A stretch of DNA of 64,000 bases from Steroidobacteraceae bacterium. GTDB lineage: Bacteria > Pseudomonadota > Gammaproteobacteria > Steroidobacterales > Steroidobacteraceae. The stretch is taken from contig JBAUYT010000090.1 in NCBI GenBank assembly GCA_049584935.1, positions 147 through 64,146 of the forward strand, written 5' to 3'. The notes beneath the pieces are model-generated. The model saw nothing but the letters and a program-made list of their open reading frames with translations, was not told where the DNA came from and ran no database searches. A program made the position numbers and the translations under genes. Below are positions 1-64,000 of the stretch, one piece after another; the stretch's first letter is position 1, and each line of letters begins with the position of its first letter.

Positions 1-1
1 C

Positions 2-853
2 TGGCAGGCCGCCGATGAGCTCGGTGTCACCCGCAGCGCCGTCAGCCACCGCCTGGGCCTGCTGGAACGGATCCTGGGCTTCACACTCGTCAGGCGCTCC
101 GGCAAAGGGGTCACTCTCAGCGAGCGAGGCCAGCACTACGTGCAGGAAGTGCGGCGCTCGCTCGAGCTGCTGGTCGATGCGCAGCAGGAGGGCAGCGGAT
201 CGCCGGTCGAAGGCGTCCTGCGCATATCGAGCACGCCGGGTTTCGCATCGATGTGGCTGTGCAATCACATCGCTTCACTCTGCGCGGAACATCCTGAGCT
301 GCGGATCGAGATCGTCACTCGCACCGATCTCGCCGATGTTGATGCAACGGAGGTCGACTTGTTCATCGCATTCGGAGGCGGTCACTGGCCCGCTCACATC
401 GTTCGTCACCTGTATGACGTGGATTTCCAGCCCATGTGCAGCCCTGCCCTGCTCAGCATGCACGGAGGATTGAACAAGGCAGCCGACGTCCTGGAGTCCC
501 GCCTGTTGCACCTTCGGGCGTGGGACGACTGGATGCAATGGCTGAACCTCAATGGCGTGACGCTGCCGGCAGGCACGGCCGGCATCACCTTCTCCGACAT
601 GATGCTGGTGCAGCGCGCCGCAATCGCCGGCCAGGGCATCATGATGGGGGACGAGATCACCTGTGCCGGTGCGCTGGCGTCTGGCCAGCTCGTCTCGCCC
701 TTCAGCGTCCGGCTAAGATCGCCGAACGGCTATTACCTGCTCAGGAACCGGCGCAAGCGGGCCACTCCGGCGGTCCTGGCCTTCACCCGCTGGCTCACCG
801 ACTTGATCAGCAGGACTCTCATCGTGCTCAAGGGCGGTCGCATGGCGGCATGA
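2..853 (+). CDS. LysR-family transcriptional regulator, 5' end cut by window edge
   Basis: Frame 2 reads WQAADELGVTRSAVSHRLGLLE (LysR HTH recognition helix). It is continuous with the 140..853 ORF, whose remainder looks like a LysR effector-binding domain. Confidence 0.8.
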   Translation, partial: WQAADELGVTRSAVSHRLGLLERILGFTLVRRSGKGVTLSERGQHYVQEVRRSLELLVDAQQEGSGSPVEGVLRISSTPGFASMWLCNHIASLCAEHPELRIEIVTRTDLADVDATEVDLFIAFGGGHWPAHIVRHLYDVDFQPMCSPALLSMHGGLNKAADVLESRLLHLRAWDDWMQWLNLNGVTLPAGTAGITFSDMMLVQRAAIAGQGIMMGDEITCAGALASGQLVSPFSVRLRSPNGYYLLRNRRKRATPAVLAFTRWLTDLISRTLIVLKGGRMAA

Positions 854-927
854 TCCATCGATCACCGCCCCGACCCGATCAATGCTGAAAATGACTCTCA
901 ACGCTCCATTCCAGAGGTTACCGACCC

Positions 928-1353
928 ATGAACATCAATGGAAATACAAAGGTGCTGTTTGTCGCAGGTTTTGGTCCAATTGTTCGCGAGACCACCACGA
1001 GTCGCACACTCTATGCCGAGGCTCTCGGCATTGCCTTCAAAGAGGAAAGCGGCGGGTACCTTCATACCGAAGCGCTTCAAGGCGTCAAGACCTTCGCCCT
1101 GTGGCCACTGGCCCAGGCGGCGCGCTCCTGTTTTGGTGATGAGTCGTGGCCTGAACAAATCCCTGTCCCACAGGCATGGTTGGAATTTGATGTGGAGAGC
1201 GTAGAGAACGCAACGGCAGATCTCGAATCGCAGGGGTATCGAATTCTTGTCAAGAACAAGAAGGAGCCCTGGGGCCAGACTGTCTCGCGTCTGCTCTCTC
1301 CCGAGGGATTACTGGTCGGCATCACATTCACCCCTTCGATGCGGAAGGAATAG
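928..1353 (+). CDS. VOC/glyoxalase-like small protein
   Basis: 141-aa ORF with the size and beta-alpha-beta-beta-beta style sequence of the vicinal oxygen chelate superfamily. Family call is by general resemblance only. Confidence 0.5.
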   Translation: MNINGNTKVLFVAGFGPIVRETTTSRTLYAEALGIAFKEESGGYLHTEALQGVKTFALWPLAQAARSCFGDESWPEQIPVPQAWLEFDVESVENATADLESQGYRILVKNKKEPWGQTVSRLLSPEGLLVGITFTPSMRKE

Positions 1354-1420
1354 AAAGGATGGGTGTGCGTCATGCGTGCACGGGCTCACATGGGGAAGCT
1401 CGCGCTAGCGACGCTACGCC

Positions 1421-1936
1421 CTATGGCCTCGCCATCAATACCGCCTTGCCGTCCTGGACCGGTATCGACCAGTGCTCCAGCACGATCAGCCACTTGCCGC
1501 CGATCTTGCGATAGCCATCGGTTACGCTCATCAACTGTTCGCCTTTCGAGCCGTCGCTTTTTCTGGTCCACACCAGATGCTCCAGGTTGTGACTGAAAGC
1601 GGCATTTCCTTCCACGGTGACGCCTAGATCCTCGACCTCGGCTTTCACGGCCGTTGCCGAGTCCAGAAACAGTTTCCAGTCCGCCCGGTAAGCTTCCCAA
1701 CCGCTATGCTGGCGCGGAAGATCGGAGTCGAACACGAATAGTTCGGTGCCGGGAACGCATTGCTTCATGACAGCGTCAAGGTCCCGAGCGGAAACCGCCG
1801 TGGCCAGGCGCGCCTGCAGCGCCCGAATAGCCTGCTCATCGTTGGACTGGCTCCCGGCAGCCGAGGCGACGTCCGTCGCAGCTGCAGCCACAAGCGCCGC
1901 CCATAGTCCCGCAAGAGCCCAGACACTCGTTCTCAT
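1421..1936 (-). CDS. SnoaL/NTF2-like (DUF4440-like) protein with N-terminal signal peptide
   Basis: 171 aa. The hydrophobic N-terminus ends AAATDVASAAG. The ...EQAIRALQARLATAVSARDLDAVM... pattern is typical of NTF2-like/SnoaL domains. Confidence 0.55.
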   Translation of the reverse strand: MRTSVWALAGLWAALVAAAATDVASAAGSQSNDEQAIRALQARLATAVSARDLDAVMKQCVPGTELFVFDSDLPRQHSGWEAYRADWKLFLDSATAVKAEVEDLGVTVEGNAAFSHNLEHLVWTRKSDGSKGEQLMSVTDGYRKIGGKWLIVLEHWSIPVQDGKAVLMARP

Positions 1937-2052
1937 CGTAACCTTCCTTCAAACGCCACTGCCTTGAACCATAGGAATAAATGGTGAAACATGCAGCGGA
2001 TGGCGCCAATAGCCACTTTATCCAAACTCCATATGACCACTCTGGAGCGACT

Positions 2053-3624
2053 ATGAATCGGCCTCGGGCAGCCGTTCCTCCACAGATTTCGCTTGATGCG
2101 GGCTCGAACAGCCCGATTTACCGACAGCTCTACGATTGGTTTCAGCAAGCCATTCTGGAAGGACGGCTGCGGGCGGGACAGCGCCTGCCTTCCACCCGAG
2201 CGCTCGCAGCTGAATTGAAGGTATCGCGCATCCCAGTTCTGGCCGCCTACGAGCAACTGCAGGCCGAGGGTTATCTGGAATCCTTTGTCGGTGCTGGTAC
2301 CTGCGTCGCGCGTTCCATACCCGCAGGCGTGTCTAGGCCAGTGAGCAAAACACCCGCTGGCGCGAGCCGTCGGAATAGCCCGCGCAGGATTTCACGCAAC
2401 GTCGAGTGCGCGCTGTCGAGCCCCCTTTTTCCCGACACCCGCATCCTCGGCGCTTTCCGCGCCTGCGTTCCGGCCCTGGATCTCTTTCCGACCGGTATCT
2501 GGTCTGCGCTGCTCGCCCGCCACGCGCGCCGTGCCGACACCGAATTGATGACCTACGGTGATCCGATGGGGTATGCACCCTTCCGTGCGACGATCGCGGA
2601 GCACTTGGGCTCGGTACGGGCCGTGCGTTGCGATGCCTCGCAGATCATGGTCACTGCGGGATCCCAGCACGGCCTCCAAATAGCGACCCGCACGCTCATC
2701 GAAGCGCATGACGCTGTATGGCTGGAGGATCCCGGATATCCGAGAGCGCGTCGAACCCTGCTGATGGCCGGCGCCAGGCCTGTTCCGGTACCCGTCGACC
2801 GCGACGGTCTGGACGTCGATACAGGCATCCGCCGCTATCCGGACGCCAGAGCGGCCTTTATTACGCCCTCGCACCAATACCCGACGGGCGTCACCATGAG
2901 CGCCACCCGCCGCATGCTGCTCCTCGATTGGGCATCCCGCGCAGGTTCGTGGATCATTGAGGATGACTACGACAGTGAGTACCGATTCGACAGTCGACCG
3001 GTCGCATCGTTGCAAGGATTGGATTCGGACGACCGGGTCATCTATATCGGAACCCTCAGTAAGGTCCTGTTTCCGGCACTGCGAGTGGGATATATGGTCA
3101 TCCCCAAGGACCTCCTGGGTGCCTTTCGCGCCGCGCGCGAGACGACGGACATGTTTTCTTCGACGCTCCTGCAGGCAGTGCTGACCGATTTCATACGCCA
3201 GGGCCATTTTGCCCGCCACATTCGTCGGATGCGCATGCTCTACACGGCGCGGTGCGAGGCGTTGACTTCGGCCCTCCGCAGCCACTCTGACGGGTACCTG
3301 CAGATCATCAGCGAGGGCGCAGGAATGCACCTGACGGTACTGCTGCCCGCTGGCATTGACGATGTCGCCATCTCACGCCAAGCCGCCGAAATCGGTATAT
3401 GTGCCAACCCCCTGTCCACCTGCTGTCTGCAGCGGCCAAATAGGGGGGGCCTTATTCTCGGGTACGGCGGCACGGACACGGCTGCGATTGAGCGGTCCGT
3501 CCAGCAACTGACCGCTATCGTGCGGGGCGCAATGTCCTTACCGACGCGGCGCGCAAGCGCGCTCGGTAGCAAGGAGCGCCGGCGCCTTGCTGCCGTTCAT
3601 AGCGCCGAGCGGCCTCCGCATTAG
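2053..3624 (+). CDS. MocR/PdxR-type regulator (GntR HTH fused to a PLP aminotransferase-like domain)
   Basis: N-terminus SPIYRQLYDWFQQAILEGRLRAGQRLPSTRALAAELKVSRIPV is a GntR wHTH. The long C-terminal part has fold-type I aminotransferase blocks (YGDPMGY, IIEDDYDSEYRF, YIGTLSKVL). ATG 2053 is preceded by GGAG. The upstream part of ORF 1981 is probably not translated. Confidence 0.85.
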   Translation: MNRPRAAVPPQISLDAGSNSPIYRQLYDWFQQAILEGRLRAGQRLPSTRALAAELKVSRIPVLAAYEQLQAEGYLESFVGAGTCVARSIPAGVSRPVSKTPAGASRRNSPRRISRNVECALSSPLFPDTRILGAFRACVPALDLFPTGIWSALLARHARRADTELMTYGDPMGYAPFRATIAEHLGSVRAVRCDASQIMVTAGSQHGLQIATRTLIEAHDAVWLEDPGYPRARRTLLMAGARPVPVPVDRDGLDVDTGIRRYPDARAAFITPSHQYPTGVTMSATRRMLLLDWASRAGSWIIEDDYDSEYRFDSRPVASLQGLDSDDRVIYIGTLSKVLFPALRVGYMVIPKDLLGAFRAARETTDMFSSTLLQAVLTDFIRQGHFARHIRRMRMLYTARCEALTSALRSHSDGYLQIISEGAGMHLTVLLPAGIDDVAISRQAAEIGICANPLSTCCLQRPNRGGLILGYGGTDTAAIERSVQQLTAIVRGAMSLPTRRASALGSKERRRLAAVHSAERPPH

Positions 3625-5096
3625 GATTTCAATTCGAAGTTGCAATCCTGCAACGGCATCAGCTGCGTTTTATTGGCGAGCTTGTGGCCAAAGTAGAGGA
3701 CGATAAATACGGGAATCATCACGTAGCCGGTCACGAAATCGAACCACGAAAATACCGGGGTCTGGAACACGCCAATGTTGGCGCCGAACAGCACCACCAG
3801 GAACAGGACCACGGCCAGCCACGGCCCGTACGGAAAGAACCGGGACTTGAATTTGAGCTCATTGATGCTGCGGCCCTGCGCCACCCACGCCTTGCGGAAG
3901 CGCAGGTGGCAGATGGCGATGCCGAGCCAGATCAGAAAGCCGCTTAAGGAGGAGGCATTGTACAGCCCCTGGTAGATCTTCTGATCGCCAATCATGGTGG
4001 AAAAGAATGTGATGGCACCGATCAGTCCCGTGGCCAGAATCGCCAGCACCGGCACACCACGACGGTTGAGTCTGCCGAACAGCGGCGGCGCCTTGCGGCT
4101 GTGAGCCATGGCGTAAAGCATTCGTGATGCCACGTACATCGAGGAATTGCCGCAGGAGAGCACCGAGGTCAGGATGACCGCGTTCATGATGTTGGCTGCA
4201 TAGAAGCCGAACCGCGGCACATGCTGGAACACCATCGTGAAAGGCGAATAGACCACGTGGCTTTCATCCCCATGGAGCAGGTTCGGATCGGTGTAGCTCA
4301 CCACCGTCCCGACCACGAAGATGGCCCCCACATAGAACAGCAGGATGCGCCAGAACACGCTCCGGATTGCCTTGGGCACGCTCTTCACCGGATCGCTGGT
4401 CTCCGCGGCCGCCAGGCCCACGCCTTCCGTGCCCTGAAAGGAAAAGCCCGCCACCAGGAACACGGCGATGACAGCCATGGATCCGCCGACGAAGGGCGCG
4501 TGGGTGCCGGTGGCCGGGTCACTGATCGTCCAGTTGTGAAAACCGATGCTGTCGTCACCAATGATGCCGGTGATCATCAGCGCGCCCGCCACCAGGAAGA
4601 TGATGACGGTGACGACCTTGATGCCCGCGAACCAGTACTCCGCTTCGGCATAGACCTTGACCGATAGCAGATTCAGCGCCAGCAGCAGCGCAAAAAAAGC
4701 CGCGGCCCAGAGTGCGGAATTGGAGTGCGGAAACCAGAACTGCACAATCAGGGCGCCGGCGACCAGCTCGGCTGCCAGCGTGATGGCCCAGCTGAACCAG
4801 TAATTCCAGCCCACGGCAAACCCCAGCGAAGGATCGACGAAGCGCTCCGCGTAGGCCTCAAAAGAACCCGCGATCGGCAGCTGCGTGGCCATCTCGCCCA
4901 GTGACTGCATCATGCAATAGACCGCCAGTCCCATGATGCAGTAGGCCAGCAGCGCACCCCCAGGACCCGCCTGGGCGATGGCGCTGCCGCTGGCGAAGAA
5001 CAGGCCGGTACCGATCGCGCCGCCAACGGCGATCATGCTCAGCTGACGGGTACCGATTTCGTGTCGGAGCGAGCCCGACTCGATAGCTGTCGTCAT
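3621..5096 (-). CDS. APC-superfamily amino acid permease (LysP/AroP-like)
   Basis: 491 aa and multi-TM. The N-terminal block RHEIGTRQLSMIAVGGAIGTGLFFASG is the classical amino acid permease signature region. Confidence 0.9.
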   Translation of the reverse strand: MTTAIESGSLRHEIGTRQLSMIAVGGAIGTGLFFASGSAIAQAGPGGALLAYCIMGLAVYCMMQSLGEMATQLPIAGSFEAYAERFVDPSLGFAVGWNYWFSWAITLAAELVAGALIVQFWFPHSNSALWAAAFFALLLALNLLSVKVYAEAEYWFAGIKVVTVIIFLVAGALMITGIIGDDSIGFHNWTISDPATGTHAPFVGGSMAVIAVFLVAGFSFQGTEGVGLAAAETSDPVKSVPKAIRSVFWRILLFYVGAIFVVGTVVSYTDPNLLHGDESHVVYSPFTMVFQHVPRFGFYAANIMNAVILTSVLSCGNSSMYVASRMLYAMAHSRKAPPLFGRLNRRGVPVLAILATGLIGAITFFSTMIGDQKIYQGLYNASSLSGFLIWLGIAICHLRFRKAWVAQGRSINELKFKSRFFPYGPWLAVVLFLVVLFGANIGVFQTPVFSWFDFVTGYVMIPVFIVLYFGHKLANKTQLMPLQDCNFELKS

Positions 5097-5251
5097 CGAA
5101 CACCCGCGGCGCGAGCGCAGTCAGTGGTCACCAGGTCAGTCCAAGCAGCATCTGTCAAACCTTTCCCCCGGTCGAAAGTTAACCGAAGATCAAGGCGTGG
5201 CGCCAGTTCCAGGCCCAAAGCGCTGCTTCCTTGAAGTTTGTCAGATCTACG

Positions 5252-5263
5252 TATAACGTTACA
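5252..5263. promoter_or_regulatory. Class-A LacI-type operator candidate (TATAACGTTACA, 1 mismatch to TGTAACGTTACA)
   Basis: Near-palindrome centred on CG, 97 bp upstream of the MFS gene start at 5360. It belongs to a motif seen six times in promoter regions of this window. Confidence 0.5.
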
Positions 5264-5359
5264 TTTAGATTCGACTTTGCCGCCGGTTGCTGTGCTCCCC
5301 ATATGGCGGCCGCAGCCATTCGAGGAGCTATGCTCCGGCTGTCCAAATGAGCACGCTGT

Positions 5360-6520
5360 GTGAAGCAGATCAAAACCATCACCGCGATGAGCGCCTACGC
5401 CATGGCCGGCAACACACCGCTGGTGGTGCAGCCCATGATCGTCGGGGCGCTGGTCGATCTGCGCGGATTCACCGAGCGACAGGCCGGCATTGTTGCAGCT
5501 GTTGAACTCACCGGGCTTACGCTTGGCATCCTCTGCCTGATCGGCGCAGTCGGCCGAGTCAGGCGCTCGAGCTTCGCACTGCTGGCCGTAAGCGCCATTG
5601 TCGCGGCAAACGTAGCGACCTGCTTCGTCAGCCAGTTCCATTGGCTCCTGCCACTGCGATTTCTATCGGGGATCGGCGCCGCGTCCGCTTTCTGCATCTC
5701 CTCGAGTCTGGCCTCCTCGAGTTCCAAGCCGGAGAACAGCTTCGCGATCATGAATGCCATCTGTATCGCCTACTCGGGTGTTTTGACGTTGCTATCTGCC
5801 TCAATCCTGCAGCTCCACGGCCTCCCCGGCATCATGCTGACCCTCTCGTTCATCACGCTGCTGGCGCTGCTGGTGATCCCCTGGATTCCTTCCCAGATGA
5901 TCGGCACCAGGCCATCGGGTGTGGCCAGCGCCAGGGCTAAGGTGCCGTGGGCGATACCCTTGCCGGTTTTGGCGCTGCTGGGCATGATGCTGTTGATCTA
6001 CACCGGACACGGCGCCATCTGGGCCTTCCAGGAAAGAATCGGCATCGCGGCCGGGCTCACCGAGCATGCGGTGGGCAAGTCACTCGGTATGTCGATGCTG
6101 CTGTGGGGTGTGGGTGGATCATTGCTCGCACGGCTACTGAGTCTGTCCCTGGGACGCATCGTGCCGCAGGTGATTTCTCTGGGCGCATCCTGCATCGCCG
6201 TGTTACTACTCGTTTTCGGTACCACGCCAGTCGCCTTCGCAACCTCCTCGGGGTTGATCGCACTGTCCTGGTTCTATGGCCTGCCCTACCAAATGGGTCT
6301 CCTGGCGGCGCATGATCCCAAGGGGCGCGCCGCCCTGGCCGGCACGATGATGTCGACGGCCGGCATGGCTGCGGGGCCAGGCATTGCGGCATTCCTGCTG
6401 GTGGGACACGACCACGGGCCGATCGGTGTGTTCGCGGGCATCTGCTACCTGTGCGCGCTCGCCATTGCCTTGCCCTCGGCCCGCAGCGTCGTGCGCATGG
6501 CGAGTCTGCGCGCCGCCTAG
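5360..6520 (+). CDS. MFS transporter, paralog of 31730..32890
   Basis: 386 aa with about 12 hydrophobic segments. It aligns from the first residues with the MFS at 31730..32890 (VQPMIVGALVD.. versus VQPIIVGALVD..), which supports the GTG start at 5360. Confidence 0.8.
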   Translation: MKQIKTITAMSAYAMAGNTPLVVQPMIVGALVDLRGFTERQAGIVAAVELTGLTLGILCLIGAVGRVRRSSFALLAVSAIVAANVATCFVSQFHWLLPLRFLSGIGAASAFCISSSLASSSSKPENSFAIMNAICIAYSGVLTLLSASILQLHGLPGIMLTLSFITLLALLVIPWIPSQMIGTRPSGVASARAKVPWAIPLPVLALLGMMLLIYTGHGAIWAFQERIGIAAGLTEHAVGKSLGMSMLLWGVGGSLLARLLSLSLGRIVPQVISLGASCIAVLLLVFGTTPVAFATSSGLIALSWFYGLPYQMGLLAAHDPKGRAALAGTMMSTAGMAAGPGIAAFLLVGHDHGPIGVFAGICYLCALAIALPSARSVVRMASLRAA

Positions 6521-6540
6521 GCCCCGCTGTCCGACCTTGA

Positions 6541-7629
6541 TCAGCGGGCGGTGGATTCGCCGATCTGCAGCCGCACGGGCAATACCAAGCGGCGCTTGGC
6601 GAACTCACCATTCTGAAGACGGCCAATCAGCAGTTCGCCGGCATGACGGCCCATTTCATAGGCGGGCGATACCACCGTTGTCAGGGTCGGTGTGGTGAAG
6701 CGCCACACGTCAAACCCGTTGAAGCCTGCGACCATGAGATCCTTGGGCACCCGCCGCCCGGAGAGCTCACAACTCTTCAGGGCAGCGACGGCCATGGAGT
6801 CGGTTGCCCCGACAATGGCATCCGGCGTGCCTTTGGCGAGACAGTCCATCATGACCCGCTGGACATCGTCGAAGCGCTCAGATGCGGCACTCAGCGTCTG
6901 CACCTCGATCGCGGTGCTTGCATGCCCCAGAATGTTCCGCAGCCCGCGTTCGCGCTGTTCGAGCGCGCACCAGTCCAGGGCTGGTCGAACGAAAATCACC
7001 GAGCGGACCTTCTTGCTGAGCAGGTGCTCGCCGAGTTGCATGCCGCCGGAGAGATCATCCTGGCTGATGATTGCGACATTGGGTGCAGGCGACTTGAACA
7101 CTTCCTGAAACACGACAATCGGTTGGCCCAGGCGCTGCAAATTGGCCATATGATCTCGCCGCAGGCTCCGCGGCCCACACAGGATCGCGCACAGCGCCGC
7201 GTTACCCAATTTGGCGAGAATGGTGGCATCGCTGAAACGTTCCGGAGTCACACCCTGTACATCGAGCGTGTAGTCCAGATTGCTCAGATAGTTGCTCAGG
7301 CCGCTCACCAGCCGTGAGATGAACGGATCGTTCAGGAAGGCCGGATCGCTATCGGCGATCACGATGCCAACGGAAGATTCCTCCGACAGGCGCAAACTGC
7401 GCGCACTGCGGTTTGGCCGGTAGTTCAGCAGTGCGATCGCCTGCTCCACTCGTTTCTTGGTCTTGGCCCTGACGGGCTTGCCACGAACGAAGTTCGAGAC
7501 GGTCATCACGGAGACGCCGGCCTTGCGGGCGACATCATTCAGCGTGGCGCGCGCAGGCTTTAGTCCTGCACCAGGCTGGCGCCTGCGTGTGCTCATGCCC
7601 GCTTCCAATTCAGCAACCCGCGAGGCCAT
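6541..7629 (-). CDS. LacI-family transcriptional regulator (LacI-1)
   Basis: N-terminal HTH ATLNDVARKAGVSVMTVSNFVRG is followed by a periplasmic-binding-protein-like sugar-binding domain. It is the last gene of the TonB-receptor operon. The start could also be ATG 7596. Confidence 0.9.
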   Translation of the reverse strand: MASRVAELEAGMSTRRRQPGAGLKPARATLNDVARKAGVSVMTVSNFVRGKPVRAKTKKRVEQAIALLNYRPNRSARSLRLSEESSVGIVIADSDPAFLNDPFISRLVSGLSNYLSNLDYTLDVQGVTPERFSDATILAKLGNAALCAILCGPRSLRRDHMANLQRLGQPIVVFQEVFKSPAPNVAIISQDDLSGGMQLGEHLLSKKVRSVIFVRPALDWCALEQRERGLRNILGHASTAIEVQTLSAASERFDDVQRVMMDCLAKGTPDAIVGATDSMAVAALKSCELSGRRVPKDLMVAGFNGFDVWRFTTPTLTTVVSPAYEMGRHAGELLIGRLQNGEFAKRRLVLPVRLQIGESTAR

Positions 7630-7641
7630 TCAGGCATGGAT

Positions 7642-8433
7642 CTAATCGATCTGCGTAGCGGTGACCGCGCCGTCGATCGTCAGCTCGATGCCGGAGATGT
7701 AGGCGGCTTCCTCCGAGGCCAGGAACAGCACACCTGCGGCGATGTCCTGCGGGCTGCCGAGACGGCGCAGAGGCATCCGCTGAACGAGATCGGCACGAGC
7801 CTGTGCGGGGTCGGGCATGGCATCGAGCACGCGGTCCATGATCGGCGTGTCGATGTAGCCCGGACAGATGCAATTGACTCGAATACCGCTGCTCGCGCCG
7901 TCCTTGGCGAGACAGCGTGACAGCATTATCAGCGCCGCCTTGGTGGAGCAGTACGCCGGTGCGCCGACCCCGCCGACCTGCCCCATCACCGATCCCATGT
8001 TGACGATGTTGCCCGAGCCAGCGGCCTGAAGCGCCGTCCAGGCGGCCTTGCTCATCAGATAGGCGCCGCGAAGGTTGATATTGAAAACGCGCTCCCAATC
8101 GGACAATTCTAGTTCCGCAATGCGCTTGTTCATGTTGATGCCGGCATTGTTCACCAGGACATCGATTCGACCGGCCTCGCTCTGGATGCGCTCAATGCTG
8201 CGCGTGATGTCCGTAGGCATGGAGACGTCCGCAACGATGGCCGTGAAGCGGGTGCCGGCTGCGAGCAGCGCCTGCTCAGTCGCCCGCAGCCCCGCTGCGT
8301 CGACATCCAGCCCAAAGACGCTCGCCCCCTCGTGCGCAAACGCGGTCGCGATACCCTGGCCGATGCCATGGGCTGCGCCGGTCACAATGACTACCTTGCC
8401 ATCAAAGCGATTCGCACGCGTGGATCGCGCCAT
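7642..8433 (-). CDS. Short-chain dehydrogenase/reductase (SDR)
   Basis: Contains the TGAAHGIGQG cofactor motif, NNAG, and the catalytic YCSTK (YxxxK). Confidence 0.9.
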   Translation of the reverse strand: MARSTRANRFDGKVVIVTGAAHGIGQGIATAFAHEGASVFGLDVDAAGLRATEQALLAAGTRFTAIVADVSMPTDITRSIERIQSEAGRIDVLVNNAGINMNKRIAELELSDWERVFNINLRGAYLMSKAAWTALQAAGSGNIVNMGSVMGQVGGVGAPAYCSTKAALIMLSRCLAKDGASSGIRVNCICPGYIDTPIMDRVLDAMPDPAQARADLVQRMPLRRLGSPQDIAAGVLFLASEEAAYISGIELTIDGAVTATQID

Positions 8434-8439
8434 GGCCTG

Positions 8440-10176
8440 CTACTTGGAGGGAAACACGAGATCGGAAAATACAAACATCATGCCTAGGATACCCACCACG
8501 AACCCCGCAGACCATAGGATCACGCTGTCGAGCCTGCCGAGGGTTCCCAGTCCCTCTCGCAGTAGCGCGGCCTTGTCCCACAGCGTGACGGAGGCGGGTT
8601 GAGGTAGTCCCTGCCCGCGCCGCCACCGGCTGCCGAGCAGGCATAGTGCCATCGAGGCCGTCCAGGTGATGGCCGCCTGGTTGGCGAAGGGATAGAACCA
8701 TCCGGGCATCGGCAGGAACACACCAGAGAGCTTGAGTGCAACGCCGAGTGCGAATCCGCCGACGATGGCGGTCATCGCTCCAGTGGCATTGACGTAGCGC
8801 GTAAGCAAACCCAGCACGAAGATCGCCGCGAACGGAGGGGCGAAGAACGCATTGAGTGTCTGCATGTACTGAAAGATGCTGCCGCCGGAGGTACTGAGCC
8901 AAATCGCGATCACGATGCCCAAGACGATGGTCGCGATCGAAGCCCATACGCCGCAGTTCACCTTCTGCCGATCAGTCGCCTGCGGCCGAAACAACGGCAC
9001 ATAGATGTCGATCGTCAGAATGGTGGCGGTCGAGTTTACCACCGAGGTTATGGTCGCCTGCACCGCGCTGAACAGCGCGGCCAGCAGCAGGCCGCGCATG
9101 CCCACCGGCAACAAGTCTTTCACCAGAACGATGTAGCCCTGATCCGCCTGGTGCTGCGCATCGAGCCAGTCGCCGAGCAGGTACTCGGGATGCAGCGCGA
9201 ACAGAATCAGTCCTGGCAACACCGTAATCAGGGGCAGCAGCAGCTTGACGTAGCCTGCGAACACCACTGCCATGCGCGCGTCCCAGATGCTGCGCGATCC
9301 GAAGATGCGTTGGATGATGAACTGGTTGAGCACGTTGTACCAGATGCTCACGGACATGATCAGGAAGAACTGACCCGTCCACGGCGTCAGCGGATGATCC
9401 GGCCTTTGAACTACGGACAGGCGGTTGTAGCTATCAGCCGCCGTGAGGTGGGGACGGATATGCTCGAGCGCCTGGTGCCACACGCCTGAGAGCGCGCGAT
9501 TGCGCTCGATCACTATGTGGAACCCATGAACGATGTTGCCATCGCCACTGACCGCGAGTAGTCCCAGTACGGTGACGGCCGAGGCGCCGGCAAACTTGAC
9601 GACGGCGGTGAATGCGCCAGTCCACGCAACTGACGACAGGCCCCCATAGACCGCCCAGGTACCCGCGAACACGGCTGTCAATATGATGCAGGCAGGCATC
9701 GGCCAGCCGAAGAAGCCGTGCAACGCAAGGCCACCGGTATACAGCACCGCAGCCATGAAGATGACCACGTTGGCGATGACCGTTACGAAGGCGAAGGTCT
9801 GACGCACCGCCGGGCCGTAACGCTGGGCCAGAAATTCCGGGATGGTCACCACCTTCGAAGCCAGCAGAAACGGTACAAAAACGTAGATCATGAACAGGAA
9901 TGTAAAGACGTTCAACCACTCGTAGAGGGCGGGACATACCCCCAGGAGATATGCCGCGCCCACCATGCCGATGAACTGCTCGGTGCTGATGTTTGCCGCA
10001 ATGTAGCTGGCACCGACCACATACCATCGAAGTCTGCGACCGGCCAGAAAATAGTCTGCCGAGGAGGCACGTTCACCGCGTCCAGCAAGAAATCCAACCA
10101 GCGACAGCGCCGCGACGAATAGGAAGAACTCGACATAGTCGAGCATGCTGAGCGAAAGTTGGCTGACTGCTGACAA
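8440..10176 (-). CDS. Sodium:solute symporter (SSS/SGLT family)
   Basis: 578 aa and multi-TM. The N-terminal YFLAGRRLRWYVVGASYIAANISTEQFIGMVG block is typical of SSS transporters. Confidence 0.85.
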   Translation of the reverse strand: MSAVSQLSLSMLDYVEFFLFVAALSLVGFLAGRGERASSADYFLAGRRLRWYVVGASYIAANISTEQFIGMVGAAYLLGVCPALYEWLNVFTFLFMIYVFVPFLLASKVVTIPEFLAQRYGPAVRQTFAFVTVIANVVIFMAAVLYTGGLALHGFFGWPMPACIILTAVFAGTWAVYGGLSSVAWTGAFTAVVKFAGASAVTVLGLLAVSGDGNIVHGFHIVIERNRALSGVWHQALEHIRPHLTAADSYNRLSVVQRPDHPLTPWTGQFFLIMSVSIWYNVLNQFIIQRIFGSRSIWDARMAVVFAGYVKLLLPLITVLPGLILFALHPEYLLGDWLDAQHQADQGYIVLVKDLLPVGMRGLLLAALFSAVQATITSVVNSTATILTIDIYVPLFRPQATDRQKVNCGVWASIATIVLGIVIAIWLSTSGGSIFQYMQTLNAFFAPPFAAIFVLGLLTRYVNATGAMTAIVGGFALGVALKLSGVFLPMPGWFYPFANQAAITWTASMALCLLGSRWRRGQGLPQPASVTLWDKAALLREGLGTLGRLDSVILWSAGFVVGILGMMFVFSDLVFPSK

Positions 10177-10279
10177 AACGCTCTCCTGCCGAGTAGGCCT
10201 GGTGGTGGACGGAGGTTCCGCTCAACCGTTGCGGCGCGAATGCAATTGTTTGCTCAGCGCGGCCCGCACCGAGCGGACA

Positions 10280-11734
10280 TCAGGGCGTCTCTGCAGACTC
10301 TGCCAGCAGTTCCCGCATCGCTTGATCGGCAGCCTCGAGCACCGTTTCCGTCGATCCCTCGCGGTACAGCGCCACGCGCACCGGATAGGCGCCCACTGCG
10401 TAATCCTCCCGCGGCGGCAGATAACTGGCGTAACCGTTGACGATATTGAGCACGGCGACGCTGTTGTGCGGAAATCGGCGGCGCAATTCCAGCTGAAACG
10501 CCGTGTGCATCTCGGCCGGGGTGCCGAGAATGAACGAGTCTCCGAGCTGCCAGATGGTGAAGGAGAAGTCGCCCTCCTTGCCATCGCCCACGGATTCCCG
10601 CGCCAGCAGGCGTCGCGTGAGCCGCTCGATCATGTAGCTCTCGCTGGCCTCTCGGATCTCACGACGCAGTTGCTCGCTGCTCGGCAGATCGGCAATCGCC
10701 AGGCGCACGGTCACGCGACGCGATTTCAGCGTGGTGCTCGACTTGTTCCGCTGCTCCTTCCAGATCGCAAGCGGGGTACCGGACTCTTCCACCCCAGCGT
10801 ATGTCAGAGACACCTGCGGCGGAAACATGGAGGTGAGCACCGACAGTGCCGCGTAACCCACTTCACGGCCGTTCTGGTCCGCGATGGCCGGATCCTGCTC
10901 AAAGCTGCGGCGCGGTGCCTGATTGCCCGACGCGCCGTGCAGGAACACGCACTCCCCGCCGCCGCACCCCGCCTCAACGGTCTCGCGCATGGCGCCGACG
11001 TAATCCGGTGAGATCAGGGTGTTGGCCCCACCGAGCGAAATCGGGTGGCAGGCGTAGTTCACGAACGTGCAGCGTATCTGCCCGGCCCCGTCGACCACAC
11101 GCCCCACCAGCAAGGTATCGTCGGCTTTCGCGGCCGGGTTCAGGCCGCAGAGGATTTGATCCCGGCCCGGTACCGGCAGCTCCCGGTTGAATGCCAGCCC
11201 GCAGTGACCCGCGCGCCACGTCAGGGTTGCCGGCGCCAGCGACGCGCGGGCGCCAGCGACCAGCTCGATGCAGGTCTGCTGCAGCATCTGGCGGTATTGC
11301 GGAATGAGGTGCCCGCCCGGCCGATCGGCAAATTCCAGAGCCGTTCGCGGTGCACTGTGCGTGTGCGAGGGGTGCAACATGAGCTCGTGCTCCTGAAGCC
11401 CCGTTCCTTCGAGAATTGCGGTCCGCAAATCGAGCTCGTCCGGCTTCGAGTTCCACCAGCTCAAATCCAGCGTCAGTAGCACCAGCTGCGTCGTGTGCTG
11501 GCTGTCGGCGAACACCACGCAGGTGGCCAGCAGTGGCTTGTGGATGCCGGTAGCGATATCGTGCTTGGAGCTGCCCCAGGTGCGCGCAAAAATCCCGGGA
11601 GGCGGGTTGATATTTGCTCGCGCCACCCCGACCGCTCCGGCAAACTCCGAGTCGCGCAACTCCAGGGTGTCCCGAGCCGCCACCGGACGACTCGCACCTG
11701 CCGCTGCACGCGGCACAGCACTGAGCTTGCTCAC
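10280..11734 (-). CDS. Ceramidase_alk-like hydrolase paralog P1 (cytoplasmic, short form)
   Basis: 484 aa with a GTG start. Blocks VGVARANINPPPGI, HPSHTHSAP, NYACHPISLGGANTLISPDYVGAMRE and FLHGASGNQAPRRS are shared with four other ORFs in the window. They resemble the metal-site blocks of the neutral/alkaline ceramidase N-terminal domain. No signal peptide is evident. Confidence 0.6.
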   Translation of the reverse strand: MSKLSAVPRAAAGASRPVAARDTLELRDSEFAGAVGVARANINPPPGIFARTWGSSKHDIATGIHKPLLATCVVFADSQHTTQLVLLTLDLSWWNSKPDELDLRTAILEGTGLQEHELMLHPSHTHSAPRTALEFADRPGGHLIPQYRQMLQQTCIELVAGARASLAPATLTWRAGHCGLAFNRELPVPGRDQILCGLNPAAKADDTLLVGRVVDGAGQIRCTFVNYACHPISLGGANTLISPDYVGAMRETVEAGCGGGECVFLHGASGNQAPRRSFEQDPAIADQNGREVGYAALSVLTSMFPPQVSLTYAGVEESGTPLAIWKEQRNKSSTTLKSRRVTVRLAIADLPSSEQLRREIREASESYMIERLTRRLLARESVGDGKEGDFSFTIWQLGDSFILGTPAEMHTAFQLELRRRFPHNSVAVLNIVNGYASYLPPREDYAVGAYPVRVALYREGSTETVLEAADQAMRELLAESAETP

Positions 11735-11782
11735 TGGTTCACCGGCGCAAGGCCTCGAGCTGATGCTCCCGCTGAGGGCTCT

Positions 11783-11819
11783 GCTCGCCCCTCCGGGCAG
11801 AATGCCATGAGGGGCGAGC
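11783..11819 (-). other. Perfect 11-bp inverted repeat (GCTCGCCCCTC / GAGGGGCGAGC) forming a stem-loop between the TonB receptor and P1
   Basis: Read directly from the sequence. The 15-nt loop contains a further GGCA/TGCC pairing. No U-tract follows on either strand. Confidence 0.5.
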
Positions 11820-11847
11820 GTTCGAAAGCATCATTGAGGCCGTTTTC

Positions 11848-14313
11848 TCAGAAGCTCTTGGTGATCTTGATTCCGAAGGTCCTGGGCGCACTCGTGGTAA
11901 TGAACCGCTGTGTGCCTTGAGCGAAGGCTCCGGCGTAATTGCCGGGTCCCCCCGCGGCCTCGTACACGCCAAGCTCGGGAATGGTGTTCGTCAAATTGTT
12001 GACATACCACGTGTACTCCCAATTGTCGTGATCTGCCCAAAATCGCAGATTGGCCTCACCGTACCCGGGCAACAGGTAGTTGGGATCGATGGGTGTGTTG
12101 GTGTTGTTGAAATTCTGGGAACCAACGTATGCATAGTCAAGGCGCGCGGTCGTAGACCATTCCGCGCGAGGATTGAAGGTATAGGCCATTCCCGCCGACA
12201 CCTGAGTCTTGGGCGCGGACTGCAGCGGAGCCCCGACCACCCCAGTCGAGCCCTTGACCACCGATACGATCTTGCCGTCCGCGTACTGCCCGGTGACTTG
12301 AATTTGCCAGTGGTTGGTAAGCGCCGCCCTCACCTCAGCCTCGCTGCCATAAATTCGCGCCGCGCCCGCGTTGCTGACGAACGAGGCGCCGCAGCCGCTT
12401 ACTACTTGATCCAGCTGAATGGTGCTCTGAAGGTTGGTCCAATCCTCGCGGAAACCGCTGATGTTGGCGCTGATCCTGCCGTCATCCCAAGAGGTCTTCA
12501 GGCCGAGCTCGTAGTTCTTCAGGTCGTCGGATTTGAAATTTGCCGTAGAAGCCGCGGTAATGCCGAATATCTTCAACGCCGCGGCGCAACCTGGCGTGCT
12601 GTAATTACCGGTGGGATTGTCACCGCCGATGCGGAAACCCTCCGAGTAGGTCGCATAGAAATTGACGTCCTTGGTCACCGCGTAGGTCAAGGTGGCTCGA
12701 GGCACGGTCTTGCTCTCCTGCACCGGCTCGTGAATGACGCTGTTACCCGTGGGCGGGGCACTGGCGAAATAGTCGCTGAAGTCGATGCGCGTCGAGACCA
12801 CGCTCTGATTCGAGTAGCGCAGCCCGCCGGCGAGCGCCAGATCGGGTGTGAGGTGAAGGGTGACGTCTCCGAAAAAGGCGCGATCGGAGTAGGTGGAGGA
12901 ATACTGGCCGGACCAAACTGTGTCGGTGCCACTATTCGGCGCTGTCAGCGGAGCCACTGCGTCGGTGAGCCATGCTGGACCCACCGTCACATTACCAAAG
13001 GCGTCGCGCTCTTCCTTCTGAAAGAAGCCGCCGACGGTCCAGTCGAGACCCGATCCGCTCCAGAGAAGATCCTTCTCTTCCCCCTGCAGGCGCAGTTCCT
13101 GGCTCAGCAGGCGGGTGTCCACATTGAAGGTCAACGGCGCCGGACTCGGCAAGGGCACGATTCCGTTGCCACCGAGCGCCCCATAGGTGATTCCGGCAAA
13201 GTCGGTATTGTTGCTGTAGCTGCGATCGGTCCAGCCGGTAATCGAATGCAGCGACGCGAAGCCGAAATCGTAGGTCATATTCAGTGATGCCAATGAATAG
13301 TTCGTGTTCTCCGGCTGGAGCTGGAACTGATTGGCGAGCAGAGGGCTGCCGGACCCAGTGGATACGTCAGGTTCGTAGAACGGCTGCGAGTCAGTTGACT
13401 TGGCATCGTACAAGAAGGACGCAGTCGCCTCGAACTGGTCGTTCGGCTTGAACCTCAGTGCGACCTTGCCCCCAGCCGCCTGGCTCTTGTTGACGTCCTT
13501 GAGATACTCCCCATAGCCATAAGTTTGCGCCTGCTCGGAGTTGAATCCGACCAGCACGTTAGGACCGTAGACGTCTTTCGGATTGCCCGTCAGAAGATGG
13601 ACGTTGAGGTAGCCCGGATCCTGGGTTTCGTAAAACGAAAAGCGCAGCGCCAGGACGTCAGACAAGGGACTGTTCACAGTCAGGGAGGTGGTATAACCGA
13701 CGTTGTTGGCGCCCCAGCCGCTGTCGAGCACGGACAGGCCGCCGGATAAGTTCGCCGTGAATTCGTTGAACTGCGGCGCGTTCGGCACAATTTTAACCAG
13801 CCCTCCCATGGCGGCCGCACCGTATAGGGTACCTTGCGGCCCCTCCAGGACCTCGACGCGCTGCGTATCGACCAGCTGCGGATCCAGGGCGTACGCTGGC
13901 ACCTCGCCATAAACGTAGCCGGTAGTGGCCGTCGCGACGTTGGTTTCGAAATCGCCGAGACGGGAATTGGAGATGCCGCGGATGACGATGTTGGGACCGG
14001 AACGCTCGCCGCCCAACCCTTCACCGCTGTAGATAAGCCCCGGTACGAATTTCGCGTAGTCGGTCAGATCCTGCAGCCCCTGCTGCTCGAGATCGGCACC
14101 GCTGAATACCGCCATCGTGACCGGTACGTCCTTGGCATTTTCCTCGCGCTTCTGCGCGGTCACTATGACCTCCTCCAGCTGCGGGCCTTCCGCGCCCGCG
14201 ACCTGCGCATTGGCAGATCCATGCGGCGCCAGCAGGCCGACGGCCGTACAAGTCACCAGCAACCCCGGAAGTCCTCGAACCGGTGCACCACTTTCGGACG
14301 ATATCGCGCTCAT
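11848..14313 (-). CDS. TonB-dependent outer-membrane receptor
   Basis: 821 aa. It has a signal peptide ending ANAQ and the plug region EEVIVTAQKREENAKDVPVTMAVF. It also has RVEVLEGPQGTLYG and the C-terminal ...GIKITKSF (terminal Phe). A strong GGGAGGA SD precedes the ATG. Confidence 0.92.
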   Translation of the reverse strand: MSAISSESGAPVRGLPGLLVTCTAVGLLAPHGSANAQVAGAEGPQLEEVIVTAQKREENAKDVPVTMAVFSGADLEQQGLQDLTDYAKFVPGLIYSGEGLGGERSGPNIVIRGISNSRLGDFETNVATATTGYVYGEVPAYALDPQLVDTQRVEVLEGPQGTLYGAAAMGGLVKIVPNAPQFNEFTANLSGGLSVLDSGWGANNVGYTTSLTVNSPLSDVLALRFSFYETQDPGYLNVHLLTGNPKDVYGPNVLVGFNSEQAQTYGYGEYLKDVNKSQAAGGKVALRFKPNDQFEATASFLYDAKSTDSQPFYEPDVSTGSGSPLLANQFQLQPENTNYSLASLNMTYDFGFASLHSITGWTDRSYSNNTDFAGITYGALGGNGIVPLPSPAPLTFNVDTRLLSQELRLQGEEKDLLWSGSGLDWTVGGFFQKEERDAFGNVTVGPAWLTDAVAPLTAPNSGTDTVWSGQYSSTYSDRAFFGDVTLHLTPDLALAGGLRYSNQSVVSTRIDFSDYFASAPPTGNSVIHEPVQESKTVPRATLTYAVTKDVNFYATYSEGFRIGGDNPTGNYSTPGCAAALKIFGITAASTANFKSDDLKNYELGLKTSWDDGRISANISGFREDWTNLQSTIQLDQVVSGCGASFVSNAGAARIYGSEAEVRAALTNHWQIQVTGQYADGKIVSVVKGSTGVVGAPLQSAPKTQVSAGMAYTFNPRAEWSTTARLDYAYVGSQNFNNTNTPIDPNYLLPGYGEANLRFWADHDNWEYTWYVNNLTNTIPELGVYEAAGGPGNYAGAFAQGTQRFITTSAPRTFGIKITKSF

Positions 14314-14360
14314 GGCTACAGTTTCCTCCCTCGGGAATATTAGTCGCAGATCAGTTTCTA

Positions 14361-14372
14361 TGTAACGTTACA
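14361..14372. promoter_or_regulatory. Class-A operator candidate, perfect palindrome TGTAACGTTACA
   Basis: Lies 48 bp upstream of the TonB-receptor start, in the divergent control region 14314..14660. Confidence 0.6.
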
Positions 14373-14454
14373 AGTGACTTGCAAGCAGTGCGGCGGAGAA
14401 AAATAACAACAGCTGTTCGGAATCTTGACGCTTCTACGCGCTTCTTCTAGCACT

Positions 14455-14466
14455 TGTAACGTAACA
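14455..14466. promoter_or_regulatory. Class-A operator candidate TGTAACGTAACA (1 mismatch)
   Basis: Second copy in the same divergent intergenic region. Confidence 0.5.
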
Positions 14467-14495
14467 TCTTTGAACTGTCAACGGTCCGATGCGGC

Positions 14496-14521
14496 AATCG
14501 AGCCGGTGGGCCGGCTCGATT
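14496..14521. repeat. Perfect 11-bp inverted repeat AATCGAGCCGG-tggg-CCGGCTCGATT
   Basis: Read directly from the sequence. It lies between class-A operators 2 and 3 and has no flanking T/U tract. Confidence 0.5.
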
Positions 14522-14592
14522 GATGCGTGCGCGCAACGACCCGCGCGCCGCGCGCCTTGGTCTGCTGCAGGTTGCGACCCGGCCAGCCGTAA

Positions 14593-14604
14593 TGTAACGT
14601 TACA
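14593..14604. promoter_or_regulatory. Class-A operator candidate, perfect palindrome TGTAACGTTACA
   Basis: Lies 57 bp upstream of the aminotransferase ATG at 14661. Confidence 0.6.
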
Positions 14605-14660
14605 CCACCCGGGCTCGAGAACAATATGGCGTGTACGCCCGGACGCAGGGTGGTCGAAAC

Positions 14661-16007
14661 ATGGTCGAAATCGTGAGCGGCAAGCTGGCCTCCCTGCTGG
14701 CGCATAACGGCGCCTATATTCCCGGGGGGATCAGTTCGACCAACCGCATCATTGACCCGCCCATCGCCTTCGTCAAAGCGCAGGGCGCTTATCTGTGGGA
14801 CATCGACGGCAAGCGCTACATCGACTATCACGCGGCCTTTGCGCCGCACTTTCTCGGCCACAACTTCGGCCCCATCAACGATGCGGTCATCAACGTGCTG
14901 CGCAGCGGCGAGAGCCTCTACGGGGCGGGTCCCACCGTACTGGAAGGGCGGCTGGCGGAGTTGCTTTGCAAGAACGTGCCGGCCGTCGAGAAACTCTGCC
15001 TGTTGAACACCGGCAGCGAGGCCACGGCGTTGGCAATACGCCTGAGCCGTGCAGTCACGCAACGCCAGCACTTCATCGTGGTACAGGGCGGCTACAACGG
15101 TAATCACGATGAGCTGGCGTGCAATGTCTTCAATACGCTGGCGGAAATCGGACCGCGGGTCTCGCCGGGCGAATACCCGCTCAAGCCCTCGGGTGCCGGC
15201 ACTACCCTGACCAGTACCCGCTTCGTGCATCCGATCAACTTCAATGATCTCGAATCGGTTCGCTACCTCTGCCGTCGGTTCCCGATTGCGGCAATGATCA
15301 CCGAACCGGTGCTGCAGAATGTCGGCGTGGTGCGGCCGCGGGACGGTTATCTGCAGGGCCTGCGAAAGCTGGCCGATGAGTTGGGGTTCCTGCTCATTTT
15401 CGACGAGGTCAAGACCGGCTTTCGCCACGCCCTGGGCGGCTATAGCGAAGTCTCAGGGGTGCTCCCGGATCTGGTCACCTACGGCAAGGCGGTCGCCAAT
15501 GGCTTTCCAATGGCGATCATGGGCGGCAAGCGGCAGTACATGGACTACGTGATGCACCCGGACCCTGCCAAGCGCCCGCTGGTGGCGGGAACCTACAATG
15601 GACATCCGGTGGCGGTGGCGGCCGCCATAGCCACGATCGAATACCTGTTGGCGAATCGAACCGCGGTGTATGAGAACAGCGAGAGGCTGGGCCAGCAAAT
15701 GGAAGCCGGGTTGCGGCGCATATTTGCGGCGCACGGCATTTCGGCAAGCGTCGCGCGCCAGGGCTCGGCCTTCTCCTACTACCTGATGCCCGAGGCCCCG
15801 GTCGACTTCCACGATATTCTGGAACATCATGACTTTGAGCGCGATGTCGCTCTGCGCCGCGCACTCAACGAGCAGGGTGTATTTTTTGTGCCCATCGCTA
15901 CCAAGCAGTGCTCGATTTCGGCCGCACATACGGCGGACGACATCCAGTTTACCCTGCAGCAAGTCGAGCGAGCCGTTGCCAGCGTCTGGGCCAAGGCGCG
16001 TAACTGA
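14661..16007 (+). CDS. Class-III PLP aminotransferase (glutamate-1-semialdehyde aminomutase-like)
   Basis: Contains IPGGISSTNR (compare PGGVNSPVR) and the LIFDEVKTGFR block, plus TYGKAVANGFP with the PLP lysine. ATG 14661 gives a family-typical N-terminus. Confidence 0.85.
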   Translation: MVEIVSGKLASLLAHNGAYIPGGISSTNRIIDPPIAFVKAQGAYLWDIDGKRYIDYHAAFAPHFLGHNFGPINDAVINVLRSGESLYGAGPTVLEGRLAELLCKNVPAVEKLCLLNTGSEATALAIRLSRAVTQRQHFIVVQGGYNGNHDELACNVFNTLAEIGPRVSPGEYPLKPSGAGTTLTSTRFVHPINFNDLESVRYLCRRFPIAAMITEPVLQNVGVVRPRDGYLQGLRKLADELGFLLIFDEVKTGFRHALGGYSEVSGVLPDLVTYGKAVANGFPMAIMGGKRQYMDYVMHPDPAKRPLVAGTYNGHPVAVAAAIATIEYLLANRTAVYENSERLGQQMEAGLRRIFAAHGISASVARQGSAFSYYLMPEAPVDFHDILEHHDFERDVALRRALNEQGVFFVPIATKQCSISAAHTADDIQFTLQQVERAVASVWAKARN

Positions 16008-16014
16008 GCGCAGC

Positions 16015-16926
16015 TTGAATGCTCTCAAGCGGATATTTCTGAGACATGGGCCGATCACGGTTGGGCTCGCTCCGGAATTCGGGGCGCTCACCCGGTTCGA
16101 CGTGCAGGTGGGGGATACCCTGGTCGATGTGTTGCGGCCGGCCATCGATCGACCGCTCGCGGGGCCCTGGGCACTGGGGGCATCGTGCTTTCCACTGACG
16201 CCCTATGGCGGTCGCTTGCGCAATGGCCGCTTCCGCTTCGAGGGCCGCGAGCTGACCTATCCTCTCAATGCATTGCCGGAGAAGCACTCCTCGCACGGTG
16301 ATGGCTGGACTCGCCCGTGGGTTTTGACGCAGCTGGATCGTCGCAGCGCCACCATGACGCTCTCGTACGATCCGCAGGCGCCCCTGAAGTATGCATGCAC
16401 GCAGACGGTGAGCGTCGACCCGACGCAGGTAAACGTCGCCATGGTGCTCGGCAATCTCGACTCGCAGCGCATCCCGGTGGGGGTTGGACTTCATCCCTAC
16501 TTCGCTAACCGCGTCGATGCCGTCCTGGCAGCCGAGCTTCCGACGCAATGGGGCTGGGATGATGAGTTGATGCCGCTCGAGCGCGGCCCGAACCCGGACG
16601 CCGACGGCTTCCGCCGCGGTAAGGCGGTGATGGATCTGCCCGTGGCGGCCGAATTCGACGGCTGGGACGGCCAGGCCCGTATCCAATGGCCGGCACGGGG
16701 CCTCAGCATCCAGCTGACGACCGCACCGCGCATGCAGCACGCGGTTCTGTGGGTTCCGTCAGGGAAGGATTTCTTCTGCTTCGAGCCCACCAGCCACGCG
16801 ACCGATGGCCTCAATGCCCGCTCCGGCCATCCGGCCGGCGAGCATTTCGTCGTGCTCGAGCCCGGCCAGGTGTTCGAGCAGCGCATCACGTTCTCCGTGG
16901 TGCCGAGCGCTGGACCCCGGCAATGA
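16015..16926 (+). CDS. Aldose 1-epimerase family protein
   Basis: Blocks HGDGW, GLHPYF and FCFEPTSH are typical of aldose epimerase/mutarotase-like proteins. The only start-like codon after the upstream stop is TTG 16015, so the start is uncertain. Confidence 0.7.
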   Translation: MNALKRIFLRHGPITVGLAPEFGALTRFDVQVGDTLVDVLRPAIDRPLAGPWALGASCFPLTPYGGRLRNGRFRFEGRELTYPLNALPEKHSSHGDGWTRPWVLTQLDRRSATMTLSYDPQAPLKYACTQTVSVDPTQVNVAMVLGNLDSQRIPVGVGLHPYFANRVDAVLAAELPTQWGWDDELMPLERGPNPDADGFRRGKAVMDLPVAAEFDGWDGQARIQWPARGLSIQLTTAPRMQHAVLWVPSGKDFFCFEPTSHATDGLNARSGHPAGEHFVVLEPGQVFEQRITFSVVPSAGPRQ

Positions 16927-17864
16927 CATCCAGCGAGGCGATTGAGCTGCGCATCGACTGCCGCAATGAATTGGGCGAAACGCCGCTCTGGTGTGCCGAG
17001 GCATCGACCCTCTACTGGATCGACGTCACCGCACCCGGCCGCGTGTTCTTTTGGAACACAGGCACCGACGAGGTCGATTTTTGGGATTTCCCCGAACTCG
17101 TGACCGGCATCGACCTTACGGATGATGGCGGCCTGCTGGTACGCGGCACCAACGACATCATTCGTTTTGATCTCGTCACGCGCCGGCAGCAACGGCTGTT
17201 TACGCTGCCCGACGTCTGCGGCTTGAGCCGATTCAATGACGGACACTGTGATCGCGCAGGCCGGCTCTGGGTCGGTACCATGTCCAATAATTTGCACCCT
17301 GGCGCTACGGGCATCGCCGCCTCCGCTGGGCAGATCTGGTGCATCGGCGATGGCAGGGCGAGCTCGATCGATGCGCACTTGGGCTGTCCGAATGCAATCT
17401 GCTGGAGCCCCGACTACCGCACCTTCTATATCGCCGATTCCGCCAACGGCTGGCTCTATGCTCACCGGTTCGATGACGACACCGGCACGCTCATGCAGCG
17501 TCGACCCTTCTTCAGCAGCAGCACGCTCGGCATACCGGATGGGGCGGCCGTGGACCAGGAAGGCTACCTCTGGAATGCGCGCTGGGACGCGGGCATGCTG
17601 ATCCGCATCAGTCCGGCCGGGCGCCTGGATCGCAGCGTGCGCCTGCCGGTTTCACGGCCCACGGCCTGCTGCTTCGGTGATGATGATTTGCGGACGCTGT
17701 ACATCACCACGGCCCGTTACGGCCTGACGCCCGAGCAACTGGCGACGGAGCCCCTCTCCGGTGGCGTGTTTTCACTGCGCGTCGATATCGCCGGTCTGCC
17801 GCTGCCGGCTTTCCGAGCCTCTGCCGCTCCGATTCAACACTATTACGGTGCTGCCCTGCCATGA
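16923..17864 (+). CDS. SMP-30/gluconolactonase/LRE family protein (sugar lactonase-like)
   Basis: Contains NELGETPLW...[19 protein letters not shown] and PNAICWSPD, then the [16 protein letters not shown] propeller repeats. ATGA overlap with the upstream gene. Confidence 0.85.
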
Positions 17865-19039
17865 AGATAACCGCCATTACGCCACTGATCTGTCACGCGC
17901 GCATGCGCAACTGGATCTTCGTCAAGGTCGAGACCGACCAGCCTGGCCTGTTCGGCTGGGGCGAGGCCACGCTCGAGTGGCATACCCGCGCGGTCGTCGG
18001 CGCACTCGAAGATCTGGCCACGCTGCTGATTGGCGAGGATCCGCGACGGATCGAACACCTCTGGCAGATGATGTTCCGCCAGCACTTCTGGCACGGCTCC
18101 GGCATCGTCCGCTCCACCGCCATCTCGGGCATTGATATCGCCCTGTGGGATATCGCCGGGAAGCTCCTGAACGTGCCCTGTCACCGTCTCTGGGGCGGTC
18201 GCGTACGCGACTACATTCGTCTCTACTGTCATCTCGGCGGCGGACGCATGGAGGCCTTCTATGAAACCGCTGCGGAGGACGCAGAGCGCTTCGCGGACCT
18301 GGCCCGCCAGGCGGTTGCCAACGGCTATTCGGCATTCAAATCGATGGCCGTGCCGCCCACCAGTGTGCTGGAAGGGCTGGGGCCTGTTCGAGCGGCCGAG
18401 CAGGCCGTGGCCAAAATGCGCGAAGCGGTTGGGCCACAGATCGACATCATGGTGGATTGTCACGCCCGCCCCTCGCCGACCATGGGCCTGCAGTTCGCCA
18501 AGGCACTGGAGCCCTATCGGCTCTACTTTCTCGAGGAACCCTGCTGGCCGGAATCCATCGTCGCGCTGGCCAGCATCAAGACCGCGGTCTCTACTCCGAT
18601 TGCCACCGGCGAGCGTCTGACGGCGCTGAATCAGTTCCGGGACCTGTTCGCGGCCCGCGGCTGCGATGTGGCGCAGCCCGACATCACGCATTGCGGCGGC
18701 CTGTCCTCGGCGCGGAAGATCGCGGCCCTGGCAGAGGCCTATCGTATCGCGCTGGCACCCCACAATCCGCAGGGACCCATCAGCACTGCGGCATCGTTCG
18801 AGTTTGGATTTTCGCAGCCCGATTACGCGATCTGCGAAACCGTCAGCGAGGATGTCCCGTGGCGCGCCGACGTGGTACGCGATTTCCATGCCATCGATCG
18901 CAAGACGCGCACGGTAACGGCGAGCGAGAAAGCCGGCCTGGGCGTGGAGGTCAATGAAGCAGCCGTCGCCGAGCATCCGTTCCAGCAGGAGTTGCCGCAG
19001 CGGGTCTTCTATAAGGATGGCGCGGTGGGCGACTGGTGA
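17861..19039 (+). CDS. Enolase-superfamily dehydratase, D-galactonate dehydratase-like (MR/MLE-1)
   Basis: [41 protein letters not shown] closely follows the galactonate/mannonate dehydratase subgroup N-terminus. It also has the DIALWD, MVDCH, FLEEP and QPDITHCGG blocks. ATGA overlap with the lactonase gene. Confidence 0.85.
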
Positions 19040-19060
19040 GCGGCGCTCGACGGCGCTAGA

Positions 19061-19072
19061 GAAAACGTTTCC
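19061..19072. promoter_or_regulatory. Class-B LacI-type operator candidate GAAAACGTTTCC (1 mismatch to GGAAACGTTTCC)
   Basis: Lies in the 60-bp gap between the dehydratase stop and the P2 start, 28 bp upstream of ATG 19100. Confidence 0.5.
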
Positions 19073-19099
19073 ACTCTCGATCACTTGCAGGAGCGTCGC

Positions 19100-20506
19100 A
19101 TGGCCAGTCTCGATCCCCAGCAACTGTTTGCCGGCTTCGGCCGCTCCGACATCACGCCGGCGTGGAATTTTCCCAACGGCATGTGGATGGCGCAGAAACA
19201 CGCGCGCGGCAACGGCATTCATCGCCGCCTGTGTATCTCCTGCGTGGTGCTGGGGACAGAGGCGGACGCGGTGGCCCTGGTGAGCTACGACCTGGTACTG
19301 CTCTCCGTGCCGCAGGTGACTGCAATCCGCGAGGCCATTCGAGCCCGAACCGGCCTGCCCCTGGACCGCATCTGGCTGTATGTGACTCACAATCACGCCG
19401 GACCGATCACCCAGGATTTTTACGATCGCGAGGGCGCCGCGGAGGTGGCCGCCTATGTGGCGGCTCTGCCCGAGCGCAGTGCACAGGCGGCAGAGCAGGC
19501 CTGGCAGGGGCGGCGGGCGGCGCGTGCCCACAGCGGCATCGGAGAATGCCGCATCGGGGTCAATCGGGACCTCAATTACCGGGGTCGCATGATCACCGGG
19601 CCGAATCTCGCCGGCTTCGCCGATCCGGATGTCGGTGTGATCCGCCTGGATGGCATCGATGGCAGCCCCATCGCCGCCATCGTCACCTATGGATGCCATC
19701 CAACCTTCCTGGGCCCCGGGAATACCCTGATCAGCCCCGACTACCCAGGCGTGACGCGAGATGTATTTGAAGGCATCACCTCCGCCCCCTGCCTGTTCCT
19801 GCAGGCAGGAGCAGGCAATGTCGGGCCGTTGCGCGGCTTCCTCGCCGACATCACGGAGGTGGAACGATGCGGACACCTGCTGGCCTGCGCGGCGGCGCAG
19901 GCATACTTCGCGCTGCCGATGGAAGGATACCCGGCTACCATCGATCACGTGGTTGAATCAGGCGCTCCTCTGGGTATGGTGCGGGAGCAGCCTGCCTCGA
20001 CCGGGCACCAGGCCTTTCGCGCCATTGCCCGACAGGTTCCGTTGCCGACCGACAACCCCGGTCCCACGGTCTACGATTCGGTCGAGCAGGACATCGACAA
20101 CGCACGCGCTCGTGTCGAGCGCCTGAAGCGCGAGGGCGCGGCGGAACCGGACATCCAGCATGCAACGCAGCATCTGCTGCGTCATCGGCTGCGCGCCGAG
20201 CGCAAGCGCCTGTACGCAACGCCAGGGTTTCCCCTCGAGGTCGGTGCGTTATTGATCGGTAAGAGCTGCTTCATCAGCCTGGCGTGCGAGCCCTACGCGG
20301 AACTCGCCGTTGCCATCAAGCGCCGTTCACCCGCCGAAACAACCATCTTTGCCGGCTATGAGGGACCGGACGTCATTTATGTCGCGCCCGCCGAGTCCTA
20401 CCAGGAGCCACGGCCGATGGAGGTCTACAACTCGCCGTTCGGACCTCAGGCCGCCGAGCTGCTGGTCAACGCTGCCGTATCCATGCTGCATGAGCTGCAT
20501 CATTAG
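19100..20506 (+). CDS. Ceramidase_alk-like hydrolase paralog P2 (divergent copy)
   Basis: Blocks GRSDITPAWNFPNG, THNHAGP, TYGCHPTFLGPGNTLISPDY and LQAGAGNVGP are collinear with P1/P3/P4/P5 but much more diverged. ATG 19100 is preceded by CAGGAG. The TTG at 19085 is an unlikely start. Confidence 0.55.
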   Translation: MASLDPQQLFAGFGRSDITPAWNFPNGMWMAQKHARGNGIHRRLCISCVVLGTEADAVALVSYDLVLLSVPQVTAIREAIRARTGLPLDRIWLYVTHNHAGPITQDFYDREGAAEVAAYVAALPERSAQAAEQAWQGRRAARAHSGIGECRIGVNRDLNYRGRMITGPNLAGFADPDVGVIRLDGIDGSPIAAIVTYGCHPTFLGPGNTLISPDYPGVTRDVFEGITSAPCLFLQAGAGNVGPLRGFLADITEVERCGHLLACAAAQAYFALPMEGYPATIDHVVESGAPLGMVREQPASTGHQAFRAIARQVPLPTDNPGPTVYDSVEQDIDNARARVERLKREGAAEPDIQHATQHLLRHRLRAERKRLYATPGFPLEVGALLIGKSCFISLACEPYAELAVAIKRRSPAETTIFAGYEGPDVIYVAPAESYQEPRPMEVYNSPFGPQAAELLVNAAVSMLHELHH

Positions 20507-20574
20507 CGCCAGCGCGCGCCCCGCACTGCCGGCCTGCGGTTCATTGATTTCGTCGCAGGCGCATGGCAAAGTAT

Positions 20575-20586
20575 GGAAACGTTTCC
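20575..20586. promoter_or_regulatory. Class-B operator candidate, perfect palindrome GGAAACGTTTCC
   Basis: Lies in the 134-bp gap after P2, 55 bp upstream of ATG 20641. Confidence 0.6.
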
Positions 20587-20640
20587 CTTAAGCGCCGCTG
20601 CCGCCATCGGCAAGCAGCAACTATAAGTCCACCACTACCG

Positions 20641-21771
20641 ATGCCGGATGCCATTGATCGAATCGACGCCTGGGCGTGCAATGTGCCATTGCCCGAGCCG
20701 CTTGATTTCGGCACCTTCTCGGTGACCTCGCGGCGCTACGTCGCGCTGCGCGTGCGCACCACCGGCGGACTCGCCGCCGATGTGGTCGGGCACAGTCGCG
20801 GCTCGCCGATCGACGTGGCGATAGTGGACCTGCTGGGCCCCAAGTTCATCGGCACGGATCCCGGCGACATCCCCGCAAGAGTCGAGGACTTTCATCGGCT
20901 GACCATCGCGCTCGAACGAGACGGGGTGCTCGGTCGCGCCTGGTCGTTGCTCGAGCTTGCAATGCAGGGTCTGCGCGCTGCGGCGCAGGGGGTGCCGGTC
21001 TGGAGCCTGCTGGGCGGCAACGCGCGCGAGTTGCCCGTGCAACTGGTGGAGGGCTACGCGCTCGGCAACGAGAGCGATGAAAATTTTGCGAACCGGCTGA
21101 TCGCGCGCGCTCACGAGGGCTATGCCGCGCTCAAGGTCGAGGGTGCGCATTATCAGGATTGGAGAACGCTGGCACGGCGCCTCGAGCTGACGCGGCGCCA
21201 GGCACCTGACTGCCGCCTGGTGGTGGATTTTGCCTGGTCGTGGCGTACGGCGCGCGAACATGCCGATGCGCTGGCGGCGCTCGGTGAACTGGGCGTGGAC
21301 TGGATTGAGGACGCCTTTCCCTTGCACGCAGTCGATCAGTACGTGCTCGCTGGGACGCTCACGCGCGCTCCGATCGGCTGCGGTGATGAGGCCACGCGGG
21401 CGGCCGATCTGATGGCGCTGGTGGAGGCCGGCGCGCTGCAGGTCGTGCGGCTGGATGCTACCGCGCTCGGCGGGTTCTCAGCCGTGCTGCCCCTGACGCA
21501 AACGCTGGCACAGCGGCGGCGCCGCGTGTCCTTGCACGATTTCCCCGAAATTCACCAGCATGCGGCGCTCGCGGATACGGTGGTGGACCACATCGAAATG
21601 TTTCCTCGCGACCGGCCTTTCGACGTACGCCATCGTCTCACGCTACGGTCTGCGCACGAGCGTGTCGCACACGGCAAGCTGCTTCCGGAGAATGCAAGCG
21701 GTCTGGGCATCGTCCTGGATCTCGATCAGGTTGCGCGGCATTCCCTCCGGCACAGTCATGTGGGCCGTTGA
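20641..21771 (+). CDS. Enolase-superfamily (mandelate racemase/muconate lactonizing enzyme-like) protein, MR/MLE-2
   Basis: The N-terminal capping domain plus barrel blocks (ALKVEG, VVDFAWSW, WIEDAFP, VVRLD) fit the MR/MLE architecture. It is divergent from the other two copies. Confidence 0.7.
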   Translation: MPDAIDRIDAWACNVPLPEPLDFGTFSVTSRRYVALRVRTTGGLAADVVGHSRGSPIDVAIVDLLGPKFIGTDPGDIPARVEDFHRLTIALERDGVLGRAWSLLELAMQGLRAAAQGVPVWSLLGGNARELPVQLVEGYALGNESDENFANRLIARAHEGYAALKVEGAHYQDWRTLARRLELTRRQAPDCRLVVDFAWSWRTAREHADALAALGELGVDWIEDAFPLHAVDQYVLAGTLTRAPIGCGDEATRAADLMALVEAGALQVVRLDATALGGFSAVLPLTQTLAQRRRRVSLHDFPEIHQHAALADTVVDHIEMFPRDRPFDVRHRLTLRSAHERVAHGKLLPENASGLGIVLDLDQVARHSLRHSHVGR

Positions 21772-21787
21772 TTAGGAGAGCTTTCTA

Positions 21788-22582
21788 ATGGCGAAGCGAG
21801 TCGTTGTGATTACCGGGGGTGCGTCGGGCATCGGCTGGGCCGCCGCCGAGGCCTTCCTCGAGCGCGACTGGTCAGTGATCATTGCCGACCGCGAGATCGA
21901 GCGTCTTCATGAGCGCCGGGGGGATCGTGCCGCCGCCATGGAGACCGTCCTGATTGATGTCACTTCGCAGGAATCCGTCGAGCATGCCTTTGCAGAGGTA
22001 TCCGCACGGCATGACCGGCTCGACGCGCTGGTCAACAGCGCCGGAATCCAGCGGTGGACTTCGCTGGCACAGCTGGATTGGCAGGCCTGGAATTCGGTGC
22101 AGGATGTCAATCTCAACGGTACTCTTCGCTGCCTGCAGGCCGCCGGTGCGCGGATGATCCCGCAGGGTCACGGCGCCATCGTCAACCTTTCCTCGGTAGC
22201 CGGCGTTCGCGGTGTACCGAACCGCACACCCTACGCGGCCTCGAAGGCCGGAGTCGAGGCGGTCACGCGCAGTGCCGCCGTGGAATGGGCGACGGCGGGG
22301 ATTCGCGTCAATGCGGTGGCTCCCGGCTATGTGGAATCCGAGCTGGTGCAGGAGTACGTCAAGACCGGACGGCTGGCGCTCGAACCGATTCTCAACAGAA
22401 TTCCGATGCGTCGGATGGCAAGGCCTCAGGAGATCGCCGATCTGATCTGCTATCTGTGCTCGGAGCAATCCTCGTACATCACCGGACAGGTAATCGCGGT
22501 GGACGGCGGCTTTCTCGCCGACTACGGAGTGCCCGCAGCGGCACCGAGCGTCCCCCAGGCGAGTAACACCCCAACCAAGTGA
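21788..22582 (+). CDS. Short-chain dehydrogenase/reductase (SDR)
   Basis: Contains ITGGASGIGWA, NSAG and YAASKAGV. Confidence 0.9.
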   Translation: MAKRVVVITGGASGIGWAAAEAFLERDWSVIIADREIERLHERRGDRAAAMETVLIDVTSQESVEHAFAEVSARHDRLDALVNSAGIQRWTSLAQLDWQAWNSVQDVNLNGTLRCLQAAGARMIPQGHGAIVNLSSVAGVRGVPNRTPYAASKAGVEAVTRSAAVEWATAGIRVNAVAPGYVESELVQEYVKTGRLALEPILNRIPMRRMARPQEIADLICYLCSEQSSYITGQVIAVDGGFLADYGVPAAAPSVPQASNTPTK

Positions 22583-22604
22583 CCCAACAGATGGAATCGA
22601 CCCT

Positions 22605-23594
22605 ATGAACCCTCCAGACTCTGCGCGCGAACCGTTCTCAGGACTGCCGCCGGGGGATGAAAGCGCGCTGCTGCTTACGATGTGTGTGATCCGCGAATTC
22701 GAAGTGGAAGTCCAGAAGCTGTTCGCACAGGGATTGGTGCGCGCAACCACTCATCTCTACCAGGGACAGGAAGCGGTGGCGACCGGCGCCTGCGCTGCCC
22801 TCAAGAGTGGTGATTCGATGACCTGCACCTACCGCGGACACGGCGCCGTACTGGCCATGGGTGTGTCCTTGAGCCGTGCGCTCGGCGAGATCCTGGGGCG
22901 TGCCGGCGGCCTGTGCGGCGGCAAGGGAGGCTCGATGCATCTGACGGACGTGGCGCGCGGCGCCATGGGCTCCAATGCCATCGTCGGCGCGCACCTGCCG
23001 ATCGCCAACGGACTGGCCTTCGCGGCGCGTTACCGGCGCACGGATGCGGTCTCGCTCTGCTTCTTTGGCGACGGCGCCACCAACATCGGCGCCTTCCATG
23101 AATCGATGAATCTCGCCGGAATCTGGCGGCTACCCGTCATCTTTGTCTGTGAGAATAACCTCTACGGAGAGTACTCCCCCGTTCACACCACCACTCCGGT
23201 CGCCCGATTGTCCGACCGCGCCGCAAGCTATGGCATGCCCGGGATTCCGGTCGATGGTAACGATGTGCTGGCCGTACGCGAGGCCACCACGCAAGCGCTG
23301 CAGCGCGCGCGCAGCGGCGCCGGTCCCACCATGCTCGAAGCGCTGACTTACCGCTTCGTCGGACACTCGCGATCGGACCCGGCCGCGTACCGCCCGCCCG
23401 GGGAACTGGAGCATTGGTTGGCACGCGATCCGATCGCGCTCAGCGCCGAGCGCCTGCGCCAGACCGGGATGGCGGAAGCGACGATTACGGCGATTCGCGA
23501 CGAGGCCATACGGCGTGTGTCGGCGGCCTCGCAGGAAGCGCGCAAGTGGCCGCCGCCCTCGCCAGCAGCACTGCACACACGAGTCTACGCATGA
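22605..23594 (+). CDS. TPP-dependent 2-oxoacid (pyruvate/acetoin-type) dehydrogenase E1 alpha subunit
   Basis: Contains YRGHG, GKGGSMHL, and GDGATNIGAFHESMNLAGIWRLPVIFVCENNLYG (TPP-binding motif). Confidence 0.9.
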   Translation: MNPPDSAREPFSGLPPGDESALLLTMCVIREFEVEVQKLFAQGLVRATTHLYQGQEAVATGACAALKSGDSMTCTYRGHGAVLAMGVSLSRALGEILGRAGGLCGGKGGSMHLTDVARGAMGSNAIVGAHLPIANGLAFAARYRRTDAVSLCFFGDGATNIGAFHESMNLAGIWRLPVIFVCENNLYGEYSPVHTTTPVARLSDRAASYGMPGIPVDGNDVLAVREATTQALQRARSGAGPTMLEALTYRFVGHSRSDPAAYRPPGELEHWLARDPIALSAERLRQTGMAEATITAIRDEAIRRVSAASQEARKWPPPSPAALHTRVYA

Positions 23595-24574
23595 GTGAGC
23601 TCACTTATCGTCAGGCGATCAACCGGGCCCTCGACGCGGAACTCGCTGCCGATCCAGAGGTGTTCCTGATCGGCGAGGACATAGGCGCCGGGGGCGGCGT
23701 ATTCAAGGTGACCGATGGCTTGTTCGCAAAATACGGCCCCGAGCGCGTCTTCGATACACCCATTTCGGAACAGGCAATCGTCGGCTGTGCGCTGGGTGCG
23801 GCCATGCAGGGTCTCAGGCCTGTGGCGGAGATCATGTTTTCCGACTTCACGGCAGTGTGCTTCGATCAGATCGCCAATCAAATCGCAAAATGTCGCTACA
23901 TGAGCGATGGCCAGATCGCCCTGCCCTTGACGATCCGCATGGCTACCGGTGCCGGCAGCGGTTTCGGCGCCCAGCATTCCCAGTCGGCCGAGCAATGGTT
24001 ACTGAACGTGCCCGGCCTCAAGATTGTCGTGCCTTCGACCCCGTCGGATGCGTATTGGATGCTGCGTGCGGCCATTCGCGATCCTGATCCCGTGCTCTAC
24101 TTCGAACACAAGGCGCTCTACGGAAAAAAAGGCGAGATCGTCGAGCACGAGTCGACGCCGCCACTCGGATCGGTGAATGTCCTGAAACCGGGCACCGATC
24201 TCACCATTGTCGCCAGTCAACTCATGCTGCACTACGCGCTGGAGGCAGCCAAGGGCCTCGCCACCAGCGGCATCTCGGCGGAGCTGCTCGACGCAAGAGT
24301 GCTGCGACCGCTCGATCTCGCCACAATCCGCGCCAGCGTGCTACGCACGGGGCGGCTGTTGATGGTTCAGGAGGCCCCGTCACTCGGCAGCTGGGGTGCC
24401 TCGGTCATCGCTGCGCTCGCAGCAGAATCGCCGGCGCCCTGGCGACAACCCGTTGTTCTATTGGGTGGCGCGGACACGCCGATCCCCTACGCGGCCGATC
24501 TCGAAGCAGCCTATCTGCCGAGCGTTCAGCGCATAACCGATGCCGCCCAAAACCTGATGCACGCTTCCGCCTGA
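23591..24574 (+). CDS. 2-oxoacid dehydrogenase E1 beta subunit
   Basis: MSELTYRQAINRALDAELAADPEVFLIGEDIG... is the canonical E1-beta N-terminus. ATGA overlap with E1 alpha. Confidence 0.9.
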   Translation: MSELTYRQAINRALDAELAADPEVFLIGEDIGAGGGVFKVTDGLFAKYGPERVFDTPISEQAIVGCALGAAMQGLRPVAEIMFSDFTAVCFDQIANQIAKCRYMSDGQIALPLTIRMATGAGSGFGAQHSQSAEQWLLNVPGLKIVVPSTPSDAYWMLRAAIRDPDPVLYFEHKALYGKKGEIVEHESTPPLGSVNVLKPGTDLTIVASQLMLHYALEAAKGLATSGISAELLDARVLRPLDLATIRASVLRTGRLLMVQEAPSLGSWGASVIAALAAESPAPWRQPVVLLGGADTPIPYAADLEAAYLPSVQRITDAAQNLMHASA

Positions 24575-24584
24575 GGGTGAACCC

Positions 24585-25751
24585 ATGACTAACCAGCGTT
24601 CGGCAACCGTTGCGATTTCCTCCCCATCCGACGCAGCGGGCATGCGGATCGAGTCGATCGACATTACCGCCATTCGTGTTCCGCTAAAGCGGATCTATCG
24701 CGGCAGCTATTACCAAATGTCACACCGCTCGACGCTGCTGTGCCGGGTCACTACGCAAAGTGGCATCGTCGGCGAAGCCTGGGCCGGCGATGAGGATGCC
24801 GCACTGCTGGAAATTGCGGCGATCGTGCAGCAGGAAATTGCGCCCAAGCTGCTGGGACGCGACGGCTCGCAGCTGGAAACCTGCTGGCAGGCCGCGCGGC
24901 CGGCCACCTTCAATATCCTGCGCGACCGTCGGCTCGGTCTGGTGGCCTGTGCCTGCGTCGATACGGCGCTCTGGGATGCGCTCGGTAAATCGGCCGGACT
25001 GCCGCTGTGGAAGCTGTGGGGTGGCTTCAGGAACGCCCTGCCGATGATCGCCATAGGAGGCTACTACGATGACATCCCCATTGCGGATGAGATGGAACAG
25101 CTGCGCAAGCTCGGCCTTGCCGGCATAAAATTTAAAGTTGGCGGTCGTTCGCCTGCCGAAGACGCGGCACGCGTACTGGCGGCGCGCCGCGCCGCGGGGG
25201 CCGATTTCGTGATCTGCGTCGATGCCAATCAGGGCTACAGCTACCGCGAAGCGCGCGAATTCGTACATCTCTCGACCGAGGCGGACATCTACTGGTTCGA
25301 GGAGCCGTGCCATTGGGACAACGACAAGATTCATATGCGCGATCTGCGTGCCACAACCGGAATACGCGTATGCGCGGGCCAGTCGGAATTTTCGGCGACG
25401 GCCTGTCGTGAGCTGATGTCGATCGGCGCCATCGATGTGTGCAACTTCGATGCCTCCTGGTCCGGCGGCCCGACCGAGTGGCGCCGGGCCGCCGCTGCTT
25501 CCATGACCTTTGGCATCCAGATGGGACATCACGAGGAACCGCAGGTCGCTTCGCATCTGCTCTGTTCAATCCCCAACGGCACCTTCGTCGAATGCTTCCA
25601 TCCAGACCGGGACCCCATCTGGTGGAATCTGGTGGCAAACCGGCCGAAGTTGGTCAACGGCATGCTTACACTGCCCAGCGGGCCTGGACTCGGCTGGGAA
25701 ATCGATCGCGACTACGTGGCTCGCTACCGCGTGCCGATGAGCGGCGACTGA
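24585..25751 (+). CDS. Enolase-superfamily (MR/MLE-like) protein, MR/MLE-3
   Basis: Contains DTALWDALGK, GIKFKVGG, VDANQGY, WFEEP and IDVCNFD (metal-ligand-bearing barrel strands). Confidence 0.8.
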   Translation: MTNQRSATVAISSPSDAAGMRIESIDITAIRVPLKRIYRGSYYQMSHRSTLLCRVTTQSGIVGEAWAGDEDAALLEIAAIVQQEIAPKLLGRDGSQLETCWQAARPATFNILRDRRLGLVACACVDTALWDALGKSAGLPLWKLWGGFRNALPMIAIGGYYDDIPIADEMEQLRKLGLAGIKFKVGGRSPAEDAARVLAARRAAGADFVICVDANQGYSYREAREFVHLSTEADIYWFEEPCHWDNDKIHMRDLRATTGIRVCAGQSEFSATACRELMSIGAIDVCNFDASWSGGPTEWRRAAAASMTFGIQMGHHEEPQVASHLLCSIPNGTFVECFHPDRDPIWWNLVANRPKLVNGMLTLPSGPGLGWEIDRDYVARYRVPMSGD

Positions 25752-25768
25752 TTCAGGAGCCTGCAACA

Positions 25769-26764
25769 GTGACCATCGTCATCGGCATGCCGACGCTGTC
25801 GGCATCCATGGATAGCGGTACGGTAACAAAGTGGCGAGTTGCCGTGGGCGAGCGCATCCGCGCCGGCCAAATCATCGCCGAGATCGAAACCGACAAGGCC
25901 GTTCTTGAATACGAATCGCCGGAATCTGGAACGGTGTTACGCCTGCTGGCCGAGGCAGGCGGCGGCGCGATAGCCGTGGGAGCACCGATCCTCGAGTTGG
26001 CTCAAGCTGAGGACGGCTCCGCCGCAATGCCATCGCAGTCTGCCGCCAAAGCGCCTCGCGCCGGCGATTCGGCCGCCGGCTCGCCGCAGATCGCGAAATT
26101 TTCGGCTGTGCGACGCCTCATTGCTGAACGGGTAGTCGAAGCGAAACGTACGATTCCGCACTTCTACGTGGCGCATGAGATGCGCATGGATGCGGCCATG
26201 GCAGCCATCGCTCGCCTGCGCCATGGTGGCACGGCAAAGTCGATTTCGATCAACACTCTGATTCTCAGCGCGCTCGCCAACACCCTGCGGTTGCATCCGG
26301 AACTGAATGTCGTATCCGCTGCGGACGGCACATTGGCGTTACCGTCGATCGATATTGGTGTTGCGGTCGCCACCGCGGAAGGGGTGTTCCTGCCCGTAAT
26401 CAGAAACGCTGCAACCCGATCGCTCACCGACATCGAGTCGGAAGTGGCGCGCCTGCGCAGCGCGGCCGAACGCCGCAGCCTGCAGCAGCATGAGTTCACT
26501 CAGACCGCGATCAGTCTCTCGAATCTGGGGATGCATGGCGTAGACGCCTTCGCCGCGATCATCAGTCCGCCGCAAGTCATGATGCTGGCGGTGGGCCGCG
26601 TCGCGCAGCGTCCCATAGTCGTGGATGGCGCAATCTCGATAGGCTTCACGATGCACTGCGTGCTTTCGTGCGACCACCGCGTCATCGATGGCGCGCAGGC
26701 TGCTGGATTTCTTGCGACGGTGCAGGACTCATTGAACGATAGCCAGTCGATCGCTGGTCGATGA
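25769..26764 (+). CDS. 2-oxoacid dehydrogenase E2 (dihydrolipoamide acyltransferase)
   Basis: A single lipoyl domain (IAEIETDKAVLEYESPESG) is followed by an Ala/Pro-rich linker. The catalytic domain ends in LSCDHRVIDGAQAAGFL. GTG 25769 follows CAGGAG. Confidence 0.88.
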   Translation: MTIVIGMPTLSASMDSGTVTKWRVAVGERIRAGQIIAEIETDKAVLEYESPESGTVLRLLAEAGGGAIAVGAPILELAQAEDGSAAMPSQSAAKAPRAGDSAAGSPQIAKFSAVRRLIAERVVEAKRTIPHFYVAHEMRMDAAMAAIARLRHGGTAKSISINTLILSALANTLRLHPELNVVSAADGTLALPSIDIGVAVATAEGVFLPVIRNAATRSLTDIESEVARLRSAAERRSLQQHEFTQTAISLSNLGMHGVDAFAAIISPPQVMMLAVGRVAQRPIVVDGAISIGFTMHCVLSCDHRVIDGAQAAGFLATVQDSLNDSQSIAGR

Positions 26765-27760
26765 ACCCGCTCGCGGACGGCCACAGCTTGGTCCGAAGCG
26801 AAAGCTCACAGGTAGAACCTTGGTGCGCGCCGGCGCTCCGCCAATCATCGACACGAGCATCTCGGCACTCTCACGTCCGAGCAGCAGCAGATCGCGCGTA
26901 ATGACTGCCTGTTTTGGCTGCAGCGCATCCATCAGTGGCACCTCGTCGCAGGTGACCAGCGACACATCCTGCGGGATGCGCAGCCCCAGGGTAGTGATGG
27001 CGCGCAATACGCCGATCAGAATCTGGTTACTGCCGGCAATGATCGCCGACGGCGCCGGGGTACTGGTCAGCAACTCGTGCGCGCTCGCCTCTCCATGCGC
27101 GTCAGCATAGGATCCCGGACGCGTGATGCCCGTAATCGACAGCTTGCCGCAGGCCTTTACGAACGCCTGGCTGCGCTCCCGTGTCGGCCGCGTAGCTGGC
27201 GTACCACCGATAAAGGCCAGGCGTTGGTGCCCGAGCTGCGCCAGCGCCGCAACCGCGTCGGTGAGGCCCACCTGGTGATCGAACAGAACGCGGCCGAAAT
27301 TCGCCAGTCCCGGCAGATCGCGATCGAGAATGACGCCCGGCGTCTTGATCGCGGCGAGTTGCGCGCGCGTCTCGCGATTGCTCTCATCGACCACGGAGAC
27401 GAGCATGCCATCCACACGGTGCCGTTGCAGTGTCTCCAGCTGCGAGACTTCGTTCTGGGCTCCTTCGGCGGAGTTGGCAATCAGCATCGCATAGCCATGA
27501 CTCTGCAGCGACTGCCCTGCCCCGGTGATGATCTGGGCAAAGGTGGGATTGGCGATGTTTGCAACCACGCAACCGATGGTCGAGGTAGTGCCGCGTCGCA
27601 GGCTGCGCGCAACCGCATCGGGAATGTAGCCGACGGCGCGCGCTGCCTCGAAGATGCGCGCCCGCGTCTCTGCGCTGACCGACTCACCGGGCGAGAACGC
27701 ACGTGAAACCGATGAAACCGCTACGCCCGCACGCTGGGCTACCGCGCGGATGCCCTTCAG
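26729..27760 (-). CDS. LacI-family transcriptional regulator (LacI-2), start codon unresolved
   Basis: The ORF track starts at GTG 27568, but the same frame is open up to 27868. It encodes KGIRAVAQRAGVAVSSVSRAFSPGESVSAETRARIFEAARAVGYIPDAVARSLRRG, a complete LacI HTH plus hinge. That stretch contains no ATG/GTG/TTG. CTG 27758..27760 would give MKGIRAV... and is used here as the nominal start. Confidence 0.7.
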   Translation of the reverse strand: MKGIRAVAQRAGVAVSSVSRAFSPGESVSAETRARIFEAARAVGYIPDAVARSLRRGTTSTIGCVVANIANPTFAQIITGAGQSLQSHGYAMLIANSAEGAQNEVSQLETLQRHRVDGMLVSVVDESNRETRAQLAAIKTPGVILDRDLPGLANFGRVLFDHQVGLTDAVAALAQLGHQRLAFIGGTPATRPTRERSQAFVKACGKLSITGITRPGSYADAHGEASAHELLTSTPAPSAIIAGSNQILIGVLRAITTLGLRIPQDVSLVTCDEVPLMDALQPKQAVITRDLLLLGRESAEMLVSMIGGAPARTKVLPVSFRFGPSCGRPRAGSSTSDRLAIVQ

Positions 27761-27889
27761 TTTGCGTACGCCGTTACGCCGCTTCGGCCGCTCAGGCCTG
27801 GTCTGGTTTGTGCTTCTGGCGATGATTCGTGCCTGGCGTATGATTGCGGTACCTGCAAGGCAGCCTATCTATGCCAATACAAGCGCCGC

Positions 27890-27901
27890 GGAATCGTTTC
27901 C
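27890..27901. promoter_or_regulatory. Class-B operator candidate GGAATCGTTTCC (1 mismatch)
   Basis: Lies in the divergent region between LacI-2 and the isomerase-like gene, consistent with autoregulation by LacI-2. Confidence 0.5.
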
Positions 27902-27911
27902 GGATCGTCCC

Positions 27912-29366
27912 ATGCCGTGCTGCAGCGGTCAAGCGCACGAGGCCTGGGCGTGCTCGGGTGCTACCGTGACTTTGTCAAATACACGGCGCGCGCGGTTGGG
28001 ATTTCTGTCGGCGTTCTTTGGTTACTACGACGACGTGATGGGATCGGGATTCCGGCGCACTCAGGCACAGATCATTGCCGAAAATCGCGCCGTTCTCGAA
28101 AGCCATTTCGAGGTCATCGATTTTGGAATGATTTCCAGCCACGAGCAGGCCGGGAGTGTCGCACCAAAAATCGCCGCCGCGGGCATCGAGGTGCTGGTGT
28201 ATGCGCCGGCCATGGTCGCTCCGCCGGCGTGGATCGAGACCGCGCTGAGCGATCTTGCCTGTCCGATCCTGATCTGGAGCGCAACCCGGCAGGACGCTAT
28301 TCCCGAGGGCCTGGATCATCTGCAGGCGACGGTCCATACCTCGCTGGTCGGCGCAACGATGCTCTCGAATTGTCTGGTCAGGGGGCAAAAACGCTTCGCC
28401 GTCGTGGATGCGGTCCCAGGCAACCCTGGCGATGAGGCCAGACTCATGCGCTCCATCACGGCCGCGGTGGCCGCGCACAGACTCACCACCGCCGTGGCGC
28501 TTCGCATCGGCACTCCGATTGCCGGCTATCGCGACGTGGAATCCACCCCCGAGGAACTCGCGGCCATCGGCGTTCGTGAAGTGACCGTTCCAGTCGCAGA
28601 ACTCGAGGCGGCGTTTGCCCGCGTTGCCGCCGCCGATGTGGAGGCCGAGCTCGAGAGGCTGCAGGCGCGGTCCGGCTGGCACGCACCGCCAGCGGACGCT
28701 TCGGCCGCGAGCGCACGTCTCGCGCTGGCAATGCGCCGCCTGGCCGACGAGCATGGCGCCACCCTCGGCACCGTGAACTGCCACAGTGACTGGCTCCGGC
28801 AGAACCGGCAGATCGGCATCGTGGCCTGTCTGGGCGTATCTTGCCTGCACGAGAGCGGGATTCCGTTTTCCTGCACCGGGGATCTGCCCGCGGCCATGGC
28901 CGGATTGCTGGCGAAGACTTTGTCGGGGGCTGCCCTCTATTGCGAACTGTATGTACGCGAACCGGCGAGCGACGAATTCCTGGTGGCCGCCGGCGGCGAA
29001 GGCGATCCGGGCTGGGCCGATGGGCAGGTCACGGTGATGCCGAACCAATACTATCCGGGCCAGTGCGGCGCCGGACTGGGGGTGCGTTTCGCACTAAGGC
29101 ACGGTCCGGCAACGCTCATCGCGATGACACCAACCTCCGGGGCCTGGCGAATGATTTGGGCAGGCGGCGACATCACGGGGCGGTCCTTCTCACGGTTGGA
29201 CGGTCCGAATGGCATGTTCCGCTTCACCACCCAGCCGGGCCATCGTGCCGCCGAGGAGTGGATCGGCGCCGGGCCCACACATCATCCCGCGCTGGCGCGC
29301 GGCATTCTGGATCTGGAGCTGCCATTGGTCGCACGCCTCGCGAAGCTCGAGAGTATCCGCATCTGA
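27912..29366 (+). CDS. L-arabinose/L-fucose isomerase-like protein
   Basis: Collinear resemblance to AraA-type isomerases. Examples: LGFLSAFFGYYD against VWFVIGSQHLYG, VLVYAPAMVAPPAW, PILIWSAT, CTGDLPAAMAGLL, and WIGAGPTHHPALAR against WILAGGAHHTVFS. The start is either ATG 27912 or GTG 27966. The 27654 extension overlaps LacI-2 and is rejected. Confidence 0.55.
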   Translation: MPCCSGQAHEAWACSGATVTLSNTRRARLGFLSAFFGYYDDVMGSGFRRTQAQIIAENRAVLESHFEVIDFGMISSHEQAGSVAPKIAAAGIEVLVYAPAMVAPPAWIETALSDLACPILIWSATRQDAIPEGLDHLQATVHTSLVGATMLSNCLVRGQKRFAVVDAVPGNPGDEARLMRSITAAVAAHRLTTAVALRIGTPIAGYRDVESTPEELAAIGVREVTVPVAELEAAFARVAAADVEAELERLQARSGWHAPPADASAASARLALAMRRLADEHGATLGTVNCHSDWLRQNRQIGIVACLGVSCLHESGIPFSCTGDLPAAMAGLLAKTLSGAALYCELYVREPASDEFLVAAGGEGDPGWADGQVTVMPNQYYPGQCGAGLGVRFALRHGPATLIAMTPTSGAWRMIWAGGDITGRSFSRLDGPNGMFRFTTQPGHRAAEEWIGAGPTHHPALARGILDLELPLVARLAKLESIRI

Positions 29367-29378
29367 GCCGCCCCGCGC

Positions 29379-30263
29379 TCAGAGCGGTGCATCCACGATG
29401 CTACCCTCGCGGATGGCGATGACCAGCACACCGGTCAGGACCAACGCGCCACCGAGGATGCTCCGGGCCGTCAATCGATCCCCCAGCATCAGCACTCCCA
29501 GCAGCACCGACAGTATGGGAGAGACAACGTTGAGCGGTGCCAGCCTGCTGATCGGGTGAGCACGCACCAGCGTGTAGAACCCGCTGTGCGCGGTGAGATT
29601 ACCGAGCAGCGCCGTAATCAACACCGCGCTCCAACCATGCCAGTCCGCATGCGCGAGGGCTGCGGCTTGCCCGGATTCCAGCGTCAGTGTCAGCAGTAGC
29701 ATCAACGCCAGACCGCTCCAGGCGATCAAGGCTTGCAGCTGCAGTGGCCAGAGGCGCGCGGCGTGTCGCTTGACCATGATGAGCCCGAGCGCGCCGAGGC
29801 CCGAGGAAATGACGACCAGCGCGAGTCCAAATCTATGGTCGAACATGTGCGGATCGAAGCTGAGGATGCTCATCCCAAGCAAAGAGATGATGATCCCGGT
29901 CCAGCGGCGCCAGTGCACCACCTCGCCGAGCAGCCAAATCGACAGCAGTGTCGTAAAGGGTACGGTGAGCTGCGTGGCGATGGCAGTCGCCGATATGTTG
30001 CCCGAGTATTTGATGCCGGTGCTCAACAGGGCGACGGCCACGCCGCCCGACAACAGCGCGGCAGTCAGCAGAAAGCGCATCTGTCCCGGGTACCAGCGCA
30101 GGAAGGGCAACAAGGGCAGCGCGAACACGGTGAAACGCAAAGTGCTGAAAAGCAGCGGCGGAAACTGGTTGATGCCCACTTTGCTGGCTACCAGCGTGAT
30201 GCTCCACAGGACATTTAGTCCCAGCATCATCAGAACCGGATGGGGCTGTTGGAGCGCCTTCAC
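29379..30263 (-). CDS. DMT-superfamily EamA-like transporter
   Basis: 294 aa with ten hydrophobic segments in two similar halves, the typical EamA layout. Confidence 0.8.
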   Translation of the reverse strand: MKALQQPHPVLMMLGLNVLWSITLVASKVGINQFPPLLFSTLRFTVFALPLLPFLRWYPGQMRFLLTAALLSGGVAVALLSTGIKYSGNISATAIATQLTVPFTTLLSIWLLGEVVHWRRWTGIIISLLGMSILSFDPHMFDHRFGLALVVISSGLGALGLIMVKRHAARLWPLQLQALIAWSGLALMLLLTLTLESGQAAALAHADWHGWSAVLITALLGNLTAHSGFYTLVRAHPISRLAPLNVVSPILSVLLGVLMLGDRLTARSILGGALVLTGVLVIAIREGSIVDAPL

Positions 30264-30325
30264 TGGAGAGAGCCTCGGAGGCAGGCGAGCGCGCGCCCAC
30301 CGGCCGCAGGGCCCGGAGTCCTCGC

Positions 30326-31714
30326 TCAGCTCATGGCAACGATGGTGGCTGAGGCCTCTTCAGTCATTTGCTGCAGGGCCTCGGGCTCGTAAATCGCGAT
30401 TCGCACCTGGTATACGTCGCGTCCGAAGGCAGCTGGGCTGGGCAGATAAGTGGTTGCGCCATCCGATAGGTTGAGCACCGCAATGGCGGCATCCGGAAAG
30501 GCCTTGCGCAATTCCTGCTGGAAGCGGCTGTAGGGCTCTGCCGGTGTCGAGACGATGAAGGCATCACCGAGCCGCCAAACCGTGAACGGCATCTGCGCAT
30601 GCGAATCGTCACCGGCCAGCTCGCGTCGACCGAGCGTGCGCTCGAGACGTTCGATTTCGAAGTGCTCAGTAGCGGTGGCGAGCTGGGCCTGAATCTGCTC
30701 ACGTGTGGGCATTTCGCGCACCCGCAGCGTCGCGCTCGGGAGCTGGGCCGATAGCTGCTCGCTGATCGAATCCTTGGGCCGCAGGCGCCACACGCCGAGC
30801 GGAGTGCCCGACTCTTCGATGCCCATATACTGCAGCTGCTGTCCGGGCGGAAACATCGAGGCCAGAACCGACAGGGCGGCAAACCCCAGCTCGCGACCGT
30901 TCTGATCCGCCGCCTCGACCTGCGTCTCGTAACTACGCCGAGGGGTCATGTCCCCGGAAGCGCCGTGAAAGAATACGCAGGGCGCACCACCGGTCTCCTG
31001 CTGCACCAGCTCGCGCATGGCGCCCACGTAATCCGGCGACAGCAGCCGGTTACCGCCGCCGAGCGATACCGGATGACAGGCATAGTTGACGATGGTGGCC
31101 GAGATCTTGCCGGTGCGGTCGGTGACGCGGCCGACCAGCACTGTGTCATCGGCAGCCTCTTGCAGGTTCAGCCCGCAGATATCGCGCTGTGTGACCGCAT
31201 CGACGGCATCGCGATTGAACGCCAGGCTGCAGCGCCCATAGGCCCAGCTCAGGATCGACTCGCGCGCACCGGCTCGCGCCTGCTCGATCAGCTCGCCGCA
31301 CACCTGCGGGATCGACTCCAGGTATGGTTCGATCAGTTCTCCACCCGGTCGATCGAGGTGCCGCTTGGCCAGAAAGGGGGTGCTGTGAGAGTGCGAGGGG
31401 TGAAAAATCAGTTGCTCGCGCCGCAGTCCGCAGCGGGTCTGTACGATCGAGCGGATCTTGTCGGCGGCGAGCGGCCAGAACACCAGCGCATCCAGCGTAA
31501 TCAAGACCAATTCCGTTTTACGCGCCAGATCACGAAACAGCAGGCAACTCGCCAGCAGCGGCCGGTGGACCCCTTCGGCCACATCGTGAACAGCACTGCC
31601 CCAGGTGCGCGCATGGATGCCGACTGGAGGCGTAATCTCGCGGCTTGCGACACCGATCTCGCCGTGAAACTCCGGATGTCTCAGGCGGTTGGTCGTTTCA
31701 TGGGCAGCTGGCAT
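30326..31714 (-). CDS. Ceramidase_alk-like hydrolase paralog P3
   Basis: Contains IGVASREITPPVGI, HPSHSHSTP, NYACHPVSLGGGNRLLSPDYVGAMRE and FFHGASGDMTPRRSY. It aligns along its full length with P4 and P5. A GGGGAA SD precedes the ATG. Confidence 0.6.
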   Translation of the reverse strand: MPAAHETTNRLRHPEFHGEIGVASREITPPVGIHARTWGSAVHDVAEGVHRPLLASCLLFRDLARKTELVLITLDALVFWPLAADKIRSIVQTRCGLRREQLIFHPSHSHSTPFLAKRHLDRPGGELIEPYLESIPQVCGELIEQARAGARESILSWAYGRCSLAFNRDAVDAVTQRDICGLNLQEAADDTVLVGRVTDRTGKISATIVNYACHPVSLGGGNRLLSPDYVGAMRELVQQETGGAPCVFFHGASGDMTPRRSYETQVEAADQNGRELGFAALSVLASMFPPGQQLQYMGIEESGTPLGVWRLRPKDSISEQLSAQLPSATLRVREMPTREQIQAQLATATEHFEIERLERTLGRRELAGDDSHAQMPFTVWRLGDAFIVSTPAEPYSRFQQELRKAFPDAAIAVLNLSDGATTYLPSPAAFGRDVYQVRIAIYEPEALQQMTEEASATIVAMS

Positions 31715-31729
31715 GGAATTTCCCCTGGT

Positions 31730-32890
31730 TCAGGCATCCGCCGGCACGGCGAGTCGGCGCGATTGCTCGAGCGATGGTGGAATAACGAGAAGCAGGCCAA
31801 CCAGATAGCAACAGCCGGCCAGCGCGCCGACCGGCCAGTGTCCGGCCGATGCCACGATCATGGCGGCACAGGCCGGTCCCAGCGCGGCACCACCGGTCGT
31901 CATCGTGCAGCCGATCAGGTTCAGGCGTCCGAGGCGGTCGTAGTGGGCGAGAAGCCCCATCTGATAGGGAAGGCCATAGAACCAGGACAGCGCAATCAGT
32001 CCGCAGGCCAGCGCGAACAGCGCCGGGGTGTCTCCAAATACCAGGAGCAACGCGGCGACGACGGACACGCCCAATGAGAGGACCTGCGGCCAGAGGCGCC
32101 CCAGCCGCATTCCGAGCCAACTGGCCAGCATCGATCCGATCACACCCCAGGTGAGCATCGAAATGCCCAGCCATCGGCTGACGGATTTCGGGTCCATGCC
32201 AAGACTGACGCCGATCCTTTCCTGGTAGGCCCAAATTGCTCCGTGCCCGGTGTAGAGCAGCAGCATCATCAGTAGCACCATCACCACCCGCGGGTTCAGC
32301 AGCGCTGCGGACGCCGTCCCTGCCACCCGCTGCCGCCTCGTCGCCGTGGCGGCGGGTACGGCTGGAATCCATGGCAACAGCACGGCGGACACGGCGGCGA
32401 TCGCCGCCAGCGTCGCGAAGATCCCGGGCAGCTGCCAGGTGGCCAGAATGAACGGTGTAATGGGCATGAAGATGCCCGAATAGGCGATTGATACGGCGTT
32501 GACGATGGCAAACAGGTGCTCCGGACGCTCCTGCGCCGCACCCGCCCGCAGGTACACCGAGAACACCATGGCGCTGCCGAGCCCCACGACGAACTGGATG
32601 GCGAGCATCGGGGCGTAGCTATGGACCGAGCAAGCGATCAAATTGGCGACCGCTATGGTGATCACTCCCGTGCTCGCGAGCACCCGCTGGCGCAATCGAT
32701 GCGCCAGACCGACGAGCACCACGAAACCCACCCCCACCCCGGTCATTTCCAGCGCCGCGACGAACCCCGCTTGTGACTCCGTAAATCCCAGTCGGTCGAC
32801 CAGTGCGCCGACGATGATCGGCTGCACAGCCATGCAGCCGTTACCCACCACCGACAGCGCGTTGATGGCGATCAGCGGCTTGAATTGCAT
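31730..32890 (-). CDS. MFS transporter, paralog of 5360..6520
   Basis: It starts at the internal ATG 32890 (MQFKPLIAINAL...), which aligns with the start of the 5360 MFS. It has about 12 TM segments. Confidence 0.8.
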   Translation of the reverse strand: MQFKPLIAINALSVVGNGCMAVQPIIVGALVDRLGFTESQAGFVAALEMTGVGVGFVVLVGLAHRLRQRVLASTGVITIAVANLIACSVHSYAPMLAIQFVVGLGSAMVFSVYLRAGAAQERPEHLFAIVNAVSIAYSGIFMPITPFILATWQLPGIFATLAAIAAVSAVLLPWIPAVPAATATRRQRVAGTASAALLNPRVVMVLLMMLLLYTGHGAIWAYQERIGVSLGMDPKSVSRWLGISMLTWGVIGSMLASWLGMRLGRLWPQVLSLGVSVVAALLLVFGDTPALFALACGLIALSWFYGLPYQMGLLAHYDRLGRLNLIGCTMTTGGAALGPACAAMIVASAGHWPVGALAGCCYLVGLLLVIPPSLEQSRRLAVPADA

Positions 32891-32927
32891 GATCTGACCG
32901 CGCCTCTCAGCGCCAGCGGCATCTAAT

Positions 32928-32939
32928 GGAAACGTTTCT
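32928..32939. promoter_or_regulatory. Class-B operator candidate GGAAACGTTTCT (1 mismatch)
   Basis: Lies 38 bp upstream of the MFS start codon at 32890. Confidence 0.5.
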
Positions 32940-33046
32940 CGGGCGCGGTCGCGGATCGGGGTCGGGATCGGCGTTGCGCACTTGTGGTGCACTTTGCCAA
33001 GGCCGCCAGCTGCAGCGGCGCAGGTTGCGCCGCTCAGGGTGGCAGT

Positions 33047-33628
33047 TCACGCCTGCTTGACTCGCGCAGAGCTTGGCGTGCCGATGGTGGTTGCGTCGAC
33101 GATGGTGCCATTCTCGATTTGAATGCCGCTGCGCCGCAATTGTTCGGTAACCTGCGAGGCCAGCTTCTTTTCCAGTCGCTTGCGCTGCAGCAGATCTCGA
33201 AACCGGCCGATCACCGTAGCATCCGGTGCCGCCTCCACCACCAGATCGATGCGGGCGAATTCACGCATCGCCGCGGAATCGTACAGCGATTCTTCGACCG
33301 CCAGATCCGACAGGTTGAACCACAGCTGCAGAAAGTAGATACGCAGCATGCGCTCGAGCCATCGCGGCGCGGGCGCGTCTTCTCCCTCGAGCTGCACGCA
33401 GTACGGTTGCACCTGCTCCGCCATGCGGGCCCAGGGCACCATCCAGTCCATATCAGCGAGAAACTGCGCCCGGCGTGTCACGCGGCCGTATCGTTCCAAT
33501 CCGCTGAGCTTCTGCCGCTGCATGTTCATGCGCAGCCGCGACCGGTGGGATAGATAAATGGGATTCGCGGGATTCGCAGGCAACCGAGCAACCGATACAC
33601 GTGACATGTCGCGCCTCCGCAGGACCAT
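33047..33628 (-). pseudogene. IS5-family transposase remnant (N-terminal third only)
   Basis: ...RRAQFLADMDWMVPWARMAEQVQPY...RMLRIYFLQLWFNLSDLAVEESLYDSAAMREFARIDL...GTIVDATTIGTPSS matches the conserved N-terminal region of IS5-group transposases. It stops where the DDE catalytic domain should begin. Confidence 0.75.
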
Positions 33629-33957
33629 TCCGTCGAAGAGATAACTACCAGACAGGCGAGCCGTGCGCCTGCATCTTTCCAGTGCCTCCGGGCCTGTTGC
33701 TGCACCATGTCAGATCTCATTCCTTGGTCGACAGACACTGTTGCAAGTTGCCAACAACCCCGGCTGGCGGTCGCGACGCGTCCCCGCCTGATAAACCGGG
33801 AGCCGCATCCCGCCCTTCATCCGCATCTTCGATTTTACGGAACCGATTCCGACCCCCTCCGCTTGACCGAAATGTTCGCACTGGAGAGCAGGCCTATGCA
33901 AGCACTTTTTGACTGCAGTGGCAGGTTGACGCATTAAACGCACGGATGTGATACTAA

Positions 33958-33969
33958 GGAAACGTTTTC
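33958..33969. promoter_or_regulatory. Class-B operator candidate GGAAACGTTTTC (1 mismatch)
   Basis: Lies 165 bp upstream of the AstE-like gene ATG at 34134. Confidence 0.5.
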
Positions 33970-34133
33970 ATTCGAGCCTGCAAACGACTCCGGGCGCACT
34001 CCGGAGGCCCGCTCAAGACTGCGCTGCGCTGTCATCATGAGCGTGTCCAACCCCCCACAGGCGGGGCCGGGGCGTGTCCATGCCGAGCGACTCCGCCGCG
34101 CGCGAATCGGCCCGCCGGGTCCCAGGAGGCTGC

Positions 34134-35159
34134 ATGTCTTTGGCTGGTCATGGCTGGTGCGACATTGATTTCGACGCCGATGGTAAGCGCGTAGACCACC
34201 TGTTCATTCCCCATTCTGTCGACCGCTCGGCCTACGGCAACGTGGGCATCCCGATCGTTGTGATCAAGAATGGTGACGGACCGACCATTCTGCTCACCGG
34301 CGGAACTCACGGGGACGAATTCGAAGGGCAAATCGTTGCGACGCGGGTAGCCCGCGCCATAGAGCCGGCTGCGATACGCGGCCAGCTGATCGTCATACCG
34401 TGCCTGAATTTCCCCGCCGCGACCAGCGGCACGCGGGTGTCGCCGCTGGATGGCGGTAACCTGAATCGCGCCTTCCCAGGCGACCCGCGCGGCGGTGTAA
34501 CCCAGCAGCTTGCGCATTATCTGCATACTGTGCTTATGCCGATGGCCGACGTCATGATCGACGTCCATTCCGGTGGCGCATCCCTGGAATATCTGCCCAC
34601 GGCATTCACCAATCTGTCCGGCAACAGCGAGCTCGATCGCGCCGCGGTGAAGGCGATGCGGGTATTCGGTGCGCCGCTGTCAATGCTATTTCGGGATGAC
34701 AGCGAGGCCCGCCGTGCCGTCAGCTCGGCGCACCTCAATGACTGCCTCTATTTCGCCACCGAGATGGGGGGCGCTGGTACCGTCGGAGTCGATGCACTCG
34801 CAATCGCGCACGCGGGCACGGCGCGTCTGCTGCAACACTTCGGGCTGCTGCGGCGCATCGACGCCTTGCAGCCGATCAGGGAGGCCGAGCGCACCCGCTT
34901 CGTCCAGGTACCGAGCCGCTCCTACCAGGTGCACGCCGCGGCAATGGGCATCTTTGAACCGGTCTTCAGGCTCGGCCACCAGGTGAAGGTTGGCCAGCTG
35001 GCCGGGCTCACTTACAGCCAGTACGAGCCCACGCGCCAGCCGAGCGCGAGTTATTTCCAGGCCGACGGCTTCGTGATCTGCCGCCGCCATCCCGGACTGG
35101 TACAGCCTGGGGACTGTCTCGCGCACGTCGCGGTGGATTTCGACGTTGCCGGTCTATGA
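34134..35159 (+). CDS. Succinylglutamate desuccinylase/aspartoacylase (AstE/AspA, M14-like) family deacylase
   Basis: Contains LLTGGTHGDEFEGQ (Zn-binding HxxE block), NLNRAFPG and IDVHSGG. ATG 34134 is preceded by AGGAGG. Confidence 0.8.
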   Translation: MSLAGHGWCDIDFDADGKRVDHLFIPHSVDRSAYGNVGIPIVVIKNGDGPTILLTGGTHGDEFEGQIVATRVARAIEPAAIRGQLIVIPCLNFPAATSGTRVSPLDGGNLNRAFPGDPRGGVTQQLAHYLHTVLMPMADVMIDVHSGGASLEYLPTAFTNLSGNSELDRAAVKAMRVFGAPLSMLFRDDSEARRAVSSAHLNDCLYFATEMGGAGTVGVDALAIAHAGTARLLQHFGLLRRIDALQPIREAERTRFVQVPSRSYQVHAAAMGIFEPVFRLGHQVKVGQLAGLTYSQYEPTRQPSASYFQADGFVICRRHPGLVQPGDCLAHVAVDFDVAGL

Positions 35160-35222
35160 GCTCGGCACCTCGCGGGCGAGTACGCTGAGGCAAGTCGGCA
35201 TTGATGTAAGGAGCAAGCAGAA

Positions 35223-36620
35223 ATGTCAGCTGAGTCGACGATAACCCTTTCCAACCCCGAGTTTCGCGGACGCATCGGGGTCGCTCGGACGGTTATTACA
35301 CCACCGGTCGGTATATACGCGCGCCTATGGGGTAGCGCGGCGCACGATGTGGCCGAGGGTGTACATCGGCCTTGCTATGCCAGCTGCCTGGTGTTCCAGG
35401 ACGACTCGGGAGGCAATGAGCTGGTGCTGCTCGCTCTTGACGCCTGCATCCTGGCGCAAGAAGAAGTGATGCGCATGACCGCCGCGATCCAGGCCGGCTG
35501 TGGTCTCGCACCGGGACAATTGATCATTCACCCTTCGCATTCCCACAGCGTCCCGTCCTACGTCAGGAAACATGCCGATCGTCCCGGTGGTCACCTGATC
35601 GCACCCTATCTGGATGCCCTGCCCGCGCTCTGCCAGGGCCTCATCAGGGACGCACGGTCTGCAGCCACCGAGTCCACGTTGAGCTGGACGTACGGTCACT
35701 GCGGCCTGGCCTACAACCGCGACTTCATTGATCCAGCCAATGGCCGGGAGGTGTGCGGGCTCAATCTTCTTGCCAAGGCCGACGACACACTGCTGGTCGG
35801 GCGCGTGACCGACCGCACCGGCAAGGTCACGGCCACCATCGTGAACTATGCCTGCCACCCGGTCTCGCTGGGAGGCGCCAATCGATTGATCTCTCCAGAT
35901 TACGTTGGCGCGATGCGTGAGACCGTTGAAAAGCACACCGCGGGGGCAATCTGCGTCTTCTTCCACGGACCGTCGGGAGATCTGACTCCCAGACGCAGCT
36001 ATGAGGCGGACGTCGCGGTTCCCGACCAGAACGGTCGCGAACTGGGTTACGCCGCATTGTCCGCCCTGACCTCGATGTTCCCCCCGGGACAACAGCTGCA
36101 GTACCAGGGGATCGAGGAATCTGGCACCGCCCTGGGCGTGTGGCGGCTGTGTCCCAAGCCGAGCGTCAACAGGGCGATCTCCGCGGAGCGCATGACCACC
36201 AGGCTGCCGCTCAAGCAGATGCCAAGCCGTGCCGCCATCGAGCTGCAGCTCAAAAGTGCCACCGAACGCTATGAAATCGAGCGGCTGGAGCGAACGCTTG
36301 GCCGGCGTGAGCTGGCTGGTGAAGGCACGCAGGGAGAGTTCTACCTCAACGTTTGGCGCCTGGGCGATGCCTTCCTCGTGCTGGTGCCGGCTGAGGCCTA
36401 CAGCCAGCTGCAACTCGATCTGCGCGCACGTCACCCGGACGCCGCGGTGGCCGTGTTGAACCTGGCAAGCGGTACGTTCATGTACCTGCCTCCGCGGACG
36501 TCTTACCAGCGGCCAGATGTCTATCCGGTGCGGGTGGCGCTTTACGAATCAGGCTCGCTGGAGCAAATCGCAGCTCTGGCCGCCGATTCCATCGATCGAC
36601 TGGAGGCAGATACGCCATGA
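35223..36620 (+). CDS. Ceramidase_alk-like hydrolase paralog P4
   Basis: Contains IGVARTVITPPVGI, HPSHSHSVP, NYACHPVSLGGANRLISPDYVGAMRE and FFHGPSGDLTPRRSY. A strong AAGGAG SD is present. Confidence 0.6.
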   Translation: MSAESTITLSNPEFRGRIGVARTVITPPVGIYARLWGSAAHDVAEGVHRPCYASCLVFQDDSGGNELVLLALDACILAQEEVMRMTAAIQAGCGLAPGQLIIHPSHSHSVPSYVRKHADRPGGHLIAPYLDALPALCQGLIRDARSAATESTLSWTYGHCGLAYNRDFIDPANGREVCGLNLLAKADDTLLVGRVTDRTGKVTATIVNYACHPVSLGGANRLISPDYVGAMRETVEKHTAGAICVFFHGPSGDLTPRRSYEADVAVPDQNGRELGYAALSALTSMFPPGQQLQYQGIEESGTALGVWRLCPKPSVNRAISAERMTTRLPLKQMPSRAAIELQLKSATERYEIERLERTLGRRELAGEGTQGEFYLNVWRLGDAFLVLVPAEAYSQLQLDLRARHPDAAVAVLNLASGTFMYLPPRTSYQRPDVYPVRVALYESGSLEQIAALAADSIDRLEADTP

Positions 36621-37813
36621 ATATTCATCCCCTGGCGAGCGCACTGGCACCGGATCTGACCGCCTGGCGCCGCGCGCTGCACGCCCATCCGGAACTCGGG
36701 TTCGAGGAGCGGTGGACTTCGGATTTCGTGGCCGAGAAGCTCTCCGGCTGGGGCATCCCGATCCAACGCGGCCTCGCGGGCACAGGCGTGGTGGCTACTT
36801 TGAACGGTCGGGGCCATGCGAGCTGCGCCATCGGGCTGCGGGCCGATCTGGACGCACTGCCGATCCAGGAACTCAACGAATTTGCGCATGCCTCGCAACA
36901 TCCGGGGCGCATGCACGCATGCGGTCACGATGGGCATACCGCGATGTTATTGGGCGCCGCCTATTGTCTGGCCCGCGATCCCAGCTTCTCCGGTACCGTT
37001 CATTTCATCTTTCAGCCGGGGGAGGAGGGCTGCGGCGGCGCCGAGCGCATGGTCAAGGAAGGTTTGTTCGAGCAAAACCCGTGTAACGCAGTGTACGGCC
37101 TGCACAACTGGCCGGCGCTCAAATTTGGAATGATGGGATTGCGCGTCGGACCGCTGCTGGCCTCAATGGACCTGATAGAGATTCTCGTCCGGGGCCGGGG
37201 CGGCCACGGCGCCCTGCCCCACACGACCATCGACCCCATCGTGACCTCAGCGCACATCGTGACAGCCTTGCAGACCCTGGTCAGCCGCTCCACCAAGCCG
37301 ACCGATGCGGCCGTTGTAAGCATCACCTGCATACAGGGAGGCACGGCGCATAACGTCATCCCTGAAACCGTTCGCATGCTCGGCACCGTCCGCAGTTTCA
37401 CGCCAAGCGTCCGCAATGCGCTGGAAGCGGGCATCAGACAGATCGCGGAAGGTGTGGCTCGCAGTTTCGGCGCATCTGCGACCGTGCAATACACCCGTCT
37501 GGCCTCCGCCGTGGTGAATTCGGCTGACGAAGCACGCCTGGCGGCGAGTGCAGCTGCCGCGGTGCTTGGGGCAGATCAGGTGCTGGACCCGATGGAACTG
37601 GTAATGGGATCCGAAGATTTCTCGTTCCTGGTTGCAGACCGCCCCGGTGCCTATGTGTTCCTGGGCCAGGCCGACGCTCCGAATCCGAGCATGATCCACA
37701 ACGCGACCTATGACTTCGACGACAAGCTGCTGCCGATCGGCGTCAGCTACTGGATCAAACTGGTCGAGCAGGCGCTGCCGTTGTCTTCCCGCCAGCGGCC
37801 GATCGCGCCGTGA
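36617..37813 (+). CDS. M20D-family amidohydrolase (N-acyl-amino acid / hippurate hydrolase-like)
   Basis: Contains LHAHPELGFEE, LRADLDALPI, MHACGHDGH and FQPGEEG. ATGA overlap with P4. Confidence 0.88.
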   Translation: MNIHPLASALAPDLTAWRRALHAHPELGFEERWTSDFVAEKLSGWGIPIQRGLAGTGVVATLNGRGHASCAIGLRADLDALPIQELNEFAHASQHPGRMHACGHDGHTAMLLGAAYCLARDPSFSGTVHFIFQPGEEGCGGAERMVKEGLFEQNPCNAVYGLHNWPALKFGMMGLRVGPLLASMDLIEILVRGRGGHGALPHTTIDPIVTSAHIVTALQTLVSRSTKPTDAAVVSITCIQGGTAHNVIPETVRMLGTVRSFTPSVRNALEAGIRQIAEGVARSFGASATVQYTRLASAVVNSADEARLAASAAAAVLGADQVLDPMELVMGSEDFSFLVADRPGAYVFLGQADAPNPSMIHNATYDFDDKLLPIGVSYWIKLVEQALPLSSRQRPIAP

Positions 37814-38898
37814 CCGGTTCCGTTCAGAGCCCCGCCGGCAGCCTCGCCTTCAGCGGCGCGGTGGGTGTGACGGTACCGGCCACGCAGGTCCTCTGGTATG
37901 ACCGACTGCTCGATCCGGCGCGCTTCCCTTCGGAAGGCTATTGGGCTTTCTGCCGCTTCGAAAGCGACGCCATTCCAGCCGTGCGGTTGGGCTTTCAGCG
38001 CGGCGGTTTCAACGCGGGGCCGAAACCGTGCAAGCTCAATCCCTCCTATCTGCAGCTGCATCTGGAAGTGATGACGCGCGAGGGTGCGCTGCTGTGGCTG
38101 CCGTCCGGGGTTTATCCGGCCGAACGGGTGGAGTCGGCACCCACCGCATTCAATATCCGGCTCGCAGACACCGACCATGAGATCTTCGAATTCAGTGGCT
38201 GGCCGCAAATCCAGTGCCGGTTCCGTTCCGAGGACCGGTATCTCGAAGTGGATCTGGGCTTCGATCTGGGCAGCGTGACGGTGCTACCCGACGGCATCCT
38301 GCCGCATTGCGTGTTCGCCATGTTCGAGTCCATGGGCAATGTCCAGGGTACCATTCGTTCAGGCGGGCAAGTCACTGCCGTGCGCGGCAAGGCCTTCGTC
38401 GATCACACACGGATCATCGAGCAGCGAAACCCCGTCGTCGCACGACAGATGTCGTTGTATACGACCCTGTACTTCGAGGATGGCAGCGGCCTGTATGGCT
38501 ATTACGCCGTCGATGCAAACGATCGACCGATTGCAGAGTACTGCTTCGGGGTCTTTCTGAATCCGGACGGACAAGGTCGATTTTTCGCCGACGCGACTTT
38601 AACGCAGCTGGCCCTGGATGAGGACCGCATCGCCAAAAGCTGGCGACTGCGGTATCGAATGGATGACGGCGCCGTCGAGATAGCGATCACTGTCAGGCCG
38701 CAGCCGATCCTGCGGTGTTGGGGATCGCCCACGGCACCTCAACGACGCGACCAATTCAGCATTTTGCCGCTGGTCCTGGACAGCCTCGCGCAATTTGTCG
38801 GCGCCGATGGCACCAACAGAACACTGCGAGGCATCGGCCTGTCCGAGTATTACGACCGGGAACTGTGGCCGATCGATCCGCTGGCGCGCCTGGATTGA
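37810..38898 (+). CDS. Hypothetical protein, no recognisable motif
   Basis: 362-aa ORF with codon usage like its neighbours. Its GTG start overlaps the M20 stop (GTGA), so it is probably translationally coupled. I cannot assign a family by eye. Confidence 0.6.
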   Translation: MTGSVQSPAGSLAFSGAVGVTVPATQVLWYDRLLDPARFPSEGYWAFCRFESDAIPAVRLGFQRGGFNAGPKPCKLNPSYLQLHLEVMTREGALLWLPSGVYPAERVESAPTAFNIRLADTDHEIFEFSGWPQIQCRFRSEDRYLEVDLGFDLGSVTVLPDGILPHCVFAMFESMGNVQGTIRSGGQVTAVRGKAFVDHTRIIEQRNPVVARQMSLYTTLYFEDGSGLYGYYAVDANDRPIAEYCFGVFLNPDGQGRFFADATLTQLALDEDRIAKSWRLRYRMDDGAVEIAITVRPQPILRCWGSPTAPQRRDQFSILPLVLDSLAQFVGADGTNRTLRGIGLSEYYDRELWPIDPLARLD

Positions 38899-38928
38899 GA
38901 CCTGCGCCGGTGCATCGCACCGCTCGCC

Positions 38929-39759
38929 TCAGGCAAAACTCTTGATGCCGCTGCCCTCGAGCAACAGCCCCGCGGCCCGGTCGGTGATCGATCGATGCAG
39001 GGCTACGAATTCGGGTTCAAAGTCGGACGCCGGGCGTGGTTCGTGCTCGAAGCGGCAGACTGCATCGCGGCCCCGAACCAGGGTGGCACTGTCCTTTCCA
39101 TGCAGCTGGTATACCGAACTCGGCAGATAGCGAATCGCGAACCCGATTCTGCGCGCCGGCGACCTGTTCGGCGGTGAGCCATGAATCAGCCGGAGATGAT
39201 GCAGCGACATTTCGCCAGGCTGCAGTTCGAGCGTAACCGCCTGGCGCGAGTCAACGGCTACCTCCACCTCCTGGCCTCGAATCAGCAGGTTATCCCTCGA
39301 GGGCCGGTCCGTGTGCGGTATCTGATCGAGCAAATGGGTGCCGGGAATGACCTGCATGGCGCCACTCTCAGCCGTGCTGGCCGACAGAGCCACCCAGGCA
39401 GTGACGGACTCCGGCTTCGATAATCCCCAGTAGGTGGAATCCTGATGCCAGGACACGAAGGCCGGATCATTCGCTTCCTTGATGAAAAAATTGGTGGTCC
39501 AGCAAAGCAGATCAACACCGTACAGGTCCTCCACCGCATCCAGGATTCTCTGCTCGCGGATCAGATCGTTCAGCCAGCTGAAAAGCAGGTGGCTCTTGTG
39601 TCGCTGCACGCCGTGGAGCGGTCTGCCGCTGGTAGTCTCGAATCTCTCCAGGCGCGCTCGCAGCTCGGCCGCCTGCTCTGCGCCAATAACCCTGATGGGT
39701 GCGATAAAGCCCGATTGCTGGAATTGCGCGATTTGTTCCGCTGTCAACAACTTGCGCAT
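38929..39759 (-). CDS. Phytanoyl-CoA dioxygenase (PhyH) family Fe(II)/2-oxoglutarate oxygenase
   Basis: The N-terminus LTAEQIAQFQQSGFI, the WHQDSTYW (HxD) block and the distal His in LHHLRLIHGSPPN, then R.G... are typical of PhyH-family proteins. Confidence 0.8.
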   Translation of the reverse strand: MRKLLTAEQIAQFQQSGFIAPIRVIGAEQAAELRARLERFETTSGRPLHGVQRHKSHLLFSWLNDLIREQRILDAVEDLYGVDLLCWTTNFFIKEANDPAFVSWHQDSTYWGLSKPESVTAWVALSASTAESGAMQVIPGTHLLDQIPHTDRPSRDNLLIRGQEVEVAVDSRQAVTLELQPGEMSLHHLRLIHGSPPNRSPARRIGFAIRYLPSSVYQLHGKDSATLVRGRDAVCRFEHEPRPASDFEPEFVALHRSITDRAAGLLLEGSGIKSFA

Positions 39760-39797
39760 ACGCGGCTCTCATCACTGCACGGCGCCCGACTATATAA

Positions 39798-39809
39798 TGT
39801 AACGTCACA
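39798..39809. promoter_or_regulatory. Class-A operator candidate TGTAACGTCACA (1 mismatch), abutting a TATAAT box
   Basis: Lies in the 83-bp divergent region between the PhyH and NHL genes. TATAAT at 39793..39798 shares its final T with the first base of the site. Confidence 0.5.
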
Positions 39810-39842
39810 CCAAACAATTGGATCGGCAGACAGAGCACGGCC

Positions 39843-40811
39843 ATGGCGCAACTCGGCACTCAGCCATTCTGCTACGTCGTCGAGCCGGACTGGGGGCGGC
39901 TGCCGGACGGCCTGATCGTGGGTGATGTTGCCGGAATAGCGATCGACGGCAACGACAACGTCTATATATTCAATCGCGGCGACCATCCAATGATCGTGCT
40001 CGACCGGCACGGATCGATCATTCGTACCTGGGGCGAGGGAGTCTTCACCCGCCCACATGGCGTTCACGTCGGCCACGATGGCTACGTCTACTGCACCGAT
40101 GATGGCGACCATACGGTACGCAAGTTCACGGTCACGGGTGTTGCATTGTTGCAAATTGGCATTGTCCGGCAGGCTGCCACGGCAATGAGTGGAAATCCGT
40201 TCAACCGCTGCACGCACACGGCACTGGCTCCTGGTGGAGAAATTTATATAAGTGACGGTTATGGCAACGCACACGTTCACCTCTATTCAGCCGATGGCCG
40301 GCATCTGCGTACCTGGGGTGGCGGTGGATCTGAACCCGGTCAATTCAATCTCCCGCACAACATCTGCTGTGACGAGGACGGCTGGGTCTATGTCGCCGAT
40401 CGGGAGAACAACCGCGTGCAGATCTTCGACGGTCGCGGACAATTCGAGACCCAATGGACCGGACTGCGCCGTCCCTGCGCCATGTGCATCGAGCCACGCC
40501 GGCGAGGCAACCTGTACATCGGTGAGCTGGCTGTCTTCTGCCCGCTCGAGCTGCTGCCAGTGGATGAGGGACCCCGCCTCAGCGTCATTGCACGAGATGG
40601 ACACATAGAAGCCAGGCTCGGAGGCCGCGGACCTGGCCTGTCACCTACGGAGTTGTTCGCGCCACACGGCATTGCCGTGGACTCTCTCGGCAATATCTTT
40701 CTCGGTGAGGTCATTGCAGCCACCTGGGGGCATTATTTTCCAGGTCGGTCCCTGCCCGCCAAAATAAAGGCCTTTCGCAAACTGACCAGAGTGTCCGCCA
40801 CATCATTTTGA
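39843..40811 (+). CDS. NHL-repeat beta-propeller protein, peptidyl-alpha-hydroxyglycine alpha-amidating lyase (PAL)-like
   Basis: It has repeated units: GIAIDGNDNVYIFNRG.H, PHGVHVGHDGYVYCTDDGDHTVRKF, ISDGYGNAHVHLY, and PHNICCDEDGWVYVADRENNRVQIF. This resembles the PAL/NHL six-blade pattern. Confidence 0.65.
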   Translation: MAQLGTQPFCYVVEPDWGRLPDGLIVGDVAGIAIDGNDNVYIFNRGDHPMIVLDRHGSIIRTWGEGVFTRPHGVHVGHDGYVYCTDDGDHTVRKFTVTGVALLQIGIVRQAATAMSGNPFNRCTHTALAPGGEIYISDGYGNAHVHLYSADGRHLRTWGGGGSEPGQFNLPHNICCDEDGWVYVADRENNRVQIFDGRGQFETQWTGLRRPCAMCIEPRRRGNLYIGELAVFCPLELLPVDEGPRLSVIARDGHIEARLGGRGPGLSPTELFAPHGIAVDSLGNIFLGEVIAATWGHYFPGRSLPAKIKAFRKLTRVSATSF

Positions 40812-40868
40812 GGCCATCGTCCGCGCCCAAATGAGCAGCCCCGCAGCCAGCCGCGGAGGTTTGCGTCT

Positions 40869-40880
40869 TGTAACGTTACA
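40869..40880. promoter_or_regulatory. Class-A operator candidate, perfect palindrome TGTAACGTTACA
   Basis: Lies 107 bp upstream of the hydantoinase A ATG at 40987. Confidence 0.6.
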
Positions 40881-40986
40881 CGCTATGGTATCTGTACCAC
40901 CTTCGTCGCACAGGCAGCATCGGGTATTGCTCCTGCGCTGTACTCCTGTGGGCAGCAAACGATTTGGCAATGGTGCAGGTTAGCCT

Positions 40987-43071
40987 ATGAGAATCGGCAT
41001 TGATGTCGGTGGAACCTTTACCGACATCGTCGCCATCGCGGACGACGGCGAAGTGGCGATCAGAAAAGTGCCATCCACGGTGGATGACTACAGCCGCGCA
41101 ATTGCCGAGGCGTTGCCGCTGCTGTTCGCAGGGCAAAAGTGCACCGGCCGGTCCGTTCGCGAGGTGCTGCACGCCACCACTGTGGCGACCAACGCCATAC
41201 TTCAGCACGTCGGCGCCAGGACCGCATTGATTACCACCCGGGGATTCCGCGATGTGCTCGAGCTGCGGCGCATGCGGATGCCAGAAATGTACAACTGGAA
41301 CTGGGACAAACCATCGGATCTGATCGAAAGGCACCTGCGCTTTGAAGTCACCGAGCGTATCGATGCGCGCGGACAAGTGGCTGTGGCTCTGGACCAGGCA
41401 GAACTCGCGGCGATCATCGAACGACTGACCGCTGCAAAGGTCGAATCGATAGCCGTATGTCTGCTGAACTCGTATGTCAATTCGGCGCACGAGCGCATGG
41501 TGGCGCAGGCGCTGGCAGAGGCACTGCCGGGAGTGGCGATTTCGATTTCGAGCGAGATTCTGCGGGAGGTAAAGGAATACGAACGTACCGCAACGGTCGT
41601 GGTCAATGCCTACGTACTGCCACTGGTTAAGCGCTACATCGATGGGCTCGCGAGCTCGCTGAGCACCATCGACATAGCAGCGCCGCTGATGATCATGCAA
41701 TCCAACGGCGGCATGATGACGGCTGGAGCGTGTGCGACGCGGCCCGCCTATATGATCGAGTCCGGTCCCGCGGCGGGCGTGATTGCCGCGCACGCCGTGG
41801 CGCTCGCGGAAAATGTGCCCGATATGATCACATTCGACATGGGCGGGACCACGGCAAAGGCCTCCATTATCGAAAATGGTCAAATGAGCAGCGCCTCCGA
41901 ATACGAGGTGGGGTCCTCCCTTTCCGCAATCAGCCGACTGATCAAGGGCGGCGGTCATCTCATCCGCGTGCCGGCGATCGATATCGCAGAGGTGGGTGCC
42001 GGCGGCGGCAGTGTCGTCTGGTTGGATGCGGGCGGTGCCATGCAAATCGGGCCCATGAGCGCCGGAGCGTCACCCGGACCGGTCTGCTACGGCATCGGGG
42101 GAACACGTGTTACCACTACGGATGCCAATCTGGTTCTGGGATACATCAATCCAGCGGGACTCGCGGGCGGCGGCCTGATGGTCAATCGCACCGCCGCTCA
42201 GGATGCCATCCGATCATTGGTGGCACAGCCATTTGACATGAGTGTCGAAGATGCCGCCTATGGCATCCATCTGCTCGCAAATTCGAACATGATGCGCGCG
42301 GTGCGCAGTGTCTCGACCGAACGGGGACGGGATGTACGAAAGTTTTCGCTGCTGGCCTTCGGGGGCAACGGCCCCGTCCACGGCTGCCAGCTGGCCCGGT
42401 CCCTGGGGATGAGGGAAGTTATCGTACCCGCCCACCCCGGACTATTCAGCGCCATGGGTTTGCTGTCAGCCAAGGTCGAACATCACACCGTTGCGACATT
42501 CTTCCATCAGACTCGCCAGCTGAGCCTGGAGGCGCTGAATGCCGCCTATGAAACGCTCCAAACTGAAGTCATGGACCTGCTCAGGCGCGAAGGATTTTCC
42601 GACCGGAACATTAGAGTTACGCGGTTGGCCGACGTACGTTATGCGGGTCAGTCCTTCGAGCTGACGGTGCCGGTGCCAGCGGGTGAACTCGACACAGAGG
42701 CTGTACGAGCCATCGAGCGCGCCTTTGCGGCGGAGCATAAGCGCACCTACGGACATCACGGCGGCGACGGCGAGGCCTACGCGCTGACGAATTTGCGGGT
42801 TATTGGCGCGGTAGCGGCTGGACGTGAGGGATTGCGAGCCCGCAAGTCCACCAGCGACGGCCGCCGCCGTGGCAGCCGTAGCGCATATTTTGGCGACACT
42901 TCAGGTTGGATCGAAACGCCGGTCATAGGCCGCGGCGACCTGTCGGCGAACGTCGCCCACGGACCGCTGCTGATCGACGAGTACGATTCCACGACGGTCA
43001 TACCACCACACTGCACCGCGCGCCTGGATTCCCTGAATAATGTTCGCATCAATATTCAAGGCCGGTCATGA
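40987..43071 (+). CDS. hyuA: Hydantoinase/oxoprolinase A-type subunit (HyuA family, ATP-dependent)
   Basis: MRIGIDVGGTFTDIV..., the internal DMGGTTAK block and a size of about 690 aa are characteristic of the family. Confidence 0.9.
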   Translation: MRIGIDVGGTFTDIVAIADDGEVAIRKVPSTVDDYSRAIAEALPLLFAGQKCTGRSVREVLHATTVATNAILQHVGARTALITTRGFRDVLELRRMRMPEMYNWNWDKPSDLIERHLRFEVTERIDARGQVAVALDQAELAAIIERLTAAKVESIAVCLLNSYVNSAHERMVAQALAEALPGVAISISSEILREVKEYERTATVVVNAYVLPLVKRYIDGLASSLSTIDIAAPLMIMQSNGGMMTAGACATRPAYMIESGPAAGVIAAHAVALAENVPDMITFDMGGTTAKASIIENGQMSSASEYEVGSSLSAISRLIKGGGHLIRVPAIDIAEVGAGGGSVVWLDAGGAMQIGPMSAGASPGPVCYGIGGTRVTTTDANLVLGYINPAGLAGGGLMVNRTAAQDAIRSLVAQPFDMSVEDAAYGIHLLANSNMMRAVRSVSTERGRDVRKFSLLAFGGNGPVHGCQLARSLGMREVIVPAHPGLFSAMGLLSAKVEHHTVATFFHQTRQLSLEALNAAYETLQTEVMDLLRREGFSDRNIRVTRLADVRYAGQSFELTVPVPAGELDTEAVRAIERAFAAEHKRTYGHHGGDGEAYALTNLRVIGAVAAGREGLRARKSTSDGRRRGSRSAYFGDTSGWIETPVIGRGDLSANVAHGPLLIDEYDSTTVIPPHCTARLDSLNNVRINIQGRS

Positions 43072-44861
43072 GTCCTGCGCAACGAGGCCCCGTTGATCCA
43101 ATCACGCTGGGTTTGATTCGCAACTTTCTCAGTAGCGTCGCCGATGAAATGGCGAACACCATTATTCGTACGGCATATTCGACCATCGTGCGTGACTGCA
43201 TGGACTTCTCCACCGGCCTGTGCGATCGACACGGCAATACCGTTGCCCAGGGACTGACCATACCGTTCCAGCTCGGCGGCATTCCATTTGCACTGGAAGC
43301 GACGCTGCGCAAATACCGCGGCAATATTCATCCCGGCGATATCTTCATAATCAACGACCCGTTCGAAGGCGGAATTCACATTCCAGACGTGTTTCTGTTC
43401 GAGCCGGTGTTCTATCAGTCACAGTTGATAGGCTTCTCCGCGGTCGTCTCGCACCATCTCGACTTGGGGGGTCGCGTACCGGGCAGTGTAGCCTGTGACA
43501 ATACCGAGATATTTCATGACGGCTTGAGGATTCCGCCACTGAAGCTCTATGAGCGGGGCGTCCCGTGCGAAGCCCTATTCGGCATAATTGAAAAGAACAT
43601 CCGGATTCCGGTCATGACTTTGGGGGATATTCGCTCTAATCTGGCCGCCTGCCGCACCGGCGCCAGGGGGCTGGTAGAGCTGGCCGAGCAATACGGCCTA
43701 CCGACCCTGGAGACTTACTTTGACGAGTTGCTGAACTACACCGAACGTCTGGCCAGAGCCGAGATCCGTGCGTGGCCCGACGGCGACTACCACTTTACCG
43801 ACTACCTCGACAATGACGGCGTCGATCCGGAGCCGATTCCGTTATCGGTCAAGCTCACCATTGATGACGATTCCATCGCCATAGACTTCGAAGGCACCTC
43901 GCCGCAGGTGCGAGGCGGAATCAACAGCCCCTGGGCATATACGGTGTCATGCTGTGCCTACGCGGTACGCAGTGTCATGCGAGCAGACATCCCTAATACG
44001 TCTGGATTATTGCGACCGCTGAAGGTCATCGCAGCAGAGGGTCTTATCGTAAACCCAAGGATGCCGGCGGCTTCGGGCATGCGAGGTATCGTTGGTTTTC
44101 GGTTGGCGGATGCATTATTGGGGGCTCTGGCTCAAGCACTGCCCGATAAGGTGCCGGCCGCTGGCGAAGGAGGCAATTCGCTCGTGATCATCGGCGGTAG
44201 CAAGCCGGGCGGGTCGGAGCGCTTCATCATGTTCGACATGGTATGTGGTACCTGGGGCGCAAGGCCGAGTAAGGATGGCAACGACGGACTGACGAACCCA
44301 GGATCGGTGATTTCAAATATCCCAACGGAACTGATGGAGCTTGACTATCCGATCCGTCTCAACCGGTATTCGCTGGAAAATGATTCGGGGGGAGCAGGAA
44401 AGTATCGGGGCGGTCTGGGAGTGACGCGCGAATGGGTCTATCTTGGGGACGGTCCGGCGAGCTTGAGTGTCAGAACGGACCGCCGCGATTTTCCACCCTA
44501 CGGCCTGGCGGGCGGTGGCAAGGGCGCAGCTTCGAGCCTGATCGTGAATCCGGGGACCGCACGGGAGCGCATCCTCGACACCAAGGTCACGACCACGCTT
44601 CAACCCGGCGACGTGCTGCGCCACACGCAGGCGGGCGGCGGCGGCTGGGGCGATCCGCGCGAGCGCGACACCGCAGCCGTGATACGCGATGTGCTCAATG
44701 AGAAGGTCTCGATCGAGAAGGCGCGAGAACTCTACGGCGTAGTCATCGATCGCGATACGATGCATGTAAACGTGGCGGCGACGCTCGCCTGTCGGCAGCA
44801 AGAACATGCGCCAGCAGCCGGCCTGGCCGGCGCGACGCAGACGGAGAGACACGATGGCTGA
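43068..44861 (+). CDS. hyuB: Hydantoinase/oxoprolinase B-type subunit (HyuB family)
   Basis: Contains DPITLGLIRNFLSSVADEMANTIIRTAYSTIVRD, FIINDPFEGGIHIPD and GGGGWGDP. ATGA overlap with hyuA. Confidence 0.9.
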   Translation: MSPAQRGPVDPITLGLIRNFLSSVADEMANTIIRTAYSTIVRDCMDFSTGLCDRHGNTVAQGLTIPFQLGGIPFALEATLRKYRGNIHPGDIFIINDPFEGGIHIPDVFLFEPVFYQSQLIGFSAVVSHHLDLGGRVPGSVACDNTEIFHDGLRIPPLKLYERGVPCEALFGIIEKNIRIPVMTLGDIRSNLAACRTGARGLVELAEQYGLPTLETYFDELLNYTERLARAEIRAWPDGDYHFTDYLDNDGVDPEPIPLSVKLTIDDDSIAIDFEGTSPQVRGGINSPWAYTVSCCAYAVRSVMRADIPNTSGLLRPLKVIAAEGLIVNPRMPAASGMRGIVGFRLADALLGALAQALPDKVPAAGEGGNSLVIIGGSKPGGSERFIMFDMVCGTWGARPSKDGNDGLTNPGSVISNIPTELMELDYPIRLNRYSLENDSGGAGKYRGGLGVTREWVYLGDGPASLSVRTDRRDFPPYGLAGGGKGAASSLIVNPGTARERILDTKVTTTLQPGDVLRHTQAGGGGWGDPRERDTAAVIRDVLNEKVSIEKARELYGVVIDRDTMHVNVAATLACRQQEHAPAAGLAGATQTERHDG

Positions 44862-46245
44862 TCGAACCAATGATCGACTGCGGCACCCGGAATTTCGCGG
44901 CCGCATAGGCGTCGCCAGGGCCGAGATCACCCCACCGATTGGCATCTATTCCCGCACCTGGGGCAGCGCCAGGCACGATCAGGCGGAGGGCATTCATCGC
45001 CCGCTACTGGCCACCTGCCTCAGGTTTCAAGACGCCCGCGGCGGCGACGAACTGATCCTGATAACGCTCGATGTCATGATTTTCTGGCAGGAAGAAGCCG
45101 ATCGGATCCGCGCAGCCATTCTCCAGCAGCGAGGCCTCAAGCCTCATCAGCTGATCCTGCACCCCTCCCACTCGCACGGCACGCCGTTCTACCTGCGCCG
45201 GCAAATGGACCGCCCGGGCGGAGATCTGATTGCGCCGTACCTGGCATCGATACCGGCGCGCTGCTGCTCGCTCATAGATGAAGCCCGGAAATCTGCGCGC
45301 GATGCCATCCTCACCTGGGCTTACGGCCGTTGTGGCCTGGCATTCAATCGCGATGCCATCGATCCGGCGAGCGGTCGGGACGTCTGCGGTCTCAATTTGG
45401 CGGTAGCAGCGGATAGCACCGTGCTGGTTGGACGCATTGCGGCCCCCGACGGCACGGTGCACGCAACCATCGTCAACTACGCCTGCCACCCGGTCTCGCT
45501 CGGTGGCGGCAATCGTCTGCTCTCGCCGGACTACATCGGCGCCATGCGCGAAGTCGTGGAACAACAGACCGGGGGTGCCATCTGCGTCTTCTTTCAGGGG
45601 GCCGCCGGGGATGTCACCCCTCGACGTAGCTACGAGTCGGATGTTGAGGCTGCCGATCAAAATGGGCGCGAGCTCGGCTACGCGGCGCTCTCGACGCTGA
45701 CGGCCATGTTCCCCCCCGGCCAGCAGCTCGTATACCAGGGAATCGAGGAATCCGGGACGGCCCTCGGCATCTGGCGTCTTCGGCCCAAAGACCGTGTGAG
45801 CACGCAGCTTTCAGCCGAGCGCATCACAGCGCGGCTCCCCATACGGGAAATGCCGGAGCGCCAGGAACTCGAACAGCAACTCGCGCAGAGCCACGATCGG
45901 GTGGAGATGGAGCGTCTGGAGCGGGCGCTCGATCGGCGCAAGCTCGTGGGCGATGGCAAGGAAGGGGACTTATCCTGTACCGTCTGGCGCCTCGGGGAAT
46001 CGTTCCTGGTCGCGACGCCGGCCGAACCGTACACGCAGTTCCAGATCGCGCTGCGACAGCAGTTTCCGGACGCGGCCGTGGCCGTGCTAATGGCCTCTGA
46101 CGGCGCCAAGAACTACCTGCCTCTACCCGCGGCCTTCCAGCGCGATGTCTATCAGGTGCGGGTATCTCTTTATGAGGCTGGCGCGCTCGAGCGGGTCACC
46201 GCACAGGTCGCGCAAGTGATTGAGGCTTCGCGTTTGACCGCTTGA
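44854..46245 (+). CDS. Ceramidase_alk-like hydrolase paralog P5
   Basis: Contains IGVARAEITPPIGI, HPSHSHGTP, NYACHPVSLGGGNRLLSPDYIGAMRE and FFQGAAGDVTPRRSY. ATG 44854 follows GGAGAG and overlaps the hyuB stop by 8 nt. Confidence 0.6.
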   Translation: MADRTNDRLRHPEFRGRIGVARAEITPPIGIYSRTWGSARHDQAEGIHRPLLATCLRFQDARGGDELILITLDVMIFWQEEADRIRAAILQQRGLKPHQLILHPSHSHGTPFYLRRQMDRPGGDLIAPYLASIPARCCSLIDEARKSARDAILTWAYGRCGLAFNRDAIDPASGRDVCGLNLAVAADSTVLVGRIAAPDGTVHATIVNYACHPVSLGGGNRLLSPDYIGAMREVVEQQTGGAICVFFQGAAGDVTPRRSYESDVEAADQNGRELGYAALSTLTAMFPPGQQLVYQGIEESGTALGIWRLRPKDRVSTQLSAERITARLPIREMPERQELEQQLAQSHDRVEMERLERALDRRKLVGDGKEGDLSCTVWRLGESFLVATPAEPYTQFQIALRQQFPDAAVAVLMASDGAKNYLPLPAAFQRDVYQVRVSLYEAGALERVTAQVAQVIEASRLTA

Positions 46246-46284
46246 TTGCAGAGGGGCCGGCAACCAGGGCGCTCGGGAGACGCT

Positions 46285-47025
46285 GTGCAGAAGGTGGCGG
46301 TCGTGACCGGAGCCGGCTCGGGCATCGGGCGCGCGGTGGCGATCGCGCTTGCTGCAGCCGGCTTTCGCCTGGTGCTGACGGGACGCCGCCGGGCACCGCT
46401 CGAGGAAACCTCGCAGCAAGTGGGTGCTGCCGCCCTCGTCCTGCCCGCAGATGTCACCCATGCGGACGCAGTGGCAGAGCTCTTTGCCCAGGTGCGAGAG
46501 CACTATGGGCGCATCGATCTGCTCTTCAACAACGCCGGTATACCAGCGGCGCCAGTCCCCTTTGAGGAACTGAGCGCGCAGCAATGGCGTGCGGTCATTG
46601 AGACGAATCTCACGGGCGCCTTTTTGTGCGCGCAAGCCGCCTTCCGGCTCATGCAGGCTCAGCGGCCGCAGGGTGGGCGAATCATCAACAACGGCTCGGT
46701 CTCGGCGGCTGTGCCCCGTCCGCACTCCGCCCCCTATACCGCCTCCAAACATGCCATCGCCGGCCTCACCAAGTCGATCTCACTGGATGGGCGTGCCTAC
46801 GACATCGCCTGTGGGCAGATTGATATTGGCAACGCCGCGACTTCAATGGCCAGCGCAATGCAGGCTGGAATCCAACAAGCCGACGGCTCGTTGCGCACCG
46901 AACCCACGTTTGACACCAAGTACGTAGCGGAGGCGGTCGTGTACATGGCTTCGCTGCCACTGGACGCCAATGTGCAGTCCCTGACCGTACTTGCTACCAA
47001 GATGCCGTTCGTCGGCCGCGGGTAG
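46285..47025 (+). CDS. Short-chain dehydrogenase/reductase (SDR)
   Basis: Contains [16 protein letters not shown] and [11 protein letters not shown] 46285 follows GGGAGA. The TTG at 46246 is less likely. Confidence 0.85.
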
Positions 47026-47033
47026 CGTCCAAG

Positions 47034-48626
47034 CTAGGAGACTACCGCGCCGCTGCTCTGGCGTCGCAGCACTCGGCCACCAGAGCGTTGGGTGCGTAGG
47101 CCTCCATCCAGCGTCAGCACGCCATTGACCAGTACGTGGCGCATGCCGGTGGCGAGCTGGTTGGGCTCAAAGGTGGTGGCCTGATCGCCAAATTGATCCG
47201 GATCGAACACGGCGATATCCGCGTAAGCACCCACCTGGAGGGCGCCACGATCGGCGAGCCCCAGGACAGCTGCCGGTGCCGCGGTGAGGCGGTTGACCGC
47301 CTCCTCCGGGCGCAATAGCTTCCAATCTCGCACCAATCGGCGCCAAAACCAGGCGGCCCAGGAATAGGCACCATGAAACACACTGCCGGCCAACGGACCA
47401 TCGGGCGCCAGCGTGGTGGCATCGGAGGCCGGCATGCACAGCGGATGCGCAAATGCCAGCTGCTGCGAGTACTCACTGTAGGCATGCAGGATCACCATGG
47501 GACGATGCAGCGAATCGGCCTCATCGGCAAGGATATCGAGCGCGCAGTCGTGCGGATCGCAACCGCGACGGCGGCCTATCTCCGCCAATGTCAGGCGTGA
47601 AACATCCGACCGGCCGGGCAGATCGAGCAGCTGAACCTGCTCCCAATTGCGCAGGCTCGCGATCAGACTGTTGAAGCCTCGGATGCGCGCGCGCGCCGCG
47701 GGGTCCGCCAGATGGTGGCGCAGCCCCGCAGGTCCTGCCTGCAGGCACCAGGGCGGCAGCAACGTGCTGAGCATGGTCGTGCCATAGAGGCGCGTGTGCA
47801 TGTCGAACGCAATTGCCTGGCCCGCATCGGCGGCCGCCTCCACCAGCTCCAGACAGCGTCGACACTCCTGGTCGCCTGAGCGGGGCATCAAATGGCTGAC
47901 CTGCAGCCGCACCTCTGCGGTGCGCGCAATCTGAATGACTTCCTCGACCGCTGCCGGGGCGCCTTCGGCGCGATTGCGCGTGTGCGTCGCGAAGAGTCCC
48001 CCCGCAGTGCCCGTCTCGCGCGCAAGCGCCAGGAGCTCAGCCCGGGCGCAGCCGATTTCCGCCGGGTATTCGAGCCCGACCGAGAAACCCATCGCGCCCT
48101 CTGCCAGCCCCTCGCGCAGCCTCGAGCGCATTTGCGCAATCTCGGCATCGCTCGCCGCCCGATCGGCTAGCCCGACGCTGCCCAGGCGCAGTTGCCCATT
48201 CGGCACCAGTGTCATGACATTGACCGCCGGGGCCGCCGCCGCCAGCTTCGCAAGGTACTCACCGACGCTGCGCCAATCGAGCGGCACACTGGCATCGAAT
48301 CCGTAGATCGCACCCGCCGCGAGCCTGGGGTCACCTAGCGGTCCGCAGCCAAAGCCGCAATTGCCGATCACCTCGGTGGTGACCCCTTGGGCAATAGCGC
48401 TCGCGGCGCGCGGGTCCACCAGCAGCGTATAGTCGGAATGGCTGTGAATATCGATGAAACCCGGCGCCACGGCAAGACCGAGGGCATTGATTTCAGCCGC
48501 GGCCGTACCCTGTACCGCACCGACTTCGACGATGCGTGCATCGGCAATGGCAATATCGACCTGCCTGGGTGCAGCACCAGAGCCGTCGTAGACGGTCCCG
48601 CCTCGAATGATGAGATCAAATGCCAT
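47034..48626 (-). CDS. N-acyl-D-amino-acid deacylase (D-aminoacylase) family amidohydrolase
   Basis: MAFDLIIRGGTVYDGSG...APGFIDIHSHSDYTLL...EVIGNCG is the typical D-aminoacylase N-terminus. Size is about 530 aa. Confidence 0.85.
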   Translation of the reverse strand: MAFDLIIRGGTVYDGSGAAPRQVDIAIADARIVEVGAVQGTAAAEINALGLAVAPGFIDIHSHSDYTLLVDPRAASAIAQGVTTEVIGNCGFGCGPLGDPRLAAGAIYGFDASVPLDWRSVGEYLAKLAAAAPAVNVMTLVPNGQLRLGSVGLADRAASDAEIAQMRSRLREGLAEGAMGFSVGLEYPAEIGCARAELLALARETGTAGGLFATHTRNRAEGAPAAVEEVIQIARTAEVRLQVSHLMPRSGDQECRRCLELVEAAADAGQAIAFDMHTRLYGTTMLSTLLPPWCLQAGPAGLRHHLADPAARARIRGFNSLIASLRNWEQVQLLDLPGRSDVSRLTLAEIGRRRGCDPHDCALDILADEADSLHRPMVILHAYSEYSQQLAFAHPLCMPASDATTLAPDGPLAGSVFHGAYSWAAWFWRRLVRDWKLLRPEEAVNRLTAAPAAVLGLADRGALQVGAYADIAVFDPDQFGDQATTFEPNQLATGMRHVLVNGVLTLDGGLRTQRSGGRVLRRQSSGAVVS

Positions 48627-48746
48627 GAAGGCGTTCAGTAGCCAACGTCGGCGGGCAACATGCGGGAGAGTGTACGACTTCTGTAACGCCGCGATGCATC
48701 CATGGGATAGCGTCGAGCAACGTGCCAGCGGTCATCGGCGTGGCGC

Positions 48747-49553
48747 TCAGCGCCGTCGAGGCGCCTTCGTTGGCTGCGAACCGATACCCCACTCGCGTGC
48801 CCATGCCAGTGATGCGAGCGTGGTCGAGCTGGGGAAGTATTCGCATCCGACCCAGCCGTCGTACCCGAGGCGATCGAGCAGTGTGAAGAGGTACGGATAG
48901 TGAATTTCTCCGGTGCCCGGTTCATGCCTTCCGGGGGCGTTGGAGAATTGCACATGGTCGTATCGGCCCAACAGACGCCTGGCATGGCCGCCGAGATCGC
49001 CCTCGCTCATGTAGCAATGGTAGAGATCGAGCTGCAGTCGGACATTGGGGTGACCGACGCGATCGAGAATAGTGAGCGCGGAGTCCGTGTTTGCGAGCAG
49101 ATAGCCGGGGACATCCTGAGGGTTCAGCGGCTCGAGTAACAGCGAGATGCCGCTCGCGGCCGCAAGCCGCGCAGCTCGTTTGAGATTGGCGATTAGGACC
49201 GCTTCCATCGCGTCCCGATTCATGGCGCCGACATGGCCGCAGACCACGCGGATGCGCGGACACTCCAGCACGCGCGCATAGTCGAGCGCTGTTTCGAAGG
49301 TGCGCCAGAAATCCAGCTCGCGCCCCGGGAGCGCAGCGAGGCCTCGGTCGCCGGGGCGCGTGCCGAGCGGAGAATTGAAAAGCACCAGCTGCAATTGATG
49401 CAGCTGCAACTGCTCTGCAATCAGGGGTGCCCTCTCTGAAAATGGATCCTGCATTTCAACCGCCTCAAAGCCTGCGGCCGCCGCAGCACCGAAGCGCTGA
49501 AGCAAAGGCAGTTCGGTAAAGAGGGTGCTCAGATTGGCCGCAAAACGGGGCAT
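48747..49553 (-). CDS. hyi: Hydroxypyruvate isomerase-like TIM-barrel protein
   Basis: MPRFAANLSTLFTELPLLQRFGAAAAAGFEAVE closely follows the Hyi N-terminal pattern (RF.ANLS.LF.E..F..RF..AA..GF..VE). It has the xylose-isomerase-like TIM barrel length. Confidence 0.7.
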   Translation of the reverse strand: MPRFAANLSTLFTELPLLQRFGAAAAAGFEAVEMQDPFSERAPLIAEQLQLHQLQLVLFNSPLGTRPGDRGLAALPGRELDFWRTFETALDYARVLECPRIRVVCGHVGAMNRDAMEAVLIANLKRAARLAAASGISLLLEPLNPQDVPGYLLANTDSALTILDRVGHPNVRLQLDLYHCYMSEGDLGGHARRLLGRYDHVQFSNAPGRHEPGTGEIHYPYLFTLLDRLGYDGWVGCEYFPSSTTLASLAWAREWGIGSQPTKAPRRR

Positions 49554-49732
49554 GGTGTGGTTTGGGCGTTCCGGTGAGTGGGGAGGCGAGAGCCCTGCGA
49601 ATAGTACGCCGCAGGATCAGAGCCCCCAAACACCCGGGTGGCTCGGCGACTACTGGCCTGCCTACAGCACGGGCGCTACCATGCCGCAAAGCGGGCGCCG
49701 ACGAAGCCGCTGCACTAGCGAGGTCCGCAACG

Positions 49733-50614
49733 ATGACTTCTCCTGGCTCCGTTAACGCAGGCGCAGCGACCTCCGACGCCCTGCTCGACATCTCCCACCT
49801 GCAGCACGTGCCGCGTCGCTACTGGGGGCGCTACACCGCTGCCGTAGTGATCGTTACCGCGCTGGCGCTGCTGGTCATCGCCTTCGCGCGTGGCCAGATC
49901 GAATGGCACTCCGTCGGCCACTTCCTCACCGCACAGGCGATCCTGGAAGGCCTGCTGAATACGATCCTGATGAGCGTACTGGCCATGGCGCTCGGGATCG
50001 CCCTTGGGGTCGTGACCGCCGTCATGCGCCTGTCGGCCAACCCGGTGCTGAGCTGGAGTGCGCGCGGCTACACCTGGCTGTTCCGCGGCACACCGGTCAT
50101 TCTGCAGCTGCTGCTCTGGTTCAACCTGGCACTGGTGTTTCCGACGCTGGGCATTCCGGGCGTCTATACCACGCGCACGGTCGATGTCATGACCCCGTTC
50201 CTGGCGGCGTTGCTCGGCCTCGGCATCAATCAGGGTGCCTACACCTCGGAGGTCGTGCGCGCGGGACTGTTGTCGGTCGACGTCGGCCAGTACGAGGCCG
50301 CACAGTCCATCGGCATGCCGCGGCTGCTGGCGCTGAGGCGCATCATCCTGCCGCAGGCCATGCGCGTGATCATCCCGCCGGTGGGCAACGAATTCGTCGG
50401 CATGATCAAGCTCACCTCGCTTGCGAGCGTGATCCAGTACGCCGAGATGCTGCACAATGCCGAGAACATCTACTATGCGAACGCCCGCGTCATCGAGCTG
50501 CTGATCGTCGCCGGCATCTGGTATCTGGTGGTGGTCACGATATTCTCGCTGCTGCAGTCGCGCCTCGAAGCGCTGTTCGCGCGCGGCACCGGACGCGCCG
50601 GCGCGCAGCGCTGA
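49733..50614 (+). CDS. Polar amino acid ABC transporter permease
   Basis: Contains the EAA-like loop in [39 protein letters not shown] 49733 is preferred over the 49562 extension. Confidence 0.85.
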
Positions 50615-50619
50615 TCGCC

Positions 50620-51384
<765 letters not shown>

Positions 51385-51392
51385 GATCCGAC

Positions 51393-52235
51393 ATGCCCGG
51401 CTACACTCTCCCCACCCTCCTGCCGGTCGCCGTGCTGCTGGCGCTTGGCTCCGCGCTGCCGGGGGCGCCGGTGCTCGCCGCCGGCGAGCCGATCGTTGCG
51501 GCCGTCGTGCCGAATTACCCGCCGCTCGAGTTCAAGGATCCGGCCACGGCCAAGCTCACCGGCTTCGACATCGAGTTGGGAGAGGCCCTCGCGGCCCGCG
51601 CGGGCACCAGCATCCGCTGGCAGGAGACCAGCTTCGATCAGATGATGAGCGCGCTTGCCACCGGTCGCGTCAGCCTCATCATCTCGGGGATGAGCGATTC
51701 GCCGGAGCGTCGCGCCTCGGTCCACTTCCTCGACTATCTGAAGACCGGCCCCCAGTTCTATGCGCTCAGGGACCGCGCGGCCGCCCTTGGCGACATGGCG
51801 GCGCTCTGCGGCAAACGCGTGGGCGCCAGTCGCCGCACCACCTTCCCCGCCGAGATCTCGCAGTGGAGTGATGTCAACTGCATCAAACAGGGTAAGCCCG
51901 CCGTCATCGTCATGGGCACCGACGGCTCGGCCGATGCCCGGATGCAACTGCGCCAGGGCCGGGTCGATGCCGCGGTCCAGGGGGCGGAGACGCTGGGCTA
52001 CCTGATGGGCCAGGAGCCCAACGCCTATGGGACTATCGGCAAGGTGTTCGGCGCTCAGTACCAGGGCATTGCGATCGATCGCCGCAACGATGCCATGCTG
52101 CGGCAGATGGGGGACGCCATGGGCGCTCTGATCGCCGACGGCACCTACGCCAAGATAGCGGACAAATGGGGGCTGGGCGAATTCACCGTGCAGCAGGTAC
52201 TGATCGACGGCGCCCCCAGGGCCCCGTCGCGGTGA
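51393..52235 (+). CDS. Amino acid ABC transporter periplasmic substrate-binding protein (SBP-1)
   Basis: Has a signal peptide, then PNYPPLEFKD...GFDIELGEALA...ISGMSD, a family-3 SBP pattern. Paralogous to 55422..56267. Confidence 0.85.
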   Translation: MPGYTLPTLLPVAVLLALGSALPGAPVLAAGEPIVAAVVPNYPPLEFKDPATAKLTGFDIELGEALAARAGTSIRWQETSFDQMMSALATGRVSLIISGMSDSPERRASVHFLDYLKTGPQFYALRDRAAALGDMAALCGKRVGASRRTTFPAEISQWSDVNCIKQGKPAVIVMGTDGSADARMQLRQGRVDAAVQGAETLGYLMGQEPNAYGTIGKVFGAQYQGIAIDRRNDAMLRQMGDAMGALIADGTYAKIADKWGLGEFTVQQVLIDGAPRAPSR

Positions 52236-53104
52236 GCGCCCCGTCGGCTTCGGCCGCAACCGCCCGCTGGCCCGATGGTCTGCGCTCCTGCGTCATGCTG
52301 GCCTTCGATGTGGATGGTCCCACGGGCGATGCAATGCTCGACGGCTCGATCTGGCGCAATCCAGCCTACTTCACGCTGGGTGCTTACGGTCCCTGGCGAG
52401 CTCTCGGTTATCTGCTCGATCTCCTGCAGGAGTACCGGGTGCCGACCACCTTCTTCGTTCCGGCCTGGGTGATCGAGCATTGGCCGGCGCAATGCCGCGC
52501 CATCCTCGAGCGCGGCCATGAGGTGGGCTATCACGGCTACCGCCACGAGGCCTTCTGGCAGCTGACCCGGCAGCAGCAGAGCGCGGTCATGGCTCGTTCG
52601 CTGGCGCTGTTTCGCCAGCACCTGGGTGTGGATCCAGTCGGCTTCCGCACGCCCTCCGGTGACTGGGGGCCCGACACGATCGAAGTCCTGCTCGATGCCG
52701 GCGTTCAGTACTCGAGCTCGATGCGCGGCGATGACCGTCCCTACCTGATCGCCTCGCCCGCCAGCGGCCGCAGTCTCATCGAGATTCCCGGCCGCTGGGA
52801 ACTCGATGACTATGCCAGCCTCGCCTATCATCGCAATCCCGACTTCCCCGCAGGTCTCGATCGGATCGCGAGCTACGCCAGCACGCTCGACAACTGGCAA
52901 CGCGAATTCGACGGCTCGCATCGCGATGGCCTGTGCCTCACCACGATCTTTCATCCCAAAGTGTGCGGCAAGCCGGGGCGTCTGCTGCTGCTGGAGCAAT
53001 GGCTCCGGCACATGCGCCAGCAGTCCGGCGTCTGGTTTGCCACTGGCCACCAGGTGGCCGACTGGTGGCGGAGCCGCCATGCCTCGCGCATTGACGTGAC
53101 ATGA
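52232..53104 (+). CDS. Polysaccharide deacetylase (NodB-homology/CE4-like) family protein 1
   Basis: Contains MLAFDVDG, TFFVPAWV, GHEVGYHGYRHE and FRTPSGDW blocks. The GTG start overlaps the upstream stop (GTGA). Confidence 0.75.
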   Translation: MSAPSASAATARWPDGLRSCVMLAFDVDGPTGDAMLDGSIWRNPAYFTLGAYGPWRALGYLLDLLQEYRVPTTFFVPAWVIEHWPAQCRAILERGHEVGYHGYRHEAFWQLTRQQQSAVMARSLALFRQHLGVDPVGFRTPSGDWGPDTIEVLLDAGVQYSSSMRGDDRPYLIASPASGRSLIEIPGRWELDDYASLAYHRNPDFPAGLDRIASYASTLDNWQREFDGSHRDGLCLTTIFHPKVCGKPGRLLLLEQWLRHMRQQSGVWFATGHQVADWWRSRHASRIDVT

Positions 53105-54003
53105 CAACGATGCCGCACTGGCCTGCCGGGAAGCGCATGGCGCTACTTGTGACGGTGGACTTCGCCGACATCCACGCCATCCTGGCCCAGGTGCCCGAGA
53201 TGGCGGGTCGCGAGAAGAGCCTGTCGGTGTGGGGCTATGGCGCCAGGCGCGGCGTCGATCGGCTACTGGGGCTGTTGGATGAATTCAGGATCGCCGCCAG
53301 CTGGCTCGTGGCCGGCCGCGTCGCGTGCGAGCATGCCGGACTCGTACAGCGCATCCATGCGGCCGGCCATGAGATCGGAAACCTGGGCGCTGCGGCCGAG
53401 GATTTCGGGCAGCTCACGCTCGGCGAGCAGAGCGCGAGTTTTGCGGAGGCACAGGACGCACTGATTGAGACCATCGGGGTCGCCCCGCGCGGCTTTCGCT
53501 CCTGCTTCGGCAACTGGGCGCCAGGATTCGATGAGGTACTGCGAGACTCTGGCGTTCGCTGGTCGTCCTCCTGGCGCGGCGATGATCGGCCGTACTGGCA
53601 TCCCGCCTCCCGTGCGGGTGCGCCGCCGCTGGTAGAACTGCCGCTGCACTACGAGCTCGAGGACGAGCCCTACTTCGCCTTCAACCTGTACCCGCCGGTG
53701 CCGGTCGGCCAGTCGCGGATCGCCCCGTATCGCGACGTGCTCGCCAACTGGCAGCAGGACCTGGCCGGTTTCCACCGGCTGGGCCTGTGCCTGCCGCTGC
53801 GTCTGCACCCGGAGATCATCGGCACCGCCGGGCGCATCGATCTGCTGCGCGAGCTTCTGCGCACGATAGTCGAGTTAGGGGACGTCTGGGTCGCCACCGG
53901 CAGTGAGCTCGCGACCTGGTGGAGCTCGCAGCGTCCGGCCAACGAGCCGGGGCATCCGGTGGATGTCTTTGCACAATTCCAGGTGGCCCCACGGCCCGAA
54001 TGA
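53101..54003 (+). CDS. Polysaccharide deacetylase family protein 2 (tandem paralog)
   Basis: Contains LLVTVDFAD, GHEIGNLG and FRSCFGNW. ATGA overlap with the previous gene. Confidence 0.7.
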   Translation: MTTMPHWPAGKRMALLVTVDFADIHAILAQVPEMAGREKSLSVWGYGARRGVDRLLGLLDEFRIAASWLVAGRVACEHAGLVQRIHAAGHEIGNLGAAAEDFGQLTLGEQSASFAEAQDALIETIGVAPRGFRSCFGNWAPGFDEVLRDSGVRWSSSWRGDDRPYWHPASRAGAPPLVELPLHYELEDEPYFAFNLYPPVPVGQSRIAPYRDVLANWQQDLAGFHRLGLCLPLRLHPEIIGTAGRIDLLRELLRTIVELGDVWVATGSELATWWSSQRPANEPGHPVDVFAQFQVAPRPE

Positions 54004-55400
54004 ACCACACCGCAACCGCAGCGGAGCGTTGGGCCCGCTTCAATGTCGGCACTCGCTTCGAGGATCTGCCAGCCGAGCTCATCGCGCGCGCCAAACGGCA
54101 CGTGCTCGACACCTTGGGCGCGGCCCTGGCCGGCAGCTCCGCCGAATCCGCCCGGCAGGTGGCGTCGGTACTCGAGTCCGATAGGGCTTCCAACGCGTTG
54201 CCCGCTCCCCTCTGGGGTACCGCGCGACGCCTGGGAGCGCGCGATGCGGCCTTCGCCAACGGCGTGGCCACCCACGCGCTCGAGCTGGATGACTCCGGGG
54301 GCTGCGATCATTCCGGCGCCGTGGTACTGCCGGCGGCCATAGCGGCGCTGTCGGCCGCGGATCACGAGGTCTCCGGACCTGAGTTCCTGATCGCCGTGGT
54401 GCTGGGCTATGACTTAGGTCGGCGTGTACTCGATGCCTGTGGCGGCTACTCGGCCCACAACGGCGCGGGCTGGCACTCCACCGGCACCTGCGGGAGCCTC
54501 GCCGCAGCGGCAGCCGCGGCACGCGTGCTGGGACTGACTGAATCGCAGACGCGCTCTGCCCTCGGCCATGCGGCCAGCTTCAGCGGCGGTCTCTGGGCCT
54601 TCATCCACGATGGATCGCAGACCAAGCGCCTGCATGCCGGCCGCGCCGCCGAAGGCGGCCTGACCGCCTGCCTGATGGCGCGCGCCGGCGTGACGGGACC
54701 GGCGCAGGTGTTCGAAGACGTCTGGGGCGGCTTCCTCAATGCCTTCGCGCCCACCTCCCGTCGACCCGAGGCGCTGCTGCAGGACTTAGGGGTTGTCTGG
54801 CAGCTCCTGCGCGCCTCGATCAAGCCGCATGCCGCCTGCCGCAGCACGCATGCGGCCATCGATGCGGTGCTGCATCTCATGAGCCAGGACGCATCGCTCG
54901 GCCAGCATGCCGAGCGCATCGAGGTCGCCGCCAGTCCCTTCCTGCTCGACATGTGCGGTGGCCGGAACTTGAGCACGCTGGCTGCCGCGCAGATGAGCCT
55001 GCCCTATGCGGTGGCGGTGGCGTGGGTGTTCGGCGACGCCGCGCTCGAACGCTATCTCGAGCCGGTGCGCGCCGACCCGCAGGTGGCGGCCGCTATGGCG
55101 CGCGTGATACTGCAGGTGGACCCAACCATGACGTCCGATGACGAGCCGCGGGTGACGATCCACGCCCGGGGACGAGCGCCGATGTCGCAGCAGCGTCCAG
55201 TGCCGCTCGGCGCACCGGATAATCCGCTCCCCGAACAGGCATTGATGCAGAAGTTCCAGGCGCTGGCGAGCATCGCGTTGCCACGCGAGCGCGCCGACAC
55301 CCTCGCGCGCTGCGTGCTCGAGCTTGATAGCATTGGGGACGCGCGCGCCATGCTGCCGCTACTCAGGGGACACGCCGAACGTCACGCCGCCCTTCGCTGA
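54000..55400 (+). CDS. MmgE/PrpD family protein
   Basis: The N-terminus ...RFEDLPAELIARAKRHVLDTLGAALAGS... and later HALELDD and KPHAACRSTH blocks are typical. ATGA overlap with the previous gene. Confidence 0.85.
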   Translation: MNHTATAAERWARFNVGTRFEDLPAELIARAKRHVLDTLGAALAGSSAESARQVASVLESDRASNALPAPLWGTARRLGARDAAFANGVATHALELDDSGGCDHSGAVVLPAAIAALSAADHEVSGPEFLIAVVLGYDLGRRVLDACGGYSAHNGAGWHSTGTCGSLAAAAAAARVLGLTESQTRSALGHAASFSGGLWAFIHDGSQTKRLHAGRAAEGGLTACLMARAGVTGPAQVFEDVWGGFLNAFAPTSRRPEALLQDLGVVWQLLRASIKPHAACRSTHAAIDAVLHLMSQDASLGQHAERIEVAASPFLLDMCGGRNLSTLAAAQMSLPYAVAVAWVFGDAALERYLEPVRADPQVAAAMARVILQVDPTMTSDDEPRVTIHARGRAPMSQQRPVPLGAPDNPLPEQALMQKFQALASIALPRERADTLARCVLELDSIGDARAMLPLLRGHAERHAALR

Positions 55401-55421
55401 ACCCGCCGGAACTTCCGCCAC

Positions 55422-56267
55422 ATGAATCCTCACCGTCTGACTGCAGTCCTCGCCCTGCTCGCGCTTGGCACTGCGGCCGCCGGCATCGCCCAGGCGCAGG
55501 CACTGCCCGATCGCATTGCGAAGGCCAAGGTCCTCAAGATCGGCGTCAATCCGATCTACCCGCCCATGGAGTACAGAGATCCGGAGAGCGGCAAGCTCGT
55601 CGGGTTCGACGTCGATCTCGCCAACGCCCTGGCGAAGGAGCTCGGCATCGGCATCGCGTGGCAGGAAGCGGGCTTCGATCAGTTGCTGCCCTCGCTGACC
55701 ACCGGTCGCATCGACCTGATCCTAAGCGGCCTCAGCGACAACGCCGAGCGGCGCACGACCGCCGACTTCATCGATTACCTCAACTCCGGCGCGCAGTTCT
55801 TCACCAGCGTCCTGCGCCGGGACATCAACCAGCCGCAAGACCTCTGCGGCAGGACCGTGGGCACCAGCCGCAGCACCACATTCCCGAATGATGTAAAGAA
55901 TTGGAGCGATACCCATTGTGTCGCGGCCGGCAAGCCCGCCATCAGGGTTGAAGGCACCAACGACAACGCGGCCGCGCGCTCGGAATTGAAGCAGGGCCGG
56001 CTCGATGCCGCCGCCCAGGGCAGCGAGACCGTGCCCTACGTGATGGTCCTGGAACCCGGTGTCTACAAGTCCATCGGCGGACCGTTCGGCGGGGTCCCGC
56101 AGGGCATCGCCTTCACCAAGGCCGATGTGCCGCTGCGCAACGCCGTGCTCGCCGCCTTCAAAAAAGTGCTGGCGAACGGCGCCTACACGGCCATCATCGC
56201 CCGGTGGAATCTGCAGGCCAGCGCCGTCACACAGGCAGCCGTCAACGGGGCACCGGCAACGCCCTGA
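55422..56267 (+). CDS. Amino acid ABC transporter periplasmic substrate-binding protein (SBP-2)
   Basis: Has a signal peptide ending AQAQA, then IYPPMEYRD...GFDVDLANALA...LSGLSD. Paralog of SBP-1. Confidence 0.85.
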   Translation: MNPHRLTAVLALLALGTAAAGIAQAQALPDRIAKAKVLKIGVNPIYPPMEYRDPESGKLVGFDVDLANALAKELGIGIAWQEAGFDQLLPSLTTGRIDLILSGLSDNAERRTTADFIDYLNSGAQFFTSVLRRDINQPQDLCGRTVGTSRSTTFPNDVKNWSDTHCVAAGKPAIRVEGTNDNAAARSELKQGRLDAAAQGSETVPYVMVLEPGVYKSIGGPFGGVPQGIAFTKADVPLRNAVLAAFKKVLANGAYTAIIARWNLQASAVTQAAVNGAPATP

Positions 56268-56380
56268 CCGTGGGCTGCAAATGAGACCTGCATCACAGCG
56301 CGCATTGTCTGCGCCATTAGCCTTGTCATGAGTGCTCAATCGCCGCTGCACGCTCCGCTATACGGAGGATTCACGCCAGG

Positions 56381-59143
56381 ATGGATGAGGTGGACACCAC
56401 ATCCGAAAAGCCGCCACGCTGGGTCGATAATCTTTGCGCCGCACTGGTCGTCTACGCAGTCATTTGCGCTGCCTGGATGCTGGCCGGACTCGGCGGCGAG
56501 CGGATCCGGCATTTCGTGGGCCTGTTGGCCGGAGAGCCCGCGTGCCTGATGGCAGGGATCGTGGCGGTAGCGGCGGCACGACGTTCGGCGCCCGGCGCGT
56601 CGCGGACCGCCTGGTGGTGTCTGTCGATTGCGCTGGCCCTGTACTTCGTCGGGCAAGGCATCGCCAGCAGCGTGGGGCTGCAGGGACGAGATCCCTTTCC
56701 GGGCATCCCTGATTTTTTCTACGTGGCCTACTATCTCGGCTTCATCGCCGCGGTGACGTTTCTGATCCGGGGCGCGGCCGCGAGAGTTCAGTGGATGCAG
56801 CTGGCACTCGACGCCGCGATTCTCGTGTTCGGATTCGGTGCGTTTTTCTGGTTCCTGGTCATCCGCCCGGCCGCAGCCGCGAGCGAGCTGGACGTCATCA
56901 AGAAGCTGCTGACCCAGACCTACATGGCGCTCGACAGTGTGCTGCTGCTCGCCTTCGGCGTGCTGCTGCTGGCGAGCGCCGGCAACCCCGGCGGCAGACG
57001 CGTCCGACTGCTGCTGCTGGCCGGATTCGCCATGAGTTTCATCGGCGACGTCCTCTGGTCGATTACGAAAATCAGCCCAGCCTATCTGCCGGGCGCACTT
57101 GAGGACGTACTGTACATCGCCACCTACGCGCCGCTGGCACTTGCCGGACGGGAGCAGATGCGCGCCATTGCAGTCCGGGCCACCTCGGGCACCTCCAACT
57201 CCCTGACCCAGTCACTGCCCTACGCTGCGATGCTCAGCGCCTTCCTGGTGCTCGTCTACGTTACGCGCGGCGACATCGGCGGCCCCACCTCCGTGATGAC
57301 CGTCATCGTGTTCGCACTGAGCCTGCTGGTGATGGTGCGGCAGGCGCTGGCCCTGCGAGAGGACGCATTGACACGCGAGCGACGCGCCGCCGGCATGGTC
57401 GAACGCCGTTACGCTTCCCTGATCGCGAACGCCTCCGACGCCATCATGATCGTTGCCGTGGACGGCACCCTGCAATTCGCCTCTCCCGCTTCCAAGCGCA
57501 CTCTGGGTCTGAGTCCGGAGGAAATTGCGGGCAGGAATCTGCTCGATCTCTGGGCTGGCGATGATGGCGATCGGCTCCGGACCTTCCTGGCCGAAGTCGC
57601 CGCCACGCCGCGCAGGATCATCGGCCCGGTGGAACTGCGGGTCGATCGTTATGTGCTCGAGATGGTCGGCAGCAATCTCACCGACGATCCGGCGGTGCGC
57701 GGGCTGGCGCTCAATTTCCGCGACATCAGCGAGCGCAAGGAGCTCGAGCAGCAGTTGCGAAAACTTGCATTTCACGACTCGCTGACCCTGCTCGCGAACC
57801 GCAGCCTGTTCCGCGATCGCGTCCAGCACGCCCTGTCGCTGGCGCAGCGCGATCCGCACCCCGTGGCCGTCATGTTCCTCGACCTGGACAATTTCAAGAA
57901 CATCAACGACTCCTTCGGCCACGATGCCGGCGATCGGCTGTTGCAGGCGGTGGCGCAGCGGCTGGTGAAGTCGACCCGCTCCTCCGACACGGTGGCGCGG
58001 CTGGGCGGCGATGAATTTGCCATCCTGCTCGAGGGCACGGCGAGCAGTGCGGAGGTGCAGCGTCTGGCGGCAGCGTTGATCGAGAAACTGGACCAGCCGT
58101 TCTTGCTCAGCGCCCAGGAAGTCCGCATCTCGGCCAGCATCGGCGTGGCCTTCTGGAGTGTCGAAGCGGACGCCGAGGCACTGCTCAGCAAAGCGGATAT
58201 CGCCATGTACCAGGCCAAGACCTCGGGCAAGAATCGCTTTGCGATCTTTCAGCCGCATATGCAGGAGTCGCTGCGCGAGCGGCTGCGCCTGGAAATGGAC
58301 ATCACCCGCGCTCTGGCCAACGAGGAGTTCTTCATCGAGTATCAGCCCATCGTGGACCTGGGCACGCGCAGTCTGCTCGGCGTGGAGGCCCTGGTGCGCT
58401 GGCAACACCCTCATCTTGGCGTGCTCATGCCGGGCCGATTCATCCAGGTGGCCGAGGAGTCCGGTCAGATCGTCAAGCTCGATCGCTGGGTGCTCACGCG
58501 GGCGTGCCAGGAAATGCGTGGCTGGCGCAATTCCGTGGCCGGCGGCAGCGACCTGCGGATTGCCGTCAATGTCTCGGGTCGTCACCTGCAGCACGGCGGC
58601 CTGGAGCACGACGTTGCGCAGGCATTGCAGCAGTCCGGGCTCGAGCCGGGCAACCTCGTGATCGAACTGACCGAAAGCACGGTCATGCACGATACCGAGG
58701 CGAACCTGGACCGGCTGCGGCGATTGAAGGCACTGGGCGTTCGGCTGGCAATCGACGATTTCGGTACCGGCTACTCCTCTCTTTCATACCTGCATCGCTT
58801 TCCGATCGACATTCTGAAGATCGATCATTCCTTCGTGGGCCGTCTGACCAGCAGCCAGAGTGGCCCGGAACTCGCTCGCGCCGTCATCACCCTCGCTGCC
58901 GCGCTGGGGCTGGATACGGTGGCCGAGGGCGTCGAACACGAGCCGCAAGTGGCCGCGCTGCTGGATCTCGGCTGTGTCGCCGGGCAGGGATTTCTGTTCG
59001 CGCGATCCAGTTCTCTCGAGCAACTGTCCGAAAGCACCTTCGTCGCTCGTCGTAATGCCCTCTGGACCGACCAGGCGGGTCGCGAGGATCTGTCGCCGAC
59101 GGGCCGTTTCAATGCACTCAAGTGCGTGGCCGGCGCAGCTTGA
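56381..59143 (+). CDS. Membrane-anchored PAS-GGDEF-EAL signalling protein
   Basis: The first ~300 aa are polytopic membrane segments. A PAS-like segment follows (ASLIANASDAIMIVAVDGTLQF). Then come GGDEF (RLGGDEFAILL) and EAL (EALVRWQHP, DDFGTGYSSLSYL). Confidence 0.9.
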   Translation: MDEVDTTSEKPPRWVDNLCAALVVYAVICAAWMLAGLGGERIRHFVGLLAGEPACLMAGIVAVAAARRSAPGASRTAWWCLSIALALYFVGQGIASSVGLQGRDPFPGIPDFFYVAYYLGFIAAVTFLIRGAAARVQWMQLALDAAILVFGFGAFFWFLVIRPAAAASELDVIKKLLTQTYMALDSVLLLAFGVLLLASAGNPGGRRVRLLLLAGFAMSFIGDVLWSITKISPAYLPGALEDVLYIATYAPLALAGREQMRAIAVRATSGTSNSLTQSLPYAAMLSAFLVLVYVTRGDIGGPTSVMTVIVFALSLLVMVRQALALREDALTRERRAAGMVERRYASLIANASDAIMIVAVDGTLQFASPASKRTLGLSPEEIAGRNLLDLWAGDDGDRLRTFLAEVAATPRRIIGPVELRVDRYVLEMVGSNLTDDPAVRGLALNFRDISERKELEQQLRKLAFHDSLTLLANRSLFRDRVQHALSLAQRDPHPVAVMFLDLDNFKNINDSFGHDAGDRLLQAVAQRLVKSTRSSDTVARLGGDEFAILLEGTASSAEVQRLAAALIEKLDQPFLLSAQEVRISASIGVAFWSVEADAEALLSKADIAMYQAKTSGKNRFAIFQPHMQESLRERLRLEMDITRALANEEFFIEYQPIVDLGTRSLLGVEALVRWQHPHLGVLMPGRFIQVAEESGQIVKLDRWVLTRACQEMRGWRNSVAGGSDLRIAVNVSGRHLQHGGLEHDVAQALQQSGLEPGNLVIELTESTVMHDTEANLDRLRRLKALGVRLAIDDFGTGYSSLSYLHRFPIDILKIDHSFVGRLTSSQSGPELARAVITLAAALGLDTVAEGVEHEPQVAALLDLGCVAGQGFLFARSSSLEQLSESTFVARRNALWTDQAGREDLSPTGRFNALKCVAGAA

Positions 59144-59205
59144 GACACGCCCGTCGGTCGCAGAGGTTGTCAGGCTCGCCAGGACTATGAGCTAATCGCG
59201 GCACC

Positions 59206-60612
59206 GTGGCCGTTCCCGCATCGATCAGCCCGCCCACCGCCGCGCGCGCCACGTACTCGCGCGGCTATCGCACCTGGCTGCTCGCGGTGCTGCTGCTGGT
59301 GAACCTGCTCAATCTTGCCGACCGCCAGGGCCTCGCCGCGGTGGTGCCGGCGATGAAGGCAGACCTGGCCCTGAGCGACACCCAGCTGGGACTGATCCTG
59401 GGGTTGGGGTTTGCGATCTTCTATACGTTGCTGGGCTTGCCGATTGCGCGCCTGGCCGAGCGTTACCAGCGCGCGCGCATCATCGCGCTCTCCTCGGTGG
59501 TGTTCGCCGGATTTCTGCTGATGTGCGCGAGGGCGCAGAGCTTTACGCAGATGCTGCTCTATCGCGTCGGGGTAGGGGCTGGGGACGCCGGCTTTGGTCC
59601 GCCGGTGGCCTCGCTCCTGGGCGATCATTACCCGGAACGTCAACGCGCCGCCGCCATGACCGTGGTTTGGCTGGGGGCGCCGCTCGGGGCTCTGTCCGGC
59701 TCGATGCTCGGTGGCTACATCGCGCAGCACGCCAACTGGCGCATGTGGTTCGTGGCCCTGAGTATTCCGAGCTTCATGGTGGCGCTGCTGACGCTGTTCA
59801 CCCTGCGTGAGCCCAGGCGCGGGCTGCACGATTCGGTCGCACCCACGGCGGCACCCCCGTCGATGTGGCAGGTCACCAGATTCCTGCTCGGCAAGCGCTC
59901 GATGCGGCAAGTGCTGATTGGCGCCGGCCTGGCCTCGATCGCGCTCAACGGCATCGGGCAGTTCTGGGGGCGCTACTACACCGCGGTCTTCCACATGAGC
60001 GTGGCGGCGTCGGGGCGCATGATTGGTCTCATTGCCGTGGTGGCGATGGCCTCGGGTCTGGCACTCGGCGGCTTTGGCGTCAGCGCGCTCTCGGGGCGCG
60101 ACCGGCGCTGGCAGGTGTGGGCGCCGGCCATCGCGCTGATCGCCAGCACTCCGCTGCTGCTGGTGGCCATCACGCGCCTCACCCTGCACGACGCGTTCTG
60201 GTGGCTGCTGGCAGGACACGTCACGCTGTTCGTGTTTTTCACCCCCACCCTGGCGCTGGCGCTCAACATGGTCGGCGCCGGCATGCGCGCCTCGTCCTCG
60301 TTCATCGTCAACATCGTGTTCGGCCTCATCGGGGTGGGATTGGGGCCCACGCTGATCGGGAGCTTGAGCGACCTTCTGGCACATCGCGCCTTCGGCGGCG
60401 GGAATTTTCTCGCACAGTGCCCGGGCGGCACGGCAGTGGCGGGTGCCGACGCGGCCTTGCGAGCGGCCTGCAGCAGCGCCTCGGCCACCGGCGTGATGCA
60501 GGCCATCGGCGCATTCGCGCTGCTGTTTGCCTGGGGCGGCGTGCATTTTCTGCTGGCCGCGCCCTCACTGGAGCGCGATCTGGATTACCACTACGAAAAC
60601 CTCACGCGGTGA
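59206..60612 (+). CDS. MFS transporter (Spinster-like layout)
   Basis: 468 aa with about 12 TM segments. It has the GLPIARLAERYQR motif between TM2 and TM3. GTG start. Confidence 0.8.
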   Translation: MAVPASISPPTAARATYSRGYRTWLLAVLLLVNLLNLADRQGLAAVVPAMKADLALSDTQLGLILGLGFAIFYTLLGLPIARLAERYQRARIIALSSVVFAGFLLMCARAQSFTQMLLYRVGVGAGDAGFGPPVASLLGDHYPERQRAAAMTVVWLGAPLGALSGSMLGGYIAQHANWRMWFVALSIPSFMVALLTLFTLREPRRGLHDSVAPTAAPPSMWQVTRFLLGKRSMRQVLIGAGLASIALNGIGQFWGRYYTAVFHMSVAASGRMIGLIAVVAMASGLALGGFGVSALSGRDRRWQVWAPAIALIASTPLLLVAITRLTLHDAFWWLLAGHVTLFVFFTPTLALALNMVGAGMRASSSFIVNIVFGLIGVGLGPTLIGSLSDLLAHRAFGGGNFLAQCPGGTAVAGADAALRAACSSASATGVMQAIGAFALLFAWGGVHFLLAAPSLERDLDYHYENLTR

Positions 60613-60616
60613 TCCC

Positions 60617-61105
60617 TCAGCTCTTGCTCAATTTTCTATAGGGCTCCTTGGCAATCTGATAGAGGCCGTAACACAGCAGCCCGACCGCCATCACGCCCAG
60701 CAGCCACTCCCCATACGATTGCTGCTTCAATCCACCCAGGGCCCCGGCGATTCCGCCCGAGTAGCGCGGGTCGCCGCGCCAGCAGGCATTGACCAGATAG
60801 CCTCCGACCAGGCAGAACAGCGTACCGCGCGCGGCGAGTCCATAGACGCCGAGCGCGTTGATGGCCGCGCGGAAACGCATGCGGCGCAGTTCGACTCTCT
60901 TGTTTTTGTCGCCCGTGAGCGCTCGATAGAACTGCCATAGGCCAAAGGCGACGATGCCGGTACCCACCAGCGCCAGCAGGACACGGCCTGCGGGCAGCGC
61001 AAACATCCGCGCCGTCCATCGGACCTGGCTTTCCTTCTCGTCGACCGACCGGCTGAGTCCGAACATGCTCCAGACCGCCTGAATGACGAACACGCAGTGA
61101 AACAC
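60617..61105 (-). CDS. DUF1206-like membrane protein, possibly N-terminally truncated
   Basis: It has two repeats of the DUF1206-type hydrophobic unit (GTGIVAFGLWQFYRA; GVMAVGLLCYGLYQIAK). The frame closes at a TGA (61157..61159) only 17 codons upstream of the GTG start. Family members I recall have three repeats. Confidence 0.45.
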   Translation of the reverse strand: MFHCVFVIQAVWSMFGLSRSVDEKESQVRWTARMFALPAGRVLLALVGTGIVAFGLWQFYRALTGDKNKRVELRRMRFRAAINALGVYGLAARGTLFCLVGGYLVNACWRGDPRYSGGIAGALGGLKQQSYGEWLLGVMAVGLLCYGLYQIAKEPYRKLSKS

Positions 61106-61191
61106 CGCACTGAAGAGATGCCCCAGCCGGACCAGTGGCCCAGCGTTGCCATTGCGTCAGCGCCCTGTCGCGGCGGTGTAGCATGGCATTG

Positions 61192-62460
61192 CTAGAGCTG
61201 GGAGCGCACCGGATTGAGGACCGTCTCCTCGAGCCTTTCGCGCCAGGAGCGGTGCTGCCAGTGCTCGAGCGTATACGGCTTCGATGCGGCCAGATCTCGC
61301 TCGAACACCCGGGTCATGTGCCGTGCGAACCCGGCATCGTAGATGTTCAGGCTGGCTTCGTCATTGAGTTCGAACGAGCGCATGTCGAAGTTGGTCGAGC
61401 CGACCGAGGTCATGTACGCATCGAATATCAGCATCTTGCAGTGAAGCATCGTCGGCCGGTACACAAAGATCTGCACGCCGTTCTCGAGCAGCGGTCCCCA
61501 TTCGTGCTTGGAGGCTATGCCCACGACCTTGGAGTCGATATGGCTGCCCGGCACCAGCAGCCGGATACGAACCCCTCGCCTGCGCGCGCCGATCATTTCC
61601 CGGATCATCAGCCGGTCGGGAACAAAGTAAGCCGCCTCCATGTCGATCTGCCGCTCGGCGGCGGTGATGGCTGTCAGGTACATGAGCCGCATGCTGTCAC
61701 TGCCGCCGTCGGGTGAACTGATGAACATCTGCATCGCTTGGGCGCCGCGTGGCTCGATCTCTGGAAAGTAGTCAGCGCCGTGCAGCACGTGCCCCGTGGT
61801 CTTGATCCAGTTGTCGAGGAACGCCACCTGCATTTGCGCGACCACCGGACCTGCGACCCTGAAGTGCATGTCACGTCAGTGCGCCGCGTCCTGGGCGTGG
61901 CCCAACCACTGATCCGCAATGCCAACACCGCCGGTAAAGCCCAGCGCGCCATCGATGATCAGAACCTTGCGATGCGTGCGGTTGTTCAAATGGCCGAGCG
62001 TGTACCAGCGCACGCGGTGGTAGCGCTCGACCTCCACGCCGCCGTCCTTCATGCGGGAGAGGAGCTGCTGGGAGATCTTGTCGCAGCCGACCCAATCGAG
62101 CATGACGTGGACGCAGACCCGCGCGCGGGCTCGCTCGATGAGGGCCTGCGCAAACTGCTCGCCGATGTCGCCCGACCAGTAGATATAAGTTTCAAAGGTG
62201 ATCGTGCGTTTGGCTGCCCGAATCGCCTCCAGCATGGCCGGAAAGATCTGGTCGCCGTTCTGCAAGGATTCGATGCGATTGCCGGAAACGATCGCCGGCC
62301 CCAGCAGCACGCTCATTTCGCGCCGCAATTGCGGATCGACGATGTTGTAATGGCGCGCAACGCGGTGCGCCGGCTCTTTTTCCGGTTTGCGGAAATTGAG
62401 TACGAGGATCACGATGACCAGCGTACCCAGGACTGACCCGACGATTGTCCAGAGCGGCAA
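61192..62460 (-). pseudogene. cls: Cardiolipin synthase (PLD superfamily) interrupted by an in-frame TGA
   Basis: Two adjacent same-frame ORFs each carry an HKD motif: HRKVLIIDG in 61876..62460, and HCKMLIFD...GSTNFD in 61192..61869. The junction reads HAQDAAH-TGA-RDMHFRVAGP, where intact synthases have a W-R-D sequence. Confidence 0.75.
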
Positions 62461-62611
62461 GTGGCATCCTCAAACGTTGATCAATCGTACGCACATGCGG
62501 GCCCGCTCAGGACCGGGGCAAGCCGCCTCGCTTGGGTCAGCCAATGCTGACATCGCGCTGGCGTTGTGCCGCCGAGTAAGCGAACATCGGCCCCGCAGCA
62601 AGGACCTATCG

Positions 62612-63700
62612 ATGCCGAACCCATACAGCCCTGCACCGCGTTACGCGCTGATTGCCTCAGTCCTGCTCGCCATCATCCTGCTCTTCGCCTGGGTACGCGG
62701 CGTTCTGACGCCCTCCAGGATCAGCGGCGACACCATGGCCGATGCCCTCCAGGGCGCCACCGGCAAAATCTTCCCCGGCTACCGCCGGGCCCATGCCAAG
62801 GGCGTGTGCGTCACCGGCAGTTTCGAGTCCACTGGTGCCGGTGCCGCCTTGTCGGAGGCTTCCCTCTTTGCTGCTGGACGGACGGCGGTCATGGGTCGCT
62901 TCTCGACCAACTCCAGCAATCCCAGGGCGCCGGACGCCACGGCGCTGTTTCACGCGCTGGGTCTGCGGTTCTTGCTGCCGCGGGGCGAGGAATGGCGCAT
63001 GGCGCTGGATCACACGCCCATCTTCATTGTCTCCACTGCGCAGGACTTCCTCGACCTGCAGCGCGCCAATGCAGTTGACCCTGCCACCGGCAAGCCCGAT
63101 CCAGCCAAGATGCCGGCGTTCATCGCTACGCATCCCGAGACCCAGGCCTTCCTGGGCTTGATCAAGACATGGCCGCTGCCCTCGAGCTTTGCCAACGGTA
63201 CTTATTACAGTATCCATGCGTTCCGCTTCATCGGTGAGCATGGTCAGGAGCAGCCGGTTCGCTGGCAATTCGAGCCCGAGACCGCCTTCACGGCGCTCGA
63301 TCCCGCCACCCTGGCCGATCTGCCGCCGAACTTTCTGTTCGATGAGCTGCTCGGGAGGATGAAGCAAGGCCCGCTGCGCTGGCACCTGATATTGATCATC
63401 GCCAACCCCGGCGATCCAACCAACAATGCCACCAGGCAATGGCAGGGCGAGCATCGCCGGATCGATGCCGGCGTCCTGACGCTCGATCACGCCAGCACCG
63501 AAGCGGAAGGCCACTGTGCGGGCTTTAATTTCGATCCGACCATCCTGCCACGCGGTGTGGCGATCTCGGACGATCCGCTGCTGCCGGCGCGCTCGGCCGT
63601 GTACTCGGCCTCCTTCCGACGCCGGGCAGCCGAGACGGCGACTGCTCCGGACGCCATCACCGCGGAACACGAGCGCCACGGGCCGGGAGCCGCGCCATGA
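62612..63700 (+). CDS. Catalase-related (haem) peroxidase-like protein with N-terminal membrane anchor
   Basis: Contains RRAHAKGVCVTGSF (catalase distal-His block) and FNFDPT...DDPLLPARSAVYSASFRRR. ATG 62612 is preferred over the 62387 extension. Confidence 0.8.
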   Translation: MPNPYSPAPRYALIASVLLAIILLFAWVRGVLTPSRISGDTMADALQGATGKIFPGYRRAHAKGVCVTGSFESTGAGAALSEASLFAAGRTAVMGRFSTNSSNPRAPDATALFHALGLRFLLPRGEEWRMALDHTPIFIVSTAQDFLDLQRANAVDPATGKPDPAKMPAFIATHPETQAFLGLIKTWPLPSSFANGTYYSIHAFRFIGEHGQEQPVRWQFEPETAFTALDPATLADLPPNFLFDELLGRMKQGPLRWHLILIIANPGDPTNNATRQWQGEHRRIDAGVLTLDHASTEAEGHCAGFNFDPTILPRGVAISDDPLLPARSAVYSASFRRRAAETATAPDAITAEHERHGPGAAP

Positions 63701-64000
63701 GCTCAACTCCGGAACTGCGGTTCGCCTTGCCCGCGCGCCTCCTGCACTGGGGCATGGCCATCCTTATCTATGCCATGCTGCTGATCGGCATGGGGATGCT
63801 CTCGACGGTCACTGAGCGCTACACCACGCTGCTCGCCTGGCACCGCCCCTTGGGCCTCGCCATCCTGATCCTGGCGCTCATCCGCTGGATCGTGCGCCTG
63901 ACGCACCCGCCACCGCCGCTGCCGGCGGACCTGCCGGCCTTTCAGGTGACGCTCGCCAAGGGGTCGCACTACCTGCTCTACGCGCTGATGATTGGGTTGC
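63697..64000 (+). CDS. Cytochrome b561 family protein, 3' end cut by window edge
   Basis: Not in the ORF track because there is no stop in the window. ATG 63697 overlaps the upstream stop (ATGA). The translation is MSSTPELRFALPARLLHWGMAILIYAMLLIGM...WHRPLGLAILILALIRW... with the His-containing TM helices of CybB-like proteins. Confidence 0.75.
   Translation, partial: MSSTPELRFALPARLLHWGMAILIYAMLLIGMGMLSTVTERYTTLLAWHRPLGLAILILALIRWIVRLTHPPPPLPADLPAFQVTLAKGSHYLLYALMIGL

Follow-up and report, generated by a model that had tools for sequence, protein, structure and literature searches.

Putative operators of the local repressor LacI-2 in a gene island for neutral-ceramidase-like amidases

Five sites matching the palindrome GGAAACGTTTCC (class B) in the 64-kb window, the whole stretch of DNA analysed here, and probably the related GGAACCGATTCC at 33839, are best explained as operators of the local repressor LacI-2, a reading which on comparative sequence evidence we hold to be about 80% probable. 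The sites lie in non-coding DNA, are conserved in related loci, co-occur with the gene for LacI-2 and at three promoters overlap the promoter region.

Class-B sites and the genes behind them

With at most one mismatch allowed, GGAAACGTTTCC has exactly five matches in the window as compared to 0.04 expected, and at least five matches were reached in none of 100 shuffles. The original prediction had placed five sites in this DNA, and all were recovered at the same coordinates and in the gene contexts that it named. Together with a candidate sixth site they are:

19061..19072, no strand assigned: B1, GAAAACGTTTCC, candidate class-B operator in front of P2
20575-20586: B2, perfect GGAAACGTTTCC, upstream of MR/MLE-2
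27890-27901: B3, GGAATCGTTTCC, in the divergent region between lacI-2 and the isomerase-like gene
32928..32939, no strand assigned: B4, GGAAACGTTTCT, upstream of MFS-P3-EamA
33958-33969: B5, GGAAACGTTTTC, upstream of AstE-P4-M20-hypothetical
33839..33850, no strand assigned: candidate sixth site, GGAACCGATTCC, intergenic, 119 bp from B5

The claim that all five are intergenic holds once gene starts are refined from orthologues, with the sites then contained in the non-coding gaps 19040-19099, 20507-20640, 27800-28037, 32891-33046 and 33629-34133; non-coding DNA makes up about 6% of the window. The motif is an even palindrome with a CG centre (GGAAAC/GTTTCC) and carries C at NT-1 in 68 of 68 half-sites (34 distinct sites), and its conserved core measures just 12 bp, extended weakly by T-R-T. 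When two mismatches are allowed, two further matches appear. The one at 21594 lies within the MR/MLE-2 coding sequence, has a central TG and is probably non-functional. The other, GGAACCGATTCC at 33839, is invariant in four relatives and is homologous to the second of two operators that belong to a divergent-promoter pair in locus L102, where they are 118 bp apart and each lies 32-34 nt from a divergent gene start; it is probably a sixth, weaker operator. The 119-bp spacing of this pair in the window is better explained by two divergent promoters than by looping, and no obvious leucine heptad, which would point to tetramerisation as in the lac repressor, was found by eye in an alignment of the LacI-2 C-terminus.

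The genes next to the sites are as follows:

19100..20506, plus strand: P2, a divergent neutral-ceramidase-like paralogue
20641..26764, plus strand: six-gene operon of MR/MLE-2, SDR, E1 alpha, E1 beta, MR/MLE-3 and E2 acyltransferase
26729..27799, minus strand: lacI-2, LacI helix-turn-helix (HTH; PF00356) and periplasmic-binding-protein-like effector domain
28038..29366, plus strand: isomerase-like gene, divergent from lacI-2, alternative start GTG 27966
29379..32890, minus strand: MFS-P3-EamA operon
34134..38898, plus strand: AstE/DoeB-like deacylase, P4, M20 peptidase and hypothetical gene, one operon

We propose that the predicted class-B regulon comprises six transcription units with 16 genes, that is P2, the MR2-SDR-E1ab-MR3-E2 operon, lacI-2 itself, the isomerase-like gene, MFS-P3-EamA and AstE-P4-M20-hyp. 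In every lineage the six-gene operon makes up the conserved regulon core. The isomerase-like protein resembles the C-terminal part of L-arabinose isomerase and, weakly, sulfoquinovose isomerase. P2 is 26-31% identical to P1, P3, P4 and P5; the neutral-ceramidase-like amidase family to which these five paralogues belong is widespread and unstudied. As had been predicted, the paralogues are divided between the two motif classes, P1 and P5 lying within class-A units and P2, P3 and P4 within class-B units.

Distances from site to start codon are 27 nt for P2, 37 for MFS (B4 to the ATG at 32890, minus strand), 54 for MR2, 64-136 for the isomerase-like gene, 90 for lacI-2 (ancestral start) and 164 for AstE. 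Three of the sites form part of recognisable promoter-operator modules:

20544..20586, plus strand: MR2-SDR-E1a-E1b-MR3-E2 promoter-operator, TTGATT-N17-TGg-CAAAGT-at-GGAAACGTTTCC
27890..27932, minus strand: lacI-2 promoter-operator, TTGACC-N17-TGg-GACGAT-cc-GGAAACGATTCC, also 64-136 nt upstream of the divergent isomerase-like gene
33926..33969, plus strand: AstE-P4-M20-hyp promoter-operator, TTGACG-N18-(TG)GATACT-aa-GGAAACGTTTTC, followed by a leader of about 165 nt to the ATG at 34134

In all three the operator begins 2 nt past the extended -10 element, an arrangement that points to classic steric repression. The lac repressor at O1 acts by promoter occlusion, and the three class-B operators likewise lie directly downstream of the -10 element and overlap the transcription start. 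At the P2 and MFS sites no recognisable sigma-70 promoter was found. Since B1 lies within the 60 nt that separate the stop codon of MR/MLE-1 (19039) from the ATG of P2 (19100), behind a class-A operon and without such a promoter, P2 may be dually controlled.

Conservation of the sites and their co-occurrence with LacI-2

Orthologues of LacI-2 that are 70-94% identical to it, from about seven metagenomic lineages, are accompanied by the same palindrome at homologous promoters, their own included. The autoregulation proposed for LacI-2 is thus borne out at the level of its predicted operator, which several lineages retain, either at the lacI-2 promoter or at that of the operon containing the gene; it sits after the -10 element in the clade of the window and within the promoter spacer (TTGACGtGGAAACGTTCCCgagcTATCGT) in L005, L006 and L016. 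The window differs from its relatives by a dS of 0.34-0.66, and the operators are nonetheless kept. The MR2 operator is invariant at 12 of 12 bases in six sequences, among them the lineages of 71-73% identity L008 and L016, in an alignment whose mean column identity is 57%; the TTGA core of the -35 element (TTGACC in four relatives) and the TGGCA.AGT block are invariant too. B1 is kept in L001 and L002 and is degenerate in L010 (central CC). The homologue of B4 is a perfect palindrome in L001, L010 and L018, and in L002 and L012 the B4 segment is missing and an operator is present between MFS and P3 instead. Four of the five operators in the window are as good as those of the relatives, the MFS operator has one extra mismatch, and the MFS-P3 operator of the relatives is missing from the window.

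The co-occurrence of motif and regulator was compared across about 100 loci. Those with LacI-2 only contain 47 class-B and two class-A sites in 215 kb, where the loci are often close relatives and it is the approximately seven lineages rather than the 47 sites that are independent. Loci with LacI-1 only contain no class-B and 22 class-A sites in 184 kb, and P-family loci with neither regulator two class-B and three class-A sites in 1.15 Mb. This double dissociation, together with the conservation at homologous promoters, argues for the proposal that class-B sites are LacI-2 operators. A chance recurrence or a repeat without regulatory function, for instance the end of a mobile element or a methylation or restriction site, has nothing in its favour apart from the shortness of the motif; every site is intergenic, the flanks are unrelated except for promoter elements, and orthologous positions are kept across a dS of 0.3-0.7. 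The shuffles, the co-occurrence by locus and the MR2 footprint effectively refute it.

But could the sites be bound by another LacI-family factor encoded elsewhere, their adjacency to lacI-2 being a by-product of synteny? The view is limited to 64 kb of the genome, lacI-2 and the motif always occur within one syntenic locus, the core AAACGTTT is common to many LacI-family operators, and the 14-mer TGGAAACGTTTCCA, class B with its flanks, is among the operators predicted for other, unrelated LacI-family factors in the Camas dataset. Such a factor would not readily account for the absence of the motif at LacI-1-only loci and its near-absence from the P-family loci without LacI-2, for the operator that the lacI-2 promoter, or that of its operon, has kept despite rearrangements in several lineages, or for the invariance of the LacI-2 recognition helix alongside that of the motif. 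We therefore consider it very unlikely and retain LacI-2 as the regulator. CcpA was rejected as a candidate. The cre consensus is TGWAANCGNTNWCA and belongs to a Gram-positive system with HPr-Ser-P as co-repressor; TGGAAACGTTTCCA has G/C where cre needs W (positions 3 and 12), the ccpA equivalog reaches 121.8 bits where its cut-off is 442, and the nearest genomic relatives are Proteobacteria.

Two regulators and two motif classes

The conceptual 356-residue LacI-2 contains the LacI HTH in residues 17-61 (PF00356, 41.4 bits, cut-off 27) and an effector domain matching Peripla_BP_3 (92.3 bits) and Peripla_BP_1 (62.7 bits). Its best PDB matches are LacI-family regulators (3bil, RbsR, CcpA, LacI and PurR). 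There is no characterised orthologue, the best NCBIfam equivalog scoring far under its cut-off, and the patterns used to look for LacI-2 in 185,579 species-representative genomes did not detect it. The recognition helix VAVSSVSRA is encoded near 27724 on the minus strand, as had been noted. Across 11 orthologues the segment GIRAVAQRAGVAVSSVSRAF does not vary, nor do V86, A87, R88, S89 and L90 of the hinge region YIPDAVARSLRRG, whose AVARSL is identical to the PurR hinge. In the LacI family, AA-51 (Ala) and AA-54 (Leu) of the hinge helix insert into the central CpG (PMC2978694). A LacI-2 dimer would accordingly place one HTH on each GGAAAC half-site and insert the hinge-helix leucine into the central CpG. 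Bound in this way 2 nt past the extended -10 element it would occlude the transcription start at the three promoters, and in other lineages it would occupy the -35/-10 spacer; a pathway metabolite is the likely signal for its release.

The class-A motif TGTAACGTTACA is assigned to LacI-1, a distantly related regulator which would use it for separate units including P1 and P5. Both classes have the CG centre, AAC at NT-1 to NT-3 and G at NT-5 in common and differ at NT-4 and NT-6, the positions that the LacI recognition code links to AA-16 and AA-20 (PMC2978694). These residues are Ser and Arg in LacI-2 and Met and Asn in LacI-1, with Val15 and G at NT-5 in both; the recognition helices differ, as had been noted, and do so at the residues linked to the differing motif positions. 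Compared with the code of Camas, Alm and Poyatos 2010 (PMC2978694), the classes differ at code positions only. Arg20 with G at NT-6 holds for LacI-2 and GGAAAC, as does the non-Arg residue Asn20 with T at NT-6 for LacI-1; Met16 classes always have T at NT-4, in agreement with LacI-1 and class A, and Ser16 with A at NT-4 follows the majority rule. The code was derived for TVSR proteins, however, and LacI-2 (SVSR) and LacI-1 (TVSN) lie outside that subgroup; the (Val15, Ser16) cell, which is of low confidence (r=0.38), predicts GT at NT-5/NT-4 where GA is observed.

The original prediction regarded LacI-1 and LacI-2 as paralogous regulators kept from cross-talk. The motif classes do segregate by regulator, but the two are not close paralogues, being 33% identical across a DNA-binding region of 91 residues. 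Substantial cross-talk, by which each regulator would bind both classes in one joint regulon, would fit the shared half-site positions and Val15, the paralogous enzymes in both regulons, the location of P2 behind a class-A operon, and the hydantoinase operon, which carries class A in the window and class B in L102. Then again, the NT-4 and NT-6 differences are tied to differing residues 16 and 20, motif classes are strictly separated by regulator across loci, and no hybrid sites were seen. Cross-talk on this scale thus appears very improbable, and we keep to separate LacI-1 and LacI-2 regulons; since the hydantoinase operon has changed class between loci, regulon membership is plastic.

The operators of E. 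coli RbsR, PurR and Cra/FruR have xxAAACGTTTxx cores. Class B has the same AAAC/GTTT inner half-site, and specificity likewise depends on the outer positions NT-4 to NT-6, the outer bases being GG as opposed to CG (RbsR), GC (PurR) and TG (Cra). The V-S-S-V-S-R recognition helix of LacI-2 differs from the T/S-rich helices of these regulators, which it resembles in sequence at the family level only; divergence of the PurR and RbsR motifs has been described (PMC4052901). Even CG-centred palindromes upstream of genes are a hallmark of the LacI family, as is autoregulation, found in 72% (Ravcheev et al. 2014, PMC4052901). LacI-2 shares with the LacI/GalR local repressors catalogued there the domain organization, such palindromes mostly 30-140 nt before start codons, and predicted autoregulation with a local regulon made up of neighbouring operons for catabolism and transport. 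It differs in its 12-bp conserved core, curated motifs typically spanning 16-22 bp (PMC4052901), and in regulon content, which is not a recognised sugar pathway and includes neutral-ceramidase-like amidases, a DoeB-like deacylase, an M20 peptidase, MR/MLE enzymes and an E1/E2 complex.

The lacI-2 start codon and the meaning of the regulon

Codon 1 of lacI-2 (27799-27797) is AGG, as opposed to ATG in 19 of 19 orthologous loci examined, and its SD is AGAAG (27817-27813) instead of AGGAG and thus weakened. The first canonical start, GTG 27568, yields a 279-aa product without the HTH, which is also what automated annotation gives; upstream of the HTH only near-cognate in-frame starts are present (CTG 27760, ATC, ATA). 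Because of these changes LacI-2 is perhaps not made at normal levels, it may be hypomorphic or null in this genome, and expression in the strain may be constitutive.

Are the sites then recent relics of a constitutive or largely derepressed regulon, LacI-2 being null or strongly hypomorphic? An independent Logan assembly of 99.98% identity has the same start and SD sequence, a 28-nt deletion within the hinge helix shifts the frame of the environmental allele L100, a hint that loss is recurrent, and the imperfect MFS operator and the missing MFS-P3 operator point in the same direction. LacI-type repressors such as E. coli LacI are effective at very low copy number, however, which counts against this explanation. 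Moreover, the frame is otherwise intact with a dN/dS of 0.08-0.10, equal to that between intact alleles, four of five operators are undiminished, translation from CTG 27760 would, by alignment to PurR, produce an N-terminus exactly as long as that of PurR, and the Logan assembly could stem from the same sample. We regard such a loss of function as a tentative but realistic possibility, somewhat short of even odds; the sites would be LacI-2 operators in this case as well.

A more far-reaching proposal, which as a whole we consider rather doubtful, is that LacI-2 represents an uncharacterised orthogroup with an effector other than a classical sugar, for example of the N-acylated amine or amino-polyol type, that it would govern together with LacI-1 a new multi-operon catabolic pathway around neutral-ceramidase-like amidases, that operons would have passed from one regulator to the other in different lineages, and that the repressor would be recurrently inactivated in peat and soil populations, resembling selection for constitutive mutants.

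Our findings leave the current understanding of LacI-family regulation unchanged. LacI-2 would be a gene switch of the ordinary type that controls uncharacterised amide-cleaving enzymes. The LacI-1/class A and LacI-2/class B pairs offer a clean natural test case for the recognition code beyond TVSR. The predicted regulon provides a well-supported regulatory map, with promoter and operator positions for six transcription units and 16 genes, of an otherwise unannotated island that encodes a widespread and uncharacterised ceramidase-like amidase family, and its boundaries indicate the genes that act as a group. For pathway assignment and the search for an inducer, the most useful lead is the conserved core, made up of the MR/MLE-SDR-E1/E2 operon together with a P-family amidase, a transporter and the isomerase-like enzyme.

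Class-B sites and the transcription units they precede

A search for the class-B palindrome GGAAACGTTTCC with at most one mismatch returns exactly five matches in the window, at 19061, 20575, 27890, 32928 and 33958, which are the five sites of the original prediction and no others. By chance 0.04 matches are expected, none of 100 dinucleotide-preserving shuffles reached five, and the inner core AAACGTTT occurs 4 times as against 0.14 expected. Because longest open reading frames overrun the true starts in this DNA (G+C content of the window 63.5%), gene starts were refined by means of GC3, ribosome-binding sites and orthologue alignments, and with these starts the claim that all five sites are intergenic is borne out. 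When two mismatches are allowed, two further class-B-like sites appear. The one at 21594 was rejected as an operator, as it falls within MR/MLE-2 coding DNA and its centre is TG; the other, at 33839-33850 (GGAACCGATTCC), is intergenic and 119 bp away from the operator of the AstE operon. Like the five sites it is non-coding, in a window of which only about 6% is non-coding.

The class-A motif TGTAACGTTACA, searched with at most one mismatch, has six sites (5252, 14361, 14455, 14593, 39798 and 40869), all of them non-coding. Three lie in the divergent region between the TonB-receptor and aminotransferase operons and one in the PhyH/NHL divergent region; those at 14455-14466 (TGTAACGTAACA) and 39798-39809 (TGTAACGTCACA) carry one mismatch.

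Ceramidase-like paralogues and the units with class-B or class-A sites
10280-11734, minus strand: P1, ceramidase-like paralogue
19100-20506, plus strand: P2, ceramidase-like paralogue; a class-B unit
30326-31714, minus strand: P3, ceramidase-like paralogue
35223-36620, plus strand: P4, ceramidase-like paralogue
44806-46245, plus strand: P5, ceramidase-like paralogue
20641-26764: class-B unit, six-gene operon of MR/MLE-2, SDR, E1 alpha, E1 beta, MR/MLE-3 and E2 (MR2 operon)
28038-29366: isomerase-like gene, forming a class-B unit with the divergent lacI-2 (minus strand)
32890 down to 29379: class-B unit, MFS-P3-EamA
34134-38898: class-B unit, AstE/DoeB-like gene, P4, M20 and hypothetical gene (AstE operon)
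Class-A unit: TonB-dependent receptor-P1-SSF-SDR-lacI-1 operon, divergent from the aminotransferase-epimerase-lactonase-MR/MLE-1 operon
Class-A unit: amino-acid permease/MFS pair
Class-A unit: PhyH/NHL pair
Class-A unit: hydantoinase A/B-P5-SDR operon

As a description of this map of sites and operons, the proposed division of the paralogues into P1 and P5 under class A and P2, P3 and P4 under class B is correct. Identity among P1, P3, P4 and P5 is 48-64%, whereas P2 shares only 26-31% with the others. The E2 gene and lacI-2 converge, and their 3' ends share 36 nt (26729-26764). Downstream of the class-A and class-B units, positions 47034-56267 encode further amide/ester hydrolases (Amidohydro_3, two polysaccharide deacetylases and MmgE/PrpD) and an amino-acid ABC transporter. 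This stretch is free of LacI-type sites, and the island is thus broader than the two regulons.

Conservation of the sites and promoter-operator architecture

The comparison covered 24 metagenomic loci with LacI-2 orthologues (L001-L022, L102 and L103) and 77 genome loci encoding proteins of the P family, to which P1-P5 belong. Nine close relatives (L001-L004, L010-L013 and L018) share the gene order of the window and have the class-B motif at homologous positions. The motif is also retained in more divergent lineages: L006 and L007 (70%) have two class-B sites upstream of lacI-2 and two in a TonB-receptor/isomerase divergent region, L005 and L016 (79%) have one in the promoter of a P3-lacI-2 operon, with an additional site before MR/MLE-2 in L016, and in L008 (78%) MR/MLE-2 is preceded by a perfect site. 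In L015 and L102 (80%) class-B sites precede lacI-2, and in L102 also MR/MLE-2, a divergent pair of a P gene and an amidohydrolase gene, and the hydantoinase operon.

Motif matches (at most one mismatch) by regulator present at the locus
LacI-2 orthologue only, 215 kb scanned: class B 47, class A 2
LacI-1 orthologue only, 184 kb scanned: class B 0, class A 22
Neither regulator, 1.15 Mb scanned: class B 2, class A 3

These counts, in which the LacI-2 loci represent about seven lineages and are non-independent samples, form a double dissociation, as would be expected if each motif belongs to the neighbouring regulator. With a synonymous divergence of 0.34-0.66 between window and relatives, retention of a 12-mer in intergenic DNA is informative. 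The alignment of the MR/MLE-2 upstream regions has a mean column identity of 57%, and yet in all six sequences the -35 core TTGA (TTGACC in four relatives), a TGGCA.AGT block and all 12 operator bases are invariant. Conservation and co-occurrence at the locus thus uphold the main interpretation, in which the class-B sites would constitute a LacI-2 regulon that includes the P2, P3 and P4 units.

Predicted promoter-operator modules
MR2 operon: TTGATT-N17-TGg-CAAAGT-at-GGAAACGTTTCC
lacI-2: TTGACC-N17-TGg-GACGAT-cc-GGAAACGATTCC
AstE operon: TTGACG-N18-(TG)GATACT-aa-GGAAACGTTTTC

In all three modules two bases separate an extended -10 element from the predicted operator, which therefore lies across the expected transcription start, predicted about 5-8 nt downstream of the -10 hexamer. 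The autoregulatory operator of L005, L006 and L016 is placed differently, in the spacer between the -35 and -10 elements (TTGACGtGGAAACGTTCCCgagcTATCGT). In both arrangements bound repressor would occlude RNA polymerase. A scan with the sigma-70 consensus reported the AstE promoter only; those of the MR2 operon and lacI-2 were recognised solely by conservation and the shared TGn-hexamer-NN-operator geometry, and neither approach yielded a promoter for the P2 and MFS sites. Upstream of MFS, TGGCAAAGTGCAC was considered as a sigma-54 promoter and dismissed on visual inspection, the GG-GC spacing being wrong.

These features match those of the LacI family, in which even palindromes with a central CG are found for 1173 of 1303 factors, more than 75% of sites lie 30-140 nt upstream of start codons and autoregulation amounts to 72% (Ravcheev et al. 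2014, PMC4052901). The predicted gaps between site and start codon are 27, 37, 54, 64-136, 90 and 164 nt, and the presence of a class-B operator in the lacI-2 promoter, in the window as well as in other lineages, supports the proposed autoregulation. Directly behind MR/MLE-1, with which a class-A operon ends, is the 60-nt gap that contains the P2 site; with low confidence we suggest that this site may act as a roadblock or that P2 may depend on both regulators. The leader of the AstE operon (33970-34133, about 165 nt) contains a GC-rich hairpin (CTCCGGGCGCACTCCGGAG) and several blocks that relatives conserve; Rfam gave no match anywhere in the window, this leader included.

The two regulators and the lacI-2 start codon

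The conceptual product of lacI-2 has 356 amino acids with a LacI helix-turn-helix (HTH; PF00356, 41.4 bits) and Peripla_BP domains, and its best relatives of solved structure are LacI-family regulators. None of the NCBIfam equivalogs comes near its cut-off. The nearest proteins (70-94% identity) are all metagenomic, and a search of genome contigs with the LacI-2 alignment found no relative. The 11 aligned LacI-2 sequences are identical over the segment GIRAVAQRAGVAVSSVSRAF and at the hinge residues VARSL. The two regulators had been described as paralogous, but their identity is only 33% in the DNA-binding region (91 residues) and about 23% for part of the effector domain, which makes them remote members of the family rather than a recent duplicate pair.

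Does the recognition code link each regulator to its motif? According to Camas et al. 2010 (PMC2978694), residues 15 and 16 (AA-15/16) of LacI-family regulators are linked to half-site bases NT-5/4, and NT-6 is tied to AA-20, where Arg goes together with G.

Recognition residues and half-sites
LacI-2: AA-15 Val, AA-16 Ser, AA-20 Arg; half-site GGAAAC (NT-6 G, NT-5 G, NT-4 A)
LacI-1: AA-15 Val, AA-16 Met, AA-20 Asn; half-site TGTAAC (NT-6 T, NT-5 G, NT-4 T)

Both regulators have Val15 and both site classes have G at NT-5; the only positions that set the classes apart are NT-4 and NT-6, and the regulators differ at AA-16 and AA-20. Every Met16 class in Table S1 of Camas et al. (PMC2978694) has T at NT-4, which, together with Arg20 and G6, favours the pairing of LacI-2 with class B and LacI-1 with class A over the swapped one. 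Then again, the exact (V,S) cell in that study (PMC2978694) is GT (retention ratio low, at 0.38), as opposed to the GA seen in class B, and both regulators fall outside the TVSR subgroup analysed there. The code therefore lends partial support to the proposed pairing. The type of sequence is not new, since the same dataset (PMC2978694) lists TGGAAACGTTTCCA among the operators predicted for unrelated LacI factors.

Automated calling of lacI-2 yields only a 279-aa product from GTG 27568 that lacks the HTH. The HTH is encoded in frame upstream of this codon, and between the stop at 27869-27871 and the HTH there is no in-frame ATG, GTG or TTG. All 19 orthologous loci examined (L100 included) have at the homologous position an ATG preceded by a GGAG-type Shine-Dalgarno sequence (AGGAG); the window has AGG (27799-27797, minus strand) and AGAAG (minus-strand region 27797-27817), with about 7 substitutions clustered within 30 nt of the start region. 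The same AGG/AGAAG sequence recurs in an independent Logan assembly (SRR28042096) that matches over 4.8 kb at 99.98% identity. Long-standing pseudogenisation was rejected, as dN/dS in comparisons with the window is 0.08-0.10, the value between intact alleles, without relaxation. Normal dN/dS and intact operators indicate that the lesion is recent or that translation continues from a near-cognate codon; CTG 27760 as start would give an N-terminus of PurR length. A second environmental allele of lacI-2, at L100 (1654; JGI Ga0395652_0038119), carries a 28-nt frameshifting deletion, homologous to window positions 27584-27611, by which hinge-helix codons are lost. Together the two lesions hint at recurrent natural loss of repression, although an assembly error is possible for L100.

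Plasticity of the predicted regulon and the place of the system

Six relatives (L001, L002, L010, L012, L013 and L018) have an extra class-B operator between MFS and P3, where the spacer is about 135 nt in L001 (5713-5846) as compared to only 15 nt in the window (31715-31729). The segment with the operator upstream of MFS is absent from L002 and L012. The weak site at 33839 is invariant in four relatives, and L102 has a homologous pair of sites, 118 bp apart and each 32-34 nt from a divergent gene start. Given this pair, looping between 33839 and 33958 (119 bp) is less preferred than divergent promoters, and 33839 is probably a sixth operator, which would belong to an ancestral divergent promoter. 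It is now separated from MFS-P3-EamA by a DUF772 transposase fragment (33047-33628, minus strand, 193 aa) between the AstE and MFS operons, which is at the same position in all close relatives and is thus an old IS remnant inside the regulon. The hydantoinase A/B operon has a class-B site in L102 (L102:56) and a class-A site in the window (40869); judged by these predicted operators, it has passed from one regulator to the other between lineages.

The only part of neutral ceramidase that P-family proteins (about 460 aa) match is its N-terminal catalytic domain (PDB 2zws, E=4.5e-10), and there is no NCBIfam model for them. More than 565 matches were found among species-representative genomes, in Proteobacteria, Bacteroidota, Planctomycetota and Thermoleophilia; the nearest genomes (at most 69% identity) are Steroidobacteraceae, Rhizomicrobium and other Proteobacteria MAGs. 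The closest NCBIfam model to the AstE-like protein is DoeB (268 bits, cut-off 402), and MR/MLE-1 scores above the cut-off for galactonate dehydratase (318.6 bits as against 311). By analogy with what is usual for local LacI-family regulators, we infer that the LacI-2 effector would be a metabolite of the pathway. Among the papers searched, there was neither a mention of the class-B motif in a bacterial context nor a link of ceramidase-like genes with LacI, TonB-dependent receptors and MR/MLE.

Taken together, the observation stands, and so does its main interpretation. Our work adds a precise map of predicted operators and promoters and a comparative case for two separate motif-regulator pairs, and it corrects the regulators to non-close paralogues and reveals that the lacI-2 start codon is missing in this genome. 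The LacI-2 system is an uncharacterised addition to a very well known class, the LacI-family local regulons.
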